This document shows, one piece after another, positions 1 through 48,976 of a stretch of 48,976 bases of DNA. This DNA is from an uncultured Chlorobiota bacterium. Lineage in GTDB: Bacteria > Bacteroidota > Bacteroidia > Bacteroidales > JAADGE01. Location of the stretch: contig CAMZKI010000048.1 in the NCBI GenBank assembly GCA_947311125.1, forward strand, positions 1 to 48,976, written 5' to 3'. The translations under genes and the position numbers were made by a program. Under the pieces are notes generated by a model, which saw only the letters and a list, made by a program, of their open reading frames with translations, did no database searches and was not told the DNA's origin. Each line of letters starts with the position of its first letter. Within the stretch, counting starts at the first letter, position 1.

Positions 1-32
1 CTTAAATTTTTGAAACTAAAAAACAAATAAAT

Positions 33-746
33 ATGAAAACATTATTATTAACAATCGGATTGTTTTTAACCTTAACATCATGTCAGAGTGAAGAAGAGCA
101 AACTACGGAGAACCTGAGTGCAGATACGCACAAAATAACAGTAGCAGAGGTTTTGCAAACAAATAACTACACATATCTTTTAGCTGAAGAAAACGGAACA
201 AAAACATGGTTAGCCGTTCCTAAAATGAATGCTAATGTCGGAGACGTATACTATTACGACGGCGGTATGCTTATGGAAAATTTTGCAAGTAAGGAATTAG
301 GAAGAACCTTTGATAAAATATATTTTCTCGAAAGTGTAAGAACAACTCCCGATATGCCGAAACAAAACATGGTTAACAACCCTCACGGACACAACCTTAC
401 AGGACATAACGAAAAACCGAAAGCCGAGAAAACCGAAATAAAAGTAACACCTGCAGCTGGCGGAATAACTATAGAAGAATTGTTCGCAAACAAATCAAAA
501 TATAACGGAAAGACAGTTAAAATAAAAGGCGTTGTTGTAAAATTCAGTCCTCAAATAATGAAAAAGAACTGGATTCATATACAAGACGGAACAGAACATA
601 ACGGCGATTTTGATTTAACCGTAACCTCACAATCTGAAGTTAAGGAAGGGGACACAGTAGTTGTAGAAGGAAAAATATCTTTAGATAAAGATTTCGGATA
701 CGGATATTTCTATAAAATTATTATGGAAGATGCCATAGTAAAATAA
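33..746 (+). CDS. Secreted lipoprotein of unknown function (C-terminal half looks OB-fold-like)
   Basis: ATG ORF. The N-terminus MKTLLLTIGLFLTLTSCQ is a signal peptide with a lipobox Cys. A hairpin terminator follows. No family recognised with certainty. Confidence 0.6.
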   Translation: MKTLLLTIGLFLTLTSCQSEEEQTTENLSADTHKITVAEVLQTNNYTYLLAEENGTKTWLAVPKMNANVGDVYYYDGGMLMENFASKELGRTFDKIYFLESVRTTPDMPKQNMVNNPHGHNLTGHNEKPKAEKTEIKVTPAAGGITIEELFANKSKYNGKTVKIKGVVVKFSPQIMKKNWIHIQDGTEHNGDFDLTVTSQSEVKEGDTVVVEGKISLDKDFGYGYFYKIIMEDAIVK

Positions 747-774
747 AAAATATATTAAACCCAAAATTAAAAAT

Positions 775-808
775 AAAGCCCGAAAATCAAAACGGGCTTT
801 ATTTTTTT
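775..808 (+). terminator. Rho-independent terminator after the lipoprotein gene
   Basis: Perfect 8-bp stem AAAGCCCG (775-782) / CGGGCTTT (793-800), followed by a T7 run at 802-808. Confidence 0.75.
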
Positions 809-857
809 ACAGAAGAGAACAATCGCACTTTTATTTTTATAATCACATTTCAATATT

Positions 858-865
858 TATATTTG
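858..865 (+). promoter_or_regulatory. Bacteroidota-type -7 promoter box (TAnnTTTG) upstream of the antiporter gene
   Basis: TATATTTG at 858-865, 44 nt upstream of the ATG at 909. Confidence 0.4.
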
Positions 866-908
866 CAAATATTTTAACCATATTTTACAAATTAAAAATC
901 AGAGAGTT

Positions 909-2537
909 ATGTTTATACTAATGGTTGTTATATTTATTTTAGGTTATTTAATGATAGCATTGGAACATCCCATAAAAATAGACAAAGCGGCATCTGCTTT
1001 GTTAATGGGTGCAATTCTTTGGGCTGTTTACGCATTTAACGGTGAAGAAATATTAAGACTGGGATACAGCAGAGCCTGGCAGCATTTCAGCGAACTAAAC
1101 CCTGTTCTGTCTCAATCCGAAGAAGGAATCAGAGAATTTATTACACAACATGATATATTTGAGCATCTTGCAAATATCTCTACAATATTATTCTTCTTGC
1201 TCGGAGCTATGACAATCGTTGAAATTGTTGATCAACACGAAGGTTTTAAAATTATTACGGACAAAATAAAAACTACAAATAAATCAAAACTGTTATGGAT
1301 TTTAAGTTTCCTTACTTTTTTTATGTCTGCGGTTCTTGACAACTTAACAACAACAATTGTTATAATAGCTCTGCTAAGAAAACTAATTGACGACAAACAG
1401 ACCCGCTGGTTTTTTGCATCTATGGTGGTAGTAGCAGCAAATGCCGGCGGAGCTTTCTCACCGATAGGAGATGTAACAACAATTATGCTGTGGATAGGAG
1501 GACAGGTAACAACGGCAAACATTATTACAAAATTATTTGTTCCCAGCTTATTTACTATGATAATCCCCCTTTTGGTTCTCTCATTTACTCTTAAAGGAAA
1601 CGTAAAAAGACCGGAGATAAAAAAACCGGGAGAAAATGAAGTAAGAACAACGCCTAAACAACAAATAACGATGCTTGTTCTTGGTGTTTCCGCATTATTA
1701 TTTGTTCCGGTTTTTAAAACCGTTACTCATTTACCTCCTTATCTCGGTATGTTGTTCGGATTGAGTATTATGTGGATTACAACGGAAATAATGCATAAAA
1801 AAACAAAATCAAAATATGAAGGAAACTTTAAATTATCGGTTAACTCTATTCTTACAAAAGTTGACGTTCCTACAATTTTCTTCTTTCTCGGTATTTTAAC
1901 GGCAGTTTCGGCATTAGAATCAGCCGGACATTTAGACCTGCTTGCAACATCATTGAAAGATTGGGGCTTGGGTGTTTATCCCGTCGGAATAATTATCGGT
2001 TTATTGTCTTCAATTGTTGACAACGTTCCTTTAGTTGCAGCATCAATGGGTATGTATCCGATTGATCCGTTTCATATTCAATATATGCAAGACGGTATTT
2101 TTTGGGAGTTTATAGCATATACGGCAGGAACAGGCGGCAGCATTCTGATTATAGGTTCAGCTGCCGGAGTTGCCGCTATGGGAATGGAAAAAATAGATTT
2201 TATTTGGTATATGAAAAAAATATCTCTTCTTGCAGCCTTAGGTTTTTTTGCAGGTGCAGGAACCTATTATGTTCAGGAAATGTTTATGCAGGAAAAACTG
2301 GAAGCAAAAGTTATAACTTTTGACCAAGCTCCTGAACTTGCAAAAGAAAAAATAATAACCGACTTTTCTGATTATATTGTAAAAGAAACAGAAAAATATA
2401 TTAAAGGCGGAAAAGAGCTTGTCGGTTATGTTGTAGAAGCAGAAAAAGACGGACAACTTTACGATATTCGTTTTAAAAAAGACGGAACATTTATGAACGT
2501 TGTTAAGGACATTCCGTCTCCGCACGAAATAGAGTAG
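909..2537 (+). CDS. nhaD: NhaD-family Na+/H+ antiporter (ArsB/NhaD permease superfamily) with an extra soluble C-terminal tail
   Basis: 542-aa polytopic membrane ORF. Motifs LDNLTTTIV and GGAFSPIGDVTTIMLW are typical of NhaD-type transporters. The last ~80 aa are hydrophilic and non-transporter-like. Confidence 0.8.
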   Translation: MFILMVVIFILGYLMIALEHPIKIDKAASALLMGAILWAVYAFNGEEILRLGYSRAWQHFSELNPVLSQSEEGIREFITQHDIFEHLANISTILFFLLGAMTIVEIVDQHEGFKIITDKIKTTNKSKLLWILSFLTFFMSAVLDNLTTTIVIIALLRKLIDDKQTRWFFASMVVVAANAGGAFSPIGDVTTIMLWIGGQVTTANIITKLFVPSLFTMIIPLLVLSFTLKGNVKRPEIKKPGENEVRTTPKQQITMLVLGVSALLFVPVFKTVTHLPPYLGMLFGLSIMWITTEIMHKKTKSKYEGNFKLSVNSILTKVDVPTIFFFLGILTAVSALESAGHLDLLATSLKDWGLGVYPVGIIIGLLSSIVDNVPLVAASMGMYPIDPFHIQYMQDGIFWEFIAYTAGTGGSILIIGSAAGVAAMGMEKIDFIWYMKKISLLAALGFFAGAGTYYVQEMFMQEKLEAKVITFDQAPELAKEKIITDFSDYIVKETEKYIKGGKELVGYVVEAEKDGQLYDIRFKKDGTFMNVVKDIPSPHEIE

Positions 2538-2562
2538 ACGGTATAATAGTTTAAGTATTAAA

Positions 2563-2589
2563 GCGGACAATTAATCTTGTCCGTTTTTT
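2563..2589 (+). terminator. Rho-independent terminator after nhaD
   Basis: Stem CGGACAA (2564-2570) / TTGTCCG (2577-2583), followed by a T6 run at 2584-2589. Confidence 0.7.
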
Positions 2590-2600
2590 ATTTAAAATAT

Positions 2601-2608
2601 TATCTTTG
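2601..2608 (+). promoter_or_regulatory. TAnnTTTG -7 promoter box for map
   Basis: TATCTTTG at 2601-2608. It overlaps the TTG at 2606 that the ORF track uses as a start, which argues for the ATG at 2627 instead. Confidence 0.4.
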
Positions 2609-2626
2609 TGGTCTTACTGTATTAAA

Positions 2627-3418
2627 ATGATTTATACGAAAACAAGCAGCGAAATTGAGTTAATGAGAGAAAGCGCCCTTTCTGTTTCAAGGACACTGGC
2701 TCTTATTGCAGAATATATAGACGAGGGTATGACAACAAAAAAACTGGACTCTCTTGCTGAAGAATTTATACGAGACAACGGAGGAATACCGTCTTTTAAA
2801 GGATACGGCGGATTCCCCGCTACATTATGCCTTTCGGTAAACGAAGAAGTTGTTCACGGTATTCCCGGAAATTATGTTTTGAAAGACGGAGATATAATTT
2901 CGGTTGATTGCGGTGTTTTAAAAAACGGATTTCACGGCGACCATGCTTATTCTTTTAAAATAGGAAATGTGAAACCGGAAATTTCAAAACTTTTACGAAT
3001 AACAAAAGAATCTCTGTATATCGGAATTGAAGCGATAAAAACCGGAAACAGAATAGGAGATATCGGATATGCAATTCAGAATTATGTTGAAAAAGAAGGT
3101 TATTCGGTAGTGAGAGAACTTACCGGACACGGTTTGGGAAAAAGTTTACACGAAGAGCCTTCTGTTCCTAACTACGGGAAACGCGGAAGAGGTTCCAAAA
3201 TTACCGAAGGAATGGTTCTTGCCGTAGAACCGATGATAAATCTCGGAAAAAAAAATGTTCGCCAGTTGTCTGACGGATGGACAATTGTAACTGCAGACAG
3301 TATGCCCTCTGCACATTTTGAACATAATGTTGCTGTTGTAAACGGCAAACCGGAAATATTATCAACTTTTGATTTGCTGGAAGAGGTTTTAAGAAAAAGA
3401 GGAATGGACATAAGCTAA
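2627..3418 (+). CDS. map: Type I methionine aminopeptidase
   Basis: Pita-bread fold metal-ligand context (DGDIISVDCG, GHGLGKSLHEEP, LAVEPM, AHFEHNV). Start moved to the ATG at 2627 (MIYTKTSSEIELMRES). Confidence 0.93.
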   Translation: MIYTKTSSEIELMRESALSVSRTLALIAEYIDEGMTTKKLDSLAEEFIRDNGGIPSFKGYGGFPATLCLSVNEEVVHGIPGNYVLKDGDIISVDCGVLKNGFHGDHAYSFKIGNVKPEISKLLRITKESLYIGIEAIKTGNRIGDIGYAIQNYVEKEGYSVVRELTGHGLGKSLHEEPSVPNYGKRGRGSKITEGMVLAVEPMINLGKKNVRQLSDGWTIVTADSMPSAHFEHNVAVVNGKPEILSTFDLLEEVLRKRGMDIS

Positions 3419-3421
3419 AAC

Positions 3422-3455
3422 AAAAAAGACACAGTGTTTAACTGTGTCCTTTTTT
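3422..3455. terminator. Bidirectional hairpin terminator
   Basis: Stem GACACAGT (3428-3435) / ACTGTGTC (3441-3448). An A6 run lies upstream (3422-3427) and a T6 run downstream (3450-3455), so it reads as hairpin plus U-tract on both strands. Confidence 0.7.
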
Positions 3456-3501
3456 GAACTTATATTTAATTTATTAACCGTAAATATTATGAAAAAATTA
3501 A

Positions 3502-3606
3502 CTACTCCTCATCAACCTTAGTTAATTTGATAAATTTTTCCAATAAGTCATCAACTACGGATTCTGTTGTTTCTTCTGTCTGAATTTTTTTTTCGTCTTC
3601 GTTCAT
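3502..3606 (-). CDS. Possible 34-aa acidic small protein (below the ORF-track cutoff)
   Basis: My own reading of the minus strand gives ATG...TAG encoding MNEDEKKIQTEETTESVVDDLLEKFIKLTKVDEE. It ends just before the bidirectional terminator. No promoter box seen. Confidence 0.2.
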   Translation of the reverse strand: MNEDEKKIQTEETTESVVDDLLEKFIKLTKVDEE

Positions 3607-3726
3607 AGCTTAAGATTTTAAAGGTTTCTTTATTCGGGTATACGCAAGTTTGTAAAAAAAGTTTCATTTTCAGGAATATTTTTTAATTTTACGGGGATAA
3701 CAACTGCTAAATACCGAAATTTACAA

Positions 3727-3734
3727 TACTTTTG
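3727..3734 (+). promoter_or_regulatory. TAnnTTTG -7 promoter box for bcp/recA
   Basis: TACTTTTG at 3727-3734, 25 nt upstream of the ATG at 3759. It overlaps the TTG start at 3732 used by the ORF track. Confidence 0.4.
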
Positions 3735-3758
3735 CAGATAATATTAATTTCTGAAATT

Positions 3759-4205
3759 ATGATAAAACTAAAAGAAGGAGATAAAATACCGGATTTTCAT
3801 AAAATAATTAACCCGGAAGAAATAAAAGGCAAAAAATTAATTCTGTATTTTTATCCGAAAGACAATACACCCGGATGTACAAACGAAGCAAAAAATCTTA
3901 AAGAGCATTACGACGAACTTAAAAAAAGGGGGTTTGAGGTAATAGGTATAAGTCCGGATACAGAAGAGTCTCACCGTAAATTTTCAGAAAAATTAGGGCT
4001 GCCTTTTAAATTAATTTCTGATACTGAAAAAGAAATTATGAATAAACTCGGTGTTTGGGGAGAAAAAAAGATGTACGGACGAACTTACGAAGGTGTCCGC
4101 AGAACAACATTTATAACAGACGAAACAGGAACTGTTTTAAAAGTTTTTCCCAAGGTAAAAACGAAAGAGCACTACGAGCAAATTATGAAAGAATTAGAGA
4201 AATAA
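3759..4205 (+). CDS. bcp: Thiol peroxidase / peroxiredoxin, Bcp (PrxQ) type
   Basis: YFYPKDNTPGCTNEA peroxidatic-Cys motif in a thioredoxin fold of the right length. Start set at the ATG at 3759 (MIKLKEGDKIP). Confidence 0.9.
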   Translation: MIKLKEGDKIPDFHKIINPEEIKGKKLILYFYPKDNTPGCTNEAKNLKEHYDELKKRGFEVIGISPDTEESHRKFSEKLGLPFKLISDTEKEIMNKLGVWGEKKMYGRTYEGVRRTTFITDETGTVLKVFPKVKTKEHYEQIMKELEK

Positions 4206-4229
4206 AACACATAACGGTAAAAAAGAACA

Positions 4230-5252
4230 ATGGCAAAAAAAGAACAAGATACGAAAGCTGCAAAACTTCAGGCTTTACAGTCAACATTAAATAAAATTGA
4301 TAAAGAATTCGGGAAAGGAACAATAATGAAATTAGACTCAAGTGCTGTGATAGATATCCCTGCAATATCCACAGGCTCCATCGGGCTGGACTATGCCTTA
4401 GGTGTCGGAGGAGTTCCTCGCGGAAGAGTTATAGAAATATACGGACCGGAATCTTCAGGAAAAACGACATTGGCTCTCCACATTATTGCTGAAACTCAAA
4501 AACAAGAAGGTATTGCTGCATTTATTGACGCAGAACATGCATTCGACAGTTTTTATGCAAAAAACTTAGGTATTGACATTGATAATTTGCTTGTGTCTCA
4601 ACCTGATAACGGAGAGCAAGCTCTTGAAATAACCGACCATCTCATCCGCTCCGGAGCAGTTGATATAGTAGTTATTGATTCGGTTGCTGCTCTTACTCCG
4701 AGAGCTGAGATTGAAGGCGATATGGGCGATTCTAAAATGGGATTACAGGCTCGATTAATGTCTCAGGCACTGAGAAAACTAACATCTAATATAGGAAAAA
4801 CAAATACCTGCGTAATATTTATAAATCAGCTGAGAGAAAAAATCGGAGTTATGTTCGGAAATCCTGAAACTACTACCGGAGGAAATGCCCTTAAATTTTA
4901 CGCTTCCGTCAGACTCGATGTAAGAAGAATAGGTCAGATAAAAGACGATGCCGATATTACGGGAAACAAAACAAGGGTTAAAGTTGTTAAAAACAAAGTT
5001 GCTCCGCCCTTCAAAAAATCAGAATTTGATATTATTTACGGAGAAGGAATATCAAAAATAGGAGAAATTATAGATTTAGGTTCAGAATACGATATTATTC
5101 AAAAAAGCGGCTCTTGGTACAGTTACGGTGATACAAAATTGGGACAAGGAAGAGAAGCCGTAAAAAAACTTCTTACGGATAATATTGAATTATCGGAAGA
5201 GATTGAAATGAAAATAAGGGAAAGATTAAAAAACGGACCCTCCGATGAATAA
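4230..5252 (+). CDS. recA: Recombinase RecA
   Basis: Walker [13 protein letters not shown], plus [21 protein letters not shown] and [35 protein letters not shown]. Confidence 0.98.
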
Positions 5253-5289
5253 TTGTATATAAACAGGGTTGTACCGTTATAAACAGAAA

Positions 5290-7614
5290 ATGAAACACGT
5301 TTTTTTAACAAAAATTTTTCTGTCCTTATTCTTTTTCGGTTTTTCGCAGAATATAACAATAAAAGGTATTGTTACCGACTCCGAAACCGGGGAAGCCGTA
5401 ATAAACGCAATTATAAATTCAGATAACGGAAAGTACGGAACCGTAACAAACACTTACGGTTTTTACTCTCTGACAGTTCCTGCCGGAACAAAAGAGTTGT
5501 ATTTTAACAGTATCGGATATGCGAAATTTACCGCAAAATTGGCTAATGAAAAAAATCAGACGATAAACGCAGAACTTTCTCCTGTTGATAACGAACTCGG
5601 AGAGGTTACGGTAGTCAGTGAAGCTGCCGACAAAAATATAAAAATTGCAGAAACCGGTATTAACAGAATAAGCCCTAAAGATACAAAAATGATTCCCGTA
5701 ATTTTCGGTGAGCAGGATATCCTGAAAACAATACAGCTTTTGCCGGGAATAAAACCGGCGGGAGAAGGCGGCAGCGGATTTTTTGTAAGAGGCGGAGGTG
5801 CTGACGAAAACCTTATTCTCCTTGACGAAGCCCCTGTTTATAATGCTTCGCATCTAATGGGTTTTTTCTCGGTTTTTAATTCTGATGCAATTAAAAATGT
5901 TAAAATTTACAAAGGAACTGCACCTGCTCAATACGGAGGGCGACTGTCTTCTGTTCTGGATATTCAAATGAATGACGGAAATTCAAAAAAATTCACGGCA
6001 AACGGCGGAATAGGTCTTATTTCCTCTCGTTTAACCGTTGAAACACCGATTATTAAGAACAAATCTTCTCTTATAATTTCAGGCAGAAGAACTTATGCCG
6101 ACCTTTTTCTCTCATTTGCTCCGAAAGAAGAACAGCGCAACAGCACTCTTTATTTTTATGATTTTAATTCAAAAGTAAATTGGAAAATAAATGAAAATAA
6201 CAGAATATTTCTTTCCGGATATTTCGGAAGGGACGTTTTCGGTTTCAGCGATATTATGGATATGAACTGGGGAAATATTACCGGAACGGCTCGCTGGAAT
6301 CATATATTTAACAATAAACTGTTTTTAAATACATCTTTAATTTACAGTAAATATGATTATCAAGTAGGTATCGGTTTTTTTGCCGACTCCGGAAAAGTTA
6401 AACTGAATTCTGCAATAAAAGATTTTCACCTTAAAAAAGATTTCCAATATTTTTATAACAGCAGGAATTTATTTCGTTTCGGAATAAGCTCCGTTTACCA
6501 TACCTTTTTGCCAGGAGAAGTTGATGCAAGCGAAGTAAATTTTTTAAACGACATAAAAGTTGACAATAAATATGCTTTTGAAAATACCGCATACTTATCT
6601 CACGAGTTTGATGTTCTTAAAAACTTAAAAGTTATTTACGGTTTGCGCTTATCTGCTTTTTGTGTTTTGGGTCCCGGAACCGTTTATGATTTTAACAACC
6701 GGCAGGAACCCATTGATTCTGTTCAGTATTCCGATAATGAAATAATAAAAACATACATAAATCCGGAGCCTCGTTTTTCTTTAAATTATATAATAAACAG
6801 CCGGAATTCTGTAAAATTTGCATATACACGAAATGCACAATACATACATCTTCTGTCAAATTCAACCGCATCTACTCCGGCGGATATTTGGTATCCGACC
6901 ACCAAACTCGTTCCGCCCGGAACTGCAAATTTATATTCAATTGGTTATTACAAAAACATTTCAAATAATATGTTTGAAACTTCCGTTGAAATTTATTATA
7001 AGGATTTACAAAATGTAATAGATTACAGGAACGGAGCCAATGTTATGGTTAATAAATATTTGGAAGCAGAACTTGTTTTCGGAAAAGGATGGTCATACGG
7101 AACAGAACTTTATTTTAAAAAACAAACAGGAAAATTAACAGGATGGATTAGTTATACATGGTCAAAAACAGAACGTATTTTTGATGAGATAAATGACGGT
7201 CTTTCGTTTCCCGCCCGACATGACAGAACTCATGATTTTTCAATAACGGCAATTTACAATTTGAATAAGCATTTGAGTTTTGCGGCAACTTGGGTTTATT
7301 ATACCGGTGATGCAGTAACATTTCCGTCGGGAAGGTATATTATTGACGGGCGCATAGTGCAGTTATATACAGAGCGTAACGGCTACCGAATGCCTGATTA
7401 TCATCGCGGAGATTTCAGTATAACTTATTATAACAAGAAGAAAAAACATTGGAAGTCAAGCTGGAATTTTTCTGTTTATAATGTATATGCCAAAAAAAAT
7501 GCTTATCAGATTACGTTCAGACCCGTAAATGAAAATTCTTCGCAGTTTGAAGCTGTAAGGCTGGCTTTATTTTCTGTTATTCCCTCTGTAGCTTACAGTT
7601 TTACTTTTTATTAA
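5290..7614 (+). CDS. TonB-dependent outer-membrane receptor with an N-terminal CarboxypepD_reg-like domain
   Basis: Signal peptide, then ITIKGIVTDSETGEAVINA (carboxypeptidase regulatory-like domain), a plug region and a long beta-barrel ending in an aromatic residue (SFTFY). Start set at the ATG at 5290. Confidence 0.88.
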   Translation: MKHVFLTKIFLSLFFFGFSQNITIKGIVTDSETGEAVINAIINSDNGKYGTVTNTYGFYSLTVPAGTKELYFNSIGYAKFTAKLANEKNQTINAELSPVDNELGEVTVVSEAADKNIKIAETGINRISPKDTKMIPVIFGEQDILKTIQLLPGIKPAGEGGSGFFVRGGGADENLILLDEAPVYNASHLMGFFSVFNSDAIKNVKIYKGTAPAQYGGRLSSVLDIQMNDGNSKKFTANGGIGLISSRLTVETPIIKNKSSLIISGRRTYADLFLSFAPKEEQRNSTLYFYDFNSKVNWKINENNRIFLSGYFGRDVFGFSDIMDMNWGNITGTARWNHIFNNKLFLNTSLIYSKYDYQVGIGFFADSGKVKLNSAIKDFHLKKDFQYFYNSRNLFRFGISSVYHTFLPGEVDASEVNFLNDIKVDNKYAFENTAYLSHEFDVLKNLKVIYGLRLSAFCVLGPGTVYDFNNRQEPIDSVQYSDNEIIKTYINPEPRFSLNYIINSRNSVKFAYTRNAQYIHLLSNSTASTPADIWYPTTKLVPPGTANLYSIGYYKNISNNMFETSVEIYYKDLQNVIDYRNGANVMVNKYLEAELVFGKGWSYGTELYFKKQTGKLTGWISYTWSKTERIFDEINDGLSFPARHDRTHDFSITAIYNLNKHLSFAATWVYYTGDAVTFPSGRYIIDGRIVQLYTERNGYRMPDYHRGDFSITYYNKKKKHWKSSWNFSVYNVYAKKNAYQITFRPVNENSSQFEAVRLALFSVIPSVAYSFTFY

Positions 7615-7653
7615 ATCCGAATAACCGTCCTGTTACAAGTATGTGTTTAAAAA

Positions 7654-7680
7654 AAGGCTGCCTGAAATTCAGGCAGCCTT
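7654..7680. terminator. Bidirectional terminator between the convergent receptor gene and nrdJ
   Basis: Perfect 11-bp stem AAGGCTGCCTG (7654-7664) / CAGGCAGCCTT (7670-7680) with a 5-nt loop and A/T-rich flanks. Confidence 0.8.
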
Positions 7681-7706
7681 ACTTTATAAAAAAGCAAACA
7701 AAGTTT

Positions 7707-10277
7707 TTATCCGCATTTAGAGTATCCGCACGACTGACATTTCAGACAACCCTCTTCATAAACCAAAGAATCCGAACCGCACTCCTGACAAACAGAACCT
7801 TTTTTGGCTTTTGTTCCGTCGGGAATATAAATTTTCAAGGCTCTTTCAATGCCTTTTTTCCAAGTGTTTATTGTGTCTGTTTCAAAATGTAAGGACGAAA
7901 TTAAATTAACGGCATGCTCGATAGGCATTCCGTGGCGCAAAACTCCGGAAATTAATTTGGCATAATTCCAAAATTCAGGATTAAATTTATATGATAAGCC
8001 TTCAATTGTAATATTAAATCCGAATTTGTTTTTATATCTGAAGTCATATCTTTTACTTCCGTCCTCAAAACGGTGTTTAATAATCTCTCCTTTTGAAACA
8101 GATTTAGGAACAGGTAAAGCATCTTCTTCGGTTCTTCCGGAAAAAATTTCGTAAGGCTTACCGTCTTTCAGTCCTACAAAAGCTATCCACTCTTCATCAT
8201 TATTGTTAAACCTTACGACATCAGCCTCTAAAACAGCCGGTCGTTTTTCATGTTTTTGTTCTTTTTGAGCCTTCTTATTATCGGCGGAAATTAAAACACC
8301 GTCGCGAGAGCCGTCTCTGTATACCGTTACGCCCTTACATCCGCTTTTCCATGCTTCAAGATAAACATCTCCGACTAAATCAACAGAAACATCTTTGGGT
8401 AAATTCACTGTAACACTTATTGAATGGTCAACCCATTTTTGCACTTTTCCTTGCAACTGAACTTTTTTAATCCAGTCAACATCGTTTGATGTTGCTTTAT
8501 AATACGGAGATTGTTTTACAAGTTCCAGGATTTTATCACTATCGAATGTTTTTGCTTCTTCAGTATCTATCCCGTTTACCTCCATCCATTTAAGAAAGTT
8601 ATGATGAAAAACATTGTATTCTTCCCATGCGTCTCCGGTTTCGTCAGTGAAACTTATATTTACATTTTTATCGTTAGGGTTTACTTTTCTGCGTCTTTTA
8701 TAAAAGGGCATAAATACCGGTTCTATTCCGGAAGTTGTTTTTGTCATAATACTGGTGGAGCCTGTAGGAGCAATAGTCAGCAGAGATATGTTTCTTCTTC
8801 CGTGTTTTACCATTTCCTCATAAAGTTCTGCGTCCGCTTCTTTTATTCTGTTAATAAACGGGTTATTTTTTTCTTTTTCGGTATTGTATATTTTAAAAGC
8901 TCCTCTTTCTTTTGCCATTTCAACAGATGAACGATATGCTTCAAGGGCTAATGTTTTATGAACCAGAACGGAAAAATCTGTTGCATTATCGCTGCCGTAT
9001 TGCAAGTTTAAAGCTGCAAGCATATCCCCTTCGGCAGTAATTCCGACGCCGGTTCTTCTTCCTAGTTCTGCTTTATTTTTAATATTTTCCCAAAGTCGTT
9101 TTTCCGTCAGTTTAATTTCTTCTTTTTCCGGATCGTTATTTATTTTTTCAATAATCTTATCAATTTTTTCAAGCTCTAAGTCTATAATATCATCCATTAT
9201 TCTTTGGGCATAACGAACATGTGTTTTAAATTTGTCAAAATTAAATACCGCAGTTTCTGTAAACGGGTTTTCAACATAAGAAAATAAGTTTATTGCAAGC
9301 AAGCGACAACTGTCATACGGACAAAGCGGAATTTCTCCGCACGGATTTGTAGATACGGTTTTGAATCCTTGGTCTGCATAACTGTCTGCAACAGACTCTT
9401 CTATAACGGTATCCCAAAATAATATTCCCGGTTCGGCAGATTTCCATGCATTATGTATAATTTTTTTCCAAAGTTTTCGGGGGTCAATTATTTTTTTAAT
9501 TTTAGGATTGTCAGAATCAACCGGAAATTGTTGCAGATAGGGTTTATTTTCAATAACAGCCCGCATAAATTCATTGTCTATTTTAACCGACACATTAGCC
9601 CCCGTTATTTTCCCTGATTCTAATTTTGCATCTATAAAATGTTCCGCATCAGGATGTTTTATTGATATTGACAGCATTAATGCCCCTCTTCTGCCGTCTT
9701 GAGCAACTTCTCTTGTTGAGTTGGAATATCTCTCCATAAAGGGAACTACTCCTGTTGATGTTAATGCACTGTTGCTTACCGGGCTCCCTCCCGGGCGAAT
9801 ATGAGAAAGGTCGTGTCCTACACCACCCCTTCTTTTCATCAACTGCACCTGTTCTTGGTCTGTTTTTAATATTCCTCCGTATGAATCAGCCGGCTCGTCA
9901 TCTCCTATAACAAAACAATTTGATAAAGAAACTGTTTGAAAGTTATTTCCTATTCCGGACATCGGGCTGCCGGCAGGAACAATATATTTGAAGTTTTTTA
10001 TTAAGTTATATATTTTTTCCTCGCTTAACGGATTGGGATATTTTTGCTCTATTCTCGCAATCTCTTTTGCTATTCTGCGGTGCATTTCTTCCGGGGTTTT
10101 TTCGTAAATATTTCCGAAAGAATCTTTAAGGGCATATTTAGTTGCCCAAACACGGGCAGCTAACTCGTCACCGTTAAAATATTTCAGGGCATAAGGAAGA
10201 ATTTCTTCATATGTAAAGCCCTTTTTTTCTTTTTCAGACACAGGGCTGAAAGCTGTAGTTTTATCTTTTACTTGCAT
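7707..10277 (-). CDS. nrdJ: Class II (adenosylcobalamin-dependent) ribonucleotide reductase
   Basis: 856-aa ORF with no ATP-cone. Motifs: ELAARVWATKYALKD N-terminus, active-site TNPCGEIPL, and a C-terminal Cys-rich zinc ribbon CQECGS...CLKCQSCG. Confidence 0.9.
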   Translation of the reverse strand: MQVKDKTTAFSPVSEKEKKGFTYEEILPYALKYFNGDELAARVWATKYALKDSFGNIYEKTPEEMHRRIAKEIARIEQKYPNPLSEEKIYNLIKNFKYIVPAGSPMSGIGNNFQTVSLSNCFVIGDDEPADSYGGILKTDQEQVQLMKRRGGVGHDLSHIRPGGSPVSNSALTSTGVVPFMERYSNSTREVAQDGRRGALMLSISIKHPDAEHFIDAKLESGKITGANVSVKIDNEFMRAVIENKPYLQQFPVDSDNPKIKKIIDPRKLWKKIIHNAWKSAEPGILFWDTVIEESVADSYADQGFKTVSTNPCGEIPLCPYDSCRLLAINLFSYVENPFTETAVFNFDKFKTHVRYAQRIMDDIIDLELEKIDKIIEKINNDPEKEEIKLTEKRLWENIKNKAELGRRTGVGITAEGDMLAALNLQYGSDNATDFSVLVHKTLALEAYRSSVEMAKERGAFKIYNTEKEKNNPFINRIKEADAELYEEMVKHGRRNISLLTIAPTGSTSIMTKTTSGIEPVFMPFYKRRRKVNPNDKNVNISFTDETGDAWEEYNVFHHNFLKWMEVNGIDTEEAKTFDSDKILELVKQSPYYKATSNDVDWIKKVQLQGKVQKWVDHSISVTVNLPKDVSVDLVGDVYLEAWKSGCKGVTVYRDGSRDGVLISADNKKAQKEQKHEKRPAVLEADVVRFNNNDEEWIAFVGLKDGKPYEIFSGRTEEDALPVPKSVSKGEIIKHRFEDGSKRYDFRYKNKFGFNITIEGLSYKFNPEFWNYAKLISGVLRHGMPIEHAVNLISSLHFETDTINTWKKGIERALKIYIPDGTKAKKGSVCQECGSDSLVYEEGCLKCQSCGYSKCG

Positions 10278-10315
10278 ACTAACTTAAATAAAAATATGGG
10301 TGAAAATGGTAAGAA

Positions 10316-10323
10316 CAAAAATA
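10316..10323 (-). promoter_or_regulatory. Candidate TAnnTTTG -7 box for nrdJ (minus strand)
   Basis: The minus strand reads TATTTTTG, about 39 nt upstream of the nrdJ ATG. Confidence 0.3.
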
Positions 10324-10514
10324 TATCAAATAAAAGAAGATTAAAAGCCCGCCTTTTAAAACCCGTTGTTTAAAAAGTTGATATACAAACAATAAATATG
10401 TTAATAACTTTATATTTAAATTAAACCGTAAAAAAATTTGCTTGAAACAAATATCATTAAACCTTTCACACACAGTATTTTGCCCGATAAAAATAACAGA
10501 CACAAAAGTCTTTT

Positions 10515-11471
10515 TTATTGCTTTCCAAACTTTTCTCTGACACCGTTAAGCATTACTTGAGTAAGCTCTTTTATATCAAACTTTGTTTCCAAGCCCCAAT
10601 CTTTTTGTGCAACCGAGTCGTCTATACTTTGCGGCCAAGAATCAGCTATAGGCTGACGAAAATCGGGCTTGTAAGATATTTCAAAGTCCGGAATATGTTT
10701 TTTAATTCCATCTGCAATTTGCTTCGGGGTAAAACTTATTCCCCCGACATTATAGCTTGATTTTACGCTTATCTTTTCTTTCGGAGCCTGCATTAGTTTA
10801 ATCGTTGCTTCAACAGCATCTTGCATAAACATCATCGGAAGTGCTGTATCTTCTTTTAAGAAACATTCGTATTGCTTTTTTCTTACGGCATCATAAAATA
10901 TTTCAACGGCATAATCTGTTGTTCCGCCTCCGGCTTCTGTTTTATAACTAATAAGTCCGGGATAACGAATACTCCTGATATCTAAATTGTATCGAGTGTT
11001 AAAATATTCACACCAGCGTTCTCCTGCCAACTTGCTTATACCGTAAACTGTAGAAGGTTCTGTAATTGTAAGCTGGGGAGTATTTTGTTTTGGGGTTGTC
11101 GGTCCGAATACTGCTATTGAACTCGGCCAAAAAACACGATGCACGTCTTCTACAACTTTAGTCAGGTCCAGAATATTAAGCAAGCTTTGCATATTTATGT
11201 GCCAAGCCTGCAAGGGTAATTTTTCCGCATTTCCGGAAAGAACGGCTGCTAAGTGGTAAATCTGTGTTATCTTATGGCGGATAACAAAATGAATTAGTCT
11301 TTTGTCATCCATAACATCAAGAATTGCCGACGGTCCCGTATTCTTAATGTCTTGAGGGACATCTTTTATATCCGTTGCAAAAACATGTTCGTTTCCGTAA
11401 ACTTTTCGAAGAGCAATTGTAAGCTCAGAACCGATTTGACCGGCTGCACCTATTACTAATATATTTTCCAT
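10515..11471 (-). CDS. Epimerase/dehydratase-fold SDR, probably NAD-dependent L-threonine 3-dehydrogenase
   Basis: N-terminal ILVIGAAGQIGSEL Rossmann motif, a YGISK catalytic Y-x3-K, and ~318 aa. The overall pattern resembles SDR-type threonine dehydrogenases of Flavobacteria. Confidence 0.7.
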   Translation of the reverse strand: MENILVIGAAGQIGSELTIALRKVYGNEHVFATDIKDVPQDIKNTGPSAILDVMDDKRLIHFVIRHKITQIYHLAAVLSGNAEKLPLQAWHINMQSLLNILDLTKVVEDVHRVFWPSSIAVFGPTTPKQNTPQLTITEPSTVYGISKLAGERWCEYFNTRYNLDIRSIRYPGLISYKTEAGGGTTDYAVEIFYDAVRKKQYECFLKEDTALPMMFMQDAVEATIKLMQAPKEKISVKSSYNVGGISFTPKQIADGIKKHIPDFEISYKPDFRQPIADSWPQSIDDSVAQKDWGLETKFDIKELTQVMLNGVREKFGKQ

Positions 11472-11491
11472 AAAATCGTAAAAATTTTGCT

Positions 11492-11499
11492 CAAATTTA
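11492..11499 (-). promoter_or_regulatory. Candidate TAnnTTTG -7 box for the SDR gene (minus strand)
   Basis: The minus strand reads TAAATTTG, 21 nt upstream of the ATG at 11471. Confidence 0.35.
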
Positions 11500-11596
11500 C
11501 GGTTTTAAGAATAAAAAAGCACAAAATTTTGCAATTATTATTGCTGTTATTAAAAATGTTTTTATCTTTAAAAAGTTAAAATAAAAAACAAACATT

Positions 11597-12055
11597 ATGA
11601 AAAAGAAAATTTTAATTGTTACTGCCGTATTTTTTGCTCTAAGTTTATATTCCGGCAAAGTTCATGCACAAGCATCAAAAATTACAGGTGTGTGGAAAAC
11701 TATTGATGATGAAACAGGAAAAGCAAAATCTTACGTAAAAATTTATAAAGCCAAAAACGGTTTTTATTACGGAAAAATAACTAAGCTCCTTGATAAACCC
11801 CAAGACGAGAAATGTGATAAGTGTAAAGGTGCATTAAAGGATAAACCGATTGTAGGGATGGTAATTTTATTAAAAATGAAAGCAGGAGATGACGGGCTGG
11901 AAGGCGGAAAAATTATGGATCCCGGAAACGGAAAGTTTTACCACTGCACTATGGAGTTAGACGATAAGAATCCGGACAAACTGCATGTACGAGGGTCTCT
12001 CGACAGTTGGGGATGGGCAGGCAGAACTCAGTATTGGTATCGCCTGAAAAAATAA
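11597..12055 (+). CDS. DUF2147 domain-containing secreted protein
   Basis: Signal peptide, then GVWKTIDDETGKAKSYVKIY...GKI...GRTQYWYR, which is characteristic of DUF2147. Confidence 0.8.
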   Translation: MKKKILIVTAVFFALSLYSGKVHAQASKITGVWKTIDDETGKAKSYVKIYKAKNGFYYGKITKLLDKPQDEKCDKCKGALKDKPIVGMVILLKMKAGDDGLEGGKIMDPGNGKFYHCTMELDDKNPDKLHVRGSLDSWGWAGRTQYWYRLKK

Positions 12056-12096
12056 GTACAGGTTAACAAAACATAAAAACACCAAAATAATTACCT

Positions 12097-12129
12097 AAAA
12101 AGCTCAATCTTAGTTGATTGGGCTTTTTT
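12097..12129. terminator. Hairpin terminator between convergent genes
   Basis: Stem AGCTCAATC (12101-12109) / GATTGGGCT (12116-12124) with one G-U pair. An A4 run lies before it and a T6 run after it. Confidence 0.65.
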
Positions 12130-12184
12130 ATAAGATATCGCCGAATTTTACCCGTATGAAACTTTTGCAAGATAGCGGATTAAC

Positions 12185-12667
12185 TTAATTTCCGGAAGAT
12201 TCTCTTAAAATTTCAATCGTTGTTTCAAGGTCTTTAATTCTTTGCTTCAGCATTTCATTTTCTTTTTGTAAAGACTCTAACTTTGTATTTCCCGATTCTG
12301 AACCGGAATTAGCTTTATTTGACACTCCGGTTTCTTCAACAGCAATAACAAAATATTTTGTGTCTCCGAGCCACGGAAATGTTTTGAATCGCTCTTTATA
12401 AGTTAAGTTTACATGCTTCCCCTGTAAGGCTTTTAATTTACTTATTACCTCCGGTTTGTTGTCTTGAACAGAAAAATTCCAAAGCGGCTGCGTTGCTTCT
12501 TGACTTATTTGTCCTTCCCATGTCTTAAAAACAACACCCTTTTTACTGAATTTTACCAATTCTCCGGCTCTGTATCCCTGACTGTAAGAAACAAAATAAA
12601 CAAACGTGTAATATGCTGAAAACACAACAACTATAACTGTAATTGTAATATAAAGAAACTTTTTCAT
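12185..12667 (-). CDS. Membrane-anchored hypothetical protein with a C-terminal coiled coil
   Basis: N-terminal TM segment (LYITITVIVVVFSAYYTFVYF) and a heptad-like C-terminus (LESLQKENEMLKQRIKDLETTIEIL). Function unknown. Confidence 0.55.
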   Translation of the reverse strand: MKKFLYITITVIVVVFSAYYTFVYFVSYSQGYRAGELVKFSKKGVVFKTWEGQISQEATQPLWNFSVQDNKPEVISKLKALQGKHVNLTYKERFKTFPWLGDTKYFVIAVEETGVSNKANSGSESGNTKLESLQKENEMLKQRIKDLETTIEILRESSGN

Positions 12668-12878
12668 TTTAACAGTTTTAGAAATTTATAAATATAATGC
12701 AAAATTAAGTAAAAAAATTTATTTCTCAGCAATAAGGTAAAACCGTTTGAAAAACAAAGAATTACACAGCAAAAAATAAAGGCTTAAACACCTATGCAAA
12801 CGTTTTCGGTAAAATAAATAAAATTAAATGAAACCGCCGGCACAGTTTTTTCGTATAGGCTAATAAAAGAACAAGGTA

Positions 12879-13739
12879 TTGAAAAAACGATTACTCATCA
12901 TATATGCTTTAATATTCGGCTTTTTCTTTATTTCCGAAGCACAAAGTTTTGAAATTTTTGCCGGAGATACAGTAAATGTTATTGATAAGAACGACTTTAA
13001 GCAAGGATATTGGATTAATCACAAACCTTTTTGTGAGGAGAAAATATCGGAAGGAAATTATGTTGACGGAAAAAAAGAAGGTATTTGGAGGTCTTACTAT
13101 ACCGACGGAAGTCTTAAATCAGAAATAACATACGTACACGGGAAAAAATACGGACTTGCAAAAACGTATTTCGAAAACGGAAATATTGCGGAAGAAGGGG
13201 TTTGGCTTGAAGATAAATGGGTAAATAAATATAAAGCCTATTACAGAAACGGAAAACTTTCTTACGTGTGGAACTATAACGAATACGGAACACGCTCCGG
13301 CTACCAAAAATATTATTACGAAAACGGAAATTTAAAAATTGAAGGGGGGTGGGTTGACGGAAAAGAAAACGGAATAATAAGGGAATATTACGAAGACGGA
13401 TCTTTGAGGTGTGAAAAAATTTTTCATAACGGAAAAACAGGAAAAGATTCAATAACAATATATGAAATAAAAGAGAAGGTAATTTTGTCGGACAGCACAG
13501 AAAATGATATTGAAAAAGACAGTGTTACTTCTCACTTTACGGAACAAGACAGTTTAGGAATTTTTCAGGGAAACGGGTATCATATTTTCTATAACAAAGT
13601 TAAAGATAAAGAAAAAGAAGGCTTTTTTGAGAACGGATATTTAATAGACGGAAAGCAATATTTTTATGATGAAAAAAGAAGATTGGTAAAAACAGCAATC
13701 TATAAAGACGGTAAAATAATTAAAATAATTGATGAGTGA
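12879..13739 (+). CDS. MORN-variant repeat protein (YwqK-family-like), secreted
   Basis: Signal peptide plus repeated Y-x-x-G-x-L-x-x-E-G-x-W-x-x-G-K-x-x-G units (for example YYENGNLKIEGGWVDGKENG). It appears to start at TTG, with no in-frame ATG nearby. Confidence 0.7.
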   Translation: MKKRLLIIYALIFGFFFISEAQSFEIFAGDTVNVIDKNDFKQGYWINHKPFCEEKISEGNYVDGKKEGIWRSYYTDGSLKSEITYVHGKKYGLAKTYFENGNIAEEGVWLEDKWVNKYKAYYRNGKLSYVWNYNEYGTRSGYQKYYYENGNLKIEGGWVDGKENGIIREYYEDGSLRCEKIFHNGKTGKDSITIYEIKEKVILSDSTENDIEKDSVTSHFTEQDSLGIFQGNGYHIFYNKVKDKEKEGFFENGYLIDGKQYFYDEKRRLVKTAIYKDGKIIKIIDE

Positions 13740-13756
13740 AAAGAGGTAAATAAGCG

Positions 13757-13790
13757 AAGAACCGACAGAAATGTCGGTTCTTTTATTTTT
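13757..13790. terminator. Hairpin terminator between convergent genes
   Basis: Stem GAACCGACA (13759-13767) / TGTCGGTTC (13772-13780) with a GAAA loop, followed by TTTTATTTTT. Confidence 0.75.
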
Positions 13791-13808
13791 AAAAAGACTG
13801 AGATGAAA

Positions 13809-14756
13809 TTAAGACTTTATTTCTTGTTTTTTTGTTCGTTTTGCCCACCAAGTGCTTAACAAAAGCCCGGATGCTATATGCCAAATACCCCACATTGCAG
13901 CAATAAATGCAATACCGCCGTACCCGTCAGGGAAAATATGCTTATTAAAAATCAAAACCAAAGCAATACCTGAGTTTTGTATACCTGTTTCTATCGTAAT
14001 GGTTTTTCTGTCCAAAATCGACAAAAAAGAAGCTCTTGCAATAGCATTCCCCGTTCCGAAAGCAATTATATTATGAAAGAAAACAATAGGCAGAAGAAGA
14101 ATAAAATAATTCATAAAATGAGCAAAATTTGCAATTACTGCGCCTGCGATAAAACCAAGAAATGCAACAACTGATACCCACTTCACGGGTTTAAATATTT
14201 TCTCTGTCAGTTTCGGAAATCTTCTTGCAAACCAAAGACCTGCAGTTAAAGGAATACCCATTAAAATTATGATAGTCTGAAATACGTGCTGCCACGGAAT
14301 TTCAATCGGATTTGCCAAAGGCAGCGTATTTATATACAGTTCTCCCCAAAAAACAAAGTTTAACGGTGTCATTATTATTGACAATAAATCAGAAAAAGCC
14401 GTCAGCGTTACGGACAGTGCTGTGTTGCCTTTTGCCAATGATGTCATAAAGTTAGAAACATTACCGCCGGGACAGGAGGCTACCAACAACATTCCCAGAG
14501 AAATTGAAACCGGAAATTTAAGTAAAATAACCAGTAAATAAGTTATAGCCGGAAGCAGCAAAAATTGTGCTATAAGTCCGATAATAACCGATTTCGGATT
14601 TTTTGATATTTGAAGAAAATGTTCTCGTTTTATTCCGAGGGCAACACCAAACATAACAAAAGCTATGGTAATATTCATTGCAGTTAAGCCGGCTTCGTTA
14701 AAGTTAAGCCTTATTGAGTCTAAGGGTAATAGCAGGGAGTTGTATTTTTCAAACAT
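13809..14756 (-). CDS. Bile acid:sodium symporter (BASS/SBF) family transporter
   Basis: 315-aa polytopic protein with a BASS-like pattern (LLVASCPGGNVSNFMT, ETGIQNSGIALVL). Confidence 0.8.
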   Translation of the reverse strand: MFEKYNSLLLPLDSIRLNFNEAGLTAMNITIAFVMFGVALGIKREHFLQISKNPKSVIIGLIAQFLLLPAITYLLVILLKFPVSISLGMLLVASCPGGNVSNFMTSLAKGNTALSVTLTAFSDLLSIIMTPLNFVFWGELYINTLPLANPIEIPWQHVFQTIIILMGIPLTAGLWFARRFPKLTEKIFKPVKWVSVVAFLGFIAGAVIANFAHFMNYFILLLPIVFFHNIIAFGTGNAIARASFLSILDRKTITIETGIQNSGIALVLIFNKHIFPDGYGGIAFIAAMWGIWHIASGLLLSTWWAKRTKKQEIKS

Positions 14757-14795
14757 ATCTTTTAAATAATTGCCTGCTAAAATAACAACTATTTT

Positions 14796-15257
14796 TTATT
14801 TCTCTAATAATTGTAAAATTAAATCGGGTTCAAAGCCTTTCGACGCTGCAAATCTTATCAGCTTTTGTTTTTTCTTATACTTGTCTTCATCTTTTATGCG
14901 GTGCTGCTTTTGTTTTAAGATATATTTAAGTGTTTCTCTGTATTTTTTTTCGGAAATTTGGTCTAATGCTTCCTCAATTAACTTTTCGGGTATTTTTTTT
15001 TGAACAAGCATCGTTCTTATTTTAATCTTTCCCCATTTGTTAAATTCAAATTTATCTCTTACATAATATTTTACATAACGCTCTTCATCTATAAATTTTT
15101 GCTTTTCAAGTTCGTTTATAATTTTATCGTGTTCTGCAGGATTAGCTTTCCAGTCATATAGCTTTTTACTGATATCCGATTTACACTTTTCTGCCTTACT
15201 GCACAGATACATTGCTTTGTTCAGAGCTTTCTGATATGAAATATATTTTTGCTGCAT
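14796..15257 (-). CDS. recX: Regulatory protein RecX
   Basis: 153 aa with three-helix-repeat character (ALNKAMYLCSKAEKCKSDISKKLYDW, FIDEERYVKYYVRDKFEFNKWGKIKI). Confidence 0.8.
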   Translation of the reverse strand: MQQKYISYQKALNKAMYLCSKAEKCKSDISKKLYDWKANPAEHDKIINELEKQKFIDEERYVKYYVRDKFEFNKWGKIKIRTMLVQKKIPEKLIEEALDQISEKKYRETLKYILKQKQHRIKDEDKYKKKQKLIRFAASKGFEPDLILQLLEK

Positions 15258-15259
15258 TT

Positions 15260-17152
15260 TTATTCAACAACGGCATTTTTGCTCATTATCAGATGATTAT
15301 ATTTTTCAGAAGGAGATGAAATAAACTCGCCTATGCCGTATTCTCCCCATTTTTTATCAACAAGCTTTATTGTTTCCTTATCGGAAGTTACAATATCCGG
15401 CCAATCTCTTTTAAAATTGTCAATATCTGCACGTTTTCGAGTTCCGTCGATAACGAGGTGCGATATTTCGTTTTCGGATGAAAAAATATAGCAATCACGC
15501 ATCGGTTCAATATTATTTGCAAAAATCCAGGTTGTTTGTTCAATATCAAAAACATTTACGGGAAAATCAAGAAAAATCAAAAATTTAATCTTTCGAACTC
15601 CCTCTTCTTGAACAAGTTGCTCCGCCAACCGTTTAACATGTTGCTTTTTGTTTTTTTCTATCGAAATAAAAAGAAAAGATATGTCGTCTTTCAGCAATTC
15701 ATCATTAATTTCCTTTATTTCCGGATATTTCTTTTTCAATTGAAGAATATCGATTTCAACTGTTTTCAGATTTATTTTCAGGTTTTCCCTTTCCGATTTT
15801 TCCTCATCGTATTTTTTTGAAGCATCAATGCCGAGTTTGCTGCCGTAAGCAAATTTGCTTGATGAATGGTCGAGAACATCCAAAGGTCCTTTCATAAACA
15901 AAATATCATTTTCGGGATTTACGTTTTCGGAAAATATTTTTGCCGCCTGCTTGTAGTCGGAAATTTGAACATTTTCATCTAAAACAACAAGCATTTTATT
16001 AAACATCATTTGCCCTGCACCCCACAACGAACTCATTACCTTTTGTGCATGCCCCGAAAATGATTTTTTAATGCTTACCAGCGTAAGGTTGTGAGCAACT
16101 CCGGCATCGGGAATATTCATATCTGTCATTTCCGGAAGCATTGTCAGTTTTATGGGAGCCAAAAAAATGCGTTCCGTAGCACGAGCAATATAAGCGTCTT
16201 CCATCGGCGGAATGCCGACCACGGTTGCCGGATAAACGGCATTTTTTTTATGTGTTATACAGGTTACATGAAATTTAGGATACCAATCCGGCAAGGAAAA
16301 AAATCCGGTATGATCGCCGAAAGGTCCTTCCCAAATAAAGTCTTCGGCAGGGTCAATATAGCCCTCAATAATGATGTCAGCTTCCGCCGGAACTTCAATA
16401 TCTTGTGTTATTGCTTTTACCAATTTTACTTTTTCTTTACGAAGAAATCCGGCAAGCATATATTCGTCAATATTATCGGGCAATGGTGCCGTTGCGGCGT
16501 ATGTTAAAACAGGATGCCCGCCGAGAGCAACAGCAATCGGCATTTTTTTTCCGAGTTTTTTATATTCCGAAAAATGCCTTGCTCCTACTTTATGCTTATG
16601 CCAGTGCATTCCGGTAAGGTTTTTACCAAAAATTTGCATACGGTACATCCCGACATTTCGTATTCCGGAAACAGGGTCTTTTGTAATAACTTGCGGAAAT
16701 GTTATAAATTTTCCGCCGTCGCGGCTCCACGTTTTTAATATCGGCAGTATTGATAAATCAGGATTTTTATGTATAATTTCCTGCGATTTTCCGTTTCCGG
16801 AAATTGTTTTAGGCATATATGACGAAATTGAAGCTAATTCCGGCAGCATTTTTAACTTATCGAAAAAACCTTTTTTGGGTGAAGTAATATTTTTAAACAT
16901 TGCCTCTAATTCTTCGCCTATTTCGTTGAAATTATTGACGTTAATGGCAATCTTCATTCTTTTTTCTGAGCCGAGAGCATTTATTAAAACAGGGAAATCG
17001 GTTCCGTTATTTTCAAAAAGTAATGCTTTCCCTCCGTTTTTTGATTTTGACATACGGTCAGCAATTTCGGCAATTTCGAGTTCGGTGTTTACTTTTGTCT
17101 TTATTCGGATAAGTTCGCCTGCTTGTTCGATTTTATTTATAAAGTTTTGCAT
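15260..17152 (-). CDS. UbiD-family (prenyl-FMN-dependent) decarboxylase, probably in menaquinone biosynthesis
   Basis: GGKFITFPQVITKDPVSGIRNVGMYRMQI, HWHKHKVGARHF and GPFGDHTGFF are UbiD hallmarks. It is 630 aa with a long C-terminal region. Confidence 0.88.
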   Translation of the reverse strand: MQNFINKIEQAGELIRIKTKVNTELEIAEIADRMSKSKNGGKALLFENNGTDFPVLINALGSEKRMKIAINVNNFNEIGEELEAMFKNITSPKKGFFDKLKMLPELASISSYMPKTISGNGKSQEIIHKNPDLSILPILKTWSRDGGKFITFPQVITKDPVSGIRNVGMYRMQIFGKNLTGMHWHKHKVGARHFSEYKKLGKKMPIAVALGGHPVLTYAATAPLPDNIDEYMLAGFLRKEKVKLVKAITQDIEVPAEADIIIEGYIDPAEDFIWEGPFGDHTGFFSLPDWYPKFHVTCITHKKNAVYPATVVGIPPMEDAYIARATERIFLAPIKLTMLPEMTDMNIPDAGVAHNLTLVSIKKSFSGHAQKVMSSLWGAGQMMFNKMLVVLDENVQISDYKQAAKIFSENVNPENDILFMKGPLDVLDHSSSKFAYGSKLGIDASKKYDEEKSERENLKINLKTVEIDILQLKKKYPEIKEINDELLKDDISFLFISIEKNKKQHVKRLAEQLVQEEGVRKIKFLIFLDFPVNVFDIEQTTWIFANNIEPMRDCYIFSSENEISHLVIDGTRKRADIDNFKRDWPDIVTSDKETIKLVDKKWGEYGIGEFISSPSEKYNHLIMSKNAVVE

Positions 17153-17172
17153 TGTTTATTATATTCTTTGGT

Positions 17173-18903
17173 TTATTTTGTTTGTGAATAAAATTTTAAC
17201 ATTTTTTCTTCGGTATCGTAAATATAAATCAGATTTTCTTTATTTTTTGTTTTATAAAGAAGGATACCGTCGTGCGGCAGGTATTCATATTTTTTTGCTT
17301 CGTAAGTTTTTCCGGCTTCATTTGTTCTTTTCAGCATATTTCCGAGATACCACCGACCTCCTCTTCTGCCTTTTTTGACCGTTTTTATTTTTATATCTTC
17401 GTTTACGTGAACAGATAAAGTTTCATCATTATCAAAAATTATCAAAATTTGCCGTTCTTTCGTTTTTGTATTTGAGAGTATTACGGCAAAATCTTCTTTT
17501 TCATTGTCATTAAAATCTCCGAAGGCAACAGTATTCATCTCGAAGACTTTCTTTTCTTCCGGAAAAATTTTCCAGTCTGTTTCATTATTTTTGTAATATT
17601 GGTTTTCAACAAAATAATTTCGCAGTGCAAGTTTATATTTGGCAGGTATCAGGTTTCCTGCAATGCTGTTTCCCATTATTGCGTTTATTTGCACAAAAGT
17701 ATGAGAAATTCCCAAGTCTTCGGCATAAACCCATCCTATTTTATTTCTTAAACTTTTAACCTTATACCAAGGCTTTATAATGATTCCGTCTTCCGGTTTT
17801 TTAATTACTCTTACGGTTTCTCCGTAATGAAGGCTTTCTATTTTTTTTGCCGTCAAACTGTCTCCTTCAAGAAGAAAAGCGTTATTATCAATAACTCTTC
17901 GTTCATCTTTTTTTGATAAAAAATACAGTCCGCTTACAATAATTGCCGAAAAAGCAATTGCTGCTATAAGCATAATCAGGTTTTGCCAAAAACTTATGCC
18001 GAGGTTCGGTTTTTTAATTTCAAAATCCGCCGAATCAATAATTTTTGTCTGCAGAGAAATTGTTGCAGCTTTTGTTCGTTTCTTCTGTGAGCTTAATAAA
18101 TCTATACTAAATTCATCGCAAGCCTGATAACGATTAAGGGGTTGAGTCTCAGTAGCCCTCCTTATAACATTACGCATTTTGTCGGAAACACCAATGTAAA
18201 AAGAGTGCGGGTCTGGAAAAGGCTGAGTTACAATTTTGTTATAAATTTCGTACTCGCTTAAATTTTTATCATAAGGATATTGTCCCGTAAGAATATAAAA
18301 AAGCGTTGCCCCGATTGAGTATATATCCGTTCTTCTGTCAAGAATTTTTCCTTTAACCTGTTGCGGGCTCATAAAGATTGCCGTTCCGAGTTTTGATCCT
18401 CCCTGAGTTATGAGTGCCTGGTTTTTTCTCAGATGTTTGGCAATCCCGAAATCTATAAGTTTTATAGTATTATCAGATGTTATCATAATATTTGAGGGCT
18501 TTATGTCCCTGTGTATCATATTTTTAGAATGCATATGTCCGACAGCGTCAAGAACCTGTAAAATAATTTTTACGGCTTTTGACTCAGGAATGGGTCCCGA
18601 AACCAAATCAACGTATTCATCAAGGGTTTGCCCTTTTACATATTCCGTAATAATAAAAATACCTTGGTCGTTTTCAATATAATCATATAAAGTTACAATA
18701 TTCGGGTGATTGAGTTTTGACAAGAGTTTTGCTTCATTTAAAAAGCGTTTTTTATACTGAGGGTTTTTTTGTAAAACCGGATTCAGCATTTTTACGGCAA
18801 CTTTTTTCTTTAAATACTTATGAATGCCGAGATAAACGGTTGACATTCCGCCTTCGTCAATTATTTCGTCTATTTCATAATTATTTACAAATTGACCTAT
18901 CAT
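17173..18903 (-). CDS. Membrane-spanning Hanks-type Ser/Thr protein kinase with an extracytoplasmic SH3b-like / FG-GAP-like region
   Basis: GGMSTVYLG...VAVKM, HRDIKPSNIM, DFGIAK and SPQQ motifs. One TM segment (LIMLIAAIAFSAIIVSGLYFL). The ectodomain contains GETVRVIKK...WYKVKS...GWVYAEDLG and FGDFNDNEKEDFAV. Confidence 0.92.
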   Translation of the reverse strand: MIGQFVNNYEIDEIIDEGGMSTVYLGIHKYLKKKVAVKMLNPVLQKNPQYKKRFLNEAKLLSKLNHPNIVTLYDYIENDQGIFIITEYVKGQTLDEYVDLVSGPIPESKAVKIILQVLDAVGHMHSKNMIHRDIKPSNIMITSDNTIKLIDFGIAKHLRKNQALITQGGSKLGTAIFMSPQQVKGKILDRRTDIYSIGATLFYILTGQYPYDKNLSEYEIYNKIVTQPFPDPHSFYIGVSDKMRNVIRRATETQPLNRYQACDEFSIDLLSSQKKRTKAATISLQTKIIDSADFEIKKPNLGISFWQNLIMLIAAIAFSAIIVSGLYFLSKKDERRVIDNNAFLLEGDSLTAKKIESLHYGETVRVIKKPEDGIIIKPWYKVKSLRNKIGWVYAEDLGISHTFVQINAIMGNSIAGNLIPAKYKLALRNYFVENQYYKNNETDWKIFPEEKKVFEMNTVAFGDFNDNEKEDFAVILSNTKTKERQILIIFDNDETLSVHVNEDIKIKTVKKGRRGGRWYLGNMLKRTNEAGKTYEAKKYEYLPHDGILLYKTKNKENLIYIYDTEEKMLKFYSQTK

Positions 18904-20015
18904 TATTTGTCGTTTACATTTTGCGGAATTATAAATCTTTCACCGGGGTAAAAATAAAACTCCCGCTTGTTATTAACCCTTAAAATATCAATAATATTAT
19001 ATTCATTAACTCCGGGATAAGAAAAAATATTTTTCCCGACAGAATATCTGTATATATTATTTGTATGTTTTTTAAAAATTAAATCAGAAGAATTACTTAT
19101 GATGATATCTGTATTTTTTAAGGGTCTGTCTTTTCGGAAAAAATAGTTATACATAAAAAACGCATTAACAAGCAAAAAGATGATACCCAGCAAAGCAATG
19201 TTTTTAAGTTTTTTCTTTTTATCGTTTTTTTTGAAAGTAAAAGACCTTTTGGATTTTTTACCTGTATTATAAAAACGAATTAAACTTACGGTTACGTTAT
19301 CATTGCCGCCGTTGTTTAATGCTCTTTTTATTAATTGCCTGCCTGCTTTCTTAATGTCTGTTTCTTTTTGTATTATTTTCAGAATATCTTTATCTTCAAG
19401 TTCATTTGTAAGTCCGTCGGAACAAATTAAAATATAATCGTTATCTGCCGGAATCAACGGTTTTTCACAAATGTCGACAGAGACTGTTTCTCTTATTCCG
19501 ACAGCATTGTAAATAATGTTTTTCTGTATATGGTTTCGGGCGTCTGTTTCGGTGATTTTTTTTTCCTTGAGAAGCTTGTTGATTAAAGAGTGGTCTTCTG
19601 TAAGCTGAAATAATTTTTTTCCTGTTTTGTAATAAATTCTGCTGTCTCCGGCGTGTGCATAAAAAACTTTATTATCTCTGATTAAAACCAAAGCAATGGT
19701 TGTTCCGGGATATACGTTTTTTTCAGGTTGCCCGAGTTTTGCCCGAAGTTCCGTATTTGCAAAGTTTACAGCATCGTATATCAGCAACCGTTCGTTATCA
19801 TACCACGTTTCGGATATAAAAGACTCAATTTTTTCCAAAGTTAAAGAGGCTGCTTTTTTTCCGTCAGGAATTCCGCCCATTCCGTCGCAAACGGCAAAAA
19901 CGGCACCGTTAATACTTTCAAAATAAACAAAAGCATCCTGATTTTCGTTTCTTACAAGACCTTTGTCTGTTTTTGAAAATTCCCGGTATATTTTAAGTTG
20001 TTGTGTTTGGCTCAC
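18903..20015 (-). CDS. Membrane-anchored PP2C-family Ser/Thr phosphatase with a short LysM-like ectodomain
   Basis: NQDAF, CDGMGG and GGNDNVTV metal-site motifs. TM segment IALLGIIFLLVNAFFMYNYFF. Apparent GTG start. Its TAA stop overlaps the kinase ATG by 1 nt (TAATG). Confidence 0.9.
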   Translation of the reverse strand: MSQTQQLKIYREFSKTDKGLVRNENQDAFVYFESINGAVFAVCDGMGGIPDGKKAASLTLEKIESFISETWYDNERLLIYDAVNFANTELRAKLGQPEKNVYPGTTIALVLIRDNKVFYAHAGDSRIYYKTGKKLFQLTEDHSLINKLLKEKKITETDARNHIQKNIIYNAVGIRETVSVDICEKPLIPADNDYILICSDGLTNELEDKDILKIIQKETDIKKAGRQLIKRALNNGGNDNVTVSLIRFYNTGKKSKRSFTFKKNDKKKKLKNIALLGIIFLLVNAFFMYNYFFRKDRPLKNTDIIISNSSDLIFKKHTNNIYRYSVGKNIFSYPGVNEYNIIDILRVNNKREFYFYPGERFIIPQNVNDK

Positions 20016-20091
20016 TGTATATTAAACTTGAGGTAAAATTAATGTTTTTTCTCTTAATAGGCAGTAAAATCTTTAAATCAAAACAAATTCT

Positions 20092-20099
20092 TATTTTTG
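20092..20099 (+). promoter_or_regulatory. TAnnTTTG -7 box for the sulfotransferase/FemAB-like/wzx cassette
   Basis: TATTTTTG at 20092-20099. It overlaps the ORF-track start at 20097, which favours the TTG at 20121. Confidence 0.4.
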
Positions 20100-20120
20100 T
20101 GTTTTACACAAAATATTTTT

Positions 20121-20972
20121 TTGACAAAGATTATTTATATAGCCGGCTTAGGTCACTCAGGTTCAACAATTTTGGATATGGCATTGGGCTGCCATCCGGA
20201 AATTGTAGGCTTAGGAGAGATTTATGCTGTTTTTAATAAAAAAAAAACGTCCGAGCTTTTTGAAAAGTCAACTTGTTCTTGCGGTAAAAAAGGTATTGAT
20301 TGTTATTTTTGGAAAGATCTGCAAAAAATTTCAGCTTCAGAGCTTAAAACAGAAGAGAAATACAAAAAACTTATTGAAATCTTTACTGAAAAGTACGGGG
20401 AAAATATGATTTTACTTGACAGCTCAAAAAATTCATATTCATACCTCCGTTTTTTGAATAAAGAATATGACCTGAGAGTAATATATTTAACAAGAGACTA
20501 CAGAAGCTGGATTTATTCCCGCTTCGCACGAACCCGAAAACCGATGCTTTTTCTTGGTTTAAGATGGTATCTTGAAAACCGAAAATTATTATATGTTCTG
20601 AAAAAATACAATTTGAAAATAATGACTGCGGGCTATGAAGAACTTTCCGTATATCCGGAGTTTATTTTAAGAAAAATATCTGATTTTACCGGTATTGATT
20701 TTTCGGATAAAATGTTGTATCCCGATAATACAAAAAGCCATATTATAAACGGAAATATCAGTCGTGTCGATAAAAATAAAAGGAAGGCGTTTTTTTATGA
20801 CGTACGGTGGATGACATCCGGCAGACTTGCACGATTATCAAGCATATTTGCCGTGTTTAACAAATTTAACAGGAGCTTGGTTTTTTCAAATATTTCCGGA
20901 AAGGAAAAAACCGATTTCTATATTTTCGGAAATGAAAGAAAAAAGAGTTTACTGAAAAACCATAATGAATAA
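20121..20972 (+). CDS. Sulfotransferase family protein (P-loop-like PAPS-binding type)
   Basis: MTKIIYIAGLGHSGSTILDMALGCHPE (5'-PSB-like) and IYLTRDYRSWIYS (3'-PB-like). TTG start inferred, with no in-frame ATG near the N-terminus. Confidence 0.75.
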   Translation: MTKIIYIAGLGHSGSTILDMALGCHPEIVGLGEIYAVFNKKKTSELFEKSTCSCGKKGIDCYFWKDLQKISASELKTEEKYKKLIEIFTEKYGENMILLDSSKNSYSYLRFLNKEYDLRVIYLTRDYRSWIYSRFARTRKPMLFLGLRWYLENRKLLYVLKKYNLKIMTAGYEELSVYPEFILRKISDFTGIDFSDKMLYPDNTKSHIINGNISRVDKNKRKAFFYDVRWMTSGRLARLSSIFAVFNKFNRSLVFSNISGKEKTDFYIFGNERKKSLLKNHNE

Positions 20973-21879
20973 AACTTTGCAGATAAGATATATTAAACAC
21001 ACAGAGATTGACAAGCCCCTATGGGACAGCAAAATACACAAAGCTGCAAACGGCAGGATTTATGCTTTTTCCGGCTGGCTGGATATTGTTTCTCCGGAAT
21101 GGTCGGCTTTAGTTACCGATAGTTATGACTTTTTGATGCCTTTGCCCGGAAAAAAAAAGTTCGGAATTAAGTATGTTGCGCAACCGAAATTTACTCAACA
21201 AACAGGTATTTTTTCTTCCCGAAAAATAACGAACAATATTGTTTCGGATTTTTTAAAATCAATACCCGAAAAATATAAATATCAAGTGGTTCATTTAAAT
21301 TCTCAAAATAGAATATCCGGTGAAAATATTGTAAAAAAAACAAACCACTTGCTAAGTTTAAATAATAAATTTTCAAATTTATTCAAGGCTTTTTCTCAAA
21401 ATACAAAGCGAAACATAAGAAAATCGGAAAAACTTAAAAACATAACGGACAAAAACATTTCCGTTGACGAAGCAATTTTTTTGAAAAAAGAAAATAACAT
21501 AAACGCTCTTTCCGAAAAAGATTTAAAAACGTTAAGACGCTTAATTTTATTTGCAAAAGAGCAATTTAATGTTAAAATTTACGGGGTAAGAAATAAAAAC
21601 AAAAAGTTAATTTCCGTTACCGTTTTTGTTTTTTGCGAAAACAGGATTTACTTACCGCTAATAGCGTCTTCACCTGAAGGAAAAAAGAAATTTGCTTCGT
21701 TTCATATTTTTAATACATTTATTGAAGAATACGCCGGTAATGAGTTATTTTTGGATTTTGAGGGTTCTTCCGTTCCCGGAGTTGCTCGTTTTTTTGAAGG
21801 GTGGGGAGCCGTTCCTGAAACTTATTACATTTACAGGCAAAATAATTTGCCGGTGTTTTTTAAAATATTTAAAAAGTAA
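20965..21879 (+). CDS. FemAB-like / GNAT-fold acyl(aminoacyl)transferase family protein
   Basis: 304 aa with the C-terminal LDFEGSSVPGVARFFEGWGA pattern seen in FemAB-related GNAT (Acetyltransf_6-like) proteins of polysaccharide loci. Overlaps the upstream gene by 8 nt. Confidence 0.5.
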   Translation: MNKTLQIRYIKHTEIDKPLWDSKIHKAANGRIYAFSGWLDIVSPEWSALVTDSYDFLMPLPGKKKFGIKYVAQPKFTQQTGIFSSRKITNNIVSDFLKSIPEKYKYQVVHLNSQNRISGENIVKKTNHLLSLNNKFSNLFKAFSQNTKRNIRKSEKLKNITDKNISVDEAIFLKKENNINALSEKDLKTLRRLILFAKEQFNVKIYGVRNKNKKLISVTVFVFCENRIYLPLIASSPEGKKKFASFHIFNTFIEEYAGNELFLDFEGSSVPGVARFFEGWGAVPETYYIYRQNNLPVFFKIFKK

Positions 21880-21899
21880 CGTAACAGCACAAAGCCATT

Positions 21900-23174
21900 T
21901 TGCTAAAAAACATTTTAAATACTGTTTTTGTCCGAGTCTTTAATGCCGGAATGACATTAGGGATTGTTATTTTAAATTCAAATGTAATAGGAGCCGAGGG
22001 TCTCGGAAATATAAGTTTAATCATTCTTGCCGTATCAATATTTATACTGCTGACGGGCTTTGTTTCCGGAGCTTTGGTTTATTTTGTTCCGAGAGAAAAT
22101 GTTTTTCAGCTTTTTATAATTTCATATGCCTGGGCGTTTATAATGTTTTTTGTTTTTTTTATTTTCATAACATTTGTGCCTGTCGTTGATAAAAAATTTA
22201 TTTATCATGTTTCGGCACTGTCTTTAATTTTATCGGGAGCAAATATTAATGAGAAAATCCTTGCGGGAAAAGAAAAAATAACAACCGTAAATTATATTTC
22301 CCTGCTCAAAACAGTTTCAATGATAATTTCATTGCCGATTTTATACTTTCTTTTAAAAGAAAAGACGGTAATATCTTATGTTTTCTCTCTTTATATTTCA
22401 TATTCTGTCGGGTTTTTTCTTACATTGTTCGGTGTTTTGAAGTTTTTGAAAGACAAAAAAATAAACGGCTTCGGGCTTTTGCTGATAAAGGTTTTTAAAT
22501 TAAGCGGCTATAACACTGTTGCCGCAATAGTTCAGAAATTAAATTACCGATTAGGATACTATTTTATTGAATACTTTTTGGGAATAAAGGCTCTCGGTAT
22601 TTTTTCGGCAGGAGTTCAAATAAGCGAAAGCACGCTGATTATCAGCCGAAGTATTTCTTTTGTCCAATATTCCAAAATTTCAAATACAAACAATTTCAGG
22701 CAGTCTGTATCTCTTACTGTTACTCTTGCAAAAATCGTTCTTTTGATATCTTCCGGAATAATGCTTGTTTTTTCAATGCTCCCGTCTTCTTTTTATTCAT
22801 TTGTTTTCGGGCACGATTTTACGGAAATTAATACGGTGATAAAAAGTTTGAGTTTCGGGATTGCGGCATTATCACTTAATTTAATAATAATGCACTTTTT
22901 TTCCGGCACGGGAAACCAAAAGTTTAATATGATGTCAGCTTCTGCGGGATTCGCAATAACAGTTTTCTGCGGATTACTTTTAATTCCGGAGTTCGGAATT
23001 TTCGGAGCCGGTTTTTCAACATCTTTTTCCTATCTGACATCTGCCTTACTTCAAATTTATTTCTTTACAAAACTTACGGGAATCGGGTGGTCGGCATTTA
23101 TAATAAGAAAAAAAGACTTTACAAACGGAATATCTGCCTTAAAAAACTTATTATTATCAAAAAATAAAAAGTGA
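21900..23174 (+). CDS. wzx: Wzx-like oligosaccharide flippase (MOP superfamily)
   Basis: 424 aa with about 12 predicted TM segments and the typical N-terminal NILNTVFVRVFNAGMTLG. Apparent TTG start. Confidence 0.7.
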   Translation: MLKNILNTVFVRVFNAGMTLGIVILNSNVIGAEGLGNISLIILAVSIFILLTGFVSGALVYFVPRENVFQLFIISYAWAFIMFFVFFIFITFVPVVDKKFIYHVSALSLILSGANINEKILAGKEKITTVNYISLLKTVSMIISLPILYFLLKEKTVISYVFSLYISYSVGFFLTLFGVLKFLKDKKINGFGLLLIKVFKLSGYNTVAAIVQKLNYRLGYYFIEYFLGIKALGIFSAGVQISESTLIISRSISFVQYSKISNTNNFRQSVSLTVTLAKIVLLISSGIMLVFSMLPSSFYSFVFGHDFTEINTVIKSLSFGIAALSLNLIIMHFFSGTGNQKFNMMSASAGFAITVFCGLLLIPEFGIFGAGFSTSFSYLTSALLQIYFFTKLTGIGWSAFIIRKKDFTNGISALKNLLLSKNKK

Positions 23175-24491
23175 TTAGACTCTTATAAACATAACAACTC
23201 CGCCGAGTTTTATCATATCTTTTGCCTTAAGCTTATATTTTTTAACTTTCTTTTTGTCTGCAACAACACCGTTTGTGCTTCCCAAGTCTATGATATAAAA
23301 ATCACTGCCTTCTTTATTTATTACAGCATGATTTGCCGATACGGTCATATCCGGAATAACAACATCGTTATCGTCAGCTCTGCCTATTTTTATAATGTGT
23401 TTCTCAAAAAAATATGTCTTGTTAAATCCCTTTCCTTTTATGTTTATTTCAATCGGCTTTACAGCAGGTATATACTTAGCCTCTTGTAATAATTCAGCCT
23501 GCTTTATCTTTTTTTTGTAAGTTATAAGAACAAGTATTAACAATAAAAACAAAACAGAGGAAAAAATTGTTAAAAAAAGCTCCTTTTGTGTCAGAAATAT
23601 TTTACTTGGTTTTTCAACAATAACGTCAACGGTATTTTTGTTAAGATTCAGGGATATTTCGGACCGTTTTGTTTTTGCAGACAAGATCAGTGAGATTTTA
23701 TAAAAATCGGGCTTCATTGTTTTTGAGAAATAGGAAAGGTCTTCTGTGTATCTCCTTAGCTCTTTTAATGCTTCTTTTTCTTTTTTTATTTGAGAATACA
23801 TTCCGCCGGTTTTTCGACATATTTTTATTATTTCCTGTTCTGCATTTGGCTTTATATCTGCCGTTTGTAAAAAATAAACAGGAAAACGGTCGTTGTTTAA
23901 CGCCCCGGAACAAAAATCAAAAGGGAATTCTTTATTTTCGGAAATAATGAAAACTCCTATATTATCAAATTCAGATTTTTTCAAGAACAGATAATCTTTT
24001 ATTTTTTTACTTTCTTCACAGTTTTCTTTTGTTTTGTTTTTCTTGAGTACGGGGAAATAATTTTTCAGAAACCCGGTAAAAAAAGTTTTGTTTTTACTAA
24101 ATTCAGGGCTTATAAAAGAAATAAAACGTTTACCTTTTTTGTTAGTGTTTACAATTCCGATATTAAACTCATCTGTTTTCTTAAGTCGTTCTGTCTCTTT
24201 CAACATTATATTTATTATTCTTTTTGACGCATTAATGTCAATTATAAATAATATTTTTATATCTCGTTTTATTTCCTTAAGAAGAACCGGAGTTATTTTG
24301 AAAGCTTGTTTTTTGCCGTTTTCAAAAACATTAGAGTTAGATATATTAAGATGCTCTTTGCTTTTAACAAAAATATTAACTTTCGGATAATGAGAATCGT
24401 CAATTTTTATAACTCTCACATTATTTTGTGCAAGCAGCCCCGAAAATTCGAAAGCAAACAGAATAAAAAAAACGGTAATTCTTATCTTCAT
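23175..24491 (-). CDS. Single-pass membrane FHA-domain protein with a vWA-like extracytoplasmic domain
   Basis: Signal peptide, an ectodomain with KILFIIDINAS (degenerate MIDAS), a TM segment (LFLTIFSSVLFLLLILVLITY), and a C-terminal FHA domain (IKIGRADDNDVVIPDMTVSANHAVINKEG...YIIDLGSTNGV). Confidence 0.85.
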   Translation of the reverse strand: MKIRITVFFILFAFEFSGLLAQNNVRVIKIDDSHYPKVNIFVKSKEHLNISNSNVFENGKKQAFKITPVLLKEIKRDIKILFIIDINASKRIINIMLKETERLKKTDEFNIGIVNTNKKGKRFISFISPEFSKNKTFFTGFLKNYFPVLKKNKTKENCEESKKIKDYLFLKKSEFDNIGVFIISENKEFPFDFCSGALNNDRFPVYFLQTADIKPNAEQEIIKICRKTGGMYSQIKKEKEALKELRRYTEDLSYFSKTMKPDFYKISLILSAKTKRSEISLNLNKNTVDVIVEKPSKIFLTQKELFLTIFSSVLFLLLILVLITYKKKIKQAELLQEAKYIPAVKPIEINIKGKGFNKTYFFEKHIIKIGRADDNDVVIPDMTVSANHAVINKEGSDFYIIDLGSTNGVVADKKKVKKYKLKAKDMIKLGGVVMFIRV

Positions 24492-24507
24492 TTTTTATTT
24501 TTTTTAA

Positions 24508-25163
24508 CAATGCGAATATAAAACTTTATTCTGTGTCTTATATGTTATTAAAGCTTTTTGTCCTATATTTGAAATAATTAAGAAAGCCGATGAAAAATTC
24601 AGAGGTAAATCAACATACGGCGAAATGGCCATGACCATTGTTCGTCCGATATGAAAACGAACATTAAAATTTAAAACATGGGGAAAAGGAACCGATTATT
24701 CCTTGGCTCTTATCACTTATCCCGCAAAAGAAAAAGGATAAACCATTCTGAAACAAAAAAACGAAATGTGGACTTGGAATCCCAAAATTTCACGCCTGAT
24801 AAAAATGCCGTTGTTATTTGGGGAAAATTGATAAAGCGGATAAGCAAAAATGAATACAACCAAATGAAATCGGAATATTATGACGAAGACGAATATCTGA
24901 TAAAAACAGATATTACCTCAGAGGTTAAACTTATGGGAAACAAAAAAATTCCGACACATATTGAGATAATTCCGGCAGACGAACCAAACCATAAAACAAT
25001 TGTTGATATAAATTCAATGGTTTTTGATATTCCGATAAGCGATAATGCCGAATTTGATGTTTTAGCACAAACATTCGGCGGTAAATTAAAAAATTCGGTA
25101 ACGGAAAACACCGAATTCAAGCAAATTACTTTTGCATTTTTACAGTTTAAATACAGTTTCTGA
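24508..25163 (+). pseudogene. Decayed LolA-like outer-membrane lipoprotein-sorting protein (PF17131-like) remnant
   Basis: One frame reads ...EIIKKADEKFRGKSTYGEMAMTIVRPI*KRTLKFKTWGKGTDYSLALITYPAKEKG*TILKQKNEMWTWNPKISRLIKMP, with stops TGA at 24652 and TAA at 24739. Homology resumes in another frame at about 24807 (AVVIWGKLIKRISKNEYNQMKSEYYDEDEYLIKT...IPTHIEIIPADEPNHKT). No start codon or signal peptide remains. Confidence 0.7.
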
Positions 25164-25172
25164 AAATTATTT

Positions 25173-25180
25173 TATATTTG
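25173..25180 (+). promoter_or_regulatory. TAnnTTTG -7 box heading the long glycan operon
   Basis: TATATTTG at 25173-25180, 37 nt upstream of the cysC ATG at 25217. It overlaps the ORF-track start at 25178. Confidence 0.45.
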
Positions 25181-25216
25181 CAGTTCTTTATTAAAAACCT
25201 AAAGCTTTTATTTTTG

Positions 25217-25819
25217 ATGCAAAATGCAGATAACATACATCCGGTCTTTGATCGGATAATAAGCAAGGAGCAGAAAGAACAACTTCTCAAACAAAGAGCA
25301 AAAGTGTTGTGGTTTACCGGATTGTCCGGTTCCGGAAAAACGACTTTGGGAGCTGCTGTCGAAAAAGAACTTTTTAACCGCGGTTTTCTTACGCAAATAT
25401 TAGACGGCGACAATATTCGCTCCGGTATCAATAAAAATCTGAAATTTACGGAAGAAGACAGAGTTGAGAATATTCGCAGAATTGCCGAGGTTACAAAACT
25501 TTTTTTGAACTGCGGAGTAATTACTATAAACTGTTTTATCAGCCCGACTGAAGAATCTCGAGATATTGCCAAAAGTATTATAGGTAAGGAGAATTATATA
25601 GAGGTTTACGTTAATACACCCATCGAAGTCTGCGAAAAACGAGATATAAAAGGCTTATATGCTAAAGCCAGAAACGGGGAAATAAAAAACTTCACGGGAA
25701 TAACATCACCGTTCGAAGCACCGAAAAATCCGGATATTATTATTAATACAGACAAACTGTCTCCGGAAGAATCTACCAAAAAGATTCTTAACTTTCTTTT
25801 GAAAAAAATTACATATTAA
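25217..25819 (+). CDS. cysC: Adenylyl-sulfate (APS) kinase
   Basis: VLWFTGLSGSGKTTLG P-loop, LDGDNIRSG, FISP and KGLYAKARNGEIKNFTGI are APS kinase hallmarks. Start set at the ATG at 25217. Confidence 0.93.
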   Translation: MQNADNIHPVFDRIISKEQKEQLLKQRAKVLWFTGLSGSGKTTLGAAVEKELFNRGFLTQILDGDNIRSGINKNLKFTEEDRVENIRRIAEVTKLFLNCGVITINCFISPTEESRDIAKSIIGKENYIEVYVNTPIEVCEKRDIKGLYAKARNGEIKNFTGITSPFEAPKNPDIIINTDKLSPEESTKKILNFLLKKITY

Positions 25820-25826
25820 GTTCTGA

Positions 25827-26696
25827 ATGACAGAAAAACAATTAAATAATATTGTGCCGGAAAATTGGTCTATGATAATCAAGCCAAAACGGCATTGGTT
25901 TGACATAAACCTTAAAGAATTATGGGCATACCGAGACCTTATAGCTCTGTTTGTAAGAAGAGATTTTGTAGCAAAATATAAACAGACAATATTAGGTCCT
26001 TTGTGGTTTATAATTCAACCGCTTTTAACAACACTTATGTTTACCGTTGTTTTCGGAAACATTGCAAAACTTTCTACTGACGGGCTGCCTAAAATACTTT
26101 TTTACTTTTCCGGAATTGTAGGATGGAACTATTTTGCAGAAAGCCTTAAAGCAACATCAAATACATTCGTTACAAATGCAAGTATATTCGGGAAAGTATA
26201 TTTTCCGAGATTAACAATGCCGATTTCAATAGTAATTTCAAATTTAGTCCTGTTTTTTATACAGTTCGTGTTTTTGTTGGTTTTTATCGGATATTATTAT
26301 TTCCTGGGCGTAAATATTTCAATAAGCTTCTACATTTTGCTTCTTCCCTTTTTAATTCTTATGACAGCAGGATTAGGGCTCGGCTTCGGTATAATTATAT
26401 CCTCCCTCACAACAAAATACAGAGACCTTACCTACCTGGTAACTTTCGGCGTTCAGCTATGGATGTATGCAACTCCTATCATATATCCTTTGTCAAGTAT
26501 AAGCGGAATATATAAAAAATTTATTCTGCTGAACCCTATGACGCCGATAATAGAAACATTCAGGTTTATTATGTTAGGTTCCGGAGAGCTTAATTTAGGG
26601 CAATTATTGTACAGTTTTATTTTTATGATTGCTACTTTAATTCTGGGGATTTTGCTGTTTAATAAGATAGAGCAGTCATTTATGGATACAGTTTAA
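25827..26696 (+). CDS. wzm: ABC-2 type polysaccharide export permease (Wzm/TagG-like)
   Basis: 289 aa with 6 TM segments. N-terminal WAYRDLIALFVRRDFVAKYKQTILGPLWFIIQPL is the ABC-2 signature region. Confidence 0.88.
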   Translation: MTEKQLNNIVPENWSMIIKPKRHWFDINLKELWAYRDLIALFVRRDFVAKYKQTILGPLWFIIQPLLTTLMFTVVFGNIAKLSTDGLPKILFYFSGIVGWNYFAESLKATSNTFVTNASIFGKVYFPRLTMPISIVISNLVLFFIQFVFLLVFIGYYYFLGVNISISFYILLLPFLILMTAGLGLGFGIIISSLTTKYRDLTYLVTFGVQLWMYATPIIYPLSSISGIYKKFILLNPMTPIIETFRFIMLGSGELNLGQLLYSFIFMIATLILGILLFNKIEQSFMDTV

Positions 26697-26708
26697 TCGT
26701 TTTTTCAG

Positions 26709-27992
26709 ATGTCGAATATTGCAATAAAATTAGAAAATATTTCAAAACAATACCGCCTCGGAGTTGTCGGAACAGGAACACTAAGCCATGACCTGAACCG
26801 TTGGTGGGCGAAAGTCAGAGGAAAAGAAGACCCGACGTTGAAAATCGGACAGGAAAATACCCTGGCTAAAGAAGGAGGAGATTACGTTTGGGCATTAAAA
26901 AATATAAACCTTGAAATAAAACAAGGCGAAGTACTCGGAATAATGGGAAAAAACGGTGCCGGAAAATCTACGCTTTTGAAACTTTTATCTCGGGTAACCG
27001 GACCTACAACCGGACAAATTAAGATTAAAGGGCGTATTGCCAGCCTGTTGGAAGTAGGAACAGGCTTTCACCCTGAATTAACAGGCAGAGAAAATATTTT
27101 TCTGAACGGGGCAATCCTCGGAATGCGAAAAGGGGAAATCCGAAAAAAACTTGATGAAATTGTTGATTTTGCCGGTGTCGCAAAATACTTAGACACACCT
27201 GTTAAACGCTACTCTTCAGGAATGTACGTTCGTCTTGCATTTGCCGTAGCCGCACATCTCGAACCGGACATTCTCGTTGTTGACGAAGTCCTTGCCGTAG
27301 GCGATGCCGAATTTCAGAAAAAAGCAATCGGAAAAATGCAGGACGTAAGCAAAGGTGGTGGCAGGACTGTGCTTTTTGTTAGCCATAATATGGCGAGTAT
27401 TCAACAATTGTGTTCAAGAGCTGTTGTTTTGCAAAGCGGTTCTGTTTTTTTTAACGGAAATGTTAAAAGTGCCGTAGAAAAATACTTGTTACAAAATATA
27501 AACTATTTTAACTCAAAAGGAAGATATGATTTTACAAATCAAAAAATAGGTGATGATAAATTTCTGCTGCAGGAAATAACAGTTTCTGATTCAAAAAATA
27601 AGATAAGAACACTTTTTCTGCAAGAAGAAGAAATTGTTATAAAAATAAAATTTAAACTGTTTTCCTTTATTGCCGGAATGAGAATAAACTTATGGATAAA
27701 AACAGTTTCCGGAATAATTGCTTTCGGAACCAGTTCTCACGAATTAACAAAGGACAGGTTAGACAAAGGTATATATAAAATAAAGGCAATAATACCTCCG
27801 GGGCTTTTAAATACAGGAAGGTATATTTTAGGAATTAATATAGGTATCCCCGGAGTGAAGTTTTTGGTTAAAAACTTTGACTTTGGTTTTGTTGATATTG
27901 AATCAGGAGCTGTTCACGGGTCTGCTTACAGTGAAAAGTGGGAAGGAATTGTTGCCCCAAAAATAGATTGGCTATATGAAGAAGTTAGTTAA
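26709..27992 (+). CDS. wzt: Polysaccharide ABC exporter ATPase (Wzt/TagH-like) with a C-terminal Wzt_C-like extension
   Basis: Walker A GKNGAGKST, signature YSSGMYVRLAFA and Walker B ILVVDE. About 180 extra C-terminal residues are rich in beta-strand-like sequence. Confidence 0.88.
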   Translation: MSNIAIKLENISKQYRLGVVGTGTLSHDLNRWWAKVRGKEDPTLKIGQENTLAKEGGDYVWALKNINLEIKQGEVLGIMGKNGAGKSTLLKLLSRVTGPTTGQIKIKGRIASLLEVGTGFHPELTGRENIFLNGAILGMRKGEIRKKLDEIVDFAGVAKYLDTPVKRYSSGMYVRLAFAVAAHLEPDILVVDEVLAVGDAEFQKKAIGKMQDVSKGGGRTVLFVSHNMASIQQLCSRAVVLQSGSVFFNGNVKSAVEKYLLQNINYFNSKGRYDFTNQKIGDDKFLLQEITVSDSKNKIRTLFLQEEEIVIKIKFKLFSFIAGMRINLWIKTVSGIIAFGTSSHELTKDRLDKGIYKIKAIIPPGLLNTGRYILGINIGIPGVKFLVKNFDFGFVDIESGAVHGSAYSEKWEGIVAPKIDWLYEEVS

Positions 27993-28788
27993 GACAATTA
28001 TTAAAAAAAAACTGAACAGATATGTAGAAAGCAAAATAAAGTCTGTTATGTCTTCAGATTTTTTTATTCCTGTTACAGAAACAAAAGATGAAGATATTTT
28101 TATCGTTGCTTTTCCTAAATCAGGTATTACCTGGATGCAGTCTGTTGTTTCCGGGCTTTTATTTGAAATAAATACAGAATATTTAACAGATCATTTGGCA
28201 CAGGAAATTGTTCCGGATGTTCACGCCCGTAAATTTTATAAAAGATTTTCGGAGTTTAATTTCTTTAAGTCCCACAATCTTCCCCAAAAACAGTATCGCC
28301 GTGTAATTTATTTAGTCAGAGACGGCCGTGATGCTTTAACGTCATATTATTTTTTTAACAAAGAGTTAGGCAACAACTTTTCTCTGGAGGAAATGGTTAC
28401 GGAGGGAAAGGGGATTTTTCCGTCTAAGTGGCACTGCCATGTAAAAAAGTGGCTTGAAAATCCCTATAATGCGGATATTATATATGTGAGATATGAGGAT
28501 TTATTAAAAAATCCGCTAACAGAATTACAAAGGATTTGTAAATTTTCGGGACTGGAACGAAATAATGAAACTTTGAAAAAAATAATTGACGGAACATCAA
28601 TAAAGAAGATGAAACAACGGGCTAAACAATACGGAGGACTGGCTCACAGTGCATGGAAAGGAGAAAAGGGAGAAAAATTTTTCCGTAAAGGAACAATAGG
28701 AGACTATAAAAATTATTTCTCTCCGGATATTTTAAACTTTTTTAATAATGAAGCAAAAGAAGAGTTAGCAAAGTTTAATTATTTATAA
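27976..28788 (+). CDS. Sulfotransfer_1 (PF00685-like, eukaryote-type) PAPS-dependent sulfotransferase
   Basis: 5'-PSB AFPKSGITWMQ, 3'-PB YLVRDGRDALTSYYFF and C-terminal FRKGTIGDYKNYFS. Overlaps the wzt end by 17 nt. Confidence 0.85.
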   Translation: MKKLVKTIIKKKLNRYVESKIKSVMSSDFFIPVTETKDEDIFIVAFPKSGITWMQSVVSGLLFEINTEYLTDHLAQEIVPDVHARKFYKRFSEFNFFKSHNLPQKQYRRVIYLVRDGRDALTSYYFFNKELGNNFSLEEMVTEGKGIFPSKWHCHVKKWLENPYNADIIYVRYEDLLKNPLTELQRICKFSGLERNNETLKKIIDGTSIKKMKQRAKQYGGLAHSAWKGEKGEKFFRKGTIGDYKNYFSPDILNFFNNEAKEELAKFNYL

Positions 28789-28823
28789 ATCCCGAGCAGC
28801 AGATTTAATTAAAACCTATATTT

Positions 28824-29486
28824 ATGGTGTTACTTATTAAAAAAATATTAAAACGAATATTAAGTTTCATTTACCCGGAGCTAAAGCCTGTTTTATATTA
28901 TAAATTAAATTTAAACTCTCTAAGGTCTTCTGCTTTTAACACTGTTTTAGGCAAACATGTAAAACTTTATCCCACATATAAAATAAATAACACCACAATC
29001 GGAGACTATACATATATTGCACAAAACTCACAAGTTAATAATACATCAATAGGAAAATTTTGTTCAATCGGTCCCGGTTTCAAATGCGGCTGGGGAGTTC
29101 ATCCGACAAACGGACTTTCAACCAGCCCCGTGTTTTATTCAACATTAAAGCAAAACGGAATAACTTTCAGCAAAACAAACAAAATTGAAGAAACAAAGCC
29201 GATATCAATAGGAAACGATGTTTTTATCGGCAGAGATGTTATAATTTTAGATGGTGTAACAATAGGAAACGGTGCCGTTATAGGGGCAGGAACCGTTGTT
29301 TCAAAAGACATCCCTGACTTTGCCGTTGCTGTCGGCTGTCCGGTTAAGATTGTAAAATATCGGTTCTCGGAAGAACAGAGAAAAAACCTTAACAAAATAA
29401 AATGGTGGGACTTTAATGAAGAGAAATTAAAAAATGTCGAAAAATACTTTTTTGATATTGATAGTTTTATAAAAGAATTTGAATAA
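28824..29486 (+). CDS. Hexapeptide-repeat (XAT/CatB-like) O-acetyltransferase
   Basis: Left-handed beta-helix repeats (IGNDVFIGRDVIILDGVTIGNGAVIGAGTVV) and a C-terminal KYRFSEEQ...WWDF motif typical of the xenobiotic acetyltransferase family. Confidence 0.8.
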   Translation: MVLLIKKILKRILSFIYPELKPVLYYKLNLNSLRSSAFNTVLGKHVKLYPTYKINNTTIGDYTYIAQNSQVNNTSIGKFCSIGPGFKCGWGVHPTNGLSTSPVFYSTLKQNGITFSKTNKIEETKPISIGNDVFIGRDVIILDGVTIGNGAVIGAGTVVSKDIPDFAVAVGCPVKIVKYRFSEEQRKNLNKIKWWDFNEEKLKNVEKYFFDIDSFIKEFE

Positions 29487-30583
29487 TGAAAAAAGCAGCT
29501 CTCTTCTTTGACCGCAGTTATGTTGATGCTCACTTTTGCTTTACGGAGTTGGCAAAACATCTTGTCGAAAACAATTTCTCGGTAGACTTGTATCATCTTG
29601 CAAATCCGTATAATCCGCCGCCCGTTTTTTATGACGACAGAATAAGAGTTTTTAGTTTCCCTTTGTCTAAATTTCAAAAAACAGAGTTTCAGACTAAAAT
29701 AAGGTTTTATAAAGATTATAAATATTCCGTAGTTTTCGGAACGCCGGTAAAAGGCGTTTGGCTGGCATATCAGGCAGCAAAAACACAAAAAATACCTTTA
29801 ATTTACCTTGCCGATGAAATTATTAACCCTAAAACGAAACATTTTGCCGGTATTGATTACGAAAAAGACAAGAAAAAAGATATTATTGCCAATAAATATG
29901 CAGCAGCTACGATAGCTTTAAGCGAAAAAAGATTTCAATATCAAAAAAAAATAAATGTTTTGCCCGATGAGCATAAATACTTTGTTATACCCAATGCTCC
30001 GGCAGGCAGTGCCGTAAAACTAAAGAGTAATTACTTCAGAGATATTTTTAATATAAATGATAATAAGCCGATAATATTATTTATAGGATCTATAAATTGG
30101 AAGTTGGCAAAAAAAATTTTTGAAGACACAAAAAACTTCAAAAATAAAGAATATCATATTATTTTTCACGGCAGAAGCAAAAATCAAATGGGAAAAGAAA
30201 AGCACCCGTTTATAAAAATTTCAGAAACACCGCTGCCTTCATACCTGATAAATTATGCTTTCAGCTCTGCCGATATAGGGCTGGCTCTTTATGACAAAAC
30301 ATCCGTTGCAGAAGCAGAAAACGGAGAAACAGGCGGAAAAATAGGAACATACTTAAAAAACAAGCTCCCTCTTATTGCAGGAAATTTAGATGTTTTTCAT
30401 ACCTTTGAGGAAAAGAATGTCGGTGTTTTTTGGGACGGAAACGAGGATATAGATAAGATTATCAAAAAAGCAATATCAAAAAAAGATGTGATGACTGAAA
30501 ATATTCCTTTATTTTTTGAAAAAAATTATAATTATGACACGTTCTTTAATCCGTTTTTGACCTTTATCAATGAAATTATTTAG
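29486..30583 (+). CDS. Divergent GT-B-fold glycosyltransferase-like protein
   Basis: 365 aa. Two Rossmann-like halves (PIILFIGSINW..., GGKIGTYLKNKLPLIAG). No clear EX7E motif. Start overlaps the upstream stop (TAATG). Confidence 0.45.
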   Translation: MKKAALFFDRSYVDAHFCFTELAKHLVENNFSVDLYHLANPYNPPPVFYDDRIRVFSFPLSKFQKTEFQTKIRFYKDYKYSVVFGTPVKGVWLAYQAAKTQKIPLIYLADEIINPKTKHFAGIDYEKDKKKDIIANKYAAATIALSEKRFQYQKKINVLPDEHKYFVIPNAPAGSAVKLKSNYFRDIFNINDNKPIILFIGSINWKLAKKIFEDTKNFKNKEYHIIFHGRSKNQMGKEKHPFIKISETPLPSYLINYAFSSADIGLALYDKTSVAEAENGETGGKIGTYLKNKLPLIAGNLDVFHTFEEKNVGVFWDGNEDIDKIIKKAISKKDVMTENIPLFFEKNYNYDTFFNPFLTFINEII

Positions 30584-31280
30584 CCTTTATAAAGCAATAA
30601 AAAGAGCCTTAGTTCCTGAACTTAAAAAGTTTTATTCTAATGAATTAATTATAAAAAGGAACGATTATCAAAGAAAAGATATTTTTGTTTCACCTTTTTT
30701 TACAATTGAAAACACAAATTTATCCTGCGGGGTCAGGCTGTACGGCAGAGGAAAAGTTACAAAAAGCAAAATAGGAAGTTACACATATATACACACAGAC
30801 TCAACTATTGCTTATGCTGAAATCGGAAAATTTTGCAGTATAGCACAAAATACAATTATAGCACAAGGTGAACACCCTGCAGACTTTATTTCAACCCATC
30901 CTGTTTTCTACTCAAAAAATGCCCCGTGGAATGATAAATTTTCAAATGAAGACATTATTGAAGAGCACTCAAGCGTAATTATAGGAAATGATGTATGGAT
31001 AGGTGCGGGATGCTATATTAAAGACGGGGTAAAAATAGGAAACGGGGCAATCATAGCTTCCGGCTCTGTTGTTGTAAAAAACGTACCCGACTATGCAATT
31101 GTCGGGGGTGTCCCTGCAAAATTAATAAAATACAGGTTTTCAGAAGAAATAATAAAATTGCTGTCAGATTTAAAATGGTGGGATTATGACATCGATATAC
31201 TGAAAAAACATAAGGGTTTTTTTCAAAAAAAAATAACCGAAAAAGAATTAACATCTCTCATTGAATCTTTAAAAAAATAA
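30570..31280 (+). CDS. Hexapeptide-repeat (XAT/CatB-like) O-acetyltransferase, paralog of 28824-29486
   Basis: IGNDVWIGAGCYIKDGVKIGNGAIIASGSVV and KYRFSEEI...WWDY align with the other acetyltransferase. Confidence 0.8.
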   Translation: MKLFSLYKAIKRALVPELKKFYSNELIIKRNDYQRKDIFVSPFFTIENTNLSCGVRLYGRGKVTKSKIGSYTYIHTDSTIAYAEIGKFCSIAQNTIIAQGEHPADFISTHPVFYSKNAPWNDKFSNEDIIEEHSSVIIGNDVWIGAGCYIKDGVKIGNGAIIASGSVVVKNVPDYAIVGGVPAKLIKYRFSEEIIKLLSDLKWWDYDIDILKKHKGFFQKKITEKELTSLIESLKK

Positions 31281-31281
31281 A

Positions 31282-31683
31282 ATGAGTAAAAAACCTTACA
31301 TAATAAATCTAAAATCAATAGGTTCAAGCAGTCTGGGATATATTACCGTTGCAGAACAAAAAAAAAATATTCCGTTTGAGATAAAAAGAGTTTATTGGAC
31401 ATATTTTACCCCCAATGATGTTGAAAGAGGAAATCATGCACACAAAAAATTAGAACAAGTAATAATTGCAGTAAGCGGAATAATAAAATTTACCTTGGAA
31501 GATTCTTCGGGAAACAAAACCAAATTTGTTCTTGACTCTCCGGATAAAGGATTATACATACCGAATATGTACTGGCGGAAAATTAAATTTTCACATAATG
31601 CCGTGTTGCTGTGTCTTGCTTCGGAGTTTTACGATGAAAACGATTATATCAGAAATTATGCAAATTTTCTCGGTAAATTATAA
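31282..31683 (+). CDS. fdtA: WxcM/FdtA-like cupin: dTDP-4-keto-6-deoxyhexose 3,4-ketoisomerase
   Basis: 133 aa. IPFEIKRVYWTY...RGNHAHKKLEQVIIAVSG matches the FdtA/QdtA family. Fuc3N versus Qui3N stereochemistry cannot be told by eye. Confidence 0.75.
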   Translation: MSKKPYIINLKSIGSSSLGYITVAEQKKNIPFEIKRVYWTYFTPNDVERGNHAHKKLEQVIIAVSGIIKFTLEDSSGNKTKFVLDSPDKGLYIPNMYWRKIKFSHNAVLLCLASEFYDENDYIRNYANFLGKL

Positions 31684-31686
31684 ATT

Positions 31687-32610
31687 ATGAAAAGATCATA
31701 TATTTTTATTGGAGGGCTACCGCGTTCCGGCTCTACGTTATTACAAAAAATTTTAAACACACATTCTTTAATTGCCGGAGGACCGGAGTTTAGAAATTTA
31801 GACAAAATACTTTCTCTGAAAAATGTGATTTTGAATAATAATGAACTCAAAAATTTTCTTGGAGAAGAACAAATAAATAATTCAACAAAATTGTTTATAA
31901 ATTCACTTTTCCTGGATAATAAGAATTTTTCGGATTATACATACTTTAGCGAAAAAACACCTGAAAATGTTTTTATATTCGAGGAGTTATTATATTTATT
32001 TCCGGATGCAAAATTTATTTTAACTGTCAGAAACCCGTTTTCTGTTATCGCTTCACTAAAAAAAGTCAGAGAAAGAGGAAAGAAGAACGGGCAAATCGTT
32101 ACCGGTAACGTAATTGAAAACTCGCTTTATGTTAAGAGAATGTTTAATGAAATATTTTACCTGAAAAAAAAGTATTCAAAAAAAATCTGTACTGTAAATT
32201 ATGACGATATAATTAACAACAGTGAGCAAGAGATAAGAGCAATTTGTGATTACTTAGGAATACAATTCGAAACAAAAATGTTAAAGCCGAATAATATTAA
32301 TGTTGAAAACCGAAAAATATGGATGACAAGTAGTGACAACATAAACAAAATTGACGATTCAAGGTTAAATAAATGGATTAAAGACCTTTCAAACACAGAA
32401 AAGCATATTGTAAATTACATATTTAAAGATACCTGTAAACAGGAACATCTTCAAAAATATCAACTCGGTTCAGAACAAAAAAAATACAAAATAATTGCGA
32501 AAACTTTAATTACACTAAATAACTTAAAACTAAAACTGAAAAACTCCTTATATTTGTTTTTAATGTATAAAATAAAACTAATAAGTCCTCCGGTTTATCA
32601 AATTAAATAA
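31687..32610 (+). CDS. Sulfotransferase family protein (Sulfotransfer_3-like)
   Basis: IFIGGLPRSGSTLLQKIL (5'-PSB) and LTVRNPFSVIASL (3'-PB-like). Confidence 0.78.
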   Translation: MKRSYIFIGGLPRSGSTLLQKILNTHSLIAGGPEFRNLDKILSLKNVILNNNELKNFLGEEQINNSTKLFINSLFLDNKNFSDYTYFSEKTPENVFIFEELLYLFPDAKFILTVRNPFSVIASLKKVRERGKKNGQIVTGNVIENSLYVKRMFNEIFYLKKKYSKKICTVNYDDIINNSEQEIRAICDYLGIQFETKMLKPNNINVENRKIWMTSSDNINKIDDSRLNKWIKDLSNTEKHIVNYIFKDTCKQEHLQKYQLGSEQKKYKIIAKTLITLNNLKLKLKNSLYLFLMYKIKLISPPVYQIK

Positions 32611-32625
32611 AAAAGCTTTAAAAAG

Positions 32626-33177
32626 ATGATTCACAAAAAAGCAGATGTTCAATCTGTAAATATTGGGGAAAATACAAACATTTGGCAATTTGCCGTAATA
32701 TTAAAAGATGCTGTCATTGGAGCAAACTGTAATATTAATTGTCATACTTTTATTGAAAATAATGTAATTATCGGAAATAATGTTACGATAAAAGCAGGGG
32801 TCTACCTTTGGAGTGGAATAACTGTAGAAGACAATGTCTTTATTGGCCCTAATGCAACCTTTGTTAATGATACTTACCCAAGGTCTAAGCAGTATAAAAA
32901 ATTTAAGGGTGCTCTCATTAAAAAAGGAGCTTCAATTGGTGCAAATGCAACAATACTTGGAAATCTTACAATTGGAGAATACTCAATGATAGGAGCCGGA
33001 AGTGTTGTTGTTAAGAGCACTCCGAAATACTCTCTTTGGGTAGGAAACCCTGCAAAGCAAGTAGGTTATATAACTAAAGACGGAGTTACTCTTGACATGA
33101 ATTTTAGAAACAAAAAAACAGGAGATGTCTATTTTTTTGATAAAACCGGAGAACTCGTATTAATGCAGGATAATTAG
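32626..33177 (+). CDS. fdtC: FdtC/QdtC-like hexapeptide N-acetyltransferase (dTDP-3-amino-3,6-dideoxyhexose N-acetyltransferase)
   Basis: MIHKKADVQS..IGENTNIWQFAVI...IGANCNINCHTFIENNVIIGNNVTIKAGVYLW, plus a C-terminal extension as in WxcM-type acetyltransferases. Confidence 0.7.
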   Translation: MIHKKADVQSVNIGENTNIWQFAVILKDAVIGANCNINCHTFIENNVIIGNNVTIKAGVYLWSGITVEDNVFIGPNATFVNDTYPRSKQYKKFKGALIKKGASIGANATILGNLTIGEYSMIGAGSVVVKSTPKYSLWVGNPAKQVGYITKDGVTLDMNFRNKKTGDVYFFDKTGELVLMQDN

Positions 33178-33239
33178 AATTCTTAAAGATTGCTAATTGT
33201 TCATAAAAATAACTAATGTTTATTTTAAAATCATTATAA

Positions 33240-34205
33240 ATGATATCAGTAGTTGTTATAACATATAATCATAAATATTTTATACAAGATTGTATTCAAA
33301 GCATACTTTCTCAGTCTTACCAAGATTTTGAAATAATTATTACAGACGACTGTTCAAATGACGGAACTGTTGAAATTTTAAAAAAAATCGAAAGCTCAGA
33401 CAACAGAATAAAAGTATTGTATTCCGAAAAAAATCAAGGAATATCCGGAAATATAAACAGAGGTTTCAAAATAGCAAAAGGAGAATATATTGCCATAATT
33501 GCAGGAGACGATTTAATGCTCCCCGAAAAACTTCAAAAACAAGTCAATCTCTTAGACAACAACCCTGATGTCGGTATCTGCCTGCACGATATGGAAGTTT
33601 TTGACTCAAACACGGGAAAAACAATGTATTTGTTTTCGGAAAAAAACAATATCCCTGCAAAAATTGAAGATAATTTATTCTTTACGAATTGGTTCTTTTA
33701 TAAAGAGCCTGCAAAAACAATTCCGTCATCTACATTAGCCCGAAAAGAATATTTTTTACATAATTTTTTCGATGAACGTTTAAAATACAGCAATGAAGTA
33801 TTGCACGGTTGGCTGAACTACGGAGCAAATCCGAAAATGAAAATGGGGTTTATTAACGAACCTCTCGGAAGATACAGAATACATGAAAATAATTTACACA
33901 CAAGCAAAGCACACAAAGATTTAGGATTAGAAGAATTGTATTTGATATTTGCAATAGCCTCTGTAAGGTGCCCGAATATTTATAAACAAATAAAAAACTT
34001 TACAGACTATACATTATTTGCATCTCTGGTATTTGAATGGCTACCTGAAAAAAAAAGAAAATATTATCTGAAAATGTTTTACAGGCAGGCAGGAATTGCT
34101 AAATACTTGTATCTCATTTTTTGTAAAACACTTAAAAAACTGAACCTGCTGTTTTTGTTTTTTAAACCTTTACGACTCATATATAAATTAAGAAACAAAA
34201 GATGA
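33240..34205 (+). CDS. Family 2 glycosyltransferase
   Basis: [38 protein letters not shown] and AGDD (DXD-like) motifs. Confidence 0.88.
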
Positions 34206-35305
34206 TACCGTTTTTAGATTTAAAAAATATAAACAACCAATACACAAAAGAAATTAAACAAGCAATTAATAATGTTTTAAATTCCGGTCGGTATATTCTC
34301 GGAGAGCAAACAAAAAAGTTTGAAGAAGAGTTTGCATCTTATTGCGGAACAAATTATTGTATCGGAGTTTCAAGCGGCTTGGACGCTTTAACGTTGATAC
34401 TCAGAGCGTATAAAGAATTAGGACTTCTTAATGACGGAGATGAAGTTTTGGTTCCGGCAAATACCTTTATTGCCACGGTTTTAGCAGTAACAGAAAACAG
34501 ACTAAACCCTATTTTTATCGAACCCGATATAGAAACATATAACATTGATGTTTCTTTAATTGAAAACAAGATAACTTCTAAAACAAAAGTCATTTTACCC
34601 GTTCACTTATACGGACAATGTGCAAATATGGAAAAGATAAACAGGGTGGCAAAAAAGCATAAACTAATTGTAATAGAAGATGCTGCACAAGCACACGGAG
34701 CTGTTTACAAGCAAAAAAAAGCCGGAAACTTATCCGATGCTGCCGGGTTCAGCTTTTATCCCGGAAAAAATCTCGGTGCTTTGGGTGACGGCGGTGCGAT
34801 AACAACGAATAACAAACAACTGGCTGACGTAATCTGTCAACTGCAAAATTACGGATCCTCAAAAAAATATATTCACAATATAAAAGGAGTAAACAGCAGA
34901 TTAGATGAGTTGCAGGCAGCTGTTTTAAGAGTAAAATTAAAATATTTGAATAAAGATAACGAACACAGGCAAAAAGTTGCAAATTTTTATTTGCAAAACA
35001 TAAAAAATAAGCATATAATACTACCGAATATTCCCGAGGAAAATTCTCATGTCTGGCACTTATTTGTTGTAAGAGTAAAACAAAGAGAAAATTTTAAAGC
35101 GTATTTAGAAAGTAATAATATACAAACAGGCATTCATTATCCGATTCCTCCGCACAAACAAAATGCGTTTAAAGAATTTTCAAAAATACGACTCCCTCTT
35201 ACCGAACAAATTCACGAAGAGGTCGTCAGTTTGCCTGTAAGCCCGGTAATAAGCCACAAGGAATGTGAAAAAATAGCCGAAACAGTTTCAAAATATACAA
35301 TTTGA
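34202..35305 (+). CDS. fdtB: DegT/DnrJ/EryC1-family PLP aminotransferase (FdtB/QdtB-like)
   Basis: [28 protein letters not shown] and [15 protein letters not shown] (PLP-Lys region). Confidence 0.85.
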
Positions 35306-35308
35306 TTT

Positions 35309-36265
35309 ATGCAAAAACTTTGCACTCTCTTAATACTGACCTATAAAGGAAAGCATCACTTAGAACATCTTTTGCCTACGGTAAAAACCGCAACAGATAA
35401 TACTTCGGATTACAAAACAGATGTACTCATTGTTGATAACGGAAAAGACGAGACAACAAAAAGCTTTGTCAAAAATAATTTCCCTGATTACAGATATGAG
35501 TTTTCACCGGTAAACGACTACTTGTTTTCACTAAACCCGTTTGTTGAAAAAATAAAATCGGAATTTGTTTTTATTCTTAATGATGATATGAAACTGCATC
35601 CGGATGTTTTAAACCAAACACTTTCAATAATATCAAAAGACAAAAATTTATTTGCCGTAACCTGTAATGTCAGGGATTGGGATGATACATATACAACGGC
35701 ATTTCCCAGAAAACTATATATCAAACGAGGTTGGATGACAAGCAAATGGGAAAAAGAAAACTATGAGGCATGCTTGAAACATACACTTTATGCAGGAGGC
35801 GGAGCAGCTGTTTTTCGCACAAAAGCATTTAACAAACTCGAAGGTTTTGATTCGCTTTTTCGTCCGGCTTATGTCGAAGATTTAGACTTGGGACACAGAG
35901 CCTGGCACGCCGGATATAAAATTGTTTACAACCCTAAAGCCGTTTTGTTTCACAGAGAGGGCGGAACAATACACGACCAGTTTAAAGCAGATAAACTCAC
36001 TCAAAATATTTATAAAAACCAAATACTGTGGATGGTAAAAAACGGAAACTTTAAAGGCTTTCTGTTATGGTTTTTATTACTTTTGCCTTATCGTATTTTA
36101 ACAACCCGCAGTGTTAACGAAAACTCAAATAAAGCTTTGCTGATGTCTCTGCCGAAAATTCCGACAGCTCTGATAAAAAGATTTAAAAAACCCAAAGCGT
36201 ACATAAACGATAAACAACTTATAAAAATCTTAAATACAGAATACAGCTATGAAACTACAAAATAA
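35309..36265 (+). CDS. Family 2 glycosyltransferase
   Basis: LILTYKGKHHLEHLLP, VDNG and NDDM (DXD) motifs, plus a GGGAAVFR region. Confidence 0.8.
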   Translation: MQKLCTLLILTYKGKHHLEHLLPTVKTATDNTSDYKTDVLIVDNGKDETTKSFVKNNFPDYRYEFSPVNDYLFSLNPFVEKIKSEFVFILNDDMKLHPDVLNQTLSIISKDKNLFAVTCNVRDWDDTYTTAFPRKLYIKRGWMTSKWEKENYEACLKHTLYAGGGAAVFRTKAFNKLEGFDSLFRPAYVEDLDLGHRAWHAGYKIVYNPKAVLFHREGGTIHDQFKADKLTQNIYKNQILWMVKNGNFKGFLLWFLLLLPYRILTTRSVNENSNKALLMSLPKIPTALIKRFKKPKAYINDKQLIKILNTEYSYETTK

Positions 36266-37232
36266 AACAATATTAATAACAGGCGGAACAGGTTCTTTCG
36301 GAAATAAAGTTGCGGAATTTCTCGAAAAACAAAACCCTGCTAAAATTATAATTTACAGTCGAGACGAAAAAAAACAATATGAAATGCAACTGGAAAAACC
36401 GGATTATCACTACATAATAGGAGACATTCGGGATAAAGAACGGCTAAGCAAATCTATGAAAGGTATTGATTATGTTTTTCATGCGGCAGCTCTTAAACAC
36501 GTTCCGGCATGTGAGAACTCCCCCTACGAAGCGGTAAAAACTAATATTATCGGCTCACATAATTTATGCGAAACTGCCGTTGATAATAATGTTGATACAG
36601 TTGTAGCATTAAGCACGGACAAGGCTGTTAAACCCGTTAATGCGATGGGCATTTCAAAAAGTATGATGGAAAAAATTGTTTGCTCCCGAAATCAGCAAAA
36701 AATTGATACCAAGTTTGCATGCGTAAGATACGGAAATGTAATGGGGTCTCGCGGTTCGGTAATTCCGCTTTTCAAAAAACTTATAAAACAAAATAAACCC
36801 TTAACGATTACCGTTCCGGAAATGACACGTTTTATGATGACTCTTGATGATTCCGTAGAACTCGTGCTGCATGCACTCACAAAAGCAAAAGGAGGAGAAA
36901 TATTTGTTAAAAAAGCTCCCGCAACAACAGTCTTAAATTTAGCAAAAGCAATGTTGAAAAAATACGGAGACGGAGATCTTGAAAGAATTGATATTATAGG
37001 AATCCGCCCCGGAGAAAAAATAAACGAAGTTCTTGTAAATGAATACGAAATAAAAAGAGCTGTCGAAACAGAACATTTCTTTGAAATTATACCTGAATAT
37101 GTCGAAACAGAACAAAATAATAACTACCCTTACGGATACGAATATACATCGGCAAATACAACACAACTGACAAAGTATGAGGAAATTTCCGAATTACTCG
37201 ATAAGGCCGGAAATACTGAAATTTACACATAA
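36249..37232 (+). CDS. UDP-GlcNAc 4,6-dehydratase family (Polysacc_synt_2; FnlA/WbvB/CapE-like)
   Basis: KTILITGGTGSFGNKV, STDKAVKPVNAMGISK and VRYGNVMGSRGSVIPLF. Confidence 0.85.
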   Translation: MKLQNKTILITGGTGSFGNKVAEFLEKQNPAKIIIYSRDEKKQYEMQLEKPDYHYIIGDIRDKERLSKSMKGIDYVFHAAALKHVPACENSPYEAVKTNIIGSHNLCETAVDNNVDTVVALSTDKAVKPVNAMGISKSMMEKIVCSRNQQKIDTKFACVRYGNVMGSRGSVIPLFKKLIKQNKPLTITVPEMTRFMMTLDDSVELVLHALTKAKGGEIFVKKAPATTVLNLAKAMLKKYGDGDLERIDIIGIRPGEKINEVLVNEYEIKRAVETEHFFEIIPEYVETEQNNNYPYGYEYTSANTTQLTKYEEISELLDKAGNTEIYT

Positions 37233-37237
37233 AACAA

Positions 37238-38059
37238 ATGAAACTGCGAGAAAAAGAACTTATAATTCTCGGGCATAAAGGAATGCTCGGACAAACGGTT
37301 TTAAAATATTTTGACTCAAAAGTCAAAAACATAATAACTTTTGACGAACGATTTAATTTTGAAACAGCAAAAATATTTGCGGAGAATCTCTTAAAATATC
37401 CGGATGCCGTTATTATTAACTGTATCGGAAAAATTAATCAAAAAACTAATAATCCCGAAGAGCTATACGTTGCAAATTCTTTTTTACCTCTCGTTTTAGC
37501 AGAAACATTAAATGAAAGCCAACTTTTAATACACCCGGGAACCGACTGTATTTTTTCAGGAAAAAAAGGAAAGCCCTATAAGAAAACCGACAAACCGGAT
37601 GCAAAAGATACTTACGGATGGTCAAAAACTCTTGGAGAAAAGGCATTAACTAATCGGAAAAATACAATAATAGTGCGAGTTTCAATTATCGGACTTGACA
37701 ATACCGAAAACCCGAAAGGTTTATTGGGTTGGTTTTTGTCAAACCCGGGAGGAACCGAAATAAACGGCTTTACAAACCACCTTTGGAACGGTATAACAAC
37801 CTTAGAGTGGAGCAAGCAGGCAGAAAGCCTGATAAAAAACCACCGGTTAAACAGTGCCTGTAAACTAGTTCAACTCGGAACCGAAGAACATTTCTCAAAA
37901 TATGAAATGCTTATGCTGTTTCAAGATGTTTTTAAAACAAATTTTAAAATTCGTAAGTTTGAAACAAAAGAAAGTGTCGATAAAAGGTTAATACCGGATA
38001 TTGTTTCAAAAAAATTGAGAGACCAATTAGCAGAAATGAAAAACTTTTACTATGAGTAA
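37238..38059 (+). CDS. RmlD-like SDR 4-reductase (WbvR/FnlB-type role inferred)
   Basis: 273 aa. LIILGHKGMLGQ Rossmann motif and a YGWSK catalytic Y-x3-K. It directly follows the 4,6-dehydratase. Confidence 0.65.
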   Translation: MKLREKELIILGHKGMLGQTVLKYFDSKVKNIITFDERFNFETAKIFAENLLKYPDAVIINCIGKINQKTNNPEELYVANSFLPLVLAETLNESQLLIHPGTDCIFSGKKGKPYKKTDKPDAKDTYGWSKTLGEKALTNRKNTIIVRVSIIGLDNTENPKGLLGWFLSNPGGTEINGFTNHLWNGITTLEWSKQAESLIKNHRLNSACKLVQLGTEEHFSKYEMLMLFQDVFKTNFKIRKFETKESVDKRLIPDIVSKKLRDQLAEMKNFYYE

Positions 38060-39245
38060 AAAGAAATATTTAATATTTTCTACGGATTTTAAACCGCATA
38101 AAGGAGGAGTTGCAGAGTTTGTTTTCAATATTGCAAATTATCTCAAAAAAGAAAATTTGTTTAACGGAATAATTACATATACTCAGCAAGACGGAAATTT
38201 TGACGATTATTCCGTAAGAATGACAAACCTTCTGAACAGAAAAAGAAAATTAGGGAAAAGGTTCGGAGATTCTTTTTTTCTGACAAGAAAAATAAATACT
38301 GCTGTTCATAAATTATATTTACATTATCTGGCATATAAAGACCTAAAACCGATATTAAAAGAAAAACACCGGACAAAAGTTCTGATTTGCTCATATTATA
38401 CCTATGACAACGGTATTTTTATCAATATGTGTCGGTTTTTAAATATTGAATATGAAATATTATATCACGGTTTAGACGTTCTTTTAATTTCCCGACAACT
38501 CCGCAAGCAATTTATTAAAAACTCAAAAAATGCAAGTCGTCTTATTTTTAATTCAAAGGCATCACGAGACCTGTTTTTAAAGAAATCGAACAACCTTTCC
38601 GTTCCTGCATATGTTATCTACCCTTATATCGATACAAAAACAATTTTAGAAACAGACCTGTATTCAAAAGAGGAACTTGAAAGCAAATGGAATATTCCTT
38701 TAAAAAATAAGCATATTATTTCGTGTGTTGCAGCTCTCGGAAAACGTAAGGGTGTTCATATTGCCGTATCGGCAATGTCAAAACTTAAAAAAGATTTCCC
38801 GAATTATTTACTTCTTATAGGAGGAAAAGGTCCTGAAAAAGAAAATTTAGAGAAGCAAATTAAAGACCTGAAACTCGAAAACAACGTTTTTTTGCTCGGA
38901 CTTATCTCCGATAAAGAAAAATATTCCCTGTTGAAATACAGCGAAATATTTGTTTTGCCCTCATCCGGACTGAACGGAACAGAATGGGAGGGTTTCGGAA
39001 TTAGTTATATCGAAGCTTCCTTATTTAATAATATCGTTATAGGCGGTAATCACGGGGGCATTATTGAGGCAATTGATAACAAAAAATCAGGATACCTGAT
39101 AAAGTTCGACGAAGATAACAGTTCTGATGTTCTGTATGAAAAGCTAAAAGAAACAGCAGAAAAAGGAGATTTCTCAATGGCAAAATACGGAAAAGAATAT
39201 GTAATAAAAAACTTTGATATTCGAAATTTTAAAAATAAGTTTTAG
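38052..39245 (+). CDS. Family 4 (GT-B) glycosyltransferase
   Basis: EGFGISYIEASLFNNIVIGGNHGGIIEAI contains the EX7E motif region. Overlaps the upstream gene by 8 nt. Confidence 0.85.
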   Translation: MSKKKYLIFSTDFKPHKGGVAEFVFNIANYLKKENLFNGIITYTQQDGNFDDYSVRMTNLLNRKRKLGKRFGDSFFLTRKINTAVHKLYLHYLAYKDLKPILKEKHRTKVLICSYYTYDNGIFINMCRFLNIEYEILYHGLDVLLISRQLRKQFIKNSKNASRLIFNSKASRDLFLKKSNNLSVPAYVIYPYIDTKTILETDLYSKEELESKWNIPLKNKHIISCVAALGKRKGVHIAVSAMSKLKKDFPNYLLLIGGKGPEKENLEKQIKDLKLENNVFLLGLISDKEKYSLLKYSEIFVLPSSGLNGTEWEGFGISYIEASLFNNIVIGGNHGGIIEAIDNKKSGYLIKFDEDNSSDVLYEKLKETAEKGDFSMAKYGKEYVIKNFDIRNFKNKF

Positions 39246-39293
39246 AAAAAATGATTGTTTCTGGCAAAATGCGTTATATTAAAAGAAATTAAG

Positions 39294-40355
39294 ATGATTT
39301 TAACAATTATCGGTGCAAGACCTTAATTTATAAAAGCCGCAGTTGTTTCAAAAGCATTGCTGAATGCCGGTCTTGAAGAGAAAATAATTCATACGGGGCA
39401 ACATTACGATGATAAAATGAGTCGTATTTTTTGGGAAGAGTTAAATATACCGAAACCCGAGATTAATCTAAACATCGGCTCTGCAAGTCATGGTTTCCAA
39501 ACAGCAAAAATGATAGAGCAAATTGAAAAATTTATTTTAGGCTCCGAAAAAAAAATAAATACCGTTTTACTGTACGGAGATACAAATTCAACTCTTGCCG
39601 GTGCAATTGTCGCTCCCAAATTACATATTCCGATTGTTCACGTAGAAGCCGGTCTAAGAAGTTATAACAATAAAATGCCGGAAGAAATAAACCGAATCAT
39701 TACGGACAAAGTTTCCGATATGCTGTTTTGCTCTTCAGAAAAATCTGTTTCACTATTAGAAAAAGAGGGTATTACTAAAAACGTCTTCAATGTAGGAGAC
39801 GTAATGCAGGACGCATTTATCAGCTTCGGAAAAACAGCGGAAGCAAAGTTCAAATTAAAAACCATAATACCTTTTGATAAAGGAGAATATAATATTTTAA
39901 CACTTCACCGACCGTCAAATACCGATGATACCGAAATTCTTCAAAAAATAATTTCTGCTTTCGAAAAAATAGATAAACCGACAATATTTCCCGTTCACCC
40001 GCGAGTTAAAGATAAAATAAAAAAAATAAACCTCCCGAAAACCCTTAATGTAATCTCCCCTCTTTCTTACTTTGAAATGATAACGGTTCTTAAAAACTGT
40101 AACAAAATTTTCACAGACTCCGGAGGGCTGCAAAAAGAAGCATACTGGGCAAATAAAGATTGTATTACGATAAGAAACGAAACAGAATGGATTGAAACAC
40201 TTGAAAATAATTTTAATATCTTGGCAGGGAATGACCCCGACAAAATAATTGATGCATATTACAAAAAAAACAACGCAGAAAGAACAAATCTTTACGGAGA
40301 CGGTAAAGCATCTGAAAAAATTGCCGAAATAATTAAAAAAATATACTTTTCCTAA
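39294..40355 (+). pseudogene. UDP-HexNAc 2-epimerase (WecB/WbvD-like) interrupted by an in-frame TAA at codon 11
   Basis: ATG at 39294 gives MILTIIGARP*FIKAAVVSKALLNAG.... The family motif is GARPQFIK, so TAA at 39324-39326 replaces a Gln codon (CAA). The rest of the ORF (39357-40355) is intact and epimerase-like (HVEAGLRS, NLYGDGKASEKI). Confidence 0.8.
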
Positions 40356-41696
40356 ATGACAGAAATTTTTTTCATAGCATATCAGTTCCCCCCCCTGAAT
40401 GTCGGAGGAGTTTTTCGTCCGCTGAAATTTGTAAAATATTTTAATGACTTTGGTATTAAGCCCGTAGTTTTCTCACTTTCGCCCGAATGCTACCCCAAAA
40501 TATATGAAAATAAAAAGCCCGACTATAACCTGTTAACAGAAATTAACCATGTTGAAAAAGAAATTATATATGTTAAAACAGATAATCTTCTTGTAGCACG
40601 CAAAAATAAATTACAAACATTTTCTCAAATATATTTTAATCTGACAAAAGGAACGGAGCATAAAAAATGGGAAAAACACTTTTTTAAAGCAGCAGAAAAT
40701 GCACTGAAAAACCATAAACCCGAAATAATAATCGTAACGGCACCGCCTTTTGGTGTTGTTGAACTTGCCGTTAAACTTTCAAAAAAAACAGGGATTCCGT
40801 TAATAATTGATATGCGAGACTCTCTTTCAATGTGGGTTTCTCAACCCTTCGGAAGTTATTTTCATTATAAATTGACATTGAGAAAGGAAAAGAAGTGGTT
40901 TAATCATGCAAAAAAAGTCATAGCGGTAACAAAGCAAATGGTAAACGACTGGAAAACCGTTCACCCGAAAATTCCGGACTCTAAATTTTCGGTTATCCCA
41001 AACGGTTTTGACCGAGAAGTCGACTTTTCTGATTTAATTATTAAACCGGAAAAAGAAAAAATTACAATCGGTTACATCGGAAGTTTTTATTATAATCCGA
41101 ATACTCGCAAACAAATGTTTACTCCTTGGTATAAAAAACGCTTACATCGCAAGCTCCAATATACACCCCGAAAAGAAGACTGGCTATACCGCAGCCCGTA
41201 TTTTCTCTTTAAAACTTTGTATCTTCTGTTTAAAAAACACCCGGAACTTAAAAATAAAATCAAAATAAAATTTGCCGGAGTAAAACCTGACTGGTTAGAA
41301 AGTATGATAACAGATTTTGAAATGAAAGAGAATACCGAACATACAGGATTCTTAAATCATAAAGAAATTTATGGCTTTCAAAAAAATTGCGACTTAATGC
41401 TTGCAACTTCCGCAAAAGTAATAAACGGGGAAGATTATTGCATAGCAGGAAAAACTTTTGATTATATTGCGATGCAAAAACCGATTCTCGCTTTTGTAAC
41501 GAACGGAGCTCAGAAGAATTTTATTGAAAACTCGGGAACCGGGATTATATGCAACCCCGATGATACGGAAAATTCTGTAAATAAGTTAAAAAATATTTTT
41601 GAAAACGGTATAACCCTAAAACCGAATAAAGACTTTATTGAGAAACACCACAGAAAAACTTTAACAAAAGAGCTGGTAAAAATTATAAAAACCTAA
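40356..41696 (+). CDS. GT-B-fold glycosyltransferase (GT4-like)
   Basis: 446 aa. N-terminal FFIAYQFPPLNVGGVFR and C-terminal AGKTFDYIAMQKPILAFV are typical of GT4-like enzymes. Confidence 0.7.
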   Translation: MTEIFFIAYQFPPLNVGGVFRPLKFVKYFNDFGIKPVVFSLSPECYPKIYENKKPDYNLLTEINHVEKEIIYVKTDNLLVARKNKLQTFSQIYFNLTKGTEHKKWEKHFFKAAENALKNHKPEIIIVTAPPFGVVELAVKLSKKTGIPLIIDMRDSLSMWVSQPFGSYFHYKLTLRKEKKWFNHAKKVIAVTKQMVNDWKTVHPKIPDSKFSVIPNGFDREVDFSDLIIKPEKEKITIGYIGSFYYNPNTRKQMFTPWYKKRLHRKLQYTPRKEDWLYRSPYFLFKTLYLLFKKHPELKNKIKIKFAGVKPDWLESMITDFEMKENTEHTGFLNHKEIYGFQKNCDLMLATSAKVINGEDYCIAGKTFDYIAMQKPILAFVTNGAQKNFIENSGTGIICNPDDTENSVNKLKNIFENGITLKPNKDFIEKHHRKTLTKELVKIIKT

Positions 41697-41706
41697 CACA
41701 TATTAT

Positions 41707-42557
41707 ATGAAACATTTTTTCCCGAGACTGCTTAATAAATTCGGATTATTAAAAATACTTAACCTTTCATTTAAAATAACGGTAAACAATAATAGTTTTA
41801 AAATCCCTGTTATTGCCGGTATAGGTTTTAACAATCTGTTTATGTCTGAAGTTTGGATGGTTCAGGTTCTTGAAAAAATCACAAAACTAAAACACGGAAC
41901 ATTTATAGATGTAGGAGTAAATATCGGACAGACATTAATAAAATTGCGGTCAGTTGATAAAGAAAGAGAATATTTAGGCTTTGAACCTAACCCTTTGTGT
42001 GTTTTTTATACAGAAGAGCTTATAAAAAAAATAATATTCAAAAATCAACCGTTATTTCTGCCGGAATATATAATCAGAGTAAAGTTTTGACATTAAATTT
42101 GTATTACGAAAAGGATTCATCGGACAGTTCCGCATCAATTATTGAAAATTTCAGAACCCAGGAAGTTAAAAAGAAGTTTTTTGTTCCTGTTTTTTCTGCC
42201 GGTACATTAAAGCACCTTTTTAACAATATTTCAATTATTAAGATTGATGTTGAAGGAGCAGAATTAGACGTTATCGAAAGTTTTAAAAAACAAATTTTAC
42301 AGTTTCGTCCTTTTATTTTGACAGAAATTCTTCCGGTTTATGAAAAATCCAATACCTTCAGAAGAGAACGCACAGAAAAAATAGTTTCCTTTATTTCAAA
42401 AATGGACTATATTATATTCAGAATAATAAAAAATCAAAATGACACATTTAATAAATTTGAAAAAATAACACACATTTCAGTTCATGCAGACTTGAGTTTA
42501 TGTGAATACATTTTTGTCCCAAAGGAACTTTCTGTTAAATTTGAGATTTCTGAATAA
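41707..42557 (+). pseudogene. FkbM-family SAM-dependent methyltransferase split by a frameshift in an A8 tract
   Basis: ORF 41707-42090 carries FIDVGVNIGQ...GFEPNP. ORF 41997-42557 carries IIKIDVEGAELDVIESF. The frames join at the A8 run at 42024-42031, and one extra A would give a continuous ...ELIKKNNIQKSTVISAG.... Confidence 0.8.
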
Positions 42558-43669
42558 TGAAAAATATGCAAAAAAAAATACTAATAATTTACGGAACTCG
42601 TCCCGAAATCATAAAATTAGCTCCGCTTATTCTTTTGCTAAAAGAAAAAACAGGGAAAAACTGCATTGTCGTGAATACAGGACAACATGCAGATATGACT
42701 AAAGAATTGGAGAAAATATTTTCGTTTACGCCTGATTACTTTTTAGATATAATGACGCAAGGACAAAGTTTAAACTCTCTGATTGTTAAAGCAATACAAG
42801 AAATAGATACTGTTCTTGAAAAAGAAAAACCGGATACGGTAATTGTTCAAGGAGACACAACAACAGTCCTGGCCGGAGGAATTGCAAGTTATTACAGAGG
42901 CATTGATGTCGGACACGTAGAAGCAGGTTTAAGAAGTTTTAACCTGCAAGAGCCGTATCCGGAAGAATTTAACAGAAAAGTTATTTCAATATTCGCAAAA
43001 TATAATTTTGTGCCGACAGAAAAAGCAAAAGAGAACCTTCAAAACGAACAAGTTTTAAACGATAATATATATATTACCGGAAATACCGTTGTTGATGCTT
43101 TACAATTAATAAAACAAAAAATTGACAAAAAAGAGATAGAAACAACGGTAAAAACAAAGCACAAACAAAATATTTTAATAACAGCACACAGAAGAGAAAA
43201 TCACGGCAACGGAATTGAAAATATATGTAAAGCTGTTAAGATTTTATCCGAAAAATATAAGGAGTATAATTTTTATTGGCCTGTTCATCCGAGCCCGAAA
43301 GTTTACAATACGGTTCATCGGTTACTTGCGAATATTGACAACGTAAAACTATTACCGCCGTTAAATTACATTGACCTTGTTTATTTAATGACAAAATCAA
43401 AAATTATATTAACTGATTCCGGAGGAATACAAGAAGAAGCCCCGTCTGTAAAAAAACCTGTTCTGATACTGAGAAACGTTACAGAACGACCGGAAGTTAT
43501 TGACGCAGGATTCGGAAAAATTGTCGGAACAAGTGTTAATAAAATTATTGATACGGTTAAAGTATTATTAAAAGATGATAATGTTTACAAAAAAATGCTT
43601 TCCGGGACAAATCCTTTCGGAGACGGAAAAGCATCTGAAAAGATTATTAAGATTTTGTTAAATGAGTGA
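42557..43669 (+). CDS. wecB: UDP-N-acetylglucosamine 2-epimerase (non-hydrolysing type)
   Basis: ILIIYGTRPEIIKLAPL, VQGDTTT, HVEAGLRS, DSGGIQEEAP and NPFGDGKASEKI. Confidence 0.9.
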   Translation: MKNMQKKILIIYGTRPEIIKLAPLILLLKEKTGKNCIVVNTGQHADMTKELEKIFSFTPDYFLDIMTQGQSLNSLIVKAIQEIDTVLEKEKPDTVIVQGDTTTVLAGGIASYYRGIDVGHVEAGLRSFNLQEPYPEEFNRKVISIFAKYNFVPTEKAKENLQNEQVLNDNIYITGNTVVDALQLIKQKIDKKEIETTVKTKHKQNILITAHRRENHGNGIENICKAVKILSEKYKEYNFYWPVHPSPKVYNTVHRLLANIDNVKLLPPLNYIDLVYLMTKSKIILTDSGGIQEEAPSVKKPVLILRNVTERPEVIDAGFGKIVGTSVNKIIDTVKVLLKDDNVYKKMLSGTNPFGDGKASEKIIKILLNE

Positions 43670-44054
43670 AAAAAAGAAAGTAATTATACTGTCGAATAGT
43701 GAAATTTGTTATAATCCCAGACTTGCAAAAGCTGCCGACAGTCTCTGTGAACAAGGTTATGAGGTAGATGTTTTTAACCCGATTGTCGGAATGGCAAACC
43801 TGCGAATATATTATAATTTTATAAAAAATAAAAAGTGGAATATAAGAGAGTTTGATATAAGCAAACGTAATAACAAAGCAAAAATAAACCGGTTAGTCCC
43901 CGACGAAAAAGTAAAAGAACCGGAGTTCGGAAATCTTTTGCTCGTTAAAGATAATTTTCCTAAAATTGTTGTTTTGCTTGGTGAATATACCGTAAGAAAT
44001 TATAAAGGAATTTTACACCTAAACCTGAGAGATTTTTTGACAAATACAAAATAA
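43662..44054 (+). pseudogene. Truncated N-terminal paralog of the following glycosyltransferase (130 aa)
   Basis: KKVIILSNSEICYNPRLAKAADSLCEQGYEVDVF aligns by eye with KRLLFISPANLTVNPRLLKELNLAVSQGFKVDFV of the 404-aa neighbour. Similarity is lost after ~80 aa and the ORF ends. Confidence 0.5.
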
Positions 44055-44057
44055 CAG

Positions 44058-45272
44058 ATGCCCAAGAGACTGCTTTTCATTTCACCTGCAAACCTAACCG
44101 TAAACCCTCGCTTGCTTAAAGAGCTAAATCTTGCAGTAAGTCAAGGCTTTAAGGTTGATTTTGTAGGCTTTAAACTTGGTAATTGGAGCGATGAAATTGA
44201 TAAAAAACTTATCAAAAACATTGATGCAAATTTTCATTATATTTCAATAACTCGAAAGCCGTTTTTAAGCTGGTTTATAAATTCTGTTATAGAAAAAATA
44301 GCACAAAAAATTTATCCTTTTTTTAAGAAAATTTTTAAAATAAACGCTTACGCACACAGCAAAAGATCTATTTTATTAAATAATTACCTGAAAAAAAATA
44401 AAACAAAATACGACCTAATAATTGCCCACGTTTTGCCTACTTTATACCCTGCCTGCAAATTTGCAAAACGCACAAACACAAAATTTATTTTTGATATTGA
44501 AGACTACCACCCGGGCGAAGCAATCGGCAAACAGGCCGAAAGCGAAAAAGCAAGGCGTATTTTTTTGATGAAAAAGCTCTTACCCAAAGCCGCTTATATT
44601 ACCTACGCATCGCCTTTGATTGGCGAATACAGTTTAAAATTAGCAGAAAATTACTCCGAAAACAGGCATCAATTAATCAATAATTGTTTTTCGGTAGATG
44701 AATTTCAATTCAAACAAACCGGAAGCAAAAAAATAAAATTTGTTTGGTTTTCGCAAAATATTGCAGCGGGTAGAGGCTTGGAACTTGTTGTTCCTGCATT
44801 GGAAAAATTTCAAAATAAAATAGAATTACACCTTATCGGTAATTTGTATCAAACTTTTTACGATGATTTTCTTTCAAAACACAGTGATTTTATAAAAATT
44901 CACAAACCGCTACCACAAAAAGACTTAAACCTTAAACTTGCAGAATTTGACATTGGCTTGGCTATTGAACCGGGAAAAGACTTGAATAATAACATAGCTG
45001 TTTCAAATAAAATTTGGGCATATTTTCAAAGCGGTTTGTACATTTTAGCCAGCAATACGCCCGCACAGCTTCAATTTATTGAAAAACACAAAAATTGCGG
45101 AATAATTGCCCAACAAAACACCAACAGTTTTATAAACAAAATTTCCGAAATTATTGATACGATTGACACAATACGTGTAAACAAAAAAACACGTTTTGAA
45201 TATGCAAAAAACTTTGCTTGGGAGCAGGAAAGCCAGAAATTATTACAAATTTGGAAGCTTTTTATAAAATGA
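44058..45272 (+). CDS. GT-B-fold glycosyltransferase
   Basis: 404 aa. The N-terminal half is Rossmann-like. The C-terminal half has KFVWFSQNIAAGRGLE and SNKIWAYFQSGLYILASN. Confidence 0.65.
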   Translation: MPKRLLFISPANLTVNPRLLKELNLAVSQGFKVDFVGFKLGNWSDEIDKKLIKNIDANFHYISITRKPFLSWFINSVIEKIAQKIYPFFKKIFKINAYAHSKRSILLNNYLKKNKTKYDLIIAHVLPTLYPACKFAKRTNTKFIFDIEDYHPGEAIGKQAESEKARRIFLMKKLLPKAAYITYASPLIGEYSLKLAENYSENRHQLINNCFSVDEFQFKQTGSKKIKFVWFSQNIAAGRGLELVVPALEKFQNKIELHLIGNLYQTFYDDFLSKHSDFIKIHKPLPQKDLNLKLAEFDIGLAIEPGKDLNNNIAVSNKIWAYFQSGLYILASNTPAQLQFIEKHKNCGIIAQQNTNSFINKISEIIDTIDTIRVNKKTRFEYAKNFAWEQESQKLLQIWKLFIK

Positions 45273-45273
45273 T

Positions 45274-45349
45274 GGCGACAATTTTGCTAATTTCGCCAAA
45301 ATAGTCGCTACTATTTTAGTGTTTTCGCCAAAATAGTCGCTGCTATTTT
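45274..45349. repeat. Three copies of a ~13-bp box (one inverted, two direct within 26-bp direct repeats)
   Basis: TTCGCCAAAATAGTCGCTACTATTTT (45292-45317) and TTCGCCAAAATAGTCGCTGCTATTTT (45324-45349) match at 25 of 26 positions. GGCGACAATTTTG (45274-45286) is a reverse-complement near-match to CAAAATAGTCGCT. Confidence 0.8.
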
Positions 45350-45371
45350 TGTTTTTCTCTGAAAAATAGTG

Positions 45372-45390
45372 TTACTTTGTAACAAAGTAA
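45372..45390. promoter_or_regulatory. Perfect 9-1-9 palindrome immediately upstream of the ATPase gene (operator-like)
   Basis: TTACTTTGT A ACAAAGTAA at 45372-45390, ending 10 nt before the ATG at 45401. Confidence 0.5.
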
Positions 45391-45400
45391 TTGTTTTAAG

Positions 45401-46642
45401 ATGTTGAAATACAGAGAAAAATATTTATCAAAAATATATAAAAGTATTTCTGAAATGTCCATAACCGTTTTAATAGGTGCTAGGCAGGTAGGAAAAACTT
45501 CATTGCTCGAAAGTGTAAAAACGGATACCGATATTTTAAAATTAGACGGACAATTACCGGATATCAACAATCTGTTTGCCAATGTAAACGAGTTAATATC
45601 ATTTTTAAAAATCAAAATAAACAATGACTTAAACGGCTTACTTATTATTGATGAATTTCAAATGATAAGTAATGTGTCGTCAACATTAAAAATTTTAGTA
45701 GATAAATTTAAGAATTTAAAAATATTATGCAGCGGTAGCAGTAGTTTAGATATAATTCAAAAAGCTGAAGAATCATTATCGGGCAGAATAAGAATGATTT
45801 ATGTTTATTCCTTGTCCTTTTCAGAGAATATTTTATTTTATAAAAATGAATTATTTGAAGAATATAAAAAATACGATATAAATACCGCTACAAATATTAT
45901 TGCCCCCGAAATAAAACAAATATTGAACAAACAACTTATTTTTGGTGCTATGCCGAGAGTTTGTTTAAATGAGCAGGCAGAAACAAAAATGCAAATTCTT
46001 GATGATATTTATAAAACTTATTTATTGAGAGATGTTAAAGCATATATTCAGAATAAGGATTCGGTCGGGTTCAATAAGCTGCTAAGACTATTAGCTTTGC
46101 AAATCGGAAATATGGTTAATGTAAATGAAATTTCAAAAATTACGGGACTTTCTTATAATAAATGCGAAGATTTTATTTACTTACTCGAACAAATGTTTGT
46201 TATTAAATTAATAGAGCCTTATGAAACAAATAAACGGAAAGCGATAAAAAAAATGAGAAAAGTATTTTTTTTAGATTTAGGCATACGAAATATAATTATT
46301 CAAAATTTTAATTCGCCCGATTTAAGAACTGATACAGGTGCATTATTCGAGAATTTTGTTTTTTTAGAGATAATAAAACATTTAGAAAGCTACCACACTA
46401 TAAATTTTTACAGAACACGCGACGGAGCCGAAGTAGATTTTGTGCTTAATGATATGTTAAAAAAGAGTAGTTTTGAGGTCAAATATAAATCATTAGAAAA
46501 AACTGTTTATTACAAAGCTTTAAATAATTTTAATATAGATGAAAAAATAGCTCAATCTTATGTAGTTAATTTACAGCTGAATGCTAAACAAAACAAAATA
46601 CATTATTTACCTGCATACTTAATCGAAAAAATATTTACGTGA
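45401..46642 (+). CDS. AAA+ ATPase of the AAA_14/DUF4143 type
   Basis: VLIGARQVGKTSL Walker A, LLIIDEFQ Walker B, and a C-terminal FENFVFLEI...DGAEVDFV region typical of DUF4143. Confidence 0.8.
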   Translation: MLKYREKYLSKIYKSISEMSITVLIGARQVGKTSLLESVKTDTDILKLDGQLPDINNLFANVNELISFLKIKINNDLNGLLIIDEFQMISNVSSTLKILVDKFKNLKILCSGSSSLDIIQKAEESLSGRIRMIYVYSLSFSENILFYKNELFEEYKKYDINTATNIIAPEIKQILNKQLIFGAMPRVCLNEQAETKMQILDDIYKTYLLRDVKAYIQNKDSVGFNKLLRLLALQIGNMVNVNEISKITGLSYNKCEDFIYLLEQMFVIKLIEPYETNKRKAIKKMRKVFFLDLGIRNIIIQNFNSPDLRTDTGALFENFVFLEIIKHLESYHTINFYRTRDGAEVDFVLNDMLKKSSFEVKYKSLEKTVYYKALNNFNIDEKIAQSYVVNLQLNAKQNKIHYLPAYLIEKIFT

Positions 46643-47886
46643 AAAAAATATTCATTATAGCACCGCACTTTCCGCCCTCTGCGTTACCTCCGTCCCAAAG
46701 AGTTCGTTTAATGGTAAAACATCTGAAAAACTTAGGTTGGTATCCGCATATTTTTACTACAGAACCAAAATACAGAGAAGAAAAAGAAGACGCTTGGATG
46801 ACCGAACTTGCCGGTAATGATTTTGACATAACTGTCGTAAAAGCCTTAAACCAAAAAAAAACACGAAAATTCGGCATCGGAGATTTAGGCTTAAGAATGA
46901 TACCCTACCTTATGCCTGCCGTAAAAAAAGCCGCAAAAAAAGAAACGCCCGATTTTATACTTTACCCTGTTCCGCCCTGGTATATTTTGTTAATTGCACC
47001 GCTTATTAAAAGAAAAACCGACATTCCTTACGGAATAGACTTTATAGACCCTTGGTTTGTCGGCGAAATTCCGAAAGCTGCAAATTTTAAAAAACGCATA
47101 AGCCAAAAAATTGCACGCAGATTTGAAAGAAAAGCTGTTTTAAATGCAGATATTATATACTCAGTTTCAGAAGGAATAAATAATAATCTGAAAGAAAGAT
47201 ATAATTTGCCGAAAAGCAAGCCTCTTCTTGCAATTCCCTACGGTGTAGAACCCTCTGATTTTAATTTGAAAACAGAAAAAAAGACATCCGATAAAGTTAT
47301 TTTCAGGTATGTCGGTGCCGTATGGAATAACGCATATCCTGTTTTAGAACCGCTGTTAAAAGTTTTATCTGTAACAGAAAAGCAAATTCCTTTAAAAATT
47401 GAATTCTACGGAACATCTTATGCCGGTGAAAATTTGGCAAAGCCGCAAACGATTAAGTGGATTGAAAAATTTAGGATGCAGAACTATATGACAGAAAATC
47501 CTCTGCGTGTTTCGTATAAAAAGGCAGTTGAATTAACAATGACATCTGATATTATTCTGCTTTTCGGAGGAATGCAACCGTATTATGCCGCATCAAAACT
47601 TATGGGGCTTATTGCATCCGGCAAACCGTTCATTGCTTTTTTACATAAAGACTCTTTCCCTGCAGAATTTCTAAAACATCTTAACTATAAATACATTGTT
47701 ACATACTCGGAAAAAGAATTACCGGAAACAAAATTGAAGGAATTGACAGAAAAAATAAAAGAATTAATTAAAAACAAAGACAACTTTGCTAAATTTGACC
47801 TCTCAAATCCTTTAATTCAAAAACACACAGCATTAGGTATGACAAAAGAATTTGTTATGCCGATTGAAAATTTATTAAAAAAATAA
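46639..47886 (+). CDS. GT-B-fold glycosyltransferase (GT4-like)
   Basis: KKIFIIAPHFPPSALPPSQRVRLMVKHL resembles the N-terminus of the 40356 gene product, and ASKLMGLIASGKPFIAFL is also present. The GTG start overlaps the ATPase stop (GTGA). Confidence 0.7.
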   Translation: MKKIFIIAPHFPPSALPPSQRVRLMVKHLKNLGWYPHIFTTEPKYREEKEDAWMTELAGNDFDITVVKALNQKKTRKFGIGDLGLRMIPYLMPAVKKAAKKETPDFILYPVPPWYILLIAPLIKRKTDIPYGIDFIDPWFVGEIPKAANFKKRISQKIARRFERKAVLNADIIYSVSEGINNNLKERYNLPKSKPLLAIPYGVEPSDFNLKTEKKTSDKVIFRYVGAVWNNAYPVLEPLLKVLSVTEKQIPLKIEFYGTSYAGENLAKPQTIKWIEKFRMQNYMTENPLRVSYKKAVELTMTSDIILLFGGMQPYYAASKLMGLIASGKPFIAFLHKDSFPAEFLKHLNYKYIVTYSEKELPETKLKELTEKIKELIKNKDNFAKFDLSNPLIQKHTALGMTKEFVMPIENLLKK

Positions 47887-47887
47887 A

Positions 47888-48859
47888 ATGATAAATCACA
47901 GAGAAAAAATAAAAAATAAAAAAGTGCTTGTAACCGGCGGTGCCGGCTTTGTCGGTCACAACTTAGTAAGAAGTCTCGTAAACGATTATAATTGTGAGGT
48001 AATTGTGGTTGACGACCTGTCAAACAGTACAGAAAAAACCTTGTCTGATATTATTAAAAAAATCGAGTTTCATAAAATAAGTGTTTGCGACAAAGAAAAA
48101 CTGTTTCCGTTATTAAAAAATACCGATTATATATTTCATCTTGCCTGCAAGCAAATATCATCGTCAGGCTCCGAACCGAATGTTCATTTAAAAATAAATG
48201 CCGAAAGCACTTTAAATATTCTTGAATATATTCGGCATAATGACCTCCCGAATTTAAAACGTTTTATTTATACCGGCTCAACATCAATTTACGGAAGCTC
48301 CGTAAGGCTGCCGGTAAACGAAAACGATGCACCTGAAGTTTTGAGCAGTTATGCCGCAACGAAACTTCTCGGAGAAAATTTTACGGCTATGTATTGCAGA
48401 AACTATGACGTTCCTGCAACAGTAGTAAGATATTCAAACGTTTACGGCTACGGTCAAACTCCAAAAAACCCGTATGCCGGAGTTCTCGGCAAATTCATAC
48501 ACAATGCTCTTACAAACAAAACTCTTACTATTTTCGGAGACGGAGAACAAACCCGAGATTATACTTTTATAACAGATGCCGTTGATGCAACAATTCTTGC
48601 GGCAGTTCACCCGCGTGCATACGGCGATATTTTTAACATTGGAACAACTGTTGAAACATCCGTAAACAAACTTGTCGAAATTATTTCCGATTATGTGGGA
48701 GAAGTTAAATCAGAGAACGTTCCCGAACGTGATATTGACAATATAAGGAGACGTTCCGTAAGTATTTCAAAAATACACAAAAACCTTGGATGGGCTCCTC
48801 GCTTTGATATAAAAAGAGGCGTCAAAGAAACTATAGATTGGTATAAAACAATATTGTAA
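47888..48859 (+). CDS. NAD-dependent nucleotide-sugar epimerase/dehydratase (extended SDR)
   Basis: KVLVTGGAGFVGHNLV, YAATK catalytic motif and RYSNVYG. Specificity is not assignable by eye. Confidence 0.85.
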   Translation: MINHREKIKNKKVLVTGGAGFVGHNLVRSLVNDYNCEVIVVDDLSNSTEKTLSDIIKKIEFHKISVCDKEKLFPLLKNTDYIFHLACKQISSSGSEPNVHLKINAESTLNILEYIRHNDLPNLKRFIYTGSTSIYGSSVRLPVNENDAPEVLSSYAATKLLGENFTAMYCRNYDVPATVVRYSNVYGYGQTPKNPYAGVLGKFIHNALTNKTLTIFGDGEQTRDYTFITDAVDATILAAVHPRAYGDIFNIGTTVETSVNKLVEIISDYVGEVKSENVPERDIDNIRRRSVSISKIHKNLGWAPRFDIKRGVKETIDWYKTIL

Positions 48860-48863
48860 CAGT

Positions 48864-48976
48864 GTGAAAAAACTGGCCATAATCATAACACACCCTATAC
48901 AATACTATTCGCCGCTGTTTAAGCTTTTGGCGGAAAGGAATAAAATCCGGATAAAAGTTTTTTACACATGGGAGCA
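48864..48976 (+). CDS. Partial CDS: N-terminus of another glycosyltransferase-like protein (runs off the window)
   Basis: GTG-initiated VKKLAIIITHPIQYYSPLFKLLAERNKIRIKVFYTWE.... This is a GT-B-like N-terminal strand-loop-helix pattern, truncated by the window edge. Confidence 0.45.
   Translation, partial: MKKLAIIITHPIQYYSPLFKLLAERNKIRIKVFYTWE

Follow-up and report, generated by a model that had tools for sequence, protein, structure and literature searches.

Three membrane signalling proteins, a Ser/Thr kinase, a PP2C phosphatase and an FHA-domain protein, bracket a glycan-modification cassette in the window, the whole stretch of 48,976 nucleotides analysed here, which comes from an uncultured Bacteroidales bacterium. 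The arrangement raises two questions: whether the three proteins form one signalling unit, and whether the genes between them are what that unit controls. We found no description of this triad arrangement for Bacteroidota in the literature, in line with a preliminary description of the locus, which did not recognise it either. The six genes proposed there, with their positions and domains, are borne out by gene calls and by Pfam or fold matches.

Layout of the locus

13809-17152, minus strand: ubiD-family decarboxylase, recX and SBF-family transporter genes (Pfam)
17173-18903, minus strand: Ser/Thr kinase gene, 576 aa
18046-18048, minus strand: codon of juxtamembrane kinase Thr286 (motif in the translation)
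18903-20015, minus strand: PP2C gene, 370 aa
20016-20096: 81-bp intergenic region that separates the divergent PP2C-kinase and glycan-modification operons
20097-20972, plus strand: sulfotransferase gene (Sulfotransfer_3), first of the three cassette genes
20965-21879, plus strand: Fem-type 304-aa ORF
21900-23174, plus strand: Wzx-like MOP-family flippase gene, 424 aa
23175-24491, minus strand: FHA-vWA-like membrane protein gene, 438 aa
24529-25046, plus strand: disrupted LolA-like (TP_0789-like) gene (tblastn)
25178-25819, plus strand: APS kinase gene (Pfam)

The PP2C stop and the kinase start overlap in a TAATG, so that the coupling of the two genes noted earlier can be read directly in the sequence. 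The FHA gene lies upstream on the same strand, its stop 3.16 kb from the PP2C start (previously given as 3.2 kb). Within the cassette, the Fem-type ORF and the sulfotransferase gene share 8 nt, and at its far end the stop codons of the Wzx-like and FHA genes abut in a convergent junction of 0 nt. Directly downstream of the kinase, ubiD, recX and the SBF transporter gene follow at successive gaps of 20, 2 and 39 nt, and are probably co-transcribed with the PP2C-kinase pair.

Architecture of the encoded proteins

Hydropathy gives each of the three signalling proteins one transmembrane (TM) segment, as first proposed, with a signal peptide in addition on the FHA protein. The kinase (Pfam Pkinase 1.2e-54, SH3_3 5e-8) consists of a Hanks kinase domain (aa 9-262), a juxtamembrane linker with T286, a TM segment at about aa 301-331 and a periplasmic part, formed by an SH3b domain (aa 342-397) and a C-terminal domain of about 180 aa that has no sequence match in Pfam or PDB. 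With VAVK at residue 35, HRD at 131, DFG at 151 and activation-loop T166 and T174 invariant among 117 orthologues, the kinase looks catalytically competent. Thr286 lies in the sequence QTKIID, within the family motif [K/Q]-T-[K/R]-I-[I/F/L/V/Y]-[D/E]; a Thr occupies the position in 115 of the 117 full-length orthologues, and the residue at +3 is hydrophobic in 113 of them. Thr286 is a plausible candidate for an autophosphorylation site that would offer the FHA domain a pThr-x-x-hydrophobic dock. It is also kept in kinases that lack this FHA protein, and is therefore not specific to the FHA partner.

The phosphatase (Pfam 7e-15; NCBIfam Stp1/IreP 226.3 bits, cut-off 230) comprises a catalytic domain (aa 15-246), a TM segment (aa 270-288) and a 76-aa ectodomain. 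The metal-binding Asp motifs D27, D44-G45, D200-G201 and D239-N240 are invariant, and the enzyme likewise looks catalytically competent. The Pfam LysM profile finds no match in the window sequence itself; an orthologue in a related locus (L068) carries two LysM domains (45.9 bits), and the window ectodomain aligns with the second of these. We describe it as LysM-like through this alignment rather than by a direct match.

In the FHA protein, the signal peptide is followed by a beta-sandwich (aa 25-70), a vWA-like alpha/beta domain (aa 79-253), a second beta-sandwich (aa 259-293) and the TM segment (aa 302-333). On the cytoplasmic side lies the FHA domain (aa 348-437; Pfam FHA 5.5e-19, aa 367-430). 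The ectodomain has no Pfam match. Its earlier assignment as vWA-like is upheld by an AF2 model, which Foldseek matches to ITIH1 (VIT+vWA, E 2.4e-10, 333 columns) and to the bacterial vWA protein 4fx5. The DINAS motif is present at residues 84-88, as described, but is not conserved across the family. The FHA domain is matched by Foldseek to those of GarA, OdhI and FhaA, with PDB 3oun among the matches, and the top NCBIfam match of the protein is FhaB/FipA. The pThr-binding residues G370-R371 (GR), S385/H388 (SxxH) and N407-G408 (NG) are all invariant across 22 homologues, and the domain looks binding-competent.

The first cassette gene encodes a sulfotransferase (Sulfotransfer_3 5.3e-9, 37.1 bits), with orthologues of 55-86% identity at the same position in L001, L002, L004-L006, L009-L011 and L127. 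Neither Pfam nor PDB gives a direct sequence match for the 304-aa ORF. Its AF2 model (pLDDT 94.5) gives Sbb17, FemX, FemA and MprF as top Foldseek matches (TM 0.65-0.71), confirming the Fem-type fold behind the original FemAB/GNAT-like label; some homologues carry PF13480, and JGI names one a lipid II:glycine glycyltransferase. On this model the ORF is probably a Fem-type tandem-GNAT transferase that depends on aminoacyl-tRNA; its orthologues across the loci are 31-84% identical. The third protein, with at least seven hydrophobic segments by hydropathy, had been called a Wzx flippase. Orthologues in related loci (46-96% identity) do reach Pfam Polysacc_synt, but the window protein is borderline, at 2.8e-6 and 27.4 bits, just below the cut-off of 28.2. 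The three genes of the cassette include neither an initiating transferase nor a polymerase.

The triad and its neighbours in related genomes

In L131, a more distant relative whose kinase is 52% identical, FHA (457 aa), PP2C and kinase genes form a compact co-directional operon, abutting or overlapping one another, with no glycan genes. The FHA protein of this operon aligns with window FHA residues 10-437, ectodomain included (E 2e-24), and its PP2C is 36% identical to that of the window. In about nine other lineages the triad genes lie no more than about 10 kb apart, despite rearrangement. Judged from these sequences, the kinase, the PP2C and the FHA protein form a real unit, as the grouping of the three genes had implied, and the triad is confined to one group among the uncultured Bacteroidales.

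The full layout, in which the cassette separates the FHA gene from the PP2C-kinase pair, recurs in about nine lineages (L001/L005, L002, L004, L006, L007, L009, L010 and L015/L129; FHA identity 33-93%), and two truncated loci (L011, L070) are consistent with it. Since the cassettes in these layouts range from 3 to 10 genes, the cassette looks like an insertion. These genomes are rather closely related, with kinases 67-97% identical, and some of the shared gene order may therefore simply have been inherited. Conservation of the neighbourhood, the check originally suggested, thus holds for these lineages but not for L131, which has no cassette, nor for L066 and L128, in which the cassette adjoins PP2C-kinase without an FHA gene. 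Bracketing of glycan genes, the layout named in the preliminary description, is a derived, clade-limited state, neither defining nor required.

Over all loci the cassette holds 1-10 genes. L128 has Wzx only, which still lies beside PP2C with the remainder absent; L129 has AsnB/GT4/Wzx, and L002 has genes of the AMP-binding, carrier protein and methyltransferase types. Also in L002, the FHA gene is followed in the same direction, after 11 nt, by Fem-like and GT4 genes and an ORF of 216 aa. The divergent sulfotransferase / PP2C junction is found again in L001, L002, L004-L006, L009 and L127, and in L066 its place beside PP2C is taken by a Sulfotransfer_1-type gene.

Other relatives separate the triad further. 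In L127, after a rearrangement, the FHA gene is found downstream of the kinase, still only 8.3 kb away, and in assembly GCA_021648725.1 the FHA and kinase genes occupy different contigs; PP2C-kinase was not found within 10 kb of the FHA homologues in L003, L071 and L012-L014. In some relatives neither FHA nor cassette lies near the PP2C-kinase pair, downstream of which ubiD-recX usually follow. The pair has a much wider distribution than the FHA protein, with more than 117 full-length orthologous clusters against about 21 clusters for the FHA ectodomain among 1.84 billion representatives. Most kinases of the family therefore operate in the absence of this FHA protein. The tightest operon partners of the pair are ubiD-recX: the order PP2C-kinase-UbiD-RecX is repeated in L001, L004, L009, L066, L067 and L128, and L129 shows PP2C-kinase-UbiD up to the contig end. 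Class A PBP and GldB genes occur near more distant PP2C-kinase orthologues.

On the other flank, a LolA-like/FtsX/ABC operon adjoins the FHA gene in L002, L003, L127 and L130, in some cases together with a TetR or ECF-sigma gene; in L006-L010 a LolA-like gene beside FHA was detected by tblastn only, with an ABC ATPase as well in L008 and L009. The window LolA-like gene, divergent from the FHA gene, is a remnant of this operon, which flanks FHA in most relatives: it falls into two overlapping tblastn pieces (24529-24810 and 24735-25046), Pfam LolA_like covers profile positions 84-175 only, the FtsX and ABC genes are absent, and the gene is intact in a 93%-identical relative (L004). Beyond it, the APS kinase gene (APS_kinase 4.8e-62), with orthologues adjoining the FHA gene in L001, L005 and L071, opens a large Wzm/Wzt sulfated-glycan locus, which takes up the remaining window. 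APS kinase supplies PAPS to sulfotransferases.

Candidate clients and proposed function of the triad

The conserved sulfotransferase / PP2C junction, the FHA-Fem-like-GT4 run of L002 and the retention of Wzx beside PP2C in L128 link the cassette to the triad. We put it forward, tentatively, as a candidate client in this clade; it cannot be the sole or original one. Post-translational gating of glycan synthesis by the triad, as first suggested, is drawn purely by inference, and control of the cassette operon is plausible.

A possible, if doubtful, alternative is that the triad is real and the cassette a passenger. The triad would then be a general sensor of cell-wall growth and division like PknB/Stp/FhaA-FhaB, with clients elsewhere, for instance in peptidoglycan synthesis, and the cassette a variable glycan island in a permissive FHA-PP2C gap, in the way that conserved but unrelated genes flank O-antigen and capsule islands. 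The glycan-free operon of L131, the variable cassette content, the constancy of ubiD-recX as the closest associate of PP2C-kinase and the PBP and GldB genes near distant orthologues all agree with this, as do SH3b and LysM, which are peptidoglycan-binding modules. However, orthologues of the sulfotransferase, Fem-like and Wzx genes recur from locus to locus, unlike random island content, a MOP flippase or sulfotransferase is kept divergently beside PP2C over kinase identities of 67-97%, and the L002 FHA gene appears co-transcribed with Fem-like and glycosyltransferase genes.

The FHA-vWA-like protein could instead mainly regulate or scaffold the divergent LolA-like/FtsX(MacB-type)/ABC exporter, its proximity to glycan genes being incidental. 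Wherever PP2C-kinase lies, that operon or its LolA-like gene tends to accompany FHA in the loci listed above, including as a remnant in the window. We consider this unlikely: the window operon is destroyed, yet the FHA gene is intact with all its invariant residues, and L131, L001/L005 and L071 have no exporter operon beside FHA. Because an FHA domain needs a Ser/Thr kinase, such a role would still be compatible with the triad.

The preliminary description compared the triad to the threonine-phosphorylation pathway of type VI secretion (T6SS; PpkA-PppA-Fha1/TagH type), whose other genes would have to lie off the contig. The same three domain classes and a vWA-like periplasmic domain recur there, and the FHA domain weakly matches TIGR03354 (TagH, 38.8 bits). 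That score is far under the cut-off of 120 and below FhaB/FipA, OdhI and GltG, and in NCBIfam the nearest families are Stk1/PknB, Stp1/IreP and FhaB/FipA, cell-wall modules of Gram-positive bacteria that all rank above TagH. The vWA-like domain sits on the FHA protein rather than the kinase, and the kinase has a conserved housekeeping context, ubiD-recX. As the preliminary description noted, no T6SS gene is in view: none occurs among the scanned window ORFs of at least 120 aa (nearly all such ORFs), nor, in the ten relatives that have gene-call tables, at distances of up to 10 kb from the triad. A T6SS pathway is thus very improbable. An anti-phage defence kinase module of PD-T4-6 or MADS mad6 type is hardly credible, since the PADLOC PD-T4-6 and mad6 matches (about 260-275 bits) and the lower-scoring NCBIfam MAD6 and PglW are confined to the generic Hanks domain and do no better than PknB (PknB_PASTA_kin, the top NCBIfam match, 281 bits), PADLOC gives the FHA protein no match and PP2C a weak one, and the kinase, positionally conserved and vertically inherited over at least 117 clusters in a ubiD-recX operon, is unlike a defence island.

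On balance we lean towards the triad being one transmembrane Ser/Thr phospho-signalling unit with an envelope-biogenesis output, the cassette having been inserted between FHA and PP2C-kinase. Cell-wall sensing is suggested by the ectodomains, SH3b on the kinase and LysM-like on the phosphatase. The kinase SH3b and C-terminal domains would sense a periplasmic, envelope-derived ligand, most likely a peptidoglycan or glycan fragment, and the kinase would autophosphorylate on its activation-loop Thr residues and Thr286. The FHA domain could then dock on the pThr-x-x-Ile site or on a phosphorylated substrate, coupling phospho-state to the periplasmic vWA-like scaffold, and the switch would be reset by the membrane PP2C, whose catalytic motifs are intact and whose gene is translationally coupled to that of the kinase. 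In mycobacteria, the flippase MviN is bound by FhaA once phosphorylated by PknB (PMC11898655), and in S. aureus capsule synthesis is restrained by PknB (PMC6441080). The triad is a candidate cell-envelope sensor of the type known in Gram-positive bacteria, and its output in these Bacteroidales would be envelope biogenesis.

Three signalling proteins around an opposite-strand cassette

The kinase, PP2C and FHA genes lie on the reverse strand, on either side of a forward-strand cassette, and the coordinates of these six open reading frames match exactly those assigned in the preliminary description. They are listed here with the genes that follow the kinase:

17173-18903, - strand: receptor Ser/Thr kinase, 576 aa
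18903-20015, - strand: membrane PP2C phosphatase, 370 aa
20097-20972, + strand: sulfotransferase, 291 aa
20965-21879, + strand: Fem-like protein (304-aa ORF), 304 aa
21900-23174, + strand: Wzx-like protein, 424 aa
23175-24491, - strand: FHA-vWA-like membrane protein, 438 aa
13809-17152, - strand: ubiD-family decarboxylase, recX and SBF transporter genes, 3′ of the kinase (gaps of 20, 2 and 39 nt)

Pfam recovers Pkinase together with SH3_3, PP2C, Sulfotransfer_3 and FHA. The proposed coupling of phosphatase and kinase is seen as a TAATG junction, in which the PP2C stop overlaps the kinase start, and at the far end of the cassette the FHA stop directly abuts the Wzx stop, with a spacer of 0. Hydropathy likewise agrees with the claimed single-pass topology, giving one TM segment each in the kinase, the PP2C and the FHA protein (the latter with a signal peptide in addition), with positive-inside flanks compatible with cytoplasmic catalytic and FHA domains. 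The PP2C, kinase, ubiD, recX and SBF genes are tightly packed (13809-20015, -), with a 1-nt overlap followed by the three short gaps, and the PP2C-kinase-UbiD-RecX order is kept down to 57% kinase identity (L067; the labels L001-L131 denote related loci compared with the window). A homologue of prenyl-quinone decarboxylases and recX thus seem to share a transcript with the Ser/Thr signalling pair.

The kinase is a Hanks-type Ser/Thr protein kinase (PF00069, 185.9 bits) with the motifs VAVK at 35, HRDIKPSN at 131 and DFG at 151, and its activation-loop residues T166 and T174 are invariant in 117 orthologues. It scores 281.5 bits against PknB/Stk1 (NF033483), over the kinase domain only (aa 7-281) and below the full-length cut-off of 450; its ectodomain comprises SH3_3 and an additional domain, with no PASTA, and membership of the PASTA kinases is thereby ruled out. 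The juxtamembrane segment follows the pattern [K/Q]-T286-[K/R]-I-[I/F/L/V/Y]-[D/E], with Thr at the T286 position in 115 of the 117 orthologues and a hydrophobic residue at +3 in 113. Judged by sequence, this motif has the form of an FHA ligand and is a candidate docking site. The last ~180 residues of the ectodomain (398-576; 17176-17712, -) form a conserved domain with invariant W47, D74, G115, G118-G119 and W121 (alignment A5 numbering), for which a relaxed Pfam scan (E 10) and a profile search of PDB sequences gave no meaningful match. Across the ectodomains of the PP2C, the kinase and the FHA protein, and the 304-aa ORF, relaxed Pfam scans (E 10) brought up SH3_3 alone.

In the phosphatase, the metal-binding motifs D27, D44-G45, D200-G201 and D239-N240 are invariant and all kept in the window protein. 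Its Pfam match is above cut-off and its score against NCBIfam Stp1/IreP (NF033484), 226.3 bits, is just below 230; the TM segment and ectodomain that it carries lie outside the definition of that family. The 76-aa ectodomain has no Pfam match, but aligns with the second of two LysM domains in the more distant L068 orthologue, which passes Pfam LysM at 45.9 bits.

The FHA domain (PF00498, 68.8 bits) retains the predicted phosphothreonine-binding residues G370, R371, S385, H388, N407 and G408, which are invariant among 22 homologues. Foldseek aligns it with the FHA domains of GarA, OdhI and FhaA (TM 0.8-0.9), and FhaB/FipA ranks best among the NCBIfam families, ahead of OdhI, GltG and TagH. From their intact motifs, the kinase, the PP2C and the FHA domain look functional. 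In the AF2 model (pLDDT 78.8), two beta-sandwiches of the ectodomain flank an alpha/beta domain, and residues 79-253 adopt a vWA-like, Rossmann-like alpha/beta fold. Foldseek matches the ectodomain to ITIH1 (VIT and vWA; E 2.4e-10 over 333 columns), to the bacterial vWA protein 4fx5 (1.1e-6) and to integrin beta3. Pfam finds no VWA in it even at E 10, so that the vWA-like assignment made earlier stands on structure-level evidence from the model and Foldseek. The DINAS sequence, read earlier as a degenerate MIDAS, is present in the window protein; its columns are not conserved in the 22 homologues, and the family is therefore without a MIDAS site. MIDAS-based metal binding was rejected, as the D-x-S-x-S...T...D motif is not conserved.

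Among 1.84 billion representatives the FHA-protein ectodomain is found in about 21 clusters, almost all of 430-460 aa. The kinase/PP2C pair, with at least 117 full-length orthologous clusters, is far older and more widespread than the FHA protein. Within the same genomes (L001-L010), the FHA protein is 41-47% identical, the kinase 81-84% and the sulfotransferase 70-76%. The divergence of the FHA protein is concentrated in the ectodomain (23592-24425, -), which changes far faster than the neighbouring genes and could be under diversifying pressure as a periplasmic or surface-facing domain.

Among the cassette proteins, the 304-aa ORF has no Pfam or NCBIfam match, and a profile search of PDB sequences found nothing; several of its homologues carry PF13480. 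A structure prediction that used database homologues gives a tandem GNAT fold (pLDDT 94.5), for which Foldseek finds Sbb17 (an aminoacyl-tRNA-dependent peptide synthase), FemX, FemA and MprF (E 1e-10 to 1e-7, TM 0.65-0.71), in keeping with its original FemAB/GNAT-like label. A 37%-identical homologue in Draconibacterium (L065, 10001-10918) sits in the order DUF7033, Fem-like, polysaccharide deacetylase, GNAT with no kinase nearby, which shows that the Fem-like family as a whole is not bound to the triad; this context hints at a kinase-independent pathway of aminoacylation and deacetylation acting on a glycan or the cell wall. The Wzx-like protein reaches 27.4 bits for Polysacc_synt (PF01943; cut-off 28.2) and has at least 7 hydropathy peaks in its 424 aa. 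Its sequence orthologues are 46-96% identical; same-position genes in L066, L127 and L128 carry PF01943/PF13440, and tblastn linked none of these to the window Wzx.

To the right of the FHA gene the following features were found:

24529-25046, + strand: disrupted LolA-like (TP_0789-like) gene, divergent from the FHA gene
25178-48859, + strand: 24-kb single-strand glycan locus
45401-46642, + strand: AAA_14/DUF4143 ATPase amid glycosyltransferase genes

The LolA-like gene appears as two overlapping pieces by tblastn and as a 161-aa fragment alone by the ORF caller, and is unbroken in L004, a 93%-identical relative. The FtsX/ABC genes that adjoin it in most relatives are absent, and an APS-kinase/Wzm/Wzt glycan locus begins instead. 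This locus, of the ABC-transporter-dependent, sulfated-glycan type, encodes an APS kinase, Wzm, Wzt, three further sulfotransferases, FdtA, DegT, GT2 and GT4 enzymes, three hexapeptide acyltransferases, two UDP-GlcNAc 2-epimerases and an FkbM methyltransferase; the genes in view do not include CysDN (ATP sulfurylase), and Pfam and inspection reveal no BY-kinase, Wza or obvious Wzy in the window. Its gene content predicts a heavily sulfated, ABC-exported polysaccharide, which leaves the separate Wzx of the cassette with no obvious polymer of its own. The ATPase matches a PADLOC candidate defence family (PDC-S01, 298 bits).

Arrangement of the triad in related loci

Loci were gathered around homologues of the FHA protein and of the kinase and annotated by tblastn with the window proteins. 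A metagenome scan for FHA-vWA loci raised the number of full-length relatives by three (L069, L070 and L071, of which L069 duplicates L004) and gave a C-terminal fragment (L072), with new flanking context from L071 only. For the window, which comes from an uncultured Bacteroidales MAG, the nearest record is JALSMF010000050.1, with 93% FHA identity. The loci fall into five arrangements.

Table. Gene arrangements of the triad and cassette.
State; gene order; loci
A; FHA, opposite-strand cassette, PP2C-kinase; window, L004, L001/L005, L006, L007, L009, L010, L002, L015/L129
A, truncated but consistent; L011, L070
B; cassette, PP2C-kinase, LolA-like/FtsX/ABC operon, FHA; L127
C; cassette, PP2C-kinase-ubiD-recX, FHA on another contig; L066 and L130, both GCA_021648725.1
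D; PP2C-kinase with a Wzx-like gene only or with nothing; L128 (Wzx-like), L067 and L068 (nothing)
E; compact co-directional FHA-PP2C-kinase operon, no glycan genes; L131 (kinase 52% identical)

In state A, identities to the window are 33-93% for the FHA protein and 67-97% for the kinase, and the cassettes hold 3 to 10 genes, usually with sulfotransferase, Fem-like and Wzx orthologues. The FHA gene lies 8.3 kb 3′ of the kinase in state B, and in state C it is adjoined by the LolA-like/FtsX/ABC operon. The state E FHA protein aligns with window residues 10-437, ectodomain included (E 2e-24). Elsewhere the FHA gene occurs with no PP2C-kinase within 10 kb (L003, L071 and L012-L014); it keeps a Fem-like gene in L071, where the two are adjacent, and in L003, where it is ~5 kb off, within the cassette, and has none nearby in L012-L014. 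The bracketing layout on which the preliminary description was built thus recurs, and the triad is compact in L131, but the bracketing is absent in states B-E.

The compact operon of state E establishes the three signalling genes as a unit independent of the cassette, and their staying within ~10 kb of each other through the rearrangements of states A and B points the same way. The cassette therefore looks like an insertion into or beside the triad and is not the reason for the adjacency of its members. Nor is it random island content, since its three genes are orthologous across loci, since the divergent junction between the sulfotransferase (or Wzx) gene and the PP2C gene outlasts the linkage to FHA (L066, L127, L128), and since in L002 the FHA and Fem-like genes are 11 nt apart on the same strand, followed by GT4 and a 216-aa ORF, also on that strand. 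On this genomic evidence a functional tie of the triad to glycan modification is plausible in this clade, but glycan modification cannot be its original or sole role. Of the earlier interpretation, the part that treats the triad as a unit is retained, and the cassette becomes a derived, not a defining, element.

MAGs of Flavobacteriales, Prevotellaceae and other Bacteroidota also contain clusters, unrelated to the triad, in which several FHA genes, a PP2C gene and two or three kinase-domain genes run in one direction (L024, L032, L033, L043). FHA/PP2C/kinase clusters of a generic kind are thus no rarity in the phylum.

Relation to known kinase, phosphatase and FHA systems

The closest worked example for the mechanism proposed below is the mycobacterial PknB/FhaA/MviN system. 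In mycobacteria a single operon carries fhaA, fhaB, pstP, rodA, pbpA, pknA and pknB, and the lipid II flippase MviN, once phosphorylated by PknB, is bound by FhaA (PMC11898655). As in that cluster, an FHA protein, a single-pass PP2C with an ectodomain and a single-pass Hanks kinase occur with envelope-glycan genes between them (PMC11898655). The actinobacterial switch has an FHA domain reading kinase-made phosphothreonine on a MOP-family flippase, and PDB 3oun is among the structural matches to the window FHA protein. The window system, by contrast, belongs to a different phylum with a Gram-negative envelope, and its in-between genes are sulfotransferase, Fem-like and Wzx on the opposite strand instead of rodA/pbpA on the same strand. 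Its kinase ectodomain is SH3b plus an additional domain and not PASTA, its FHA protein adds a periplasmic VIT/vWA-like domain absent from FhaA and FhaB, and its Wzx has no pseudokinase domain, unlike MviN. Membership of the fhaA-to-pknB cluster was ruled out because the FHA gene is split off by an opposite-strand operon and there is no SEDS/PBP gene; the co-directional operon of L131 has no SEDS or PBP gene either. The triad may function like the actinobacterial cluster, by analogy, but is not a member of it.

Phosphatase and kinase resemble the firmicute pairs PrkC-PrpC, StkP-PhpP, Stk1-Stp1 and IreK-IreP in their order, phosphatase first, and in their overlapping stop and start codons. These PASTA kinase/PP2C bicistrons also supply the best NCBIfam matches (kinase 281 bits; PP2C 226.3 against a cut-off of 230), and in both systems the ectodomains are of cell-wall-binding types. 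Unlike them, the window kinase is without PASTA repeats, and therefore misses the full-length cut-off of 450; the phosphatase is membrane-anchored with a LysM-like ectodomain, whereas the firmicute PP2C phosphatases are, as far as is known, soluble, and the system has a dedicated FHA partner. PknB, which senses lipid II in Staphylococcus aureus, also holds capsule synthesis in check there (PMC6441080).

The triad had been likened to the PpkA-PppA-Fha1 switch of the H1-T6SS. That Pseudomonas aeruginosa system combines the kinase/PP2C/FHA logic with a periplasmic vWA-type domain, as does the window system. Here, however, the vWA-like domain is on the FHA protein, with no conserved MIDAS, and not on the kinase, and the PP2C is membrane-bound. 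The likeness does not extend to the FHA domain, which scores 38.8 bits against TagH (TIGR03354; cut-off 120) and ranks with FhaB/FipA. T6SS families are absent from the window ORFs scanned, as originally stated, and from the gene tables of ten related loci; with this absence, the weak TagH score and the placement of the vWA-like fold, the T6SS reading was rejected.

Two further comparisons concern domain architecture. In Deinococcus radiodurans, DRA0331-DRA0334 encode a vWA protein, a Ser/Thr kinase, an FHA protein and a PP2C in one operon, with an FHA-mediated push-pull on kinase phosphorylation and a tie to DNA-damage signalling (bioRxiv 10.64898/2026.01.23.701218). The same four domain types share one neighbourhood in the window, which shows that this set recurs, but vWA and FHA are on separate proteins there and on a single protein here, and the description of the Deinococcus operon mentions neither glycan genes nor a single-pass ectodomain arrangement. 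Like YscD/PrgH (T3SS), GltG (Myxococcus gliding) and TagH (T6SS), the window FHA protein has a single TM segment between a cytoplasmic FHA domain and a periplasmic one, and it matches Pfam Yop-YscD_cpl (1e-13) and NCBIfam GltG (3e-10). As opposed to these scaffolds, its orientation is reversed, with an N-terminal ectodomain behind a signal peptide and a C-terminal FHA domain; the ectodomain is VIT/vWA-like and not made of ring-building motifs, and no secretion or motility machine genes adjoin the gene.

A possible envelope-sensing switch and its implications

In the mechanism that we propose for the triad, and consider slightly more likely than not, a periplasmic envelope signal would be read by the SH3b and C-terminal domains of the kinase, with the LysM-like domain of the PP2C probably contributing to envelope sensing. 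The kinase would then autophosphorylate, T286 included, and the FHA domain would dock on phosphorylated T286 or on a phosphorylated substrate. The periplasmic vWA-like module would serve as output or scaffold, and the PP2C would reset the switch. A more far-reaching, speculative reading, on balance unlikely, is that Bacteroidales have a counterpart of the Gram-positive PASTA-kinase system, in which the SH3b kinase and the LysM PP2C read periplasmic peptidoglycan signals and the FHA-vWA-like adaptor relays the cytoplasmic phospho-state across the inner membrane; in this clade the adaptor would gate how the cassette flips or decorates a lipid-linked glycan that is sulfated and aminoacylated.

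The main rival takes the cassette as a passenger and places the clients of the triad elsewhere; it draws support from the compact operon of state E and from the variation in cassette content, and we consider it a tenable, if still doubtful, alternative. It is also conceivable that the FHA protein works with the LolA-like/FtsX exporter, whose operon is its most constant neighbour, but in the window that operon is destroyed and the FHA gene is intact. An anti-phage reading was rejected, the PADLOC matches behind it being generic kinase-domain matches.

A Hanks kinase, PP2C and FHA reader acting on envelope biogenesis is already known. What is new here is the phylum, the set of ectodomains (SH3b with an additional domain, LysM-like, VIT/vWA-like), the FHA-TM-vWA-like architecture and the association with sulfotransferase, Fem-like and Wzx genes. 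Much is known from Firmicutes and Actinobacteria about receptor Ser/Thr kinases as monitors of the cell wall; in the literature searched we found no description of such a kinase, or of a kinase/PP2C/FHA system, in Bacteroidota. The conserved Q-T-K-I-I-D motif is a directly testable putative docking site for the FHA domain, and the FHA-TM-vWA-like layout could relay a phospho-signal from the cytoplasm to the periplasm. If the cassette is a client, the locus would illustrate how Ser/Thr phosphorylation can control a sulfated surface glycan, a mode unlike the regulation by BY-kinases and by UpxY/UpxZ that other capsule systems are known to have. More broadly, the family of SH3b kinases paired with membrane LysM PP2Cs, with at least 117 clusters in Bacteroidales, may fill the cell-wall-sensing role in this Gram-negative phylum.

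Follow-up and report, generated by a model that had tools for sequence, protein, structure and literature searches.

Organization of the locus

The DNA analysed here (the window, 48,976 nt) is the whole contig of a MAG from an uncultured Bacteroidota bacterium. On the ORF map, a train of plus-strand genes runs from 25178/25217 to 48859, with approximately 26 genes between 25217 and the contig end. Neighboring genes lie -17 to +62 nt apart, with ten of the junctions overlapping, such that the single train described in an earlier sequence-only reading of this DNA was borne out, except for one larger gap of 128 nt (45272-45401). The other elements listed in that reading were likewise found where it had placed them, including the promoter box ahead of the train. 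TAnnTTTG is the -7 promoter consensus of the Bacteroidota, and the TATATTTG box, which fits it, is a candidate promoter of the cysC-led train; a sigma-70 scan of the sequence gave nothing above chance, the sigma-70 model not being applicable to Bacteroidota. Comparison with contigs of a sister MAG indicated that the operon extends beyond the end of the window. The features of the train are as follows:

25173-25180, plus strand: TATATTTG box, read from the sequence, 36 nt 5' of the cysC ATG (25217)
25217-25819, plus strand: cysC, adenylyl-sulfate (APS) kinase, 200 aa, converting APS to PAPS (PF01583 4.8e-62)
25827-26696, plus strand: wzm, ABC-2 permease of the glycan exporter (PF01061, ABC2_membrane, 6.8e-19)
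26709-27992, plus strand: wzt, exporter ATPase, 427 aa (ABC_tran 4.6e-23; Wzt_C 2.2e-5, under the Pfam cut-off)
aa ~51-263 of Wzt, plus strand: nucleotide-binding domain
aa ~264-427 of Wzt (nt ~27498-27989), plus strand: C-terminal carbohydrate-binding domain (CBD)
27976-28788, plus strand: ST1, SULT-type PAPS-dependent sulfotransferase (PF00685 4e-38)
28824-29486, plus strand: AT1, hexapeptide-repeat acyltransferase (Hexapep 1.6e-16)
29486-30583, plus strand: 365-aa protein (Glyco_transf_4, the GT4 N-terminal domain, at E 0.02 only)
30570-31280, plus strand: AT2, hexapeptide-repeat acyltransferase, AT1 paralogue (Hexapep 7e-15)
31282-31683, plus strand: FdtA-type dTDP-4-keto-6-deoxyhexose 3,4-ketoisomerase (PF05523 1.3e-45)
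31687-32610, plus strand: ST2, PAPS-dependent sulfotransferase of the TPST/CurM/NodH-type family (PF13469 4.3e-29)
32626-33177, plus strand: AT3, small left-handed beta-helix sugar N-acetyltransferase, FdtC/NeuD-PglB-VioB-like (Hexapep 2e-24)
33240-34205, plus strand: GT2 glycosyltransferase (PF00535 8e-38)
34202-35305, plus strand: DegT/FdtB-type sugar aminotransferase (PF01041 6e-113)
35309-36265, plus strand: GT2 glycosyltransferase (PF13641 4e-11; PF00535 2e-9)
36249-37232, plus strand: PseB/FnlA-like UDP-GlcNAc 4,6-dehydratase (Polysacc_synt_2 4e-103)
37238-38059, plus strand: RmlD-like reductase (RmlD_sub_bind 9e-18)
38052-39245, plus strand: GT4 glycosyltransferase (Glycos_transf_1 1e-31)
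39294-40355, plus strand: Epimerase_2 (UDP-HexNAc 2-epimerase family) with a nonsense codon (PF02350 4.5e-97, 332-aa remainder)
40356-41696, plus strand: GT4 glycosyltransferase (Glycos_transf_1 and Glyco_transf_4 ~3e-11)
41707-42557, plus strand: FkbM-family methyltransferase, frameshifted (Methyltransf_21 1.8e-9, 3' ORF)
42557-43669, plus strand: WecB-like UDP-GlcNAc 2-epimerase (PF02350 2.6e-108)
43662-44054, plus strand: glycosyltransferase N-terminal fragment, 130 aa
44058-45272, plus strand: GT4-like glycosyltransferase, 404 aa (weak GT4 matches only)
45401-46642, plus strand: AAA_14/DUF4143 ATPase (PF13635 1e-35; PF13173 1e-22)
46639-47886, plus strand: GT4 glycosyltransferase (Glyco_transf_4 2e-11)
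47888-48859, plus strand: SDR nucleotide-sugar epimerase/dehydratase (Epimerase 2.6e-52; GDP_Man_Dehyd 4e-47)
48864-48976, plus strand: 5' end of a GT1-family glycosyltransferase running off the contig (Glycos_transf_1 1.6e-34)

The nucleotide-sugar pathways expected from the earlier reading are represented by the FdtA, DegT, dehydratase and reductase genes, the two Epimerase_2 genes and the terminal SDR epimerase, and its three acetyltransferases by AT1, AT2 and AT3. The dehydratase matched both PseB (TIGR03589, 7e-104) and FnlA (TIGR04130, 8e-92), each below its equivalog cut-off, and together with the RmlD-like reductase it points to a 2-acetamido-2,6-dideoxy-hexose pathway; AT3 matched the NeuD/PglB/VioB family (TIGR03570, 7e-30), also below cut-off. 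The count of at least seven glycosyltransferases was too high, as six are confident (33240, 35309, 38052, 40356, 44058 and 46639, that at 44058 being weak), to which may be added the very faint candidate at 29486, a protein that is without a Pfam or NCBIfam match, and the gene at the contig end. On the sister contigs, the latter GT1-family gene is followed by one for a 446-aa multi-pass membrane protein that is WaaL/Wzy-like (faint Wzy match, E 0.28; approximately 11 hydrophobic segments in a hydropathy scan). The AAA_14/DUF4143 ATPase gene, which follows the sole large gap, is probably an insertion that lies outside the pathway.

Two genes are damaged in the window. The first Epimerase_2 gene has an in-frame TAA at 39324-39326 (codon 11; translation MILTIIGARP*FIKAAV), and the FkbM gene is frameshifted at an A8 run (42024-42031). 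Both are intact in the sister MAG (locus L084), where they encode proteins of 353 aa and 283 aa (PF05050 9e-15), respectively, and the lesions in the window may thus represent assembly errors or strain variants. The sister MAG also has a single 408-aa glycosyltransferase where the window has the 130-aa fragment and the 404-aa protein, the N-termini of which are alike.

Supply of PAPS

The placement of cysC as the first gene of the train had been noted previously, and its identity was secured by matches above the curated equivalog thresholds (NF003013, 244 bits, cut-off 163; TIGR00455, 241 bits, cut-off 139) and by the presence of the P-loop GLSGSGKTT and the DGDN and FISP motifs. As had also been noted, the ORFs annotated in the window include no cysD, cysN or cysH; nor does the window contain cysQ, an initiating transferase or RmlA/RmlB. 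Given this lack of cysDN, cysH and cysQ, coupled with the nonsense codon, the frameshift, the glycosyltransferase fragment and the inserted ATPase gene in the window copy, cysC might be regarded as a housekeeping assimilatory APS kinase of a strain that makes no sulfated glycan, the sulfotransferases being inactive or the locus decaying. Such a situation is improbable: cysC is promoter-proximal and separated from wzm by only 7 nt, the cysC, wzm, wzt, ST1 and ST2 genes are full length with their motifs intact, and both damaged genes are whole in the sister MAG. Moreover, this wzm-wzt-sulfotransferase module is adjoined by cysC in three further lineages, viz. a Saccharicrinis genome, another Bacteroidota MAG and a cyanobacterial MAG, while a cysC-cysD-cysN set adjoins an ST1 homologue in a Bacteroidia MAG. 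By locus, PAPS genes lie beside the module or ST1 as cysC in L006, L019 and L028, as cysC-cysD-cysN in L013 and as cysD-cysNC in L078.

The sulfotransferases

ST1 and ST2 both passed the HMMs of their respective families, a check that had been proposed earlier. ST1, the first 17 nt of which overlap the end of wzt, contains PKSGITW, RDGRD...S and FRKGTIGDYKNYF. Across 20 ST1 homologues, there is no variation at P47, S49, G50, T52, W53, H100, R115-D119 or S123, and K48 is nearly invariant. In the homologues, the 5'-PSB loop and the 3'-PB motif, like the catalytic His and the RKG motif at the C-terminus, vary little or not at all. An AlphaFold2 model of ST1 (pLDDT 90.3) gave PAP-bound SULT1B1/1E1 as its top Foldseek matches (TM 0.64-0.70), so that structure prediction, the check proposed earlier for PAPS binding, assigns ST1 a predicted PAP-binding SULT fold. 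Its N-terminal helix of 26 residues is not conserved among the homologues. Enzymes of the SULT fold commonly use small-molecule acceptors, a caveat for any model in which ST1 acts on a glycan terminus.

ST2 contains PRSGSTLL. Among PDB sequences it is nearest to TPST1 (2e-12) and to the CurM sulfotransferase (1e-11), the alignments including PRSGSTLL and VRNP...S; NoeE, a fucose sulfotransferase, was matched weakly and partially (2e-10), below cut-off. With FdtA on one side and the Fdt acetyltransferase and aminotransferase genes on the other, ST2 is proposed to be a sulfotransferase of a repeat-unit sugar. The third sulfotransferase of the earlier reading, ST3, also scored above the family cut-off, with GHSGST where P[KR]SG[ST]T is expected; it belongs to a separate upstream cassette:

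20121-20972, plus strand: ST3 sulfotransferase (PF13469 5e-9, 37 bits, cut-off 27)
20965-21879, plus strand: 304-aa protein
21900-23174, plus strand: Wzx-like multi-pass membrane protein with at least seven hydrophobic segments (Polysacc_synt 3e-6, below cut-off)

The Wzt-ST1 module

Wzm, with at least five hydrophobic segments in a hydropathy scan, and Wzt account by their family matches for the ABC-2 exporter ascribed to the operon. Wzt aligned with full-length Wzt of A. aeolicus (8dku, 1e-63), the alignment reaching into the CBD. Relatives of ST1 were found in 320 species genomes, and among the 68 copies with enough upstream sequence to assess, wzt lies immediately 5' of ST1 in 33, representing at least seven phyla (gaps of -76 to +179 nt). 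The Wzt proteins of all 33 loci (402-587 aa) each bear a C-terminal CBD, and wzt-adjacent ST1 copies occur in all clades of the ST1 tree. A single CBD family holds 30 of the 34 linked C-terminal domains, a different type being found in two ST1-linked Wzt proteins (L007 and L012), and its Arg, GxP and Trp are kept in 28 of the 30 members; in the window Wzt, the residues so conserved among the related domains are R325, G379-x-P381, G413, P417 and W421. A profile of the ST1-linked domains matched the A. aeolicus CBD (6o14/8dky/7k2t, 2e-6) and placed the invariant Arg and the GIPG motif next to the cap-pocket strand and trap loop of that domain (residue numbers from PMC9445017). This conserved coupling of ST1 with a CBD-bearing Wzt is a new finding that goes beyond the earlier reading.

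A reverse search with a DNA pattern of the CBD motif retrieved 14 metagenome loci, 13 of them assessable, with a sulfotransferase directly 3' of wzt in 12 and one of the ST1 family in 11; the motif having been derived from ST1-linked sequences, co-inheritance of the module could explain part of this association. In the twelfth, L092, a PF17784 sulfotransferase fills the post-wzt slot instead of ST1. AT1 homologues (51-55% identity) lie directly 3' of ST1 in L005, L006, L007 and L031, but the other genes of the window are not common to the module loci, suggesting that the module travels with different glycans.

These observations bear on the notion that the true acceptors are not glycans but a lipid, a small metabolite or protein tyrosine, the position of the sulfotransferases in the operon being incidental. 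The nearest solved relatives of ST1 are indeed cytosolic small-molecule SULTs, those of ST2 are tyrosylprotein and polyketide sulfotransferases, and about half of the ST1 relatives lack a neighboring wzt. Nevertheless, the adjacency in 33 and 12 independent loci across phyla, the overlap of ST1 with wzt, the setting of ST2 among Fdt genes and its partial match to a carbohydrate sulfotransferase render this notion highly improbable. Very probably, the operon makes and exports a sulfated cell-surface polysaccharide, the pathway that had been suggested at the outset and which the family HMMs, the PAPS motifs, the ST1 fold and comparative genomics, with cysC recurring beside the module in other lineages, support.

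Sulfate as a candidate export cap

The product is envisaged as a sulfated, acetylated, amino-sugar-rich surface heteropolysaccharide assembled in an ABC-transporter-dependent manner, probably as an O-antigen-like chain on undecaprenyl phosphate at the cytoplasmic face. CysC would make PAPS locally from APS, with ATP sulfurylase supplied by a gene at another site of the genome. The donors, namely 3-acetamido-3,6-dideoxyhexose, 2-acetamido-2,6-dideoxyhexose and ManNAc-type sugars, would come from the Fdt-type and PseB/FnlA-type pathways and the 2-epimerases, and six to eight glycosyltransferases would build the chain from them, with acetylation by the hexapeptide transferases and sulfation of a repeat-unit sugar by ST2. 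Translationally coupled to wzt, ST1 would then move sulfate from PAPS onto the non-reducing terminal residue, and this sulfate, possibly with an O-acetyl group from AT1, would be the cap that ends elongation. Recognition of the cap by the Wzt CBD would license export through Wzm/Wzt, and the WaaL/Wzy-like membrane protein beyond the window would attach the exported chain. The families, the motifs, the fold of ST1 and the conserved gene coupling are shown by the sequence analysis, from which we infer a glycan acceptor, action of ST1 at its terminus and reading of the sulfate by the CBD; as a whole, a terminal sulfate cap added by ST1 and read by Wzt for export of an O-antigen-like glycan is proposed tentatively, its chance being a little short of even.

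A somewhat unlikely arrangement is that ST1 and ST2 both decorate internal sugars of the repeat unit, while the CBD reads another cap (the O-methyl group of FkbM or a terminal sugar) and the adjacency of ST1 and wzt reflects co-expression only. Methyl caps are the best documented, including that of the closest solved Wzt (PMC9445017), and the sulfate of known bacterial sulfated glycans is on repeat units (PMC11641403, PMC11766843). A methyltransferase is encoded in the operon, intact in the sister MAG, and methyltransferase families are common around the module: one survey of neighbors gave about 15 such ORFs in 17 loci, and another placed methyltransferase-like ORFs near at least 13 of 33 modules. 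Methyl could therefore be the cap and sulfate internal. However, the window gene is frameshifted, and no methyltransferase was detected near 20 of the 33 modules, yet all of their Wzt proteins bear a CBD. The conservation of ST1 and the CBD family against differing sugar and glycosyltransferase genes would also be unexpected for a repeat-unit-specific enzyme, and at L092 it is another sulfotransferase family that occupies the slot.

Comparison with known systems

The order of genes proposed here for sulfate capping has a counterpart in the O9a cluster of E. coli, where the terminator gene wbdD lies directly 3' of wzt. An extended coiled-coil ruler is a feature of the characterised terminators (PMC11231755), whereas a crude heptad scan revealed none in any protein of the present locus, a difference that favors internal sulfation by ST1. 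All characterised systems that have a terminating residue also have a Wzt with a carbohydrate-binding module that binds the terminal epitope (PMC11231755), and those that require a cap depend on the CBD for export (PMC9445017). The rarity of glycan sulfation in bacteria had been overstated, as the sulfated capsules described in Vibrio and Cobetia were already linked to clusters in which PAPS genes and sulfotransferases accompany an ABC exporter (PMC11641403, PMC11766843). Beside these systems, a terminal sulfate cap, if the model is correct, would represent a novel type of "finished, export me" tag for a sugar chain.

Gene Organization of the Locus

The sequence spans the whole of a 48,976-bp contig from a metagenome-assembled genome (MAG) with a G+C content of approximately 33%, and the locus also occurs in near-identical form in two further assemblies, GCA_054019675.1 and GCA_054021135.1. 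The best named relatives of the RecA encoded in the window are found in MAGs labelled Chlorobi (93% identity) and Bacteroidetes/Bacteroidales (90% identity); given these values, the host is an uncultured Bacteroidota, which is the only label that is safe. An open reading frame (ORF) map combined with Pfam and NCBIfam assignments bore out the organization described in an earlier, sequence-only reading, namely a gene train headed by cysC that includes sulfotransferases and an exporter; its count of at least seven glycosyltransferases (GTs) was too generous, as only six are confident. The train runs unbroken on the plus strand from position 25217 to the end of the contig; its neighbouring genes overlap by up to 17 nt or stand up to 62 nt apart, with the single exception of a 128-nt gap 5' of an AAA_14/DUF4143 ATPase gene. 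This ATPase gene (45401-46642) lies within the glycosyltransferase block, and the sister assemblies carry it too.

Gene order of the operon, by Pfam and NCBIfam (25217 to contig end, plus strand)
Block 1: cysC, wzm, wzt
Block 2: ST1 (PF00685 sulfotransferase), hexapeptide acyltransferase, unknown 365-aa protein, second hexapeptide acyltransferase
Block 3: FdtA, ST2 (PF13469 sulfotransferase), small LbH N-acetyltransferase, GT2, DegT aminotransferase, GT2
Block 4: PseB/FnlA-like dehydratase, RmlD-like reductase, GT4, Epimerase_2, GT4
Block 5: FkbM methyltransferase, WecB-like epimerase, GT fragment and GT4-like protein, ATPase, GT4, SDR epimerase

Sister contigs reveal that the operon extends further, with a gene of the GT1 family followed by one for a 446-aa WaaL/Wzy-like protein with approximately 11 hydrophobic segments. 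FdtA (1e-45), the DegT aminotransferase (6e-113) and the small LbH acetyltransferase may belong to a pathway to a dTDP-3-acetamido-3,6-dideoxyhexose (Fuc3NAc/Qui3NAc); neither RmlA nor RmlB was found within the window. A Kps-type capsule locus was considered and rejected, as Kps, Wza and Wzc families are missing from the operon; Poly_export, GNVR and Kps-type families are likewise absent from the whole window, where cysC stands without cysD and cysN.

The box TATATTTG is located at 25173-25180, 36 nt 5' of the cysC ATG; this putative promoter element matches the Bacteroidota -7 consensus TAnnTTTG. Scans of the sequence for sigma-70 promoters (54 sites compared to 44.7 expected) and for terminators (8 compared to 6.1) were both uninformative, and the promoters of Bacteroidota differ in any case. 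A second, identical box at 24564-24571 precedes a 161-aa ORF (region 24564-25163) that matches only positions 84-175 of the 184 in the LolA_like profile, corresponding to its C-terminal half; this ORF is probably a truncated gene just 5' of the cysC promoter.

Lesions and Unusual Genes in This Copy

Two genes of the operon are damaged in the window. The FkbM methyltransferase gene (41707-42557) is read as two overlapping ORFs owing to a frameshift in an A8 homopolymer at 42024-42031, while its counterpart in the locus of a sister MAG (L084, 3935-4786) is undamaged and encodes 283 aa; the frameshift may have arisen in assembly, may mark a pseudogene of this strain or may reflect phase variation, by strand slippage, of an enzyme that modifies the glycan. 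The first Epimerase_2 gene (39294-40355) carries an in-frame TAA at 39324-39326, where a CAA to TAA change affects codon 11 within the conserved GARPQFIK; the same gene is undamaged in the sister locus (1522-2583; 353 aa). At 43662-45272, a 130-aa ORF resembles the N-terminus of the 404-aa GT4-like protein that follows it, and the sister MAG encodes one 408-aa glycosyltransferase at this place. The arrangement looks like the scar of a recombination or duplication, hinting that strains have exchanged alleles of a glycosyltransferase gene.

Elsewhere on the contig are genes for a CitMHS-family anion transporter (542 aa, 909-2537) and an SBF-family symporter (13809-14756). In Aeromonas hydrophila O33, a citT gene was reported between cysC and cysN (PMC6124807), and by analogy a role of these transporters in sulfate uptake is conceivable; their genes are, however, 10-24 kb away from the operon. 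A 335-aa ORF without a family match (16371-17378, plus strand) lies antisense to a UbiD-like decarboxylase gene (15260-17152, minus strand) and is probably spurious.

The Sulfotransferases

ST1, the product of the gene directly following wzt, is a single-domain protein of 270 aa that matches PF00685 with 131.7 bits (cut-off 22; E 4e-38) over profile positions 1-254 of 255. It retains the 5'-PSB loop PKSGITW (residues 47-53), the catalytic H100, the 3'-PB motif RDGRDALTS (115-123) and a C-terminal FRKGTIGDYK. In an alignment of ST1 with 19 homologues (40-62% identity), these motifs show conservation of 90% or more, up to invariance, and they line up with their equivalents in human SULT1C2. An AF2 model built on the homologue alignment (pLDDT 90.3, pTM 0.85) was searched with Foldseek, and the top 50 matches were all sulfotransferases, most with PAP or PAPS bound (approximately 1e-12, TM 0.61-0.70), the best being PAP-bound cytosolic sulfotransferases (TM 0.64-0.70). 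The assignments made in the sequence-only reading thus withstood scrutiny: ST1 (PF00685) and ST2 (PF13469) both exceed the gathering scores of their families, the PAPS-binding residues of ST1 are intact and conserved among homologues, and the ST1 model matches the fold of PAP-bound SULTs. Enzymes of this fold often act on small molecules; that ST1 does so too, rather than modifying a glycan, is very improbable, as the context of its gene speaks against such a role, and it is from this context that a glycan acceptor is proposed.

ST2 matches PF13469 with 102.8 bits (cut-off 27; 4e-29). Its PRSGSTLL and VRNPFSVIAS (3'-PB Arg/Ser) align with TPST1, and its motifs also align with the sulfotransferase domain of CurM; NoeE, a fucose sulfotransferase, is matched weakly and in part (40 bits compared to an equivalog cut-off of 500). 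The ST2 gene has fdtA on one side and the Fdt genes for an acetyltransferase and an aminotransferase on the other; ST2 is more likely a sulfotransferase of the repeat unit.

A third sulfotransferase, ST3, passes PF13469 modestly; GHSGST replaces the usual P[KR]SG[ST]T, placing a His where Lys or Arg is found in the phosphosulfate loop. Its three-gene cassette is flanked by minus-strand signalling genes (17173-24491), and its inclusion in the operon was rejected, as the minus-strand FHA gene and the LolA-like fragment intervene.

The ST3 cassette and flanking genes
17173-18903, minus: Ser/Thr kinase with SH3 domain
18903-20015, minus: PP2C phosphatase
20121-23174, plus: ST3 cassette encoding sulfotransferase, unknown 304-aa protein and Wzx-like membrane protein
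23175-24491, minus: FHA-domain protein

Supply of PAPS

CysC exceeds the cut-offs of PF01583 (208.9 bits; 21.1), TIGR00455 (240.7; 138.7) and NF003013 (244.1; 163), and its translation contains the P-loop GLSGSGKTT (Walker A), LDGDNIR (DGDN) and CFISP (FISP serine loop), motifs that Escherichia coli CysC also has. An ATP sulfurylase partner is not evident in the window, as none of its ORFs encodes a PAPS_reduct/CysD or GTP_EFTU/CysN protein; the earlier remark that cysD, cysN and cysH are all absent from this stretch holds for its annotated ORFs.

Related loci fetched from other genomes offer several arrangements in which sulfate activation and the exporter-sulfotransferase genes lie together. 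Saccharicrinis sp. 156 has cysC-wzm-wzt-ST1-AT1, with AT1 denoting the hexapeptide acyltransferase directly after ST1, and with a Schlafen/AlbA gene inserted between wzm and wzt; this insertion (6057-7448 of that locus, L006) is a Schlafen/AlbA_2 plus HATPase_c_4 gene, and the gene set is otherwise syntenic. One Bacteroidota MAG carries cysC-wza-wzc...wzm-wzt-ST1, one cyanobacterial MAG wzm-cysC-wzt-ST1-AT, one Bacteroidia MAG (L013) ugd-cysC-cysD-x-cysN a few kb upstream of ST1, and one alphaproteobacterial locus (L078) cysD-cysNC; the last two contain both cysD and cysN. With cysC found within 10 kb in five of 79 loci, the frequency is, by a rough estimate, well above chance for one copy per genome. 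The idea of a local PAPS supply thereby gains support from the sharing of a locus by cysC and the exporter-sulfotransferase genes in several other lineages. That cysC is instead a housekeeping copy in a locus that is decaying in this strain is improbable: the genes for sulfation and export are all intact, and both lesions are absent from the sister MAG.

Association of wzt and ST1 Across Genomes

Relatives of ST1 were sought in 185,579 species genomes; 320 were found and 79 loci were fetched. A Wzt homologue is encoded immediately 5' of ST1 in 33 of the 68 copies with enough upstream sequence (gaps of -76 to +179 nt), usually with wzm 5' of wzt, and wzm-wzt lies within 10 kb in several additional loci; half of the ST1 family does not adjoin wzt. 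The 33 loci derive from Bacteroidota, Planctomycetota, Verrucomicrobiota, Cyanobacteriota, Chloroflexota, Kiritimatiellota and Proteobacteria, and a neighbour-joining tree of the family scatters the ST1 proteins encoded next to wzt through all its major clades. The window's glycosyltransferases, its Fdt and Fnl pathways and ST2 are not common to the ST1-linked loci; AT1 is the sole other shared gene, found 3' of ST1 in a handful of them, and the remaining neighbours are mixed (GT2, GT4, GT10, GDP-mannose dehydratases, methyltransferases and acetyltransferases). Since the rest of each locus varies, wzm-wzt-ST1, with a C-terminal carbohydrate-binding domain (CBD) on Wzt, behaves as a travelling module, associated with one glycan chemistry or another. 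Culturable organisms that carry it include Saccharicrinis sp. 156, Salegentibacter tibetensis JZCK2, Algoriphagus sp. SE2 and Stieleria spp. An uncultured Flavobacteriaceae MAG (L007, 4409-9682) contains two such units in tandem, the first comprising wzt (4409-5683) with a differing CBD type and ST1 (5762-6598), and the second wzm, a wzt split into two ORFs, ST1 (8843-9682) and AT1.

Because ST1 had been the starting point for finding the module, a reverse test was made from the CBD side. JGI metagenome contigs were scanned for DNA encoding the CBD motif P-x2-LL-x4-Y-x4-NAGIPG, with a degenerate pattern, and the 14 matches, 13 of which had at least 700 nt downstream, were all true Wzt C-terminal domains. 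An ST1-family gene follows wzt directly in 11 of these 13 loci, a sample that is not independent of the ancestry of the module given that the motif was derived from ST1-linked sequences. In another (L092, 464-1330), the ST1 slot after a Wzt of the same CBD family is occupied by a sulfotransferase of PF17784 (Sulfotransfer_4, 6e-23); this non-orthologous replacement argues for selection on sulfation beside the exporter and not on a single gene lineage. Only L088 lacks a sulfotransferase after wzt, and has NUDIX, sugar dehydrogenase, acetyltransferase, aminotransferase and GT2 genes instead. Thus, ST1 follows wzt in the window, in the 33 loci of the genome search and in the 11 of the reverse test, and a non-orthologous sulfotransferase does so in one more.

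The Exporter and Its Carbohydrate-Binding Domain

Wzm and Wzt of the window match PF01061 (7e-19) and PF00005 (5e-23), respectively, and the best PDB matches of Wzt are Aquifex aeolicus Wzt (1e-63) followed by TarH/TagH and mycobacterial RfbE. The Pfam Wzt_C profile scores 24.9 bits on the window Wzt, under its cut-off of 30.4; the phmmer alignment with full-length A. aeolicus Wzt extends into the CBD of the latter, and a 17-sequence profile of ST1-linked C-terminal domains finds the isolated CBD chains 8dky and 6o14 (approximately 1e-5) and full-length Wzt (2e-6). Every ST1-linked Wzt is 402-587 aa long and hence has a C-terminal extension. One sequence family covers 30 of 34 of these extensions, and in 28 of the 30 an invariant Arg (R325 in the window), G-x-P, and Gly, Pro and Trp residues near the C-terminus are kept; two ST1-linked Wzt proteins have a different type of CBD. 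In sequence alignments using published numbering, the invariant Arg falls on the pocket strand of the A. aeolicus CBD, two positions ahead of Ile299/Leu300 in the cap pocket, and the GIPG kept in the ST1-linked family lies opposite the trap loop (PMC9445017); the hydrophobic pocket residues that bind methyl are not conserved in this family. The bearing of these positions on cap recognition is suggestive only, as it comes from aligned residues.

A Proposed Role for Sulfate as a Cap

In the ABC transporter-dependent pathway, the O-antigen chain is completed in the cytoplasm. The presence of a CBD on the window Wzt leads to the expectation of a cap, and the gene translationally coupled to wzt, both in the window and across phyla, encodes a PAPS-dependent sulfotransferase; from this combination, ST1 is proposed to be the cap enzyme. 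In the O9a cluster of E. coli, the terminator gene wbdD occupies the same position after wzt. ST1 would sulfate the non-reducing terminal sugar, and this terminal sulfate, perhaps together with an acetyl group from AT1, would constitute the cap read by the CBD of Wzt, with ST2 adding sulfate to a sugar of the repeat unit. In cap-dependent systems, the terminal modification halts elongation and is bound by the Wzt-fused CBD, and export depends on this CBD (PMC9445017, PMC11231755). Both papers list caps, among them methyl, methyl-phosphate and Kdo, and pyruvate in one case where it is dispensable for export; sulfate is on neither list (PMC9445017, PMC11231755).

The components of the proposal differ in strength. 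That the locus directs the synthesis of a sulfated glycan and its export by Wzm/Wzt is probable, and to this extent the interpretation offered in the sequence-only reading is upheld as far as genomics reaches, by family profiles, PAPS-binding residues and comparative loci. The further proposition, that ST1 forms the cap by acting at the chain terminus, is close to evenly poised and falls just on the doubtful side. We only tentatively suggest the broadest generalization, in which a SULT-type sulfate ester would be a hitherto unrecognized chain-terminating export tag read by the Arg/Trp family of CBDs, and the module would be a mobile cassette serving many glycans in seven phyla.

The main rival to a sulfate cap holds that methyl is the true cap and sulfate an internal decoration. 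Methyltransferases are encoded in the window operon and near at least 13 of the 33 modules, a count obtained by seeded phmmer that is a lower bound. A methyl cap is judged rather unlikely, though it deserves the most serious consideration of the alternatives. Returning to ST1 as the putative cap enzyme, characterized terminators carry an extended coiled coil that serves as a ruler (PMC11231755). A crude heptad scan detected no extended coiled coil in the 29 proteins of the locus, and the N-terminal helix of ST1 is short in the model (residues 2-27) and missing from some homologues. Lacking such a ruler, ST1 falls outside the WbdD/WbbB type, whether or not its function is analogous.

Implications

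To our knowledge, work on Bacteroidota and sulfated glycans has dealt with their consumption and not with their production. The biosynthesis of sulfated glycans by bacteria is little studied in general, and the acceptor is defined for almost none of the bacterial polysaccharide sulfotransferases (PMC11625862, PMC11641403); our literature searches yielded no publication on sulfated O-antigens or their genetics from Flavobacteria or Bacteroidota. The basic pathway is plausible and not unprecedented, and, if real, would make a sulfated surface polymer of Bacteroidota accessible through a tractable set of genes, namely cysC, those of the two sulfotransferases and those of the exporter. The conserved wzt-sulfotransferase-CBD module is widespread and new to the literature searched. 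If sulfation is indeed coupled to export, sulfate would be a fourth class of O-antigen cap beside methyl, methyl-phosphate and Kdo, a family of CBDs recognizing sulfate would be defined, and an account would be at hand for hundreds of unannotated sulfotransferase genes beside wzt in at least seven phyla. The terminal anionic epitope would then be the outermost feature met by phages, grazers and immune receptors, and glyco-engineering would profit from a small soluble sulfotransferase of glycan ends that comes with its own binding domain. Should sulfate serve generally as an export tag, sulfated O-antigen termini would be widespread among environmental bacteria.

Comparison With Known Systems

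PAPS-dependent sulfation of glycoconjugates with a dedicated local source of PAPS is likewise found in rhizobia, with NodH, NoeE and KpsS (Mesorhizobium loti) together with NodPQ, and NodH is assigned to PF13469 (PMC11625862), the Pfam family of ST2; the rhizobial acceptors are, however, Nod factors or K-antigens, and there is no coupling to Wzm/Wzt. For the sulfated capsules of Vibrio sp. KMM 8419 and Cobetia marina KMM 1449, gene clusters have been published in which PAPS genes likewise occur with sulfotransferases and an ABC exporter. These Gammaproteobacteria use Kps-type export (KpsMT/ED/SC), encode a full cysDNC (with or without cysQ) and carry the sulfate on rhamnose of the repeat unit, whereas the window derives from a Bacteroidota, has Wzm/Wzt with a CBD and only cysC, and lacks Kps genes.

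A sulfotransferase gene beside exporter genes has a single mention in the non-subscription literature searched: the uncharacterized ORF19 of the wbsalmo cluster of Aeromonas salmonicida encodes a sulfotransferase domain directly after a wzt of 438 aa. Sulfate was not detected in the bulk O-antigen, for which reason the authors could not explain ORF19 (PMC4483657). By analogy with the arrangement proposed here, the lack of bulk sulfate would fit a minor terminal group or a cap added once per chain. By its published description, ORF19 is shorter than ST1, at 216 aa, and a WbbB homologue is encoded 3' of it.

The O-antigen systems of E. coli O8/O9a (equivalent to Klebsiella pneumoniae O5/O3) and K. 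pneumoniae O4/O7/O12 likewise use the ABC pathway and a Wzt with a C-terminal CBD, and also encode an enzyme transferring a small group, a terminator of the WbdD/WbbB type, directly beside wzt. WbbB of K. pneumoniae is a terminator that adds Kdo. An anionic cap has precedent in the methyl-phosphate ester of O9a/O7 (PMC11231755, PMC9445017). The A. aeolicus WzmWzt, which handles a 3-O-methyl-Man/Rha cap, is the closest solved homologue of the window Wzt across nucleotide-binding domain (NBD) and CBD alike (8dku, 7k2t, 6o14). Unlike the E. coli and K. pneumoniae systems, in which the terminator is a kinase/methyltransferase or a Kdo transferase, the candidate terminator of the window is a PAPS-dependent sulfotransferase, and the exporter-coupled sulfotransferase module would, if it works as proposed, be a variation on the capped ABC-transporter pathway.

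What the first reader, a model, noticed from the sequence alone, without database searches (positions are those of the whole stretch)
26709..28788. Wzt with a C-terminal carbohydrate-binding-like extension, translationally overlapped by a eukaryote-type sulfotransferase: sulfate as a possible chain-terminating export tag
**Seen in the sequence.** The Wzt ATPase has about 180 residues beyond the nucleotide-binding domain. Its last 17 nt overlap the start of the PF00685-like sulfotransferase.

**Established knowledge.** In ABC-transporter-dependent O-antigen systems such as E. coli O8/O9a, a non-reducing-end cap (methyl or phospho-methyl, added by WbdD) stops polymerisation. The Wzt C-terminal domain recognises that cap.

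**Inference.** Here the cap could be a sulfate, or a methyl group from the FkbM enzyme at 41707. A sulfate-recognising Wzt domain would be a new variant of this mechanism.
Basis: inference. Interest (0 to 1): 0.65.

Follow-up and report, generated by a model that had tools for sequence, protein, structure and literature searches.

The report
Sulfotransferase paired with a glycan-exporter reader domain
A polysaccharide export pump carries a distinct subtype of "cap-reading" domain that, across many Bacteroidota, is almost always followed by one particular sulfotransferase gene, so sulfate may be a new kind of "finished, export me" tag; this rests on sequence comparison only and has not been shown chemically.

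Summary
The PF00685 sulfotransferase ST1 (27976-28788) starts 17 nt before the wzt stop. The order is cysC (PAPS supply)-wzm-wzt-ST1, tightly packed.

- **Fold.** The AlphaFold model of the extension (pLDDT 84) has the three solved Wzt cap-binding domains as its best PDB matches: E. coli O9a, A. aeolicus and R. terrigena.
- **Co-occurrence.** This domain subtype ("A1") is followed directly by a sulfotransferase in 18 of 21 independently sampled loci. For other Wzt loci the figure is 6 of 83. These adjacent enzymes form one clade. No other gene family is shared by more than 8 of 23 A1 loci.

A metagenome contig is 97.5% identical to the window from cysC to wzt codon ~237. Beyond that it carries a different reader domain and no ST1.

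Three things remain unproven: that the sulfate is terminal, that it stops polymerisation, and that the domain binds it. ST1 has no coiled-coil ruler. Distance matrices show co-inheritance of the two genes but no extra co-evolution. The alternative FkbM methyltransferase gene is frameshifted.

Verdict: a plausible new variant of the known cap-and-reader export mechanism.

The parts
25217..25819 (+). cysC, adenylyl-sulfate (APS) kinase that makes PAPS, the sulfate donor. The mechanical ORF starts at TTG 25178; the first ATG is at 25217.
   Evidence: PF01583 E=4.8e-62. NCBIfam NF003013/TIGR00455 above their cut-offs. It lies 7 nt upstream of wzm. cysC also sits upstream of wzm in L108 and L109, and is present in L014, L051 and L090.
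25827..26696 (+). wzm, the ABC-2 permease of the glycan exporter.
   Evidence: PF01061 E=6.8e-19. Weak NCBIfam matches to Wzm/RfbD and KpsM. The gap to wzt is 12 nt.
26709..27482 (+). wzt nucleotide-binding domain, residues 1-258, including the hinge helix (Tyr259 follows directly).
   Evidence: PF00005 E=4.6e-23. A. aeolicus Wzt 8dku/7k2t E~1e-63. Walker A, signature, Walker B and H-loop located. 72-91% identical to homologues whose C-terminal domains differ.
27420..27420 (.). Approximate recombination junction inside wzt, near codon 237. Upstream is a conserved block; downstream is the variable (serotype-type) cassette.
   Evidence: L108 is 97.5% nt identical to window 25021..27420 and unrelated beyond. 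L109 similarity ends at 27413.
27483..27992 (+). wzt C-terminal carbohydrate-binding-type domain, subtype 'A1', residues 259-427.
   Evidence: PF14524 scores only 24.9 bits, below the gathering score of 30.4. AF2 model: pLDDT 84.3, pTM 0.79, all-beta. Foldseek top hits 2r5o, 6o14/8dky, 5hno/5hnp, TM 0.53-0.67. Family alignment A1 with invariant E49 G65 R67 N69 F81 P105 Y114 P123 G124 G146 W153 G155 P159 W163.
27976..27992 (+). 17-nt overlap between the wzt end and the ST1 start, consistent with translational coupling.
   Evidence: In related loci, ST1 ORFs (called from the first possible start codon) begin between 42 nt before and 141 nt after the end of wzt. Algoriphagus sp. SE2 has the same 17-nt overlap.
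27976..28788 (+). ST1, a PAPS-dependent sulfotransferase of the PF00685 (cytosolic SULT) family. It has no signal peptide or transmembrane segment.
   Evidence: PF00685 E=4e-38. SULT1C2/1B1/EST E~1e-22. Motifs FPKSGITW (5'-PSB), FFKSHNLP (catalytic His), VRDGRDALTSY (3'-PB) and FFRKGTIGDYK are conserved in the clade. It belongs to the clade of Wzt-adjacent sulfotransferases.
31687..32610 (+). ST2, a second sulfotransferase in the same cluster, from a different clade. It is a candidate for internal sulfation.
   Evidence: PF13469 E=4.3e-29. It falls outside the ST1 clade in the NJ tree. Weak match to NoeE.
41707..42557 (+). FkbM-type methyltransferase gene split into two frames (41707..42090 and 41997..42557).
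   Evidence: PF05050 matches only the second ORF, from profile position 39. The first ORF carries the DVGVNIG SAM-binding-type motif. An A8 run at about 42023-42030 lies in the overlap.

Best explanation
cysC-wzm-wzt-ST1 is the export-and-tagging head of an ABC-transporter-dependent glycan cluster in a Bacteroidota genome.

Proposed mechanism:
1. The glycan is built on a lipid carrier in the cytoplasm by the downstream glycosyltransferases.
2. CysC supplies PAPS.
3. ST1, a cytoplasmic PAPS-dependent sulfotransferase translationally coupled to wzt, sulfates the glycan.
4. The A1-type C-terminal domain of Wzt recognises the ST1-dependent sulfated epitope and so selects the chain for export through Wzm/Wzt.
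5. The most likely site is the non-reducing terminal sugar. There the sulfate would also block further elongation, as the methyl, methyl-phosphate and Kdo caps of E. coli O8/O9a and Klebsiella O12 do.

Shown here: the gene identities, the fold of the domain, the conserved Wzt(A1)-ST1 pairing, and that the domain belongs to the exchangeable serotype-type cassette.

Inferred: that the domain binds a sulfated ligand, that the sulfate is terminal, and that it terminates polymerisation.
For: (1) Tight operon cysC-wzm-wzt-ST1, with gaps of 7 and 12 nt and a 17-nt overlap.

(2) The extension models as a beta-sandwich, and its best PDB matches are exactly the three solved cap-binding Wzt domains. The hinge-helix Tyr that contacts the glycan in A. 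aeolicus aligns with near-invariant Tyr259 (PMC9445017).

(3) Forward test. Of loci carrying an A1-type domain (profile score >=90 bits) with room downstream, 18 of 21 have a sulfotransferase ORF starting no more than 80 nt before, and no more than 400 nt after, the end of wzt. For other Wzt loci the figure is 6 of 83.

(4) Reverse test. Three of four ST1 homologues in long contigs lie just downstream of a Wzt with a C-terminal domain: Formosa sediminum, Algoriphagus sp. SE2 and a 7-Mb genome.

(5) All sulfotransferases adjacent to A1-type domains form one clade. The window's other two sulfotransferases fall elsewhere.

(6) Across 23 A1-type loci, ST1 is the only family besides Wzm and Wzt that recurs (18 loci). 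The next most frequent families reach 8 or fewer, so the backbones differ while the pair stays. ST1 is thus the only common terminator candidate.

(7) L108 is 97.5% identical up to wzt codon ~237. It then has a different C-terminal domain and no ST1. The domain is therefore exchanged with the biosynthetic cassette, as expected for a specificity determinant.

(8) ST1 is predicted cytoplasmic with an intact PAPS-binding and catalytic motif set. It can therefore act before export, where the Wzt domain sits.

(9) The gene order wzt-then-terminator matches E. coli O9a wzt-wbdD (established knowledge).
Against: - No chemistry is available. Nothing shows that sulfate is terminal rather than on every repeat.
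- ST1 is a single-domain 270-aa protein without the coiled-coil ruler found in all characterised terminators (PMC11231755).
- Three A1-type loci lack ST1. L087 goes straight to an acetyltransferase, L099 has a methyltransferase, and L100 has nothing.
- Formosa sediminum has an ST1-clade gene behind a non-A1 Wzt, and Rhodohalobacter has one with no Wzt nearby.
- Domain-versus-ST distances correlate (r=0.47), but not once NBD distance is controlled for (partial r=-0.06). The data show co-inheritance, not specific co-evolution.
- The domain and ST1 are physically adjacent in the swapped cassette, so linkage alone explains part of the association.
- No sulfate-specific residue signature could be defined. 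Arg67 is also kept in the two nearest non-ST relatives, L003 and L006.
- PF14524 scores below its gathering threshold, and the A1 profile finds no solved Wzt domain by sequence.
Confidence: 0.47

Rival explanations
1. ST1 is an ordinary decorating enzyme that sulfates internal residues of the polymer. Its position next to wzt reflects inheritance of a compact operon cassette. The A1 domain recognises some other feature, either another cap or the backbone.
For: The domain and ST1 are adjacent inside the block that is exchanged as a unit, so linkage predicts co-occurrence. There is no extra co-evolution once NBD distance is controlled for. ST1 has no coiled-coil ruler. Sulfated bacterial polysaccharides described so far carry sulfate on repeat units (titles and abstracts listed). 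Three A1 loci lack ST1.
Against: ST1 stays next to wzt while the rest of the cluster, and hence the backbone, changes. The pairing persists down to ~30% domain identity and across classes of Bacteroidota. A second, unrelated sulfotransferase (ST2) is available in the window for internal sulfation. Under this view most A1 loci would have no terminator candidate at all, although every Wzt with such a domain studied so far depends on a cap (PMC9445017, PMC11231755).
Confidence: 0.3
2. The cap is a methyl group or another non-sulfate modification made by a methyltransferase: FkbM at 41707-42557 here, and the methyltransferases that follow ST1 in other loci. ST1 would modify the same terminal sugar only as an accessory, or be irrelevant to recognition.
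For: Methyl caps are the commonest known type (PMC9445017). A methyltransferase follows ST1 directly in six A1-type loci, and L099 has one in place of ST1. The E. coli O9a cap is itself a two-step modification, phosphate plus methyl (PMC3482155).
Against: The window's FkbM gene is frameshifted and lies 13 kb from wzt. Methyltransferases occur in only 6 of 23 A1 loci against 18 for ST1. L001 and L107 have ST1 but no methyltransferase in view.
Confidence: 0.12
3. The C-terminal domain is not a cap reader in this lineage. It could be a structural or dimerisation module, or bind the polymer non-specifically, with export not depending on any terminal tag.
For: PF14524 scores below threshold, and identity to solved domains is only 15-19%. 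No ligand-binding residues could be mapped reliably. The loop 145-157, which holds the most conserved motif, has low model confidence.
Against: The domain evolves fast and is swapped together with the biosynthetic genes while the NBD stays 97% identical. That is the behaviour of a specificity determinant. The fold matches only the cap-binding domains at the top of the list.
Confidence: 0.08

Closest known systems
E. coli O9a / Klebsiella O3 system: wzm-wzt-wbdD. WbdD adds a methyl-phosphate cap that the Wzt C-terminal domain (PDB 2R5O) recognises.
   Same: Gene order wzm-wzt-modifying enzyme. Wzt is an NBD plus a C-terminal beta-sandwich, and 2r5o is the top Foldseek hit. The modifying enzyme is cytoplasmic and adds a small anionic group. 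The domain belongs to the serotype-specific part of the locus.
   Different: The donor is PAPS and the group is sulfate, not ATP/SAM and methyl-phosphate. ST1 is a 270-aa single domain with no coiled-coil ruler and no kinase or methyltransferase modules. The domains are only ~15% identical. Nothing is known about binding or termination here.
Aquifex aeolicus WzmWzt (PDB 7K2T, 8DKU, 8DKY): a carbohydrate-binding domain that binds 3-O-methyl-mannose/rhamnose caps.
   Same: It is the best sequence match in the PDB over the NBD and into the C-terminal domain (E~1e-63). The folds match. The hinge-helix Tyr is conserved.
   Different: The A. aeolicus pocket is hydrophobic around the methyl group (Leu300, Thr346, Ala348, Trp362; PMC9445017). 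The A1 family has its own invariant set (Arg67, Asn69, the GIPG turn, the GS..EKWPG..P...W tail). That set could not be aligned reliably to the A. aeolicus pocket.
Raoultella terrigena / Klebsiella O12 Wzt domain (PDB 5HNO/5HNP), which reads a beta-Kdo cap added by WbbB.
   Same: It gives the highest TM-scores to the model, 0.62-0.67. The cap is anionic, as sulfate would be.
   Different: The cap is a sugar added by a GT99 module of a large coiled-coil protein, not a sulfate ester.
Aeromonas salmonicida A450 O-antigen cluster: wzt followed by ORF19, a 216-aa protein with a sulfotransferase domain (PMC4483657).
   Same: It has the same wzt-then-sulfotransferase adjacency in an ABC-dependent O-antigen cluster. 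The authors could not explain the gene because no sulfate appears in the repeat-unit structure. A single terminal sulfate could escape such analysis.
   Different: It is a gammaproteobacterium and the protein is shorter. A WbbB-like protein with a Kdo-transferase-type module follows it, so Kdo may be the cap there. Relatedness to ST1 was not tested.
Cytosolic sulfotransferases (SULT1/2 families), and the bacterial PF00685 members Teg12/Teg14.
   Same: All four PAPS-binding and catalytic motifs are present. E~1e-22 to SULT1C2/1B1.
   Different: The genomic context points to a lipid-linked glycan as acceptor, not a small molecule. There is a clade-specific N-terminal basic extension of 35-45 residues and an LAQEIVPDVH motif.

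Membership tests
Wzt: glycan-export ABC ATPase with a C-terminal carbohydrate-binding domain | ABC nucleotide-binding domain with Walker A, signature, Walker B and H-loop | tested here: met
   PF00005 E=4.6e-23. Motifs at residues 80, 168, 188 and 225. A. aeolicus Wzt E~1e-63.
Wzt: glycan-export ABC ATPase with a C-terminal carbohydrate-binding domain | Adjacent ABC-2 permease (Wzm) in the same operon | tested here: met
   PF01061 E=6.8e-19 at 25827..26696, 12 nt upstream.
Wzt: glycan-export ABC ATPase with a C-terminal carbohydrate-binding domain | C-terminal jelly-roll/beta-sandwich fold like 2R5O | tested here: met
   AF2 pLDDT 84.3, pTM 0.79. Foldseek ranks 2r5o, 6o14/8dky, 8dne/8dl0, 5hno/5hnp, 7k2t and 8dku in places 1-17, probability 1.00, TM 0.53-0.67.
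Wzt: glycan-export ABC ATPase with a C-terminal carbohydrate-binding domain | Pfam Wzt_C (PF14524) match above the gathering score | tested here: not met
   24.9 bits against a cut-off of 30.4, covering residues 280-378 only. The A1 profile finds no solved Wzt domain by sequence. The subtype is a sequence outlier of the family.
Wzt: glycan-export ABC ATPase with a C-terminal carbohydrate-binding domain | Domain dimer with exchanged C-terminal strands, and specific binding of the terminal cap | not testable with these tools
   Only a monomer model without coordinates was available. Testing needs protein and ligand.
PAPS-dependent sulfotransferase, PF00685 | Family score above the gathering threshold over the whole domain | tested here: met
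   131.7 bits against a cut-off of 22; residues 38-267 cover profile positions 1-254 of 255.
PAPS-dependent sulfotransferase, PF00685 | 5'-phosphosulfate loop (PKxGxTW), 3'-phosphate motif (RxxxDxxxS), catalytic His, and C-terminal RKGxxGDxK | tested here: met
   FPKSGITW, VRDGRDALTSY, FFKSHNLP and FFRKGTIGDYK are present and conserved in 40 homologues. They align to SULT1C2.
PAPS-dependent sulfotransferase, PF00685 | Sulfotransfer activity and acceptor identity | not testable with these tools
   Requires an enzyme assay.
Polymerase-terminator (capped glycan) export system, E. coli O8/O9a and Klebsiella O12 type | A terminal-modifying enzyme encoded with the transporter | tested here: inconclusive
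   ST1 overlaps wzt and is the only conserved partner of the A1 domain. Its site of action is unknown.
Polymerase-terminator (capped glycan) export system, E. coli O8/O9a and Klebsiella O12 type | A terminator carrying a coiled-coil molecular ruler | tested here: not met
   The sulfotransferase domain fills residues 38-267 of 270. The remaining 37 N-terminal residues leave no room for a ruler of the WbdD/WbbB kind. No coiled-coil predictor was run. The Pfam scans showed no obvious coiled-coil protein within the wzm/wzt cluster; the only coiled-coil-type match was a weak SIKE hit on the upstream ORF 20965..21879.
Polymerase-terminator (capped glycan) export system, E. coli O8/O9a and Klebsiella O12 type | Transporter reader domain that varies with the cap chemistry | tested here: met
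   A1 domain with ST1 in 18/21 loci against 6/83. An NBD 97.5% identical at the nucleotide level carries a different domain and no ST1 in L108.
Polymerase-terminator (capped glycan) export system, E. coli O8/O9a and Klebsiella O12 type | Cap at the non-reducing end that stops elongation and is required for export | not testable with these tools
   Needs glycan structure determination and genetics.

The most novel reading that the evidence does not exclude
Sulfate is a fourth chemistry of glycan chain-terminating export tag, after methyl, methyl-phosphate and Kdo. It would be installed by a small sulfotransferase without a ruler and read by a dedicated, sequence-divergent subfamily of Wzt carbohydrate-binding domains.
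Probability: 0.4. Interest if true: 0.7.

Novelty: new variant of a known kind. Interest (0 to 1): 0.58.

Why it matters
Cap-dependent export is the quality-control and chain-length mechanism of ABC-transporter-dependent O antigens and related glycans. Only three cap chemistries have been demonstrated, all in Proteobacteria or Aquifex.

A sulfate cap would extend the paradigm in three ways:
- to a new donor, PAPS;
- to a terminator with no molecular ruler;
- to Bacteroidota, whose sulfated surface glycans matter in marine carbon cycling.

It would also explain unexplained sulfotransferase genes next to wzt, such as the one in Aeromonas salmonicida.

The pairing gives a directly testable prediction in cultured strains: Psychroserpens burtonensis, Xanthomarina gelatinilytica, Formosa sediminum and Algoriphagus sp. 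SE2. It would also offer a natural sulfate-sugar-binding module. If the rival holds, and the sulfation is internal, the locus is an ordinary sulfated-polysaccharide cluster.

Tried and rejected
- **Domain-only homologue search.** Searching the protein collection with the C-terminal domain alone found nothing because the word index failed. The full-length search followed by splitting into domains worked.
- **A1 profile against PDB sequences.** No Wzt domain was found. The relationship to solved domains is visible only at fold level.
- **Mapping the A. aeolicus cap pocket.** I tried to map I299, L300, N313, T346, A348, H350, the trap loop and W362 onto A1. The only sequence alignment is the weak tail of an NBD-anchored phmmer alignment that stops at A. 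aeolicus residue 348, and no model coordinates were available. I do not claim a pocket correspondence.
- **Sulfate-specific residue signature.** I compared domains with and without an adjacent sulfotransferase. Arg67 and the EKWPG tail are shared with the few A1 members lacking ST1. The EKWPG motif was also the pattern used to fish the metagenome loci, so its conservation there is partly by construction.
- **Mirror-tree test.** Domain-ST r=0.47, but partial r=-0.06 after controlling for the NBD. There is no evidence of specific co-evolution.
- **Promoter and terminator scan of 24400-32000.** Counts were no different from shuffles, and the consensus does not apply to Bacteroidota anyway.
- **Literature.** No paper in the library links a Wzt domain to sulfate. 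The census by Mann, Kimber & Whitfield (Glycobiology 2019, doi 10.1093/glycob/cwz066) could not be read and may already list sulfotransferases as predicted terminators.
- **Eukaryotic acquisition of ST1.** Rejected. The clade is broad within Bacteroidota.
- **NCBIfam.** It has no model for ST1 or for the domain.
Full report
**What is there**

The window has about 33% G+C. The best homologues of its genes come from Flavobacteriaceae and other Bacteroidota.

From 25178 to at least 48859, almost all ORFs are on the + strand and form a polysaccharide cluster. Its head is tightly packed:
- cysC, APS kinase (ATG 25217..25819; PF01583 E=4.8e-62)
- wzm (25827..26696; ABC-2 permease)
- wzt (26709..27992; 427 aa)
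- a PF00685 sulfotransferase, here called ST1 (27976..28788; 270 aa; E=4e-38)

The gaps are 7 and 12 nt, and ST1 overlaps wzt by 17 nt.

Downstream lie:
- three hexapeptide acyltransferases;
- a 365-aa protein with at most a faint GT4-like N-terminus;
- a second sulfotransferase, ST2 (31687..32610, PF13469);
- GT2 and GT4 glycosyltransferases;
- a DegT aminotransferase;
- an FnlA/CapE-type dehydratase, a reductase and 2-epimerases, which suggest 2-acetamido-2,6-dideoxy-L-hexose and ManNAc-type precursors;
- an FkbM-type methyltransferase.

A third sulfotransferase-like ORF (20097..20972) lies in a separate upstream group with a Wzx-like protein.

**Checking the observation**

The coordinates, the overlap and the family assignments are correct.

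Wzt has all the ABC motifs. It is most similar among solved structures to Aquifex aeolicus Wzt (E~1e-63). The part beyond the hinge helix is about 169 residues.

Pfam's Wzt_C model matches only weakly, at 24.9 bits against a gathering score of 30.4. A profile of the domain alone finds no solved Wzt domain by sequence.

The alternative ST1 start at 28048 would remove the overlap. It is unlikely, because 40 homologues have N-termini as long or longer.

ST1 has the full PAPS-binding and catalytic motif set of cytosolic sulfotransferases. It has no signal peptide or membrane segment, so it should act in the cytoplasm.

An A8 run lies in the overlap.

**Test 1: fold of the extension**

I aligned 32 C-terminal domains from full-length homologues (alignment A1). 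I then modelled the window's domain: pLDDT 84.3, pTM 0.79, all-beta. Confidence is low only at residues 1-9 and in the 145-157 loop.

Foldseek against the PDB puts the three experimentally characterised cap-binding Wzt domains in ranks 1-17 (probability 1.00, TM 0.53-0.67, 15-19% identity):
- E. coli O9a (2r5o);
- A. aeolicus (6o14, and 8dky with bound 3-O-methyl-mannose);
- R. terrigena/Klebsiella O12 (5hno/5hnp).

Generic beta-sandwiches (NPC2, RhoGDI) follow.

The hinge-helix tyrosine that touches the second and third sugars in A. aeolicus (PMC9445017) aligns with Tyr259, which is nearly invariant in A1.

**Test 2: co-occurrence**

The NBD is 72-91% identical among the 120 best homologues. 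The C-terminal domain reaches at most ~52% identity and is often unrelated, so the domain defines subtypes.

I assembled three samples:
- (a) 80 species-representative genome loci found with full-length Wzt, whose domains are mostly non-A1;
- (b) 19 metagenome loci found with a domain-only pattern;
- (c) four loci looked up from Wzt hits with A1-type domains: a Lutibacter MAG, a Logan assembly contig, Psychroserpens burtonensis and Xanthomarina gelatinilytica.

I detected sulfotransferases with an iterated HMM and scored domains with an HMM built from A1.

Among loci with at least 500 nt after wzt, 18 of 21 with an A1 score of 90 bits or more have a sulfotransferase ORF starting no more than 80 nt before, and no more than 400 nt after, the end of wzt. 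Among the others, 6 of 83 do (odds ratio 77, Fisher p=2e-12). The samples are related, so the p-value overstates independence.

In the reverse direction, three of four ST1 homologues in long contigs sit just downstream of a Wzt with a C-terminal domain. Algoriphagus sp. SE2 has the same 17-nt overlap, a 7-Mb genome has the order Wza-Wzc-Wzm-Wzt-ST1, and in Formosa sediminum another sulfotransferase lies between. The fourth, Rhodohalobacter, has no Wzt nearby.

In a neighbour-joining tree, every sulfotransferase adjacent to an A1-type domain falls in one clade with ST1. ST2 and the upstream sulfotransferase fall elsewhere.

Among 23 A1-type loci, the ST1 family is present in 18. No other downstream family is present in more than 8: a GT4, GT2s, a methyltransferase in 6, and a hexapeptide transferase in 6. 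The pair is therefore retained while the rest of the cluster, and hence presumably the backbone, changes.

**A recombination junction inside wzt**

Contig L108 (ENA ERZ27262649) is 97.5% identical in DNA to window 25021..27420. That stretch covers the last 140 nt of the preceding ORF, cysC, wzm and wzt up to about codon 237. Beyond it there is no detectable similarity.

L108's Wzt ends in a different domain, a clear PF14524 match. It is followed by an aminotransferase and a PglD-like acetyltransferase, not ST1. A Chlorobi-type MAG (L109) shows the same pattern at 76% identity, with similarity ending at 27413.

The C-terminal domain thus belongs to the exchangeable, serotype-like cassette, as in E. 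coli O8/O9/O9a. This is what one expects of a specificity determinant. It also means that the domain and ST1 are linked inside one mobile block.

**Mechanism proposed**

- *Shown:* the identities, the fold, the conserved pairing and the cassette behaviour.
- *Inferred:* CysC feeds PAPS to ST1. ST1 sulfates the lipid-linked glycan in the cytoplasm. The A1 domain recognises that sulfated epitope and licenses export. The most economical version puts the sulfate on the non-reducing terminal sugar, where it would also end elongation.

The inference follows from analogy with the methyl, methyl-phosphate and Kdo caps, the only cap types described in the papers read here (PMC9445017, PMC11231755, PMC3482155). 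In most A1 loci, ST1 is also the only candidate terminator in view.

I put about 0.47 on this as a whole. I put somewhat more, roughly 0.55-0.6, on the weaker statement that the domain reads an ST1-dependent epitope.

**What speaks against it**

- There is no chemistry.
- ST1 is a bare 270-aa enzyme without the coiled-coil ruler present in every characterised terminator (PMC11231755). Chain length would have to be set differently.
- Three A1-type loci lack ST1: L087 has an acetyltransferase like the window's next gene, L099 has a methyltransferase, and L100 has nothing.
- ST1-clade genes also occur behind a non-A1 Wzt (Formosa sediminum) and without any Wzt (Rhodohalobacter).
- Pairwise distances of domain and ST1 correlate (r=0.47), but the partial correlation given the NBD is -0.06. 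The data show co-inheritance and no extra co-evolution.
- I could not define sulfate-specific residues or map the invariant A1 residues onto the known pocket.

**Rivals**

1. Internal decoration plus linkage (0.30).
2. A methyl or other cap, with ST1 accessory (0.12). This is weakened by the frameshifted FkbM gene, and by methyltransferases occurring in only 6 of 23 loci.
3. A domain that is not a cap reader (0.08). This is weakened by its cassette behaviour.

**Comparison with what is known, and novelty**

The system works like the E. coli O9a wzm-wzt-wbdD arrangement and is a member of the Wzm/Wzt transporter family. The C-terminal domain is a sequence outlier of Wzt_C that meets the fold criterion but not Pfam's score.

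It fails the coiled-coil criterion, and the remaining criteria need experiments.

No paper in the searchable library connects a Wzt domain with sulfate. The nearest published hint is an unexplained sulfotransferase-domain gene directly after wzt in Aeromonas salmonicida (PMC4483657). The 2019 bioinformatic census by Mann, Kimber and Whitfield could not be read and may already list sulfotransferases among predicted terminators.

A profile search of 1.84 billion representatives finds 239 proteins at E<=1e-10 and 1360 at E<=1e-3. The subtype is not rare.

I rate this a new variant of a known kind, with moderate-to-good interest. It is testable at once in cultured strains.

Noticed in passing
window 41707-42557 (A8 run at about 42023-42030): The FkbM-type methyltransferase gene is split into two overlapping frames, 41707..42090 and 41997..42557. 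The shift falls in or near a run of eight A. It could be a sequencing or assembly error, a pseudogene, or a slipped-strand (phase-variable) site.
   Followed up: partly
window 25021-27420; L108 5314-7710: A metagenome contig is 97.5% identical over exactly this 2.4-kb block (cysC-wzm-wzt NBD) and unrelated on both sides. The left junction falls inside the LolA-like ORF 24678..25163. Only its last 47 residues match the 390-aa gene of L108, at 87%.
   Followed up: partly
window 20097-23174: A separate + strand group upstream holds a third sulfotransferase-like ORF (weak PF13469), a 304-aa protein with only a weak SIKE (coiled-coil-type) Pfam match, and a Wzx-like flippase (weak PF01943). It may be a second, Wzx-dependent sulfated glycan pathway.
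   Followed up: no
window 15260-24491: A eukaryote-like signalling set lies next to the glycan genes: a Ser/Thr protein kinase with an SH3 domain (17173..18903, -), a PP2C phosphatase (18903..20015, -), and a membrane protein with a C-terminal FHA domain (23175..24491, -).
   Followed up: no
window 45401-46642; also L002 105-1262 and 9295-10542; L109 211-1335: An AAA_14/DUF4143 ATPase gene sits inside the glycosyltransferase cluster. The same family recurs beside Wzt clusters in unrelated contigs, as if it were a mobile or selfish insert at such loci.
   Followed up: no
L001 12069-14231; L002 4574-6838; L107 9103-11256: In several related loci, ST1 is followed by a ~720-750-aa fusion of a radical-SAM domain with a polysaccharide pyruvyl-transferase domain. 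This is an unusual architecture. It could make a second terminal modification.
   Followed up: no
L109 8256-9092: In the Chlorobi-type MAG, the gene overlapping the end of wzt (which has a different domain subtype) encodes a 278-aa protein with no Pfam match. By position it is a candidate for yet another unknown terminator.
   Followed up: no
P0241 (3939 aa) and P0245 (1930 aa): Two giant proteins match positions 34-72 of the A1 domain profile, 44 and 20 times respectively. This is probably a repeated beta-hairpin motif unrelated to Wzt.
   Followed up: no
window 36249-40355 and 42557-43669: The genes look like an FnlA/CapE-type dehydratase, a reductase and 2-epimerases, interrupted by a GT4, plus a second UDP-GlcNAc 2-epimerase. 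They suggest L-FucNAc/L-QuiNAc-type and ManNAc residues in the polymer.
   Followed up: no
window 909-2537: A CitMHS-family transporter is encoded here. No ATP sulfurylase (cysD/cysN) was seen among the ORFs scanned with Pfam, so APS for CysC must be made by genes elsewhere in the genome.
   Followed up: no
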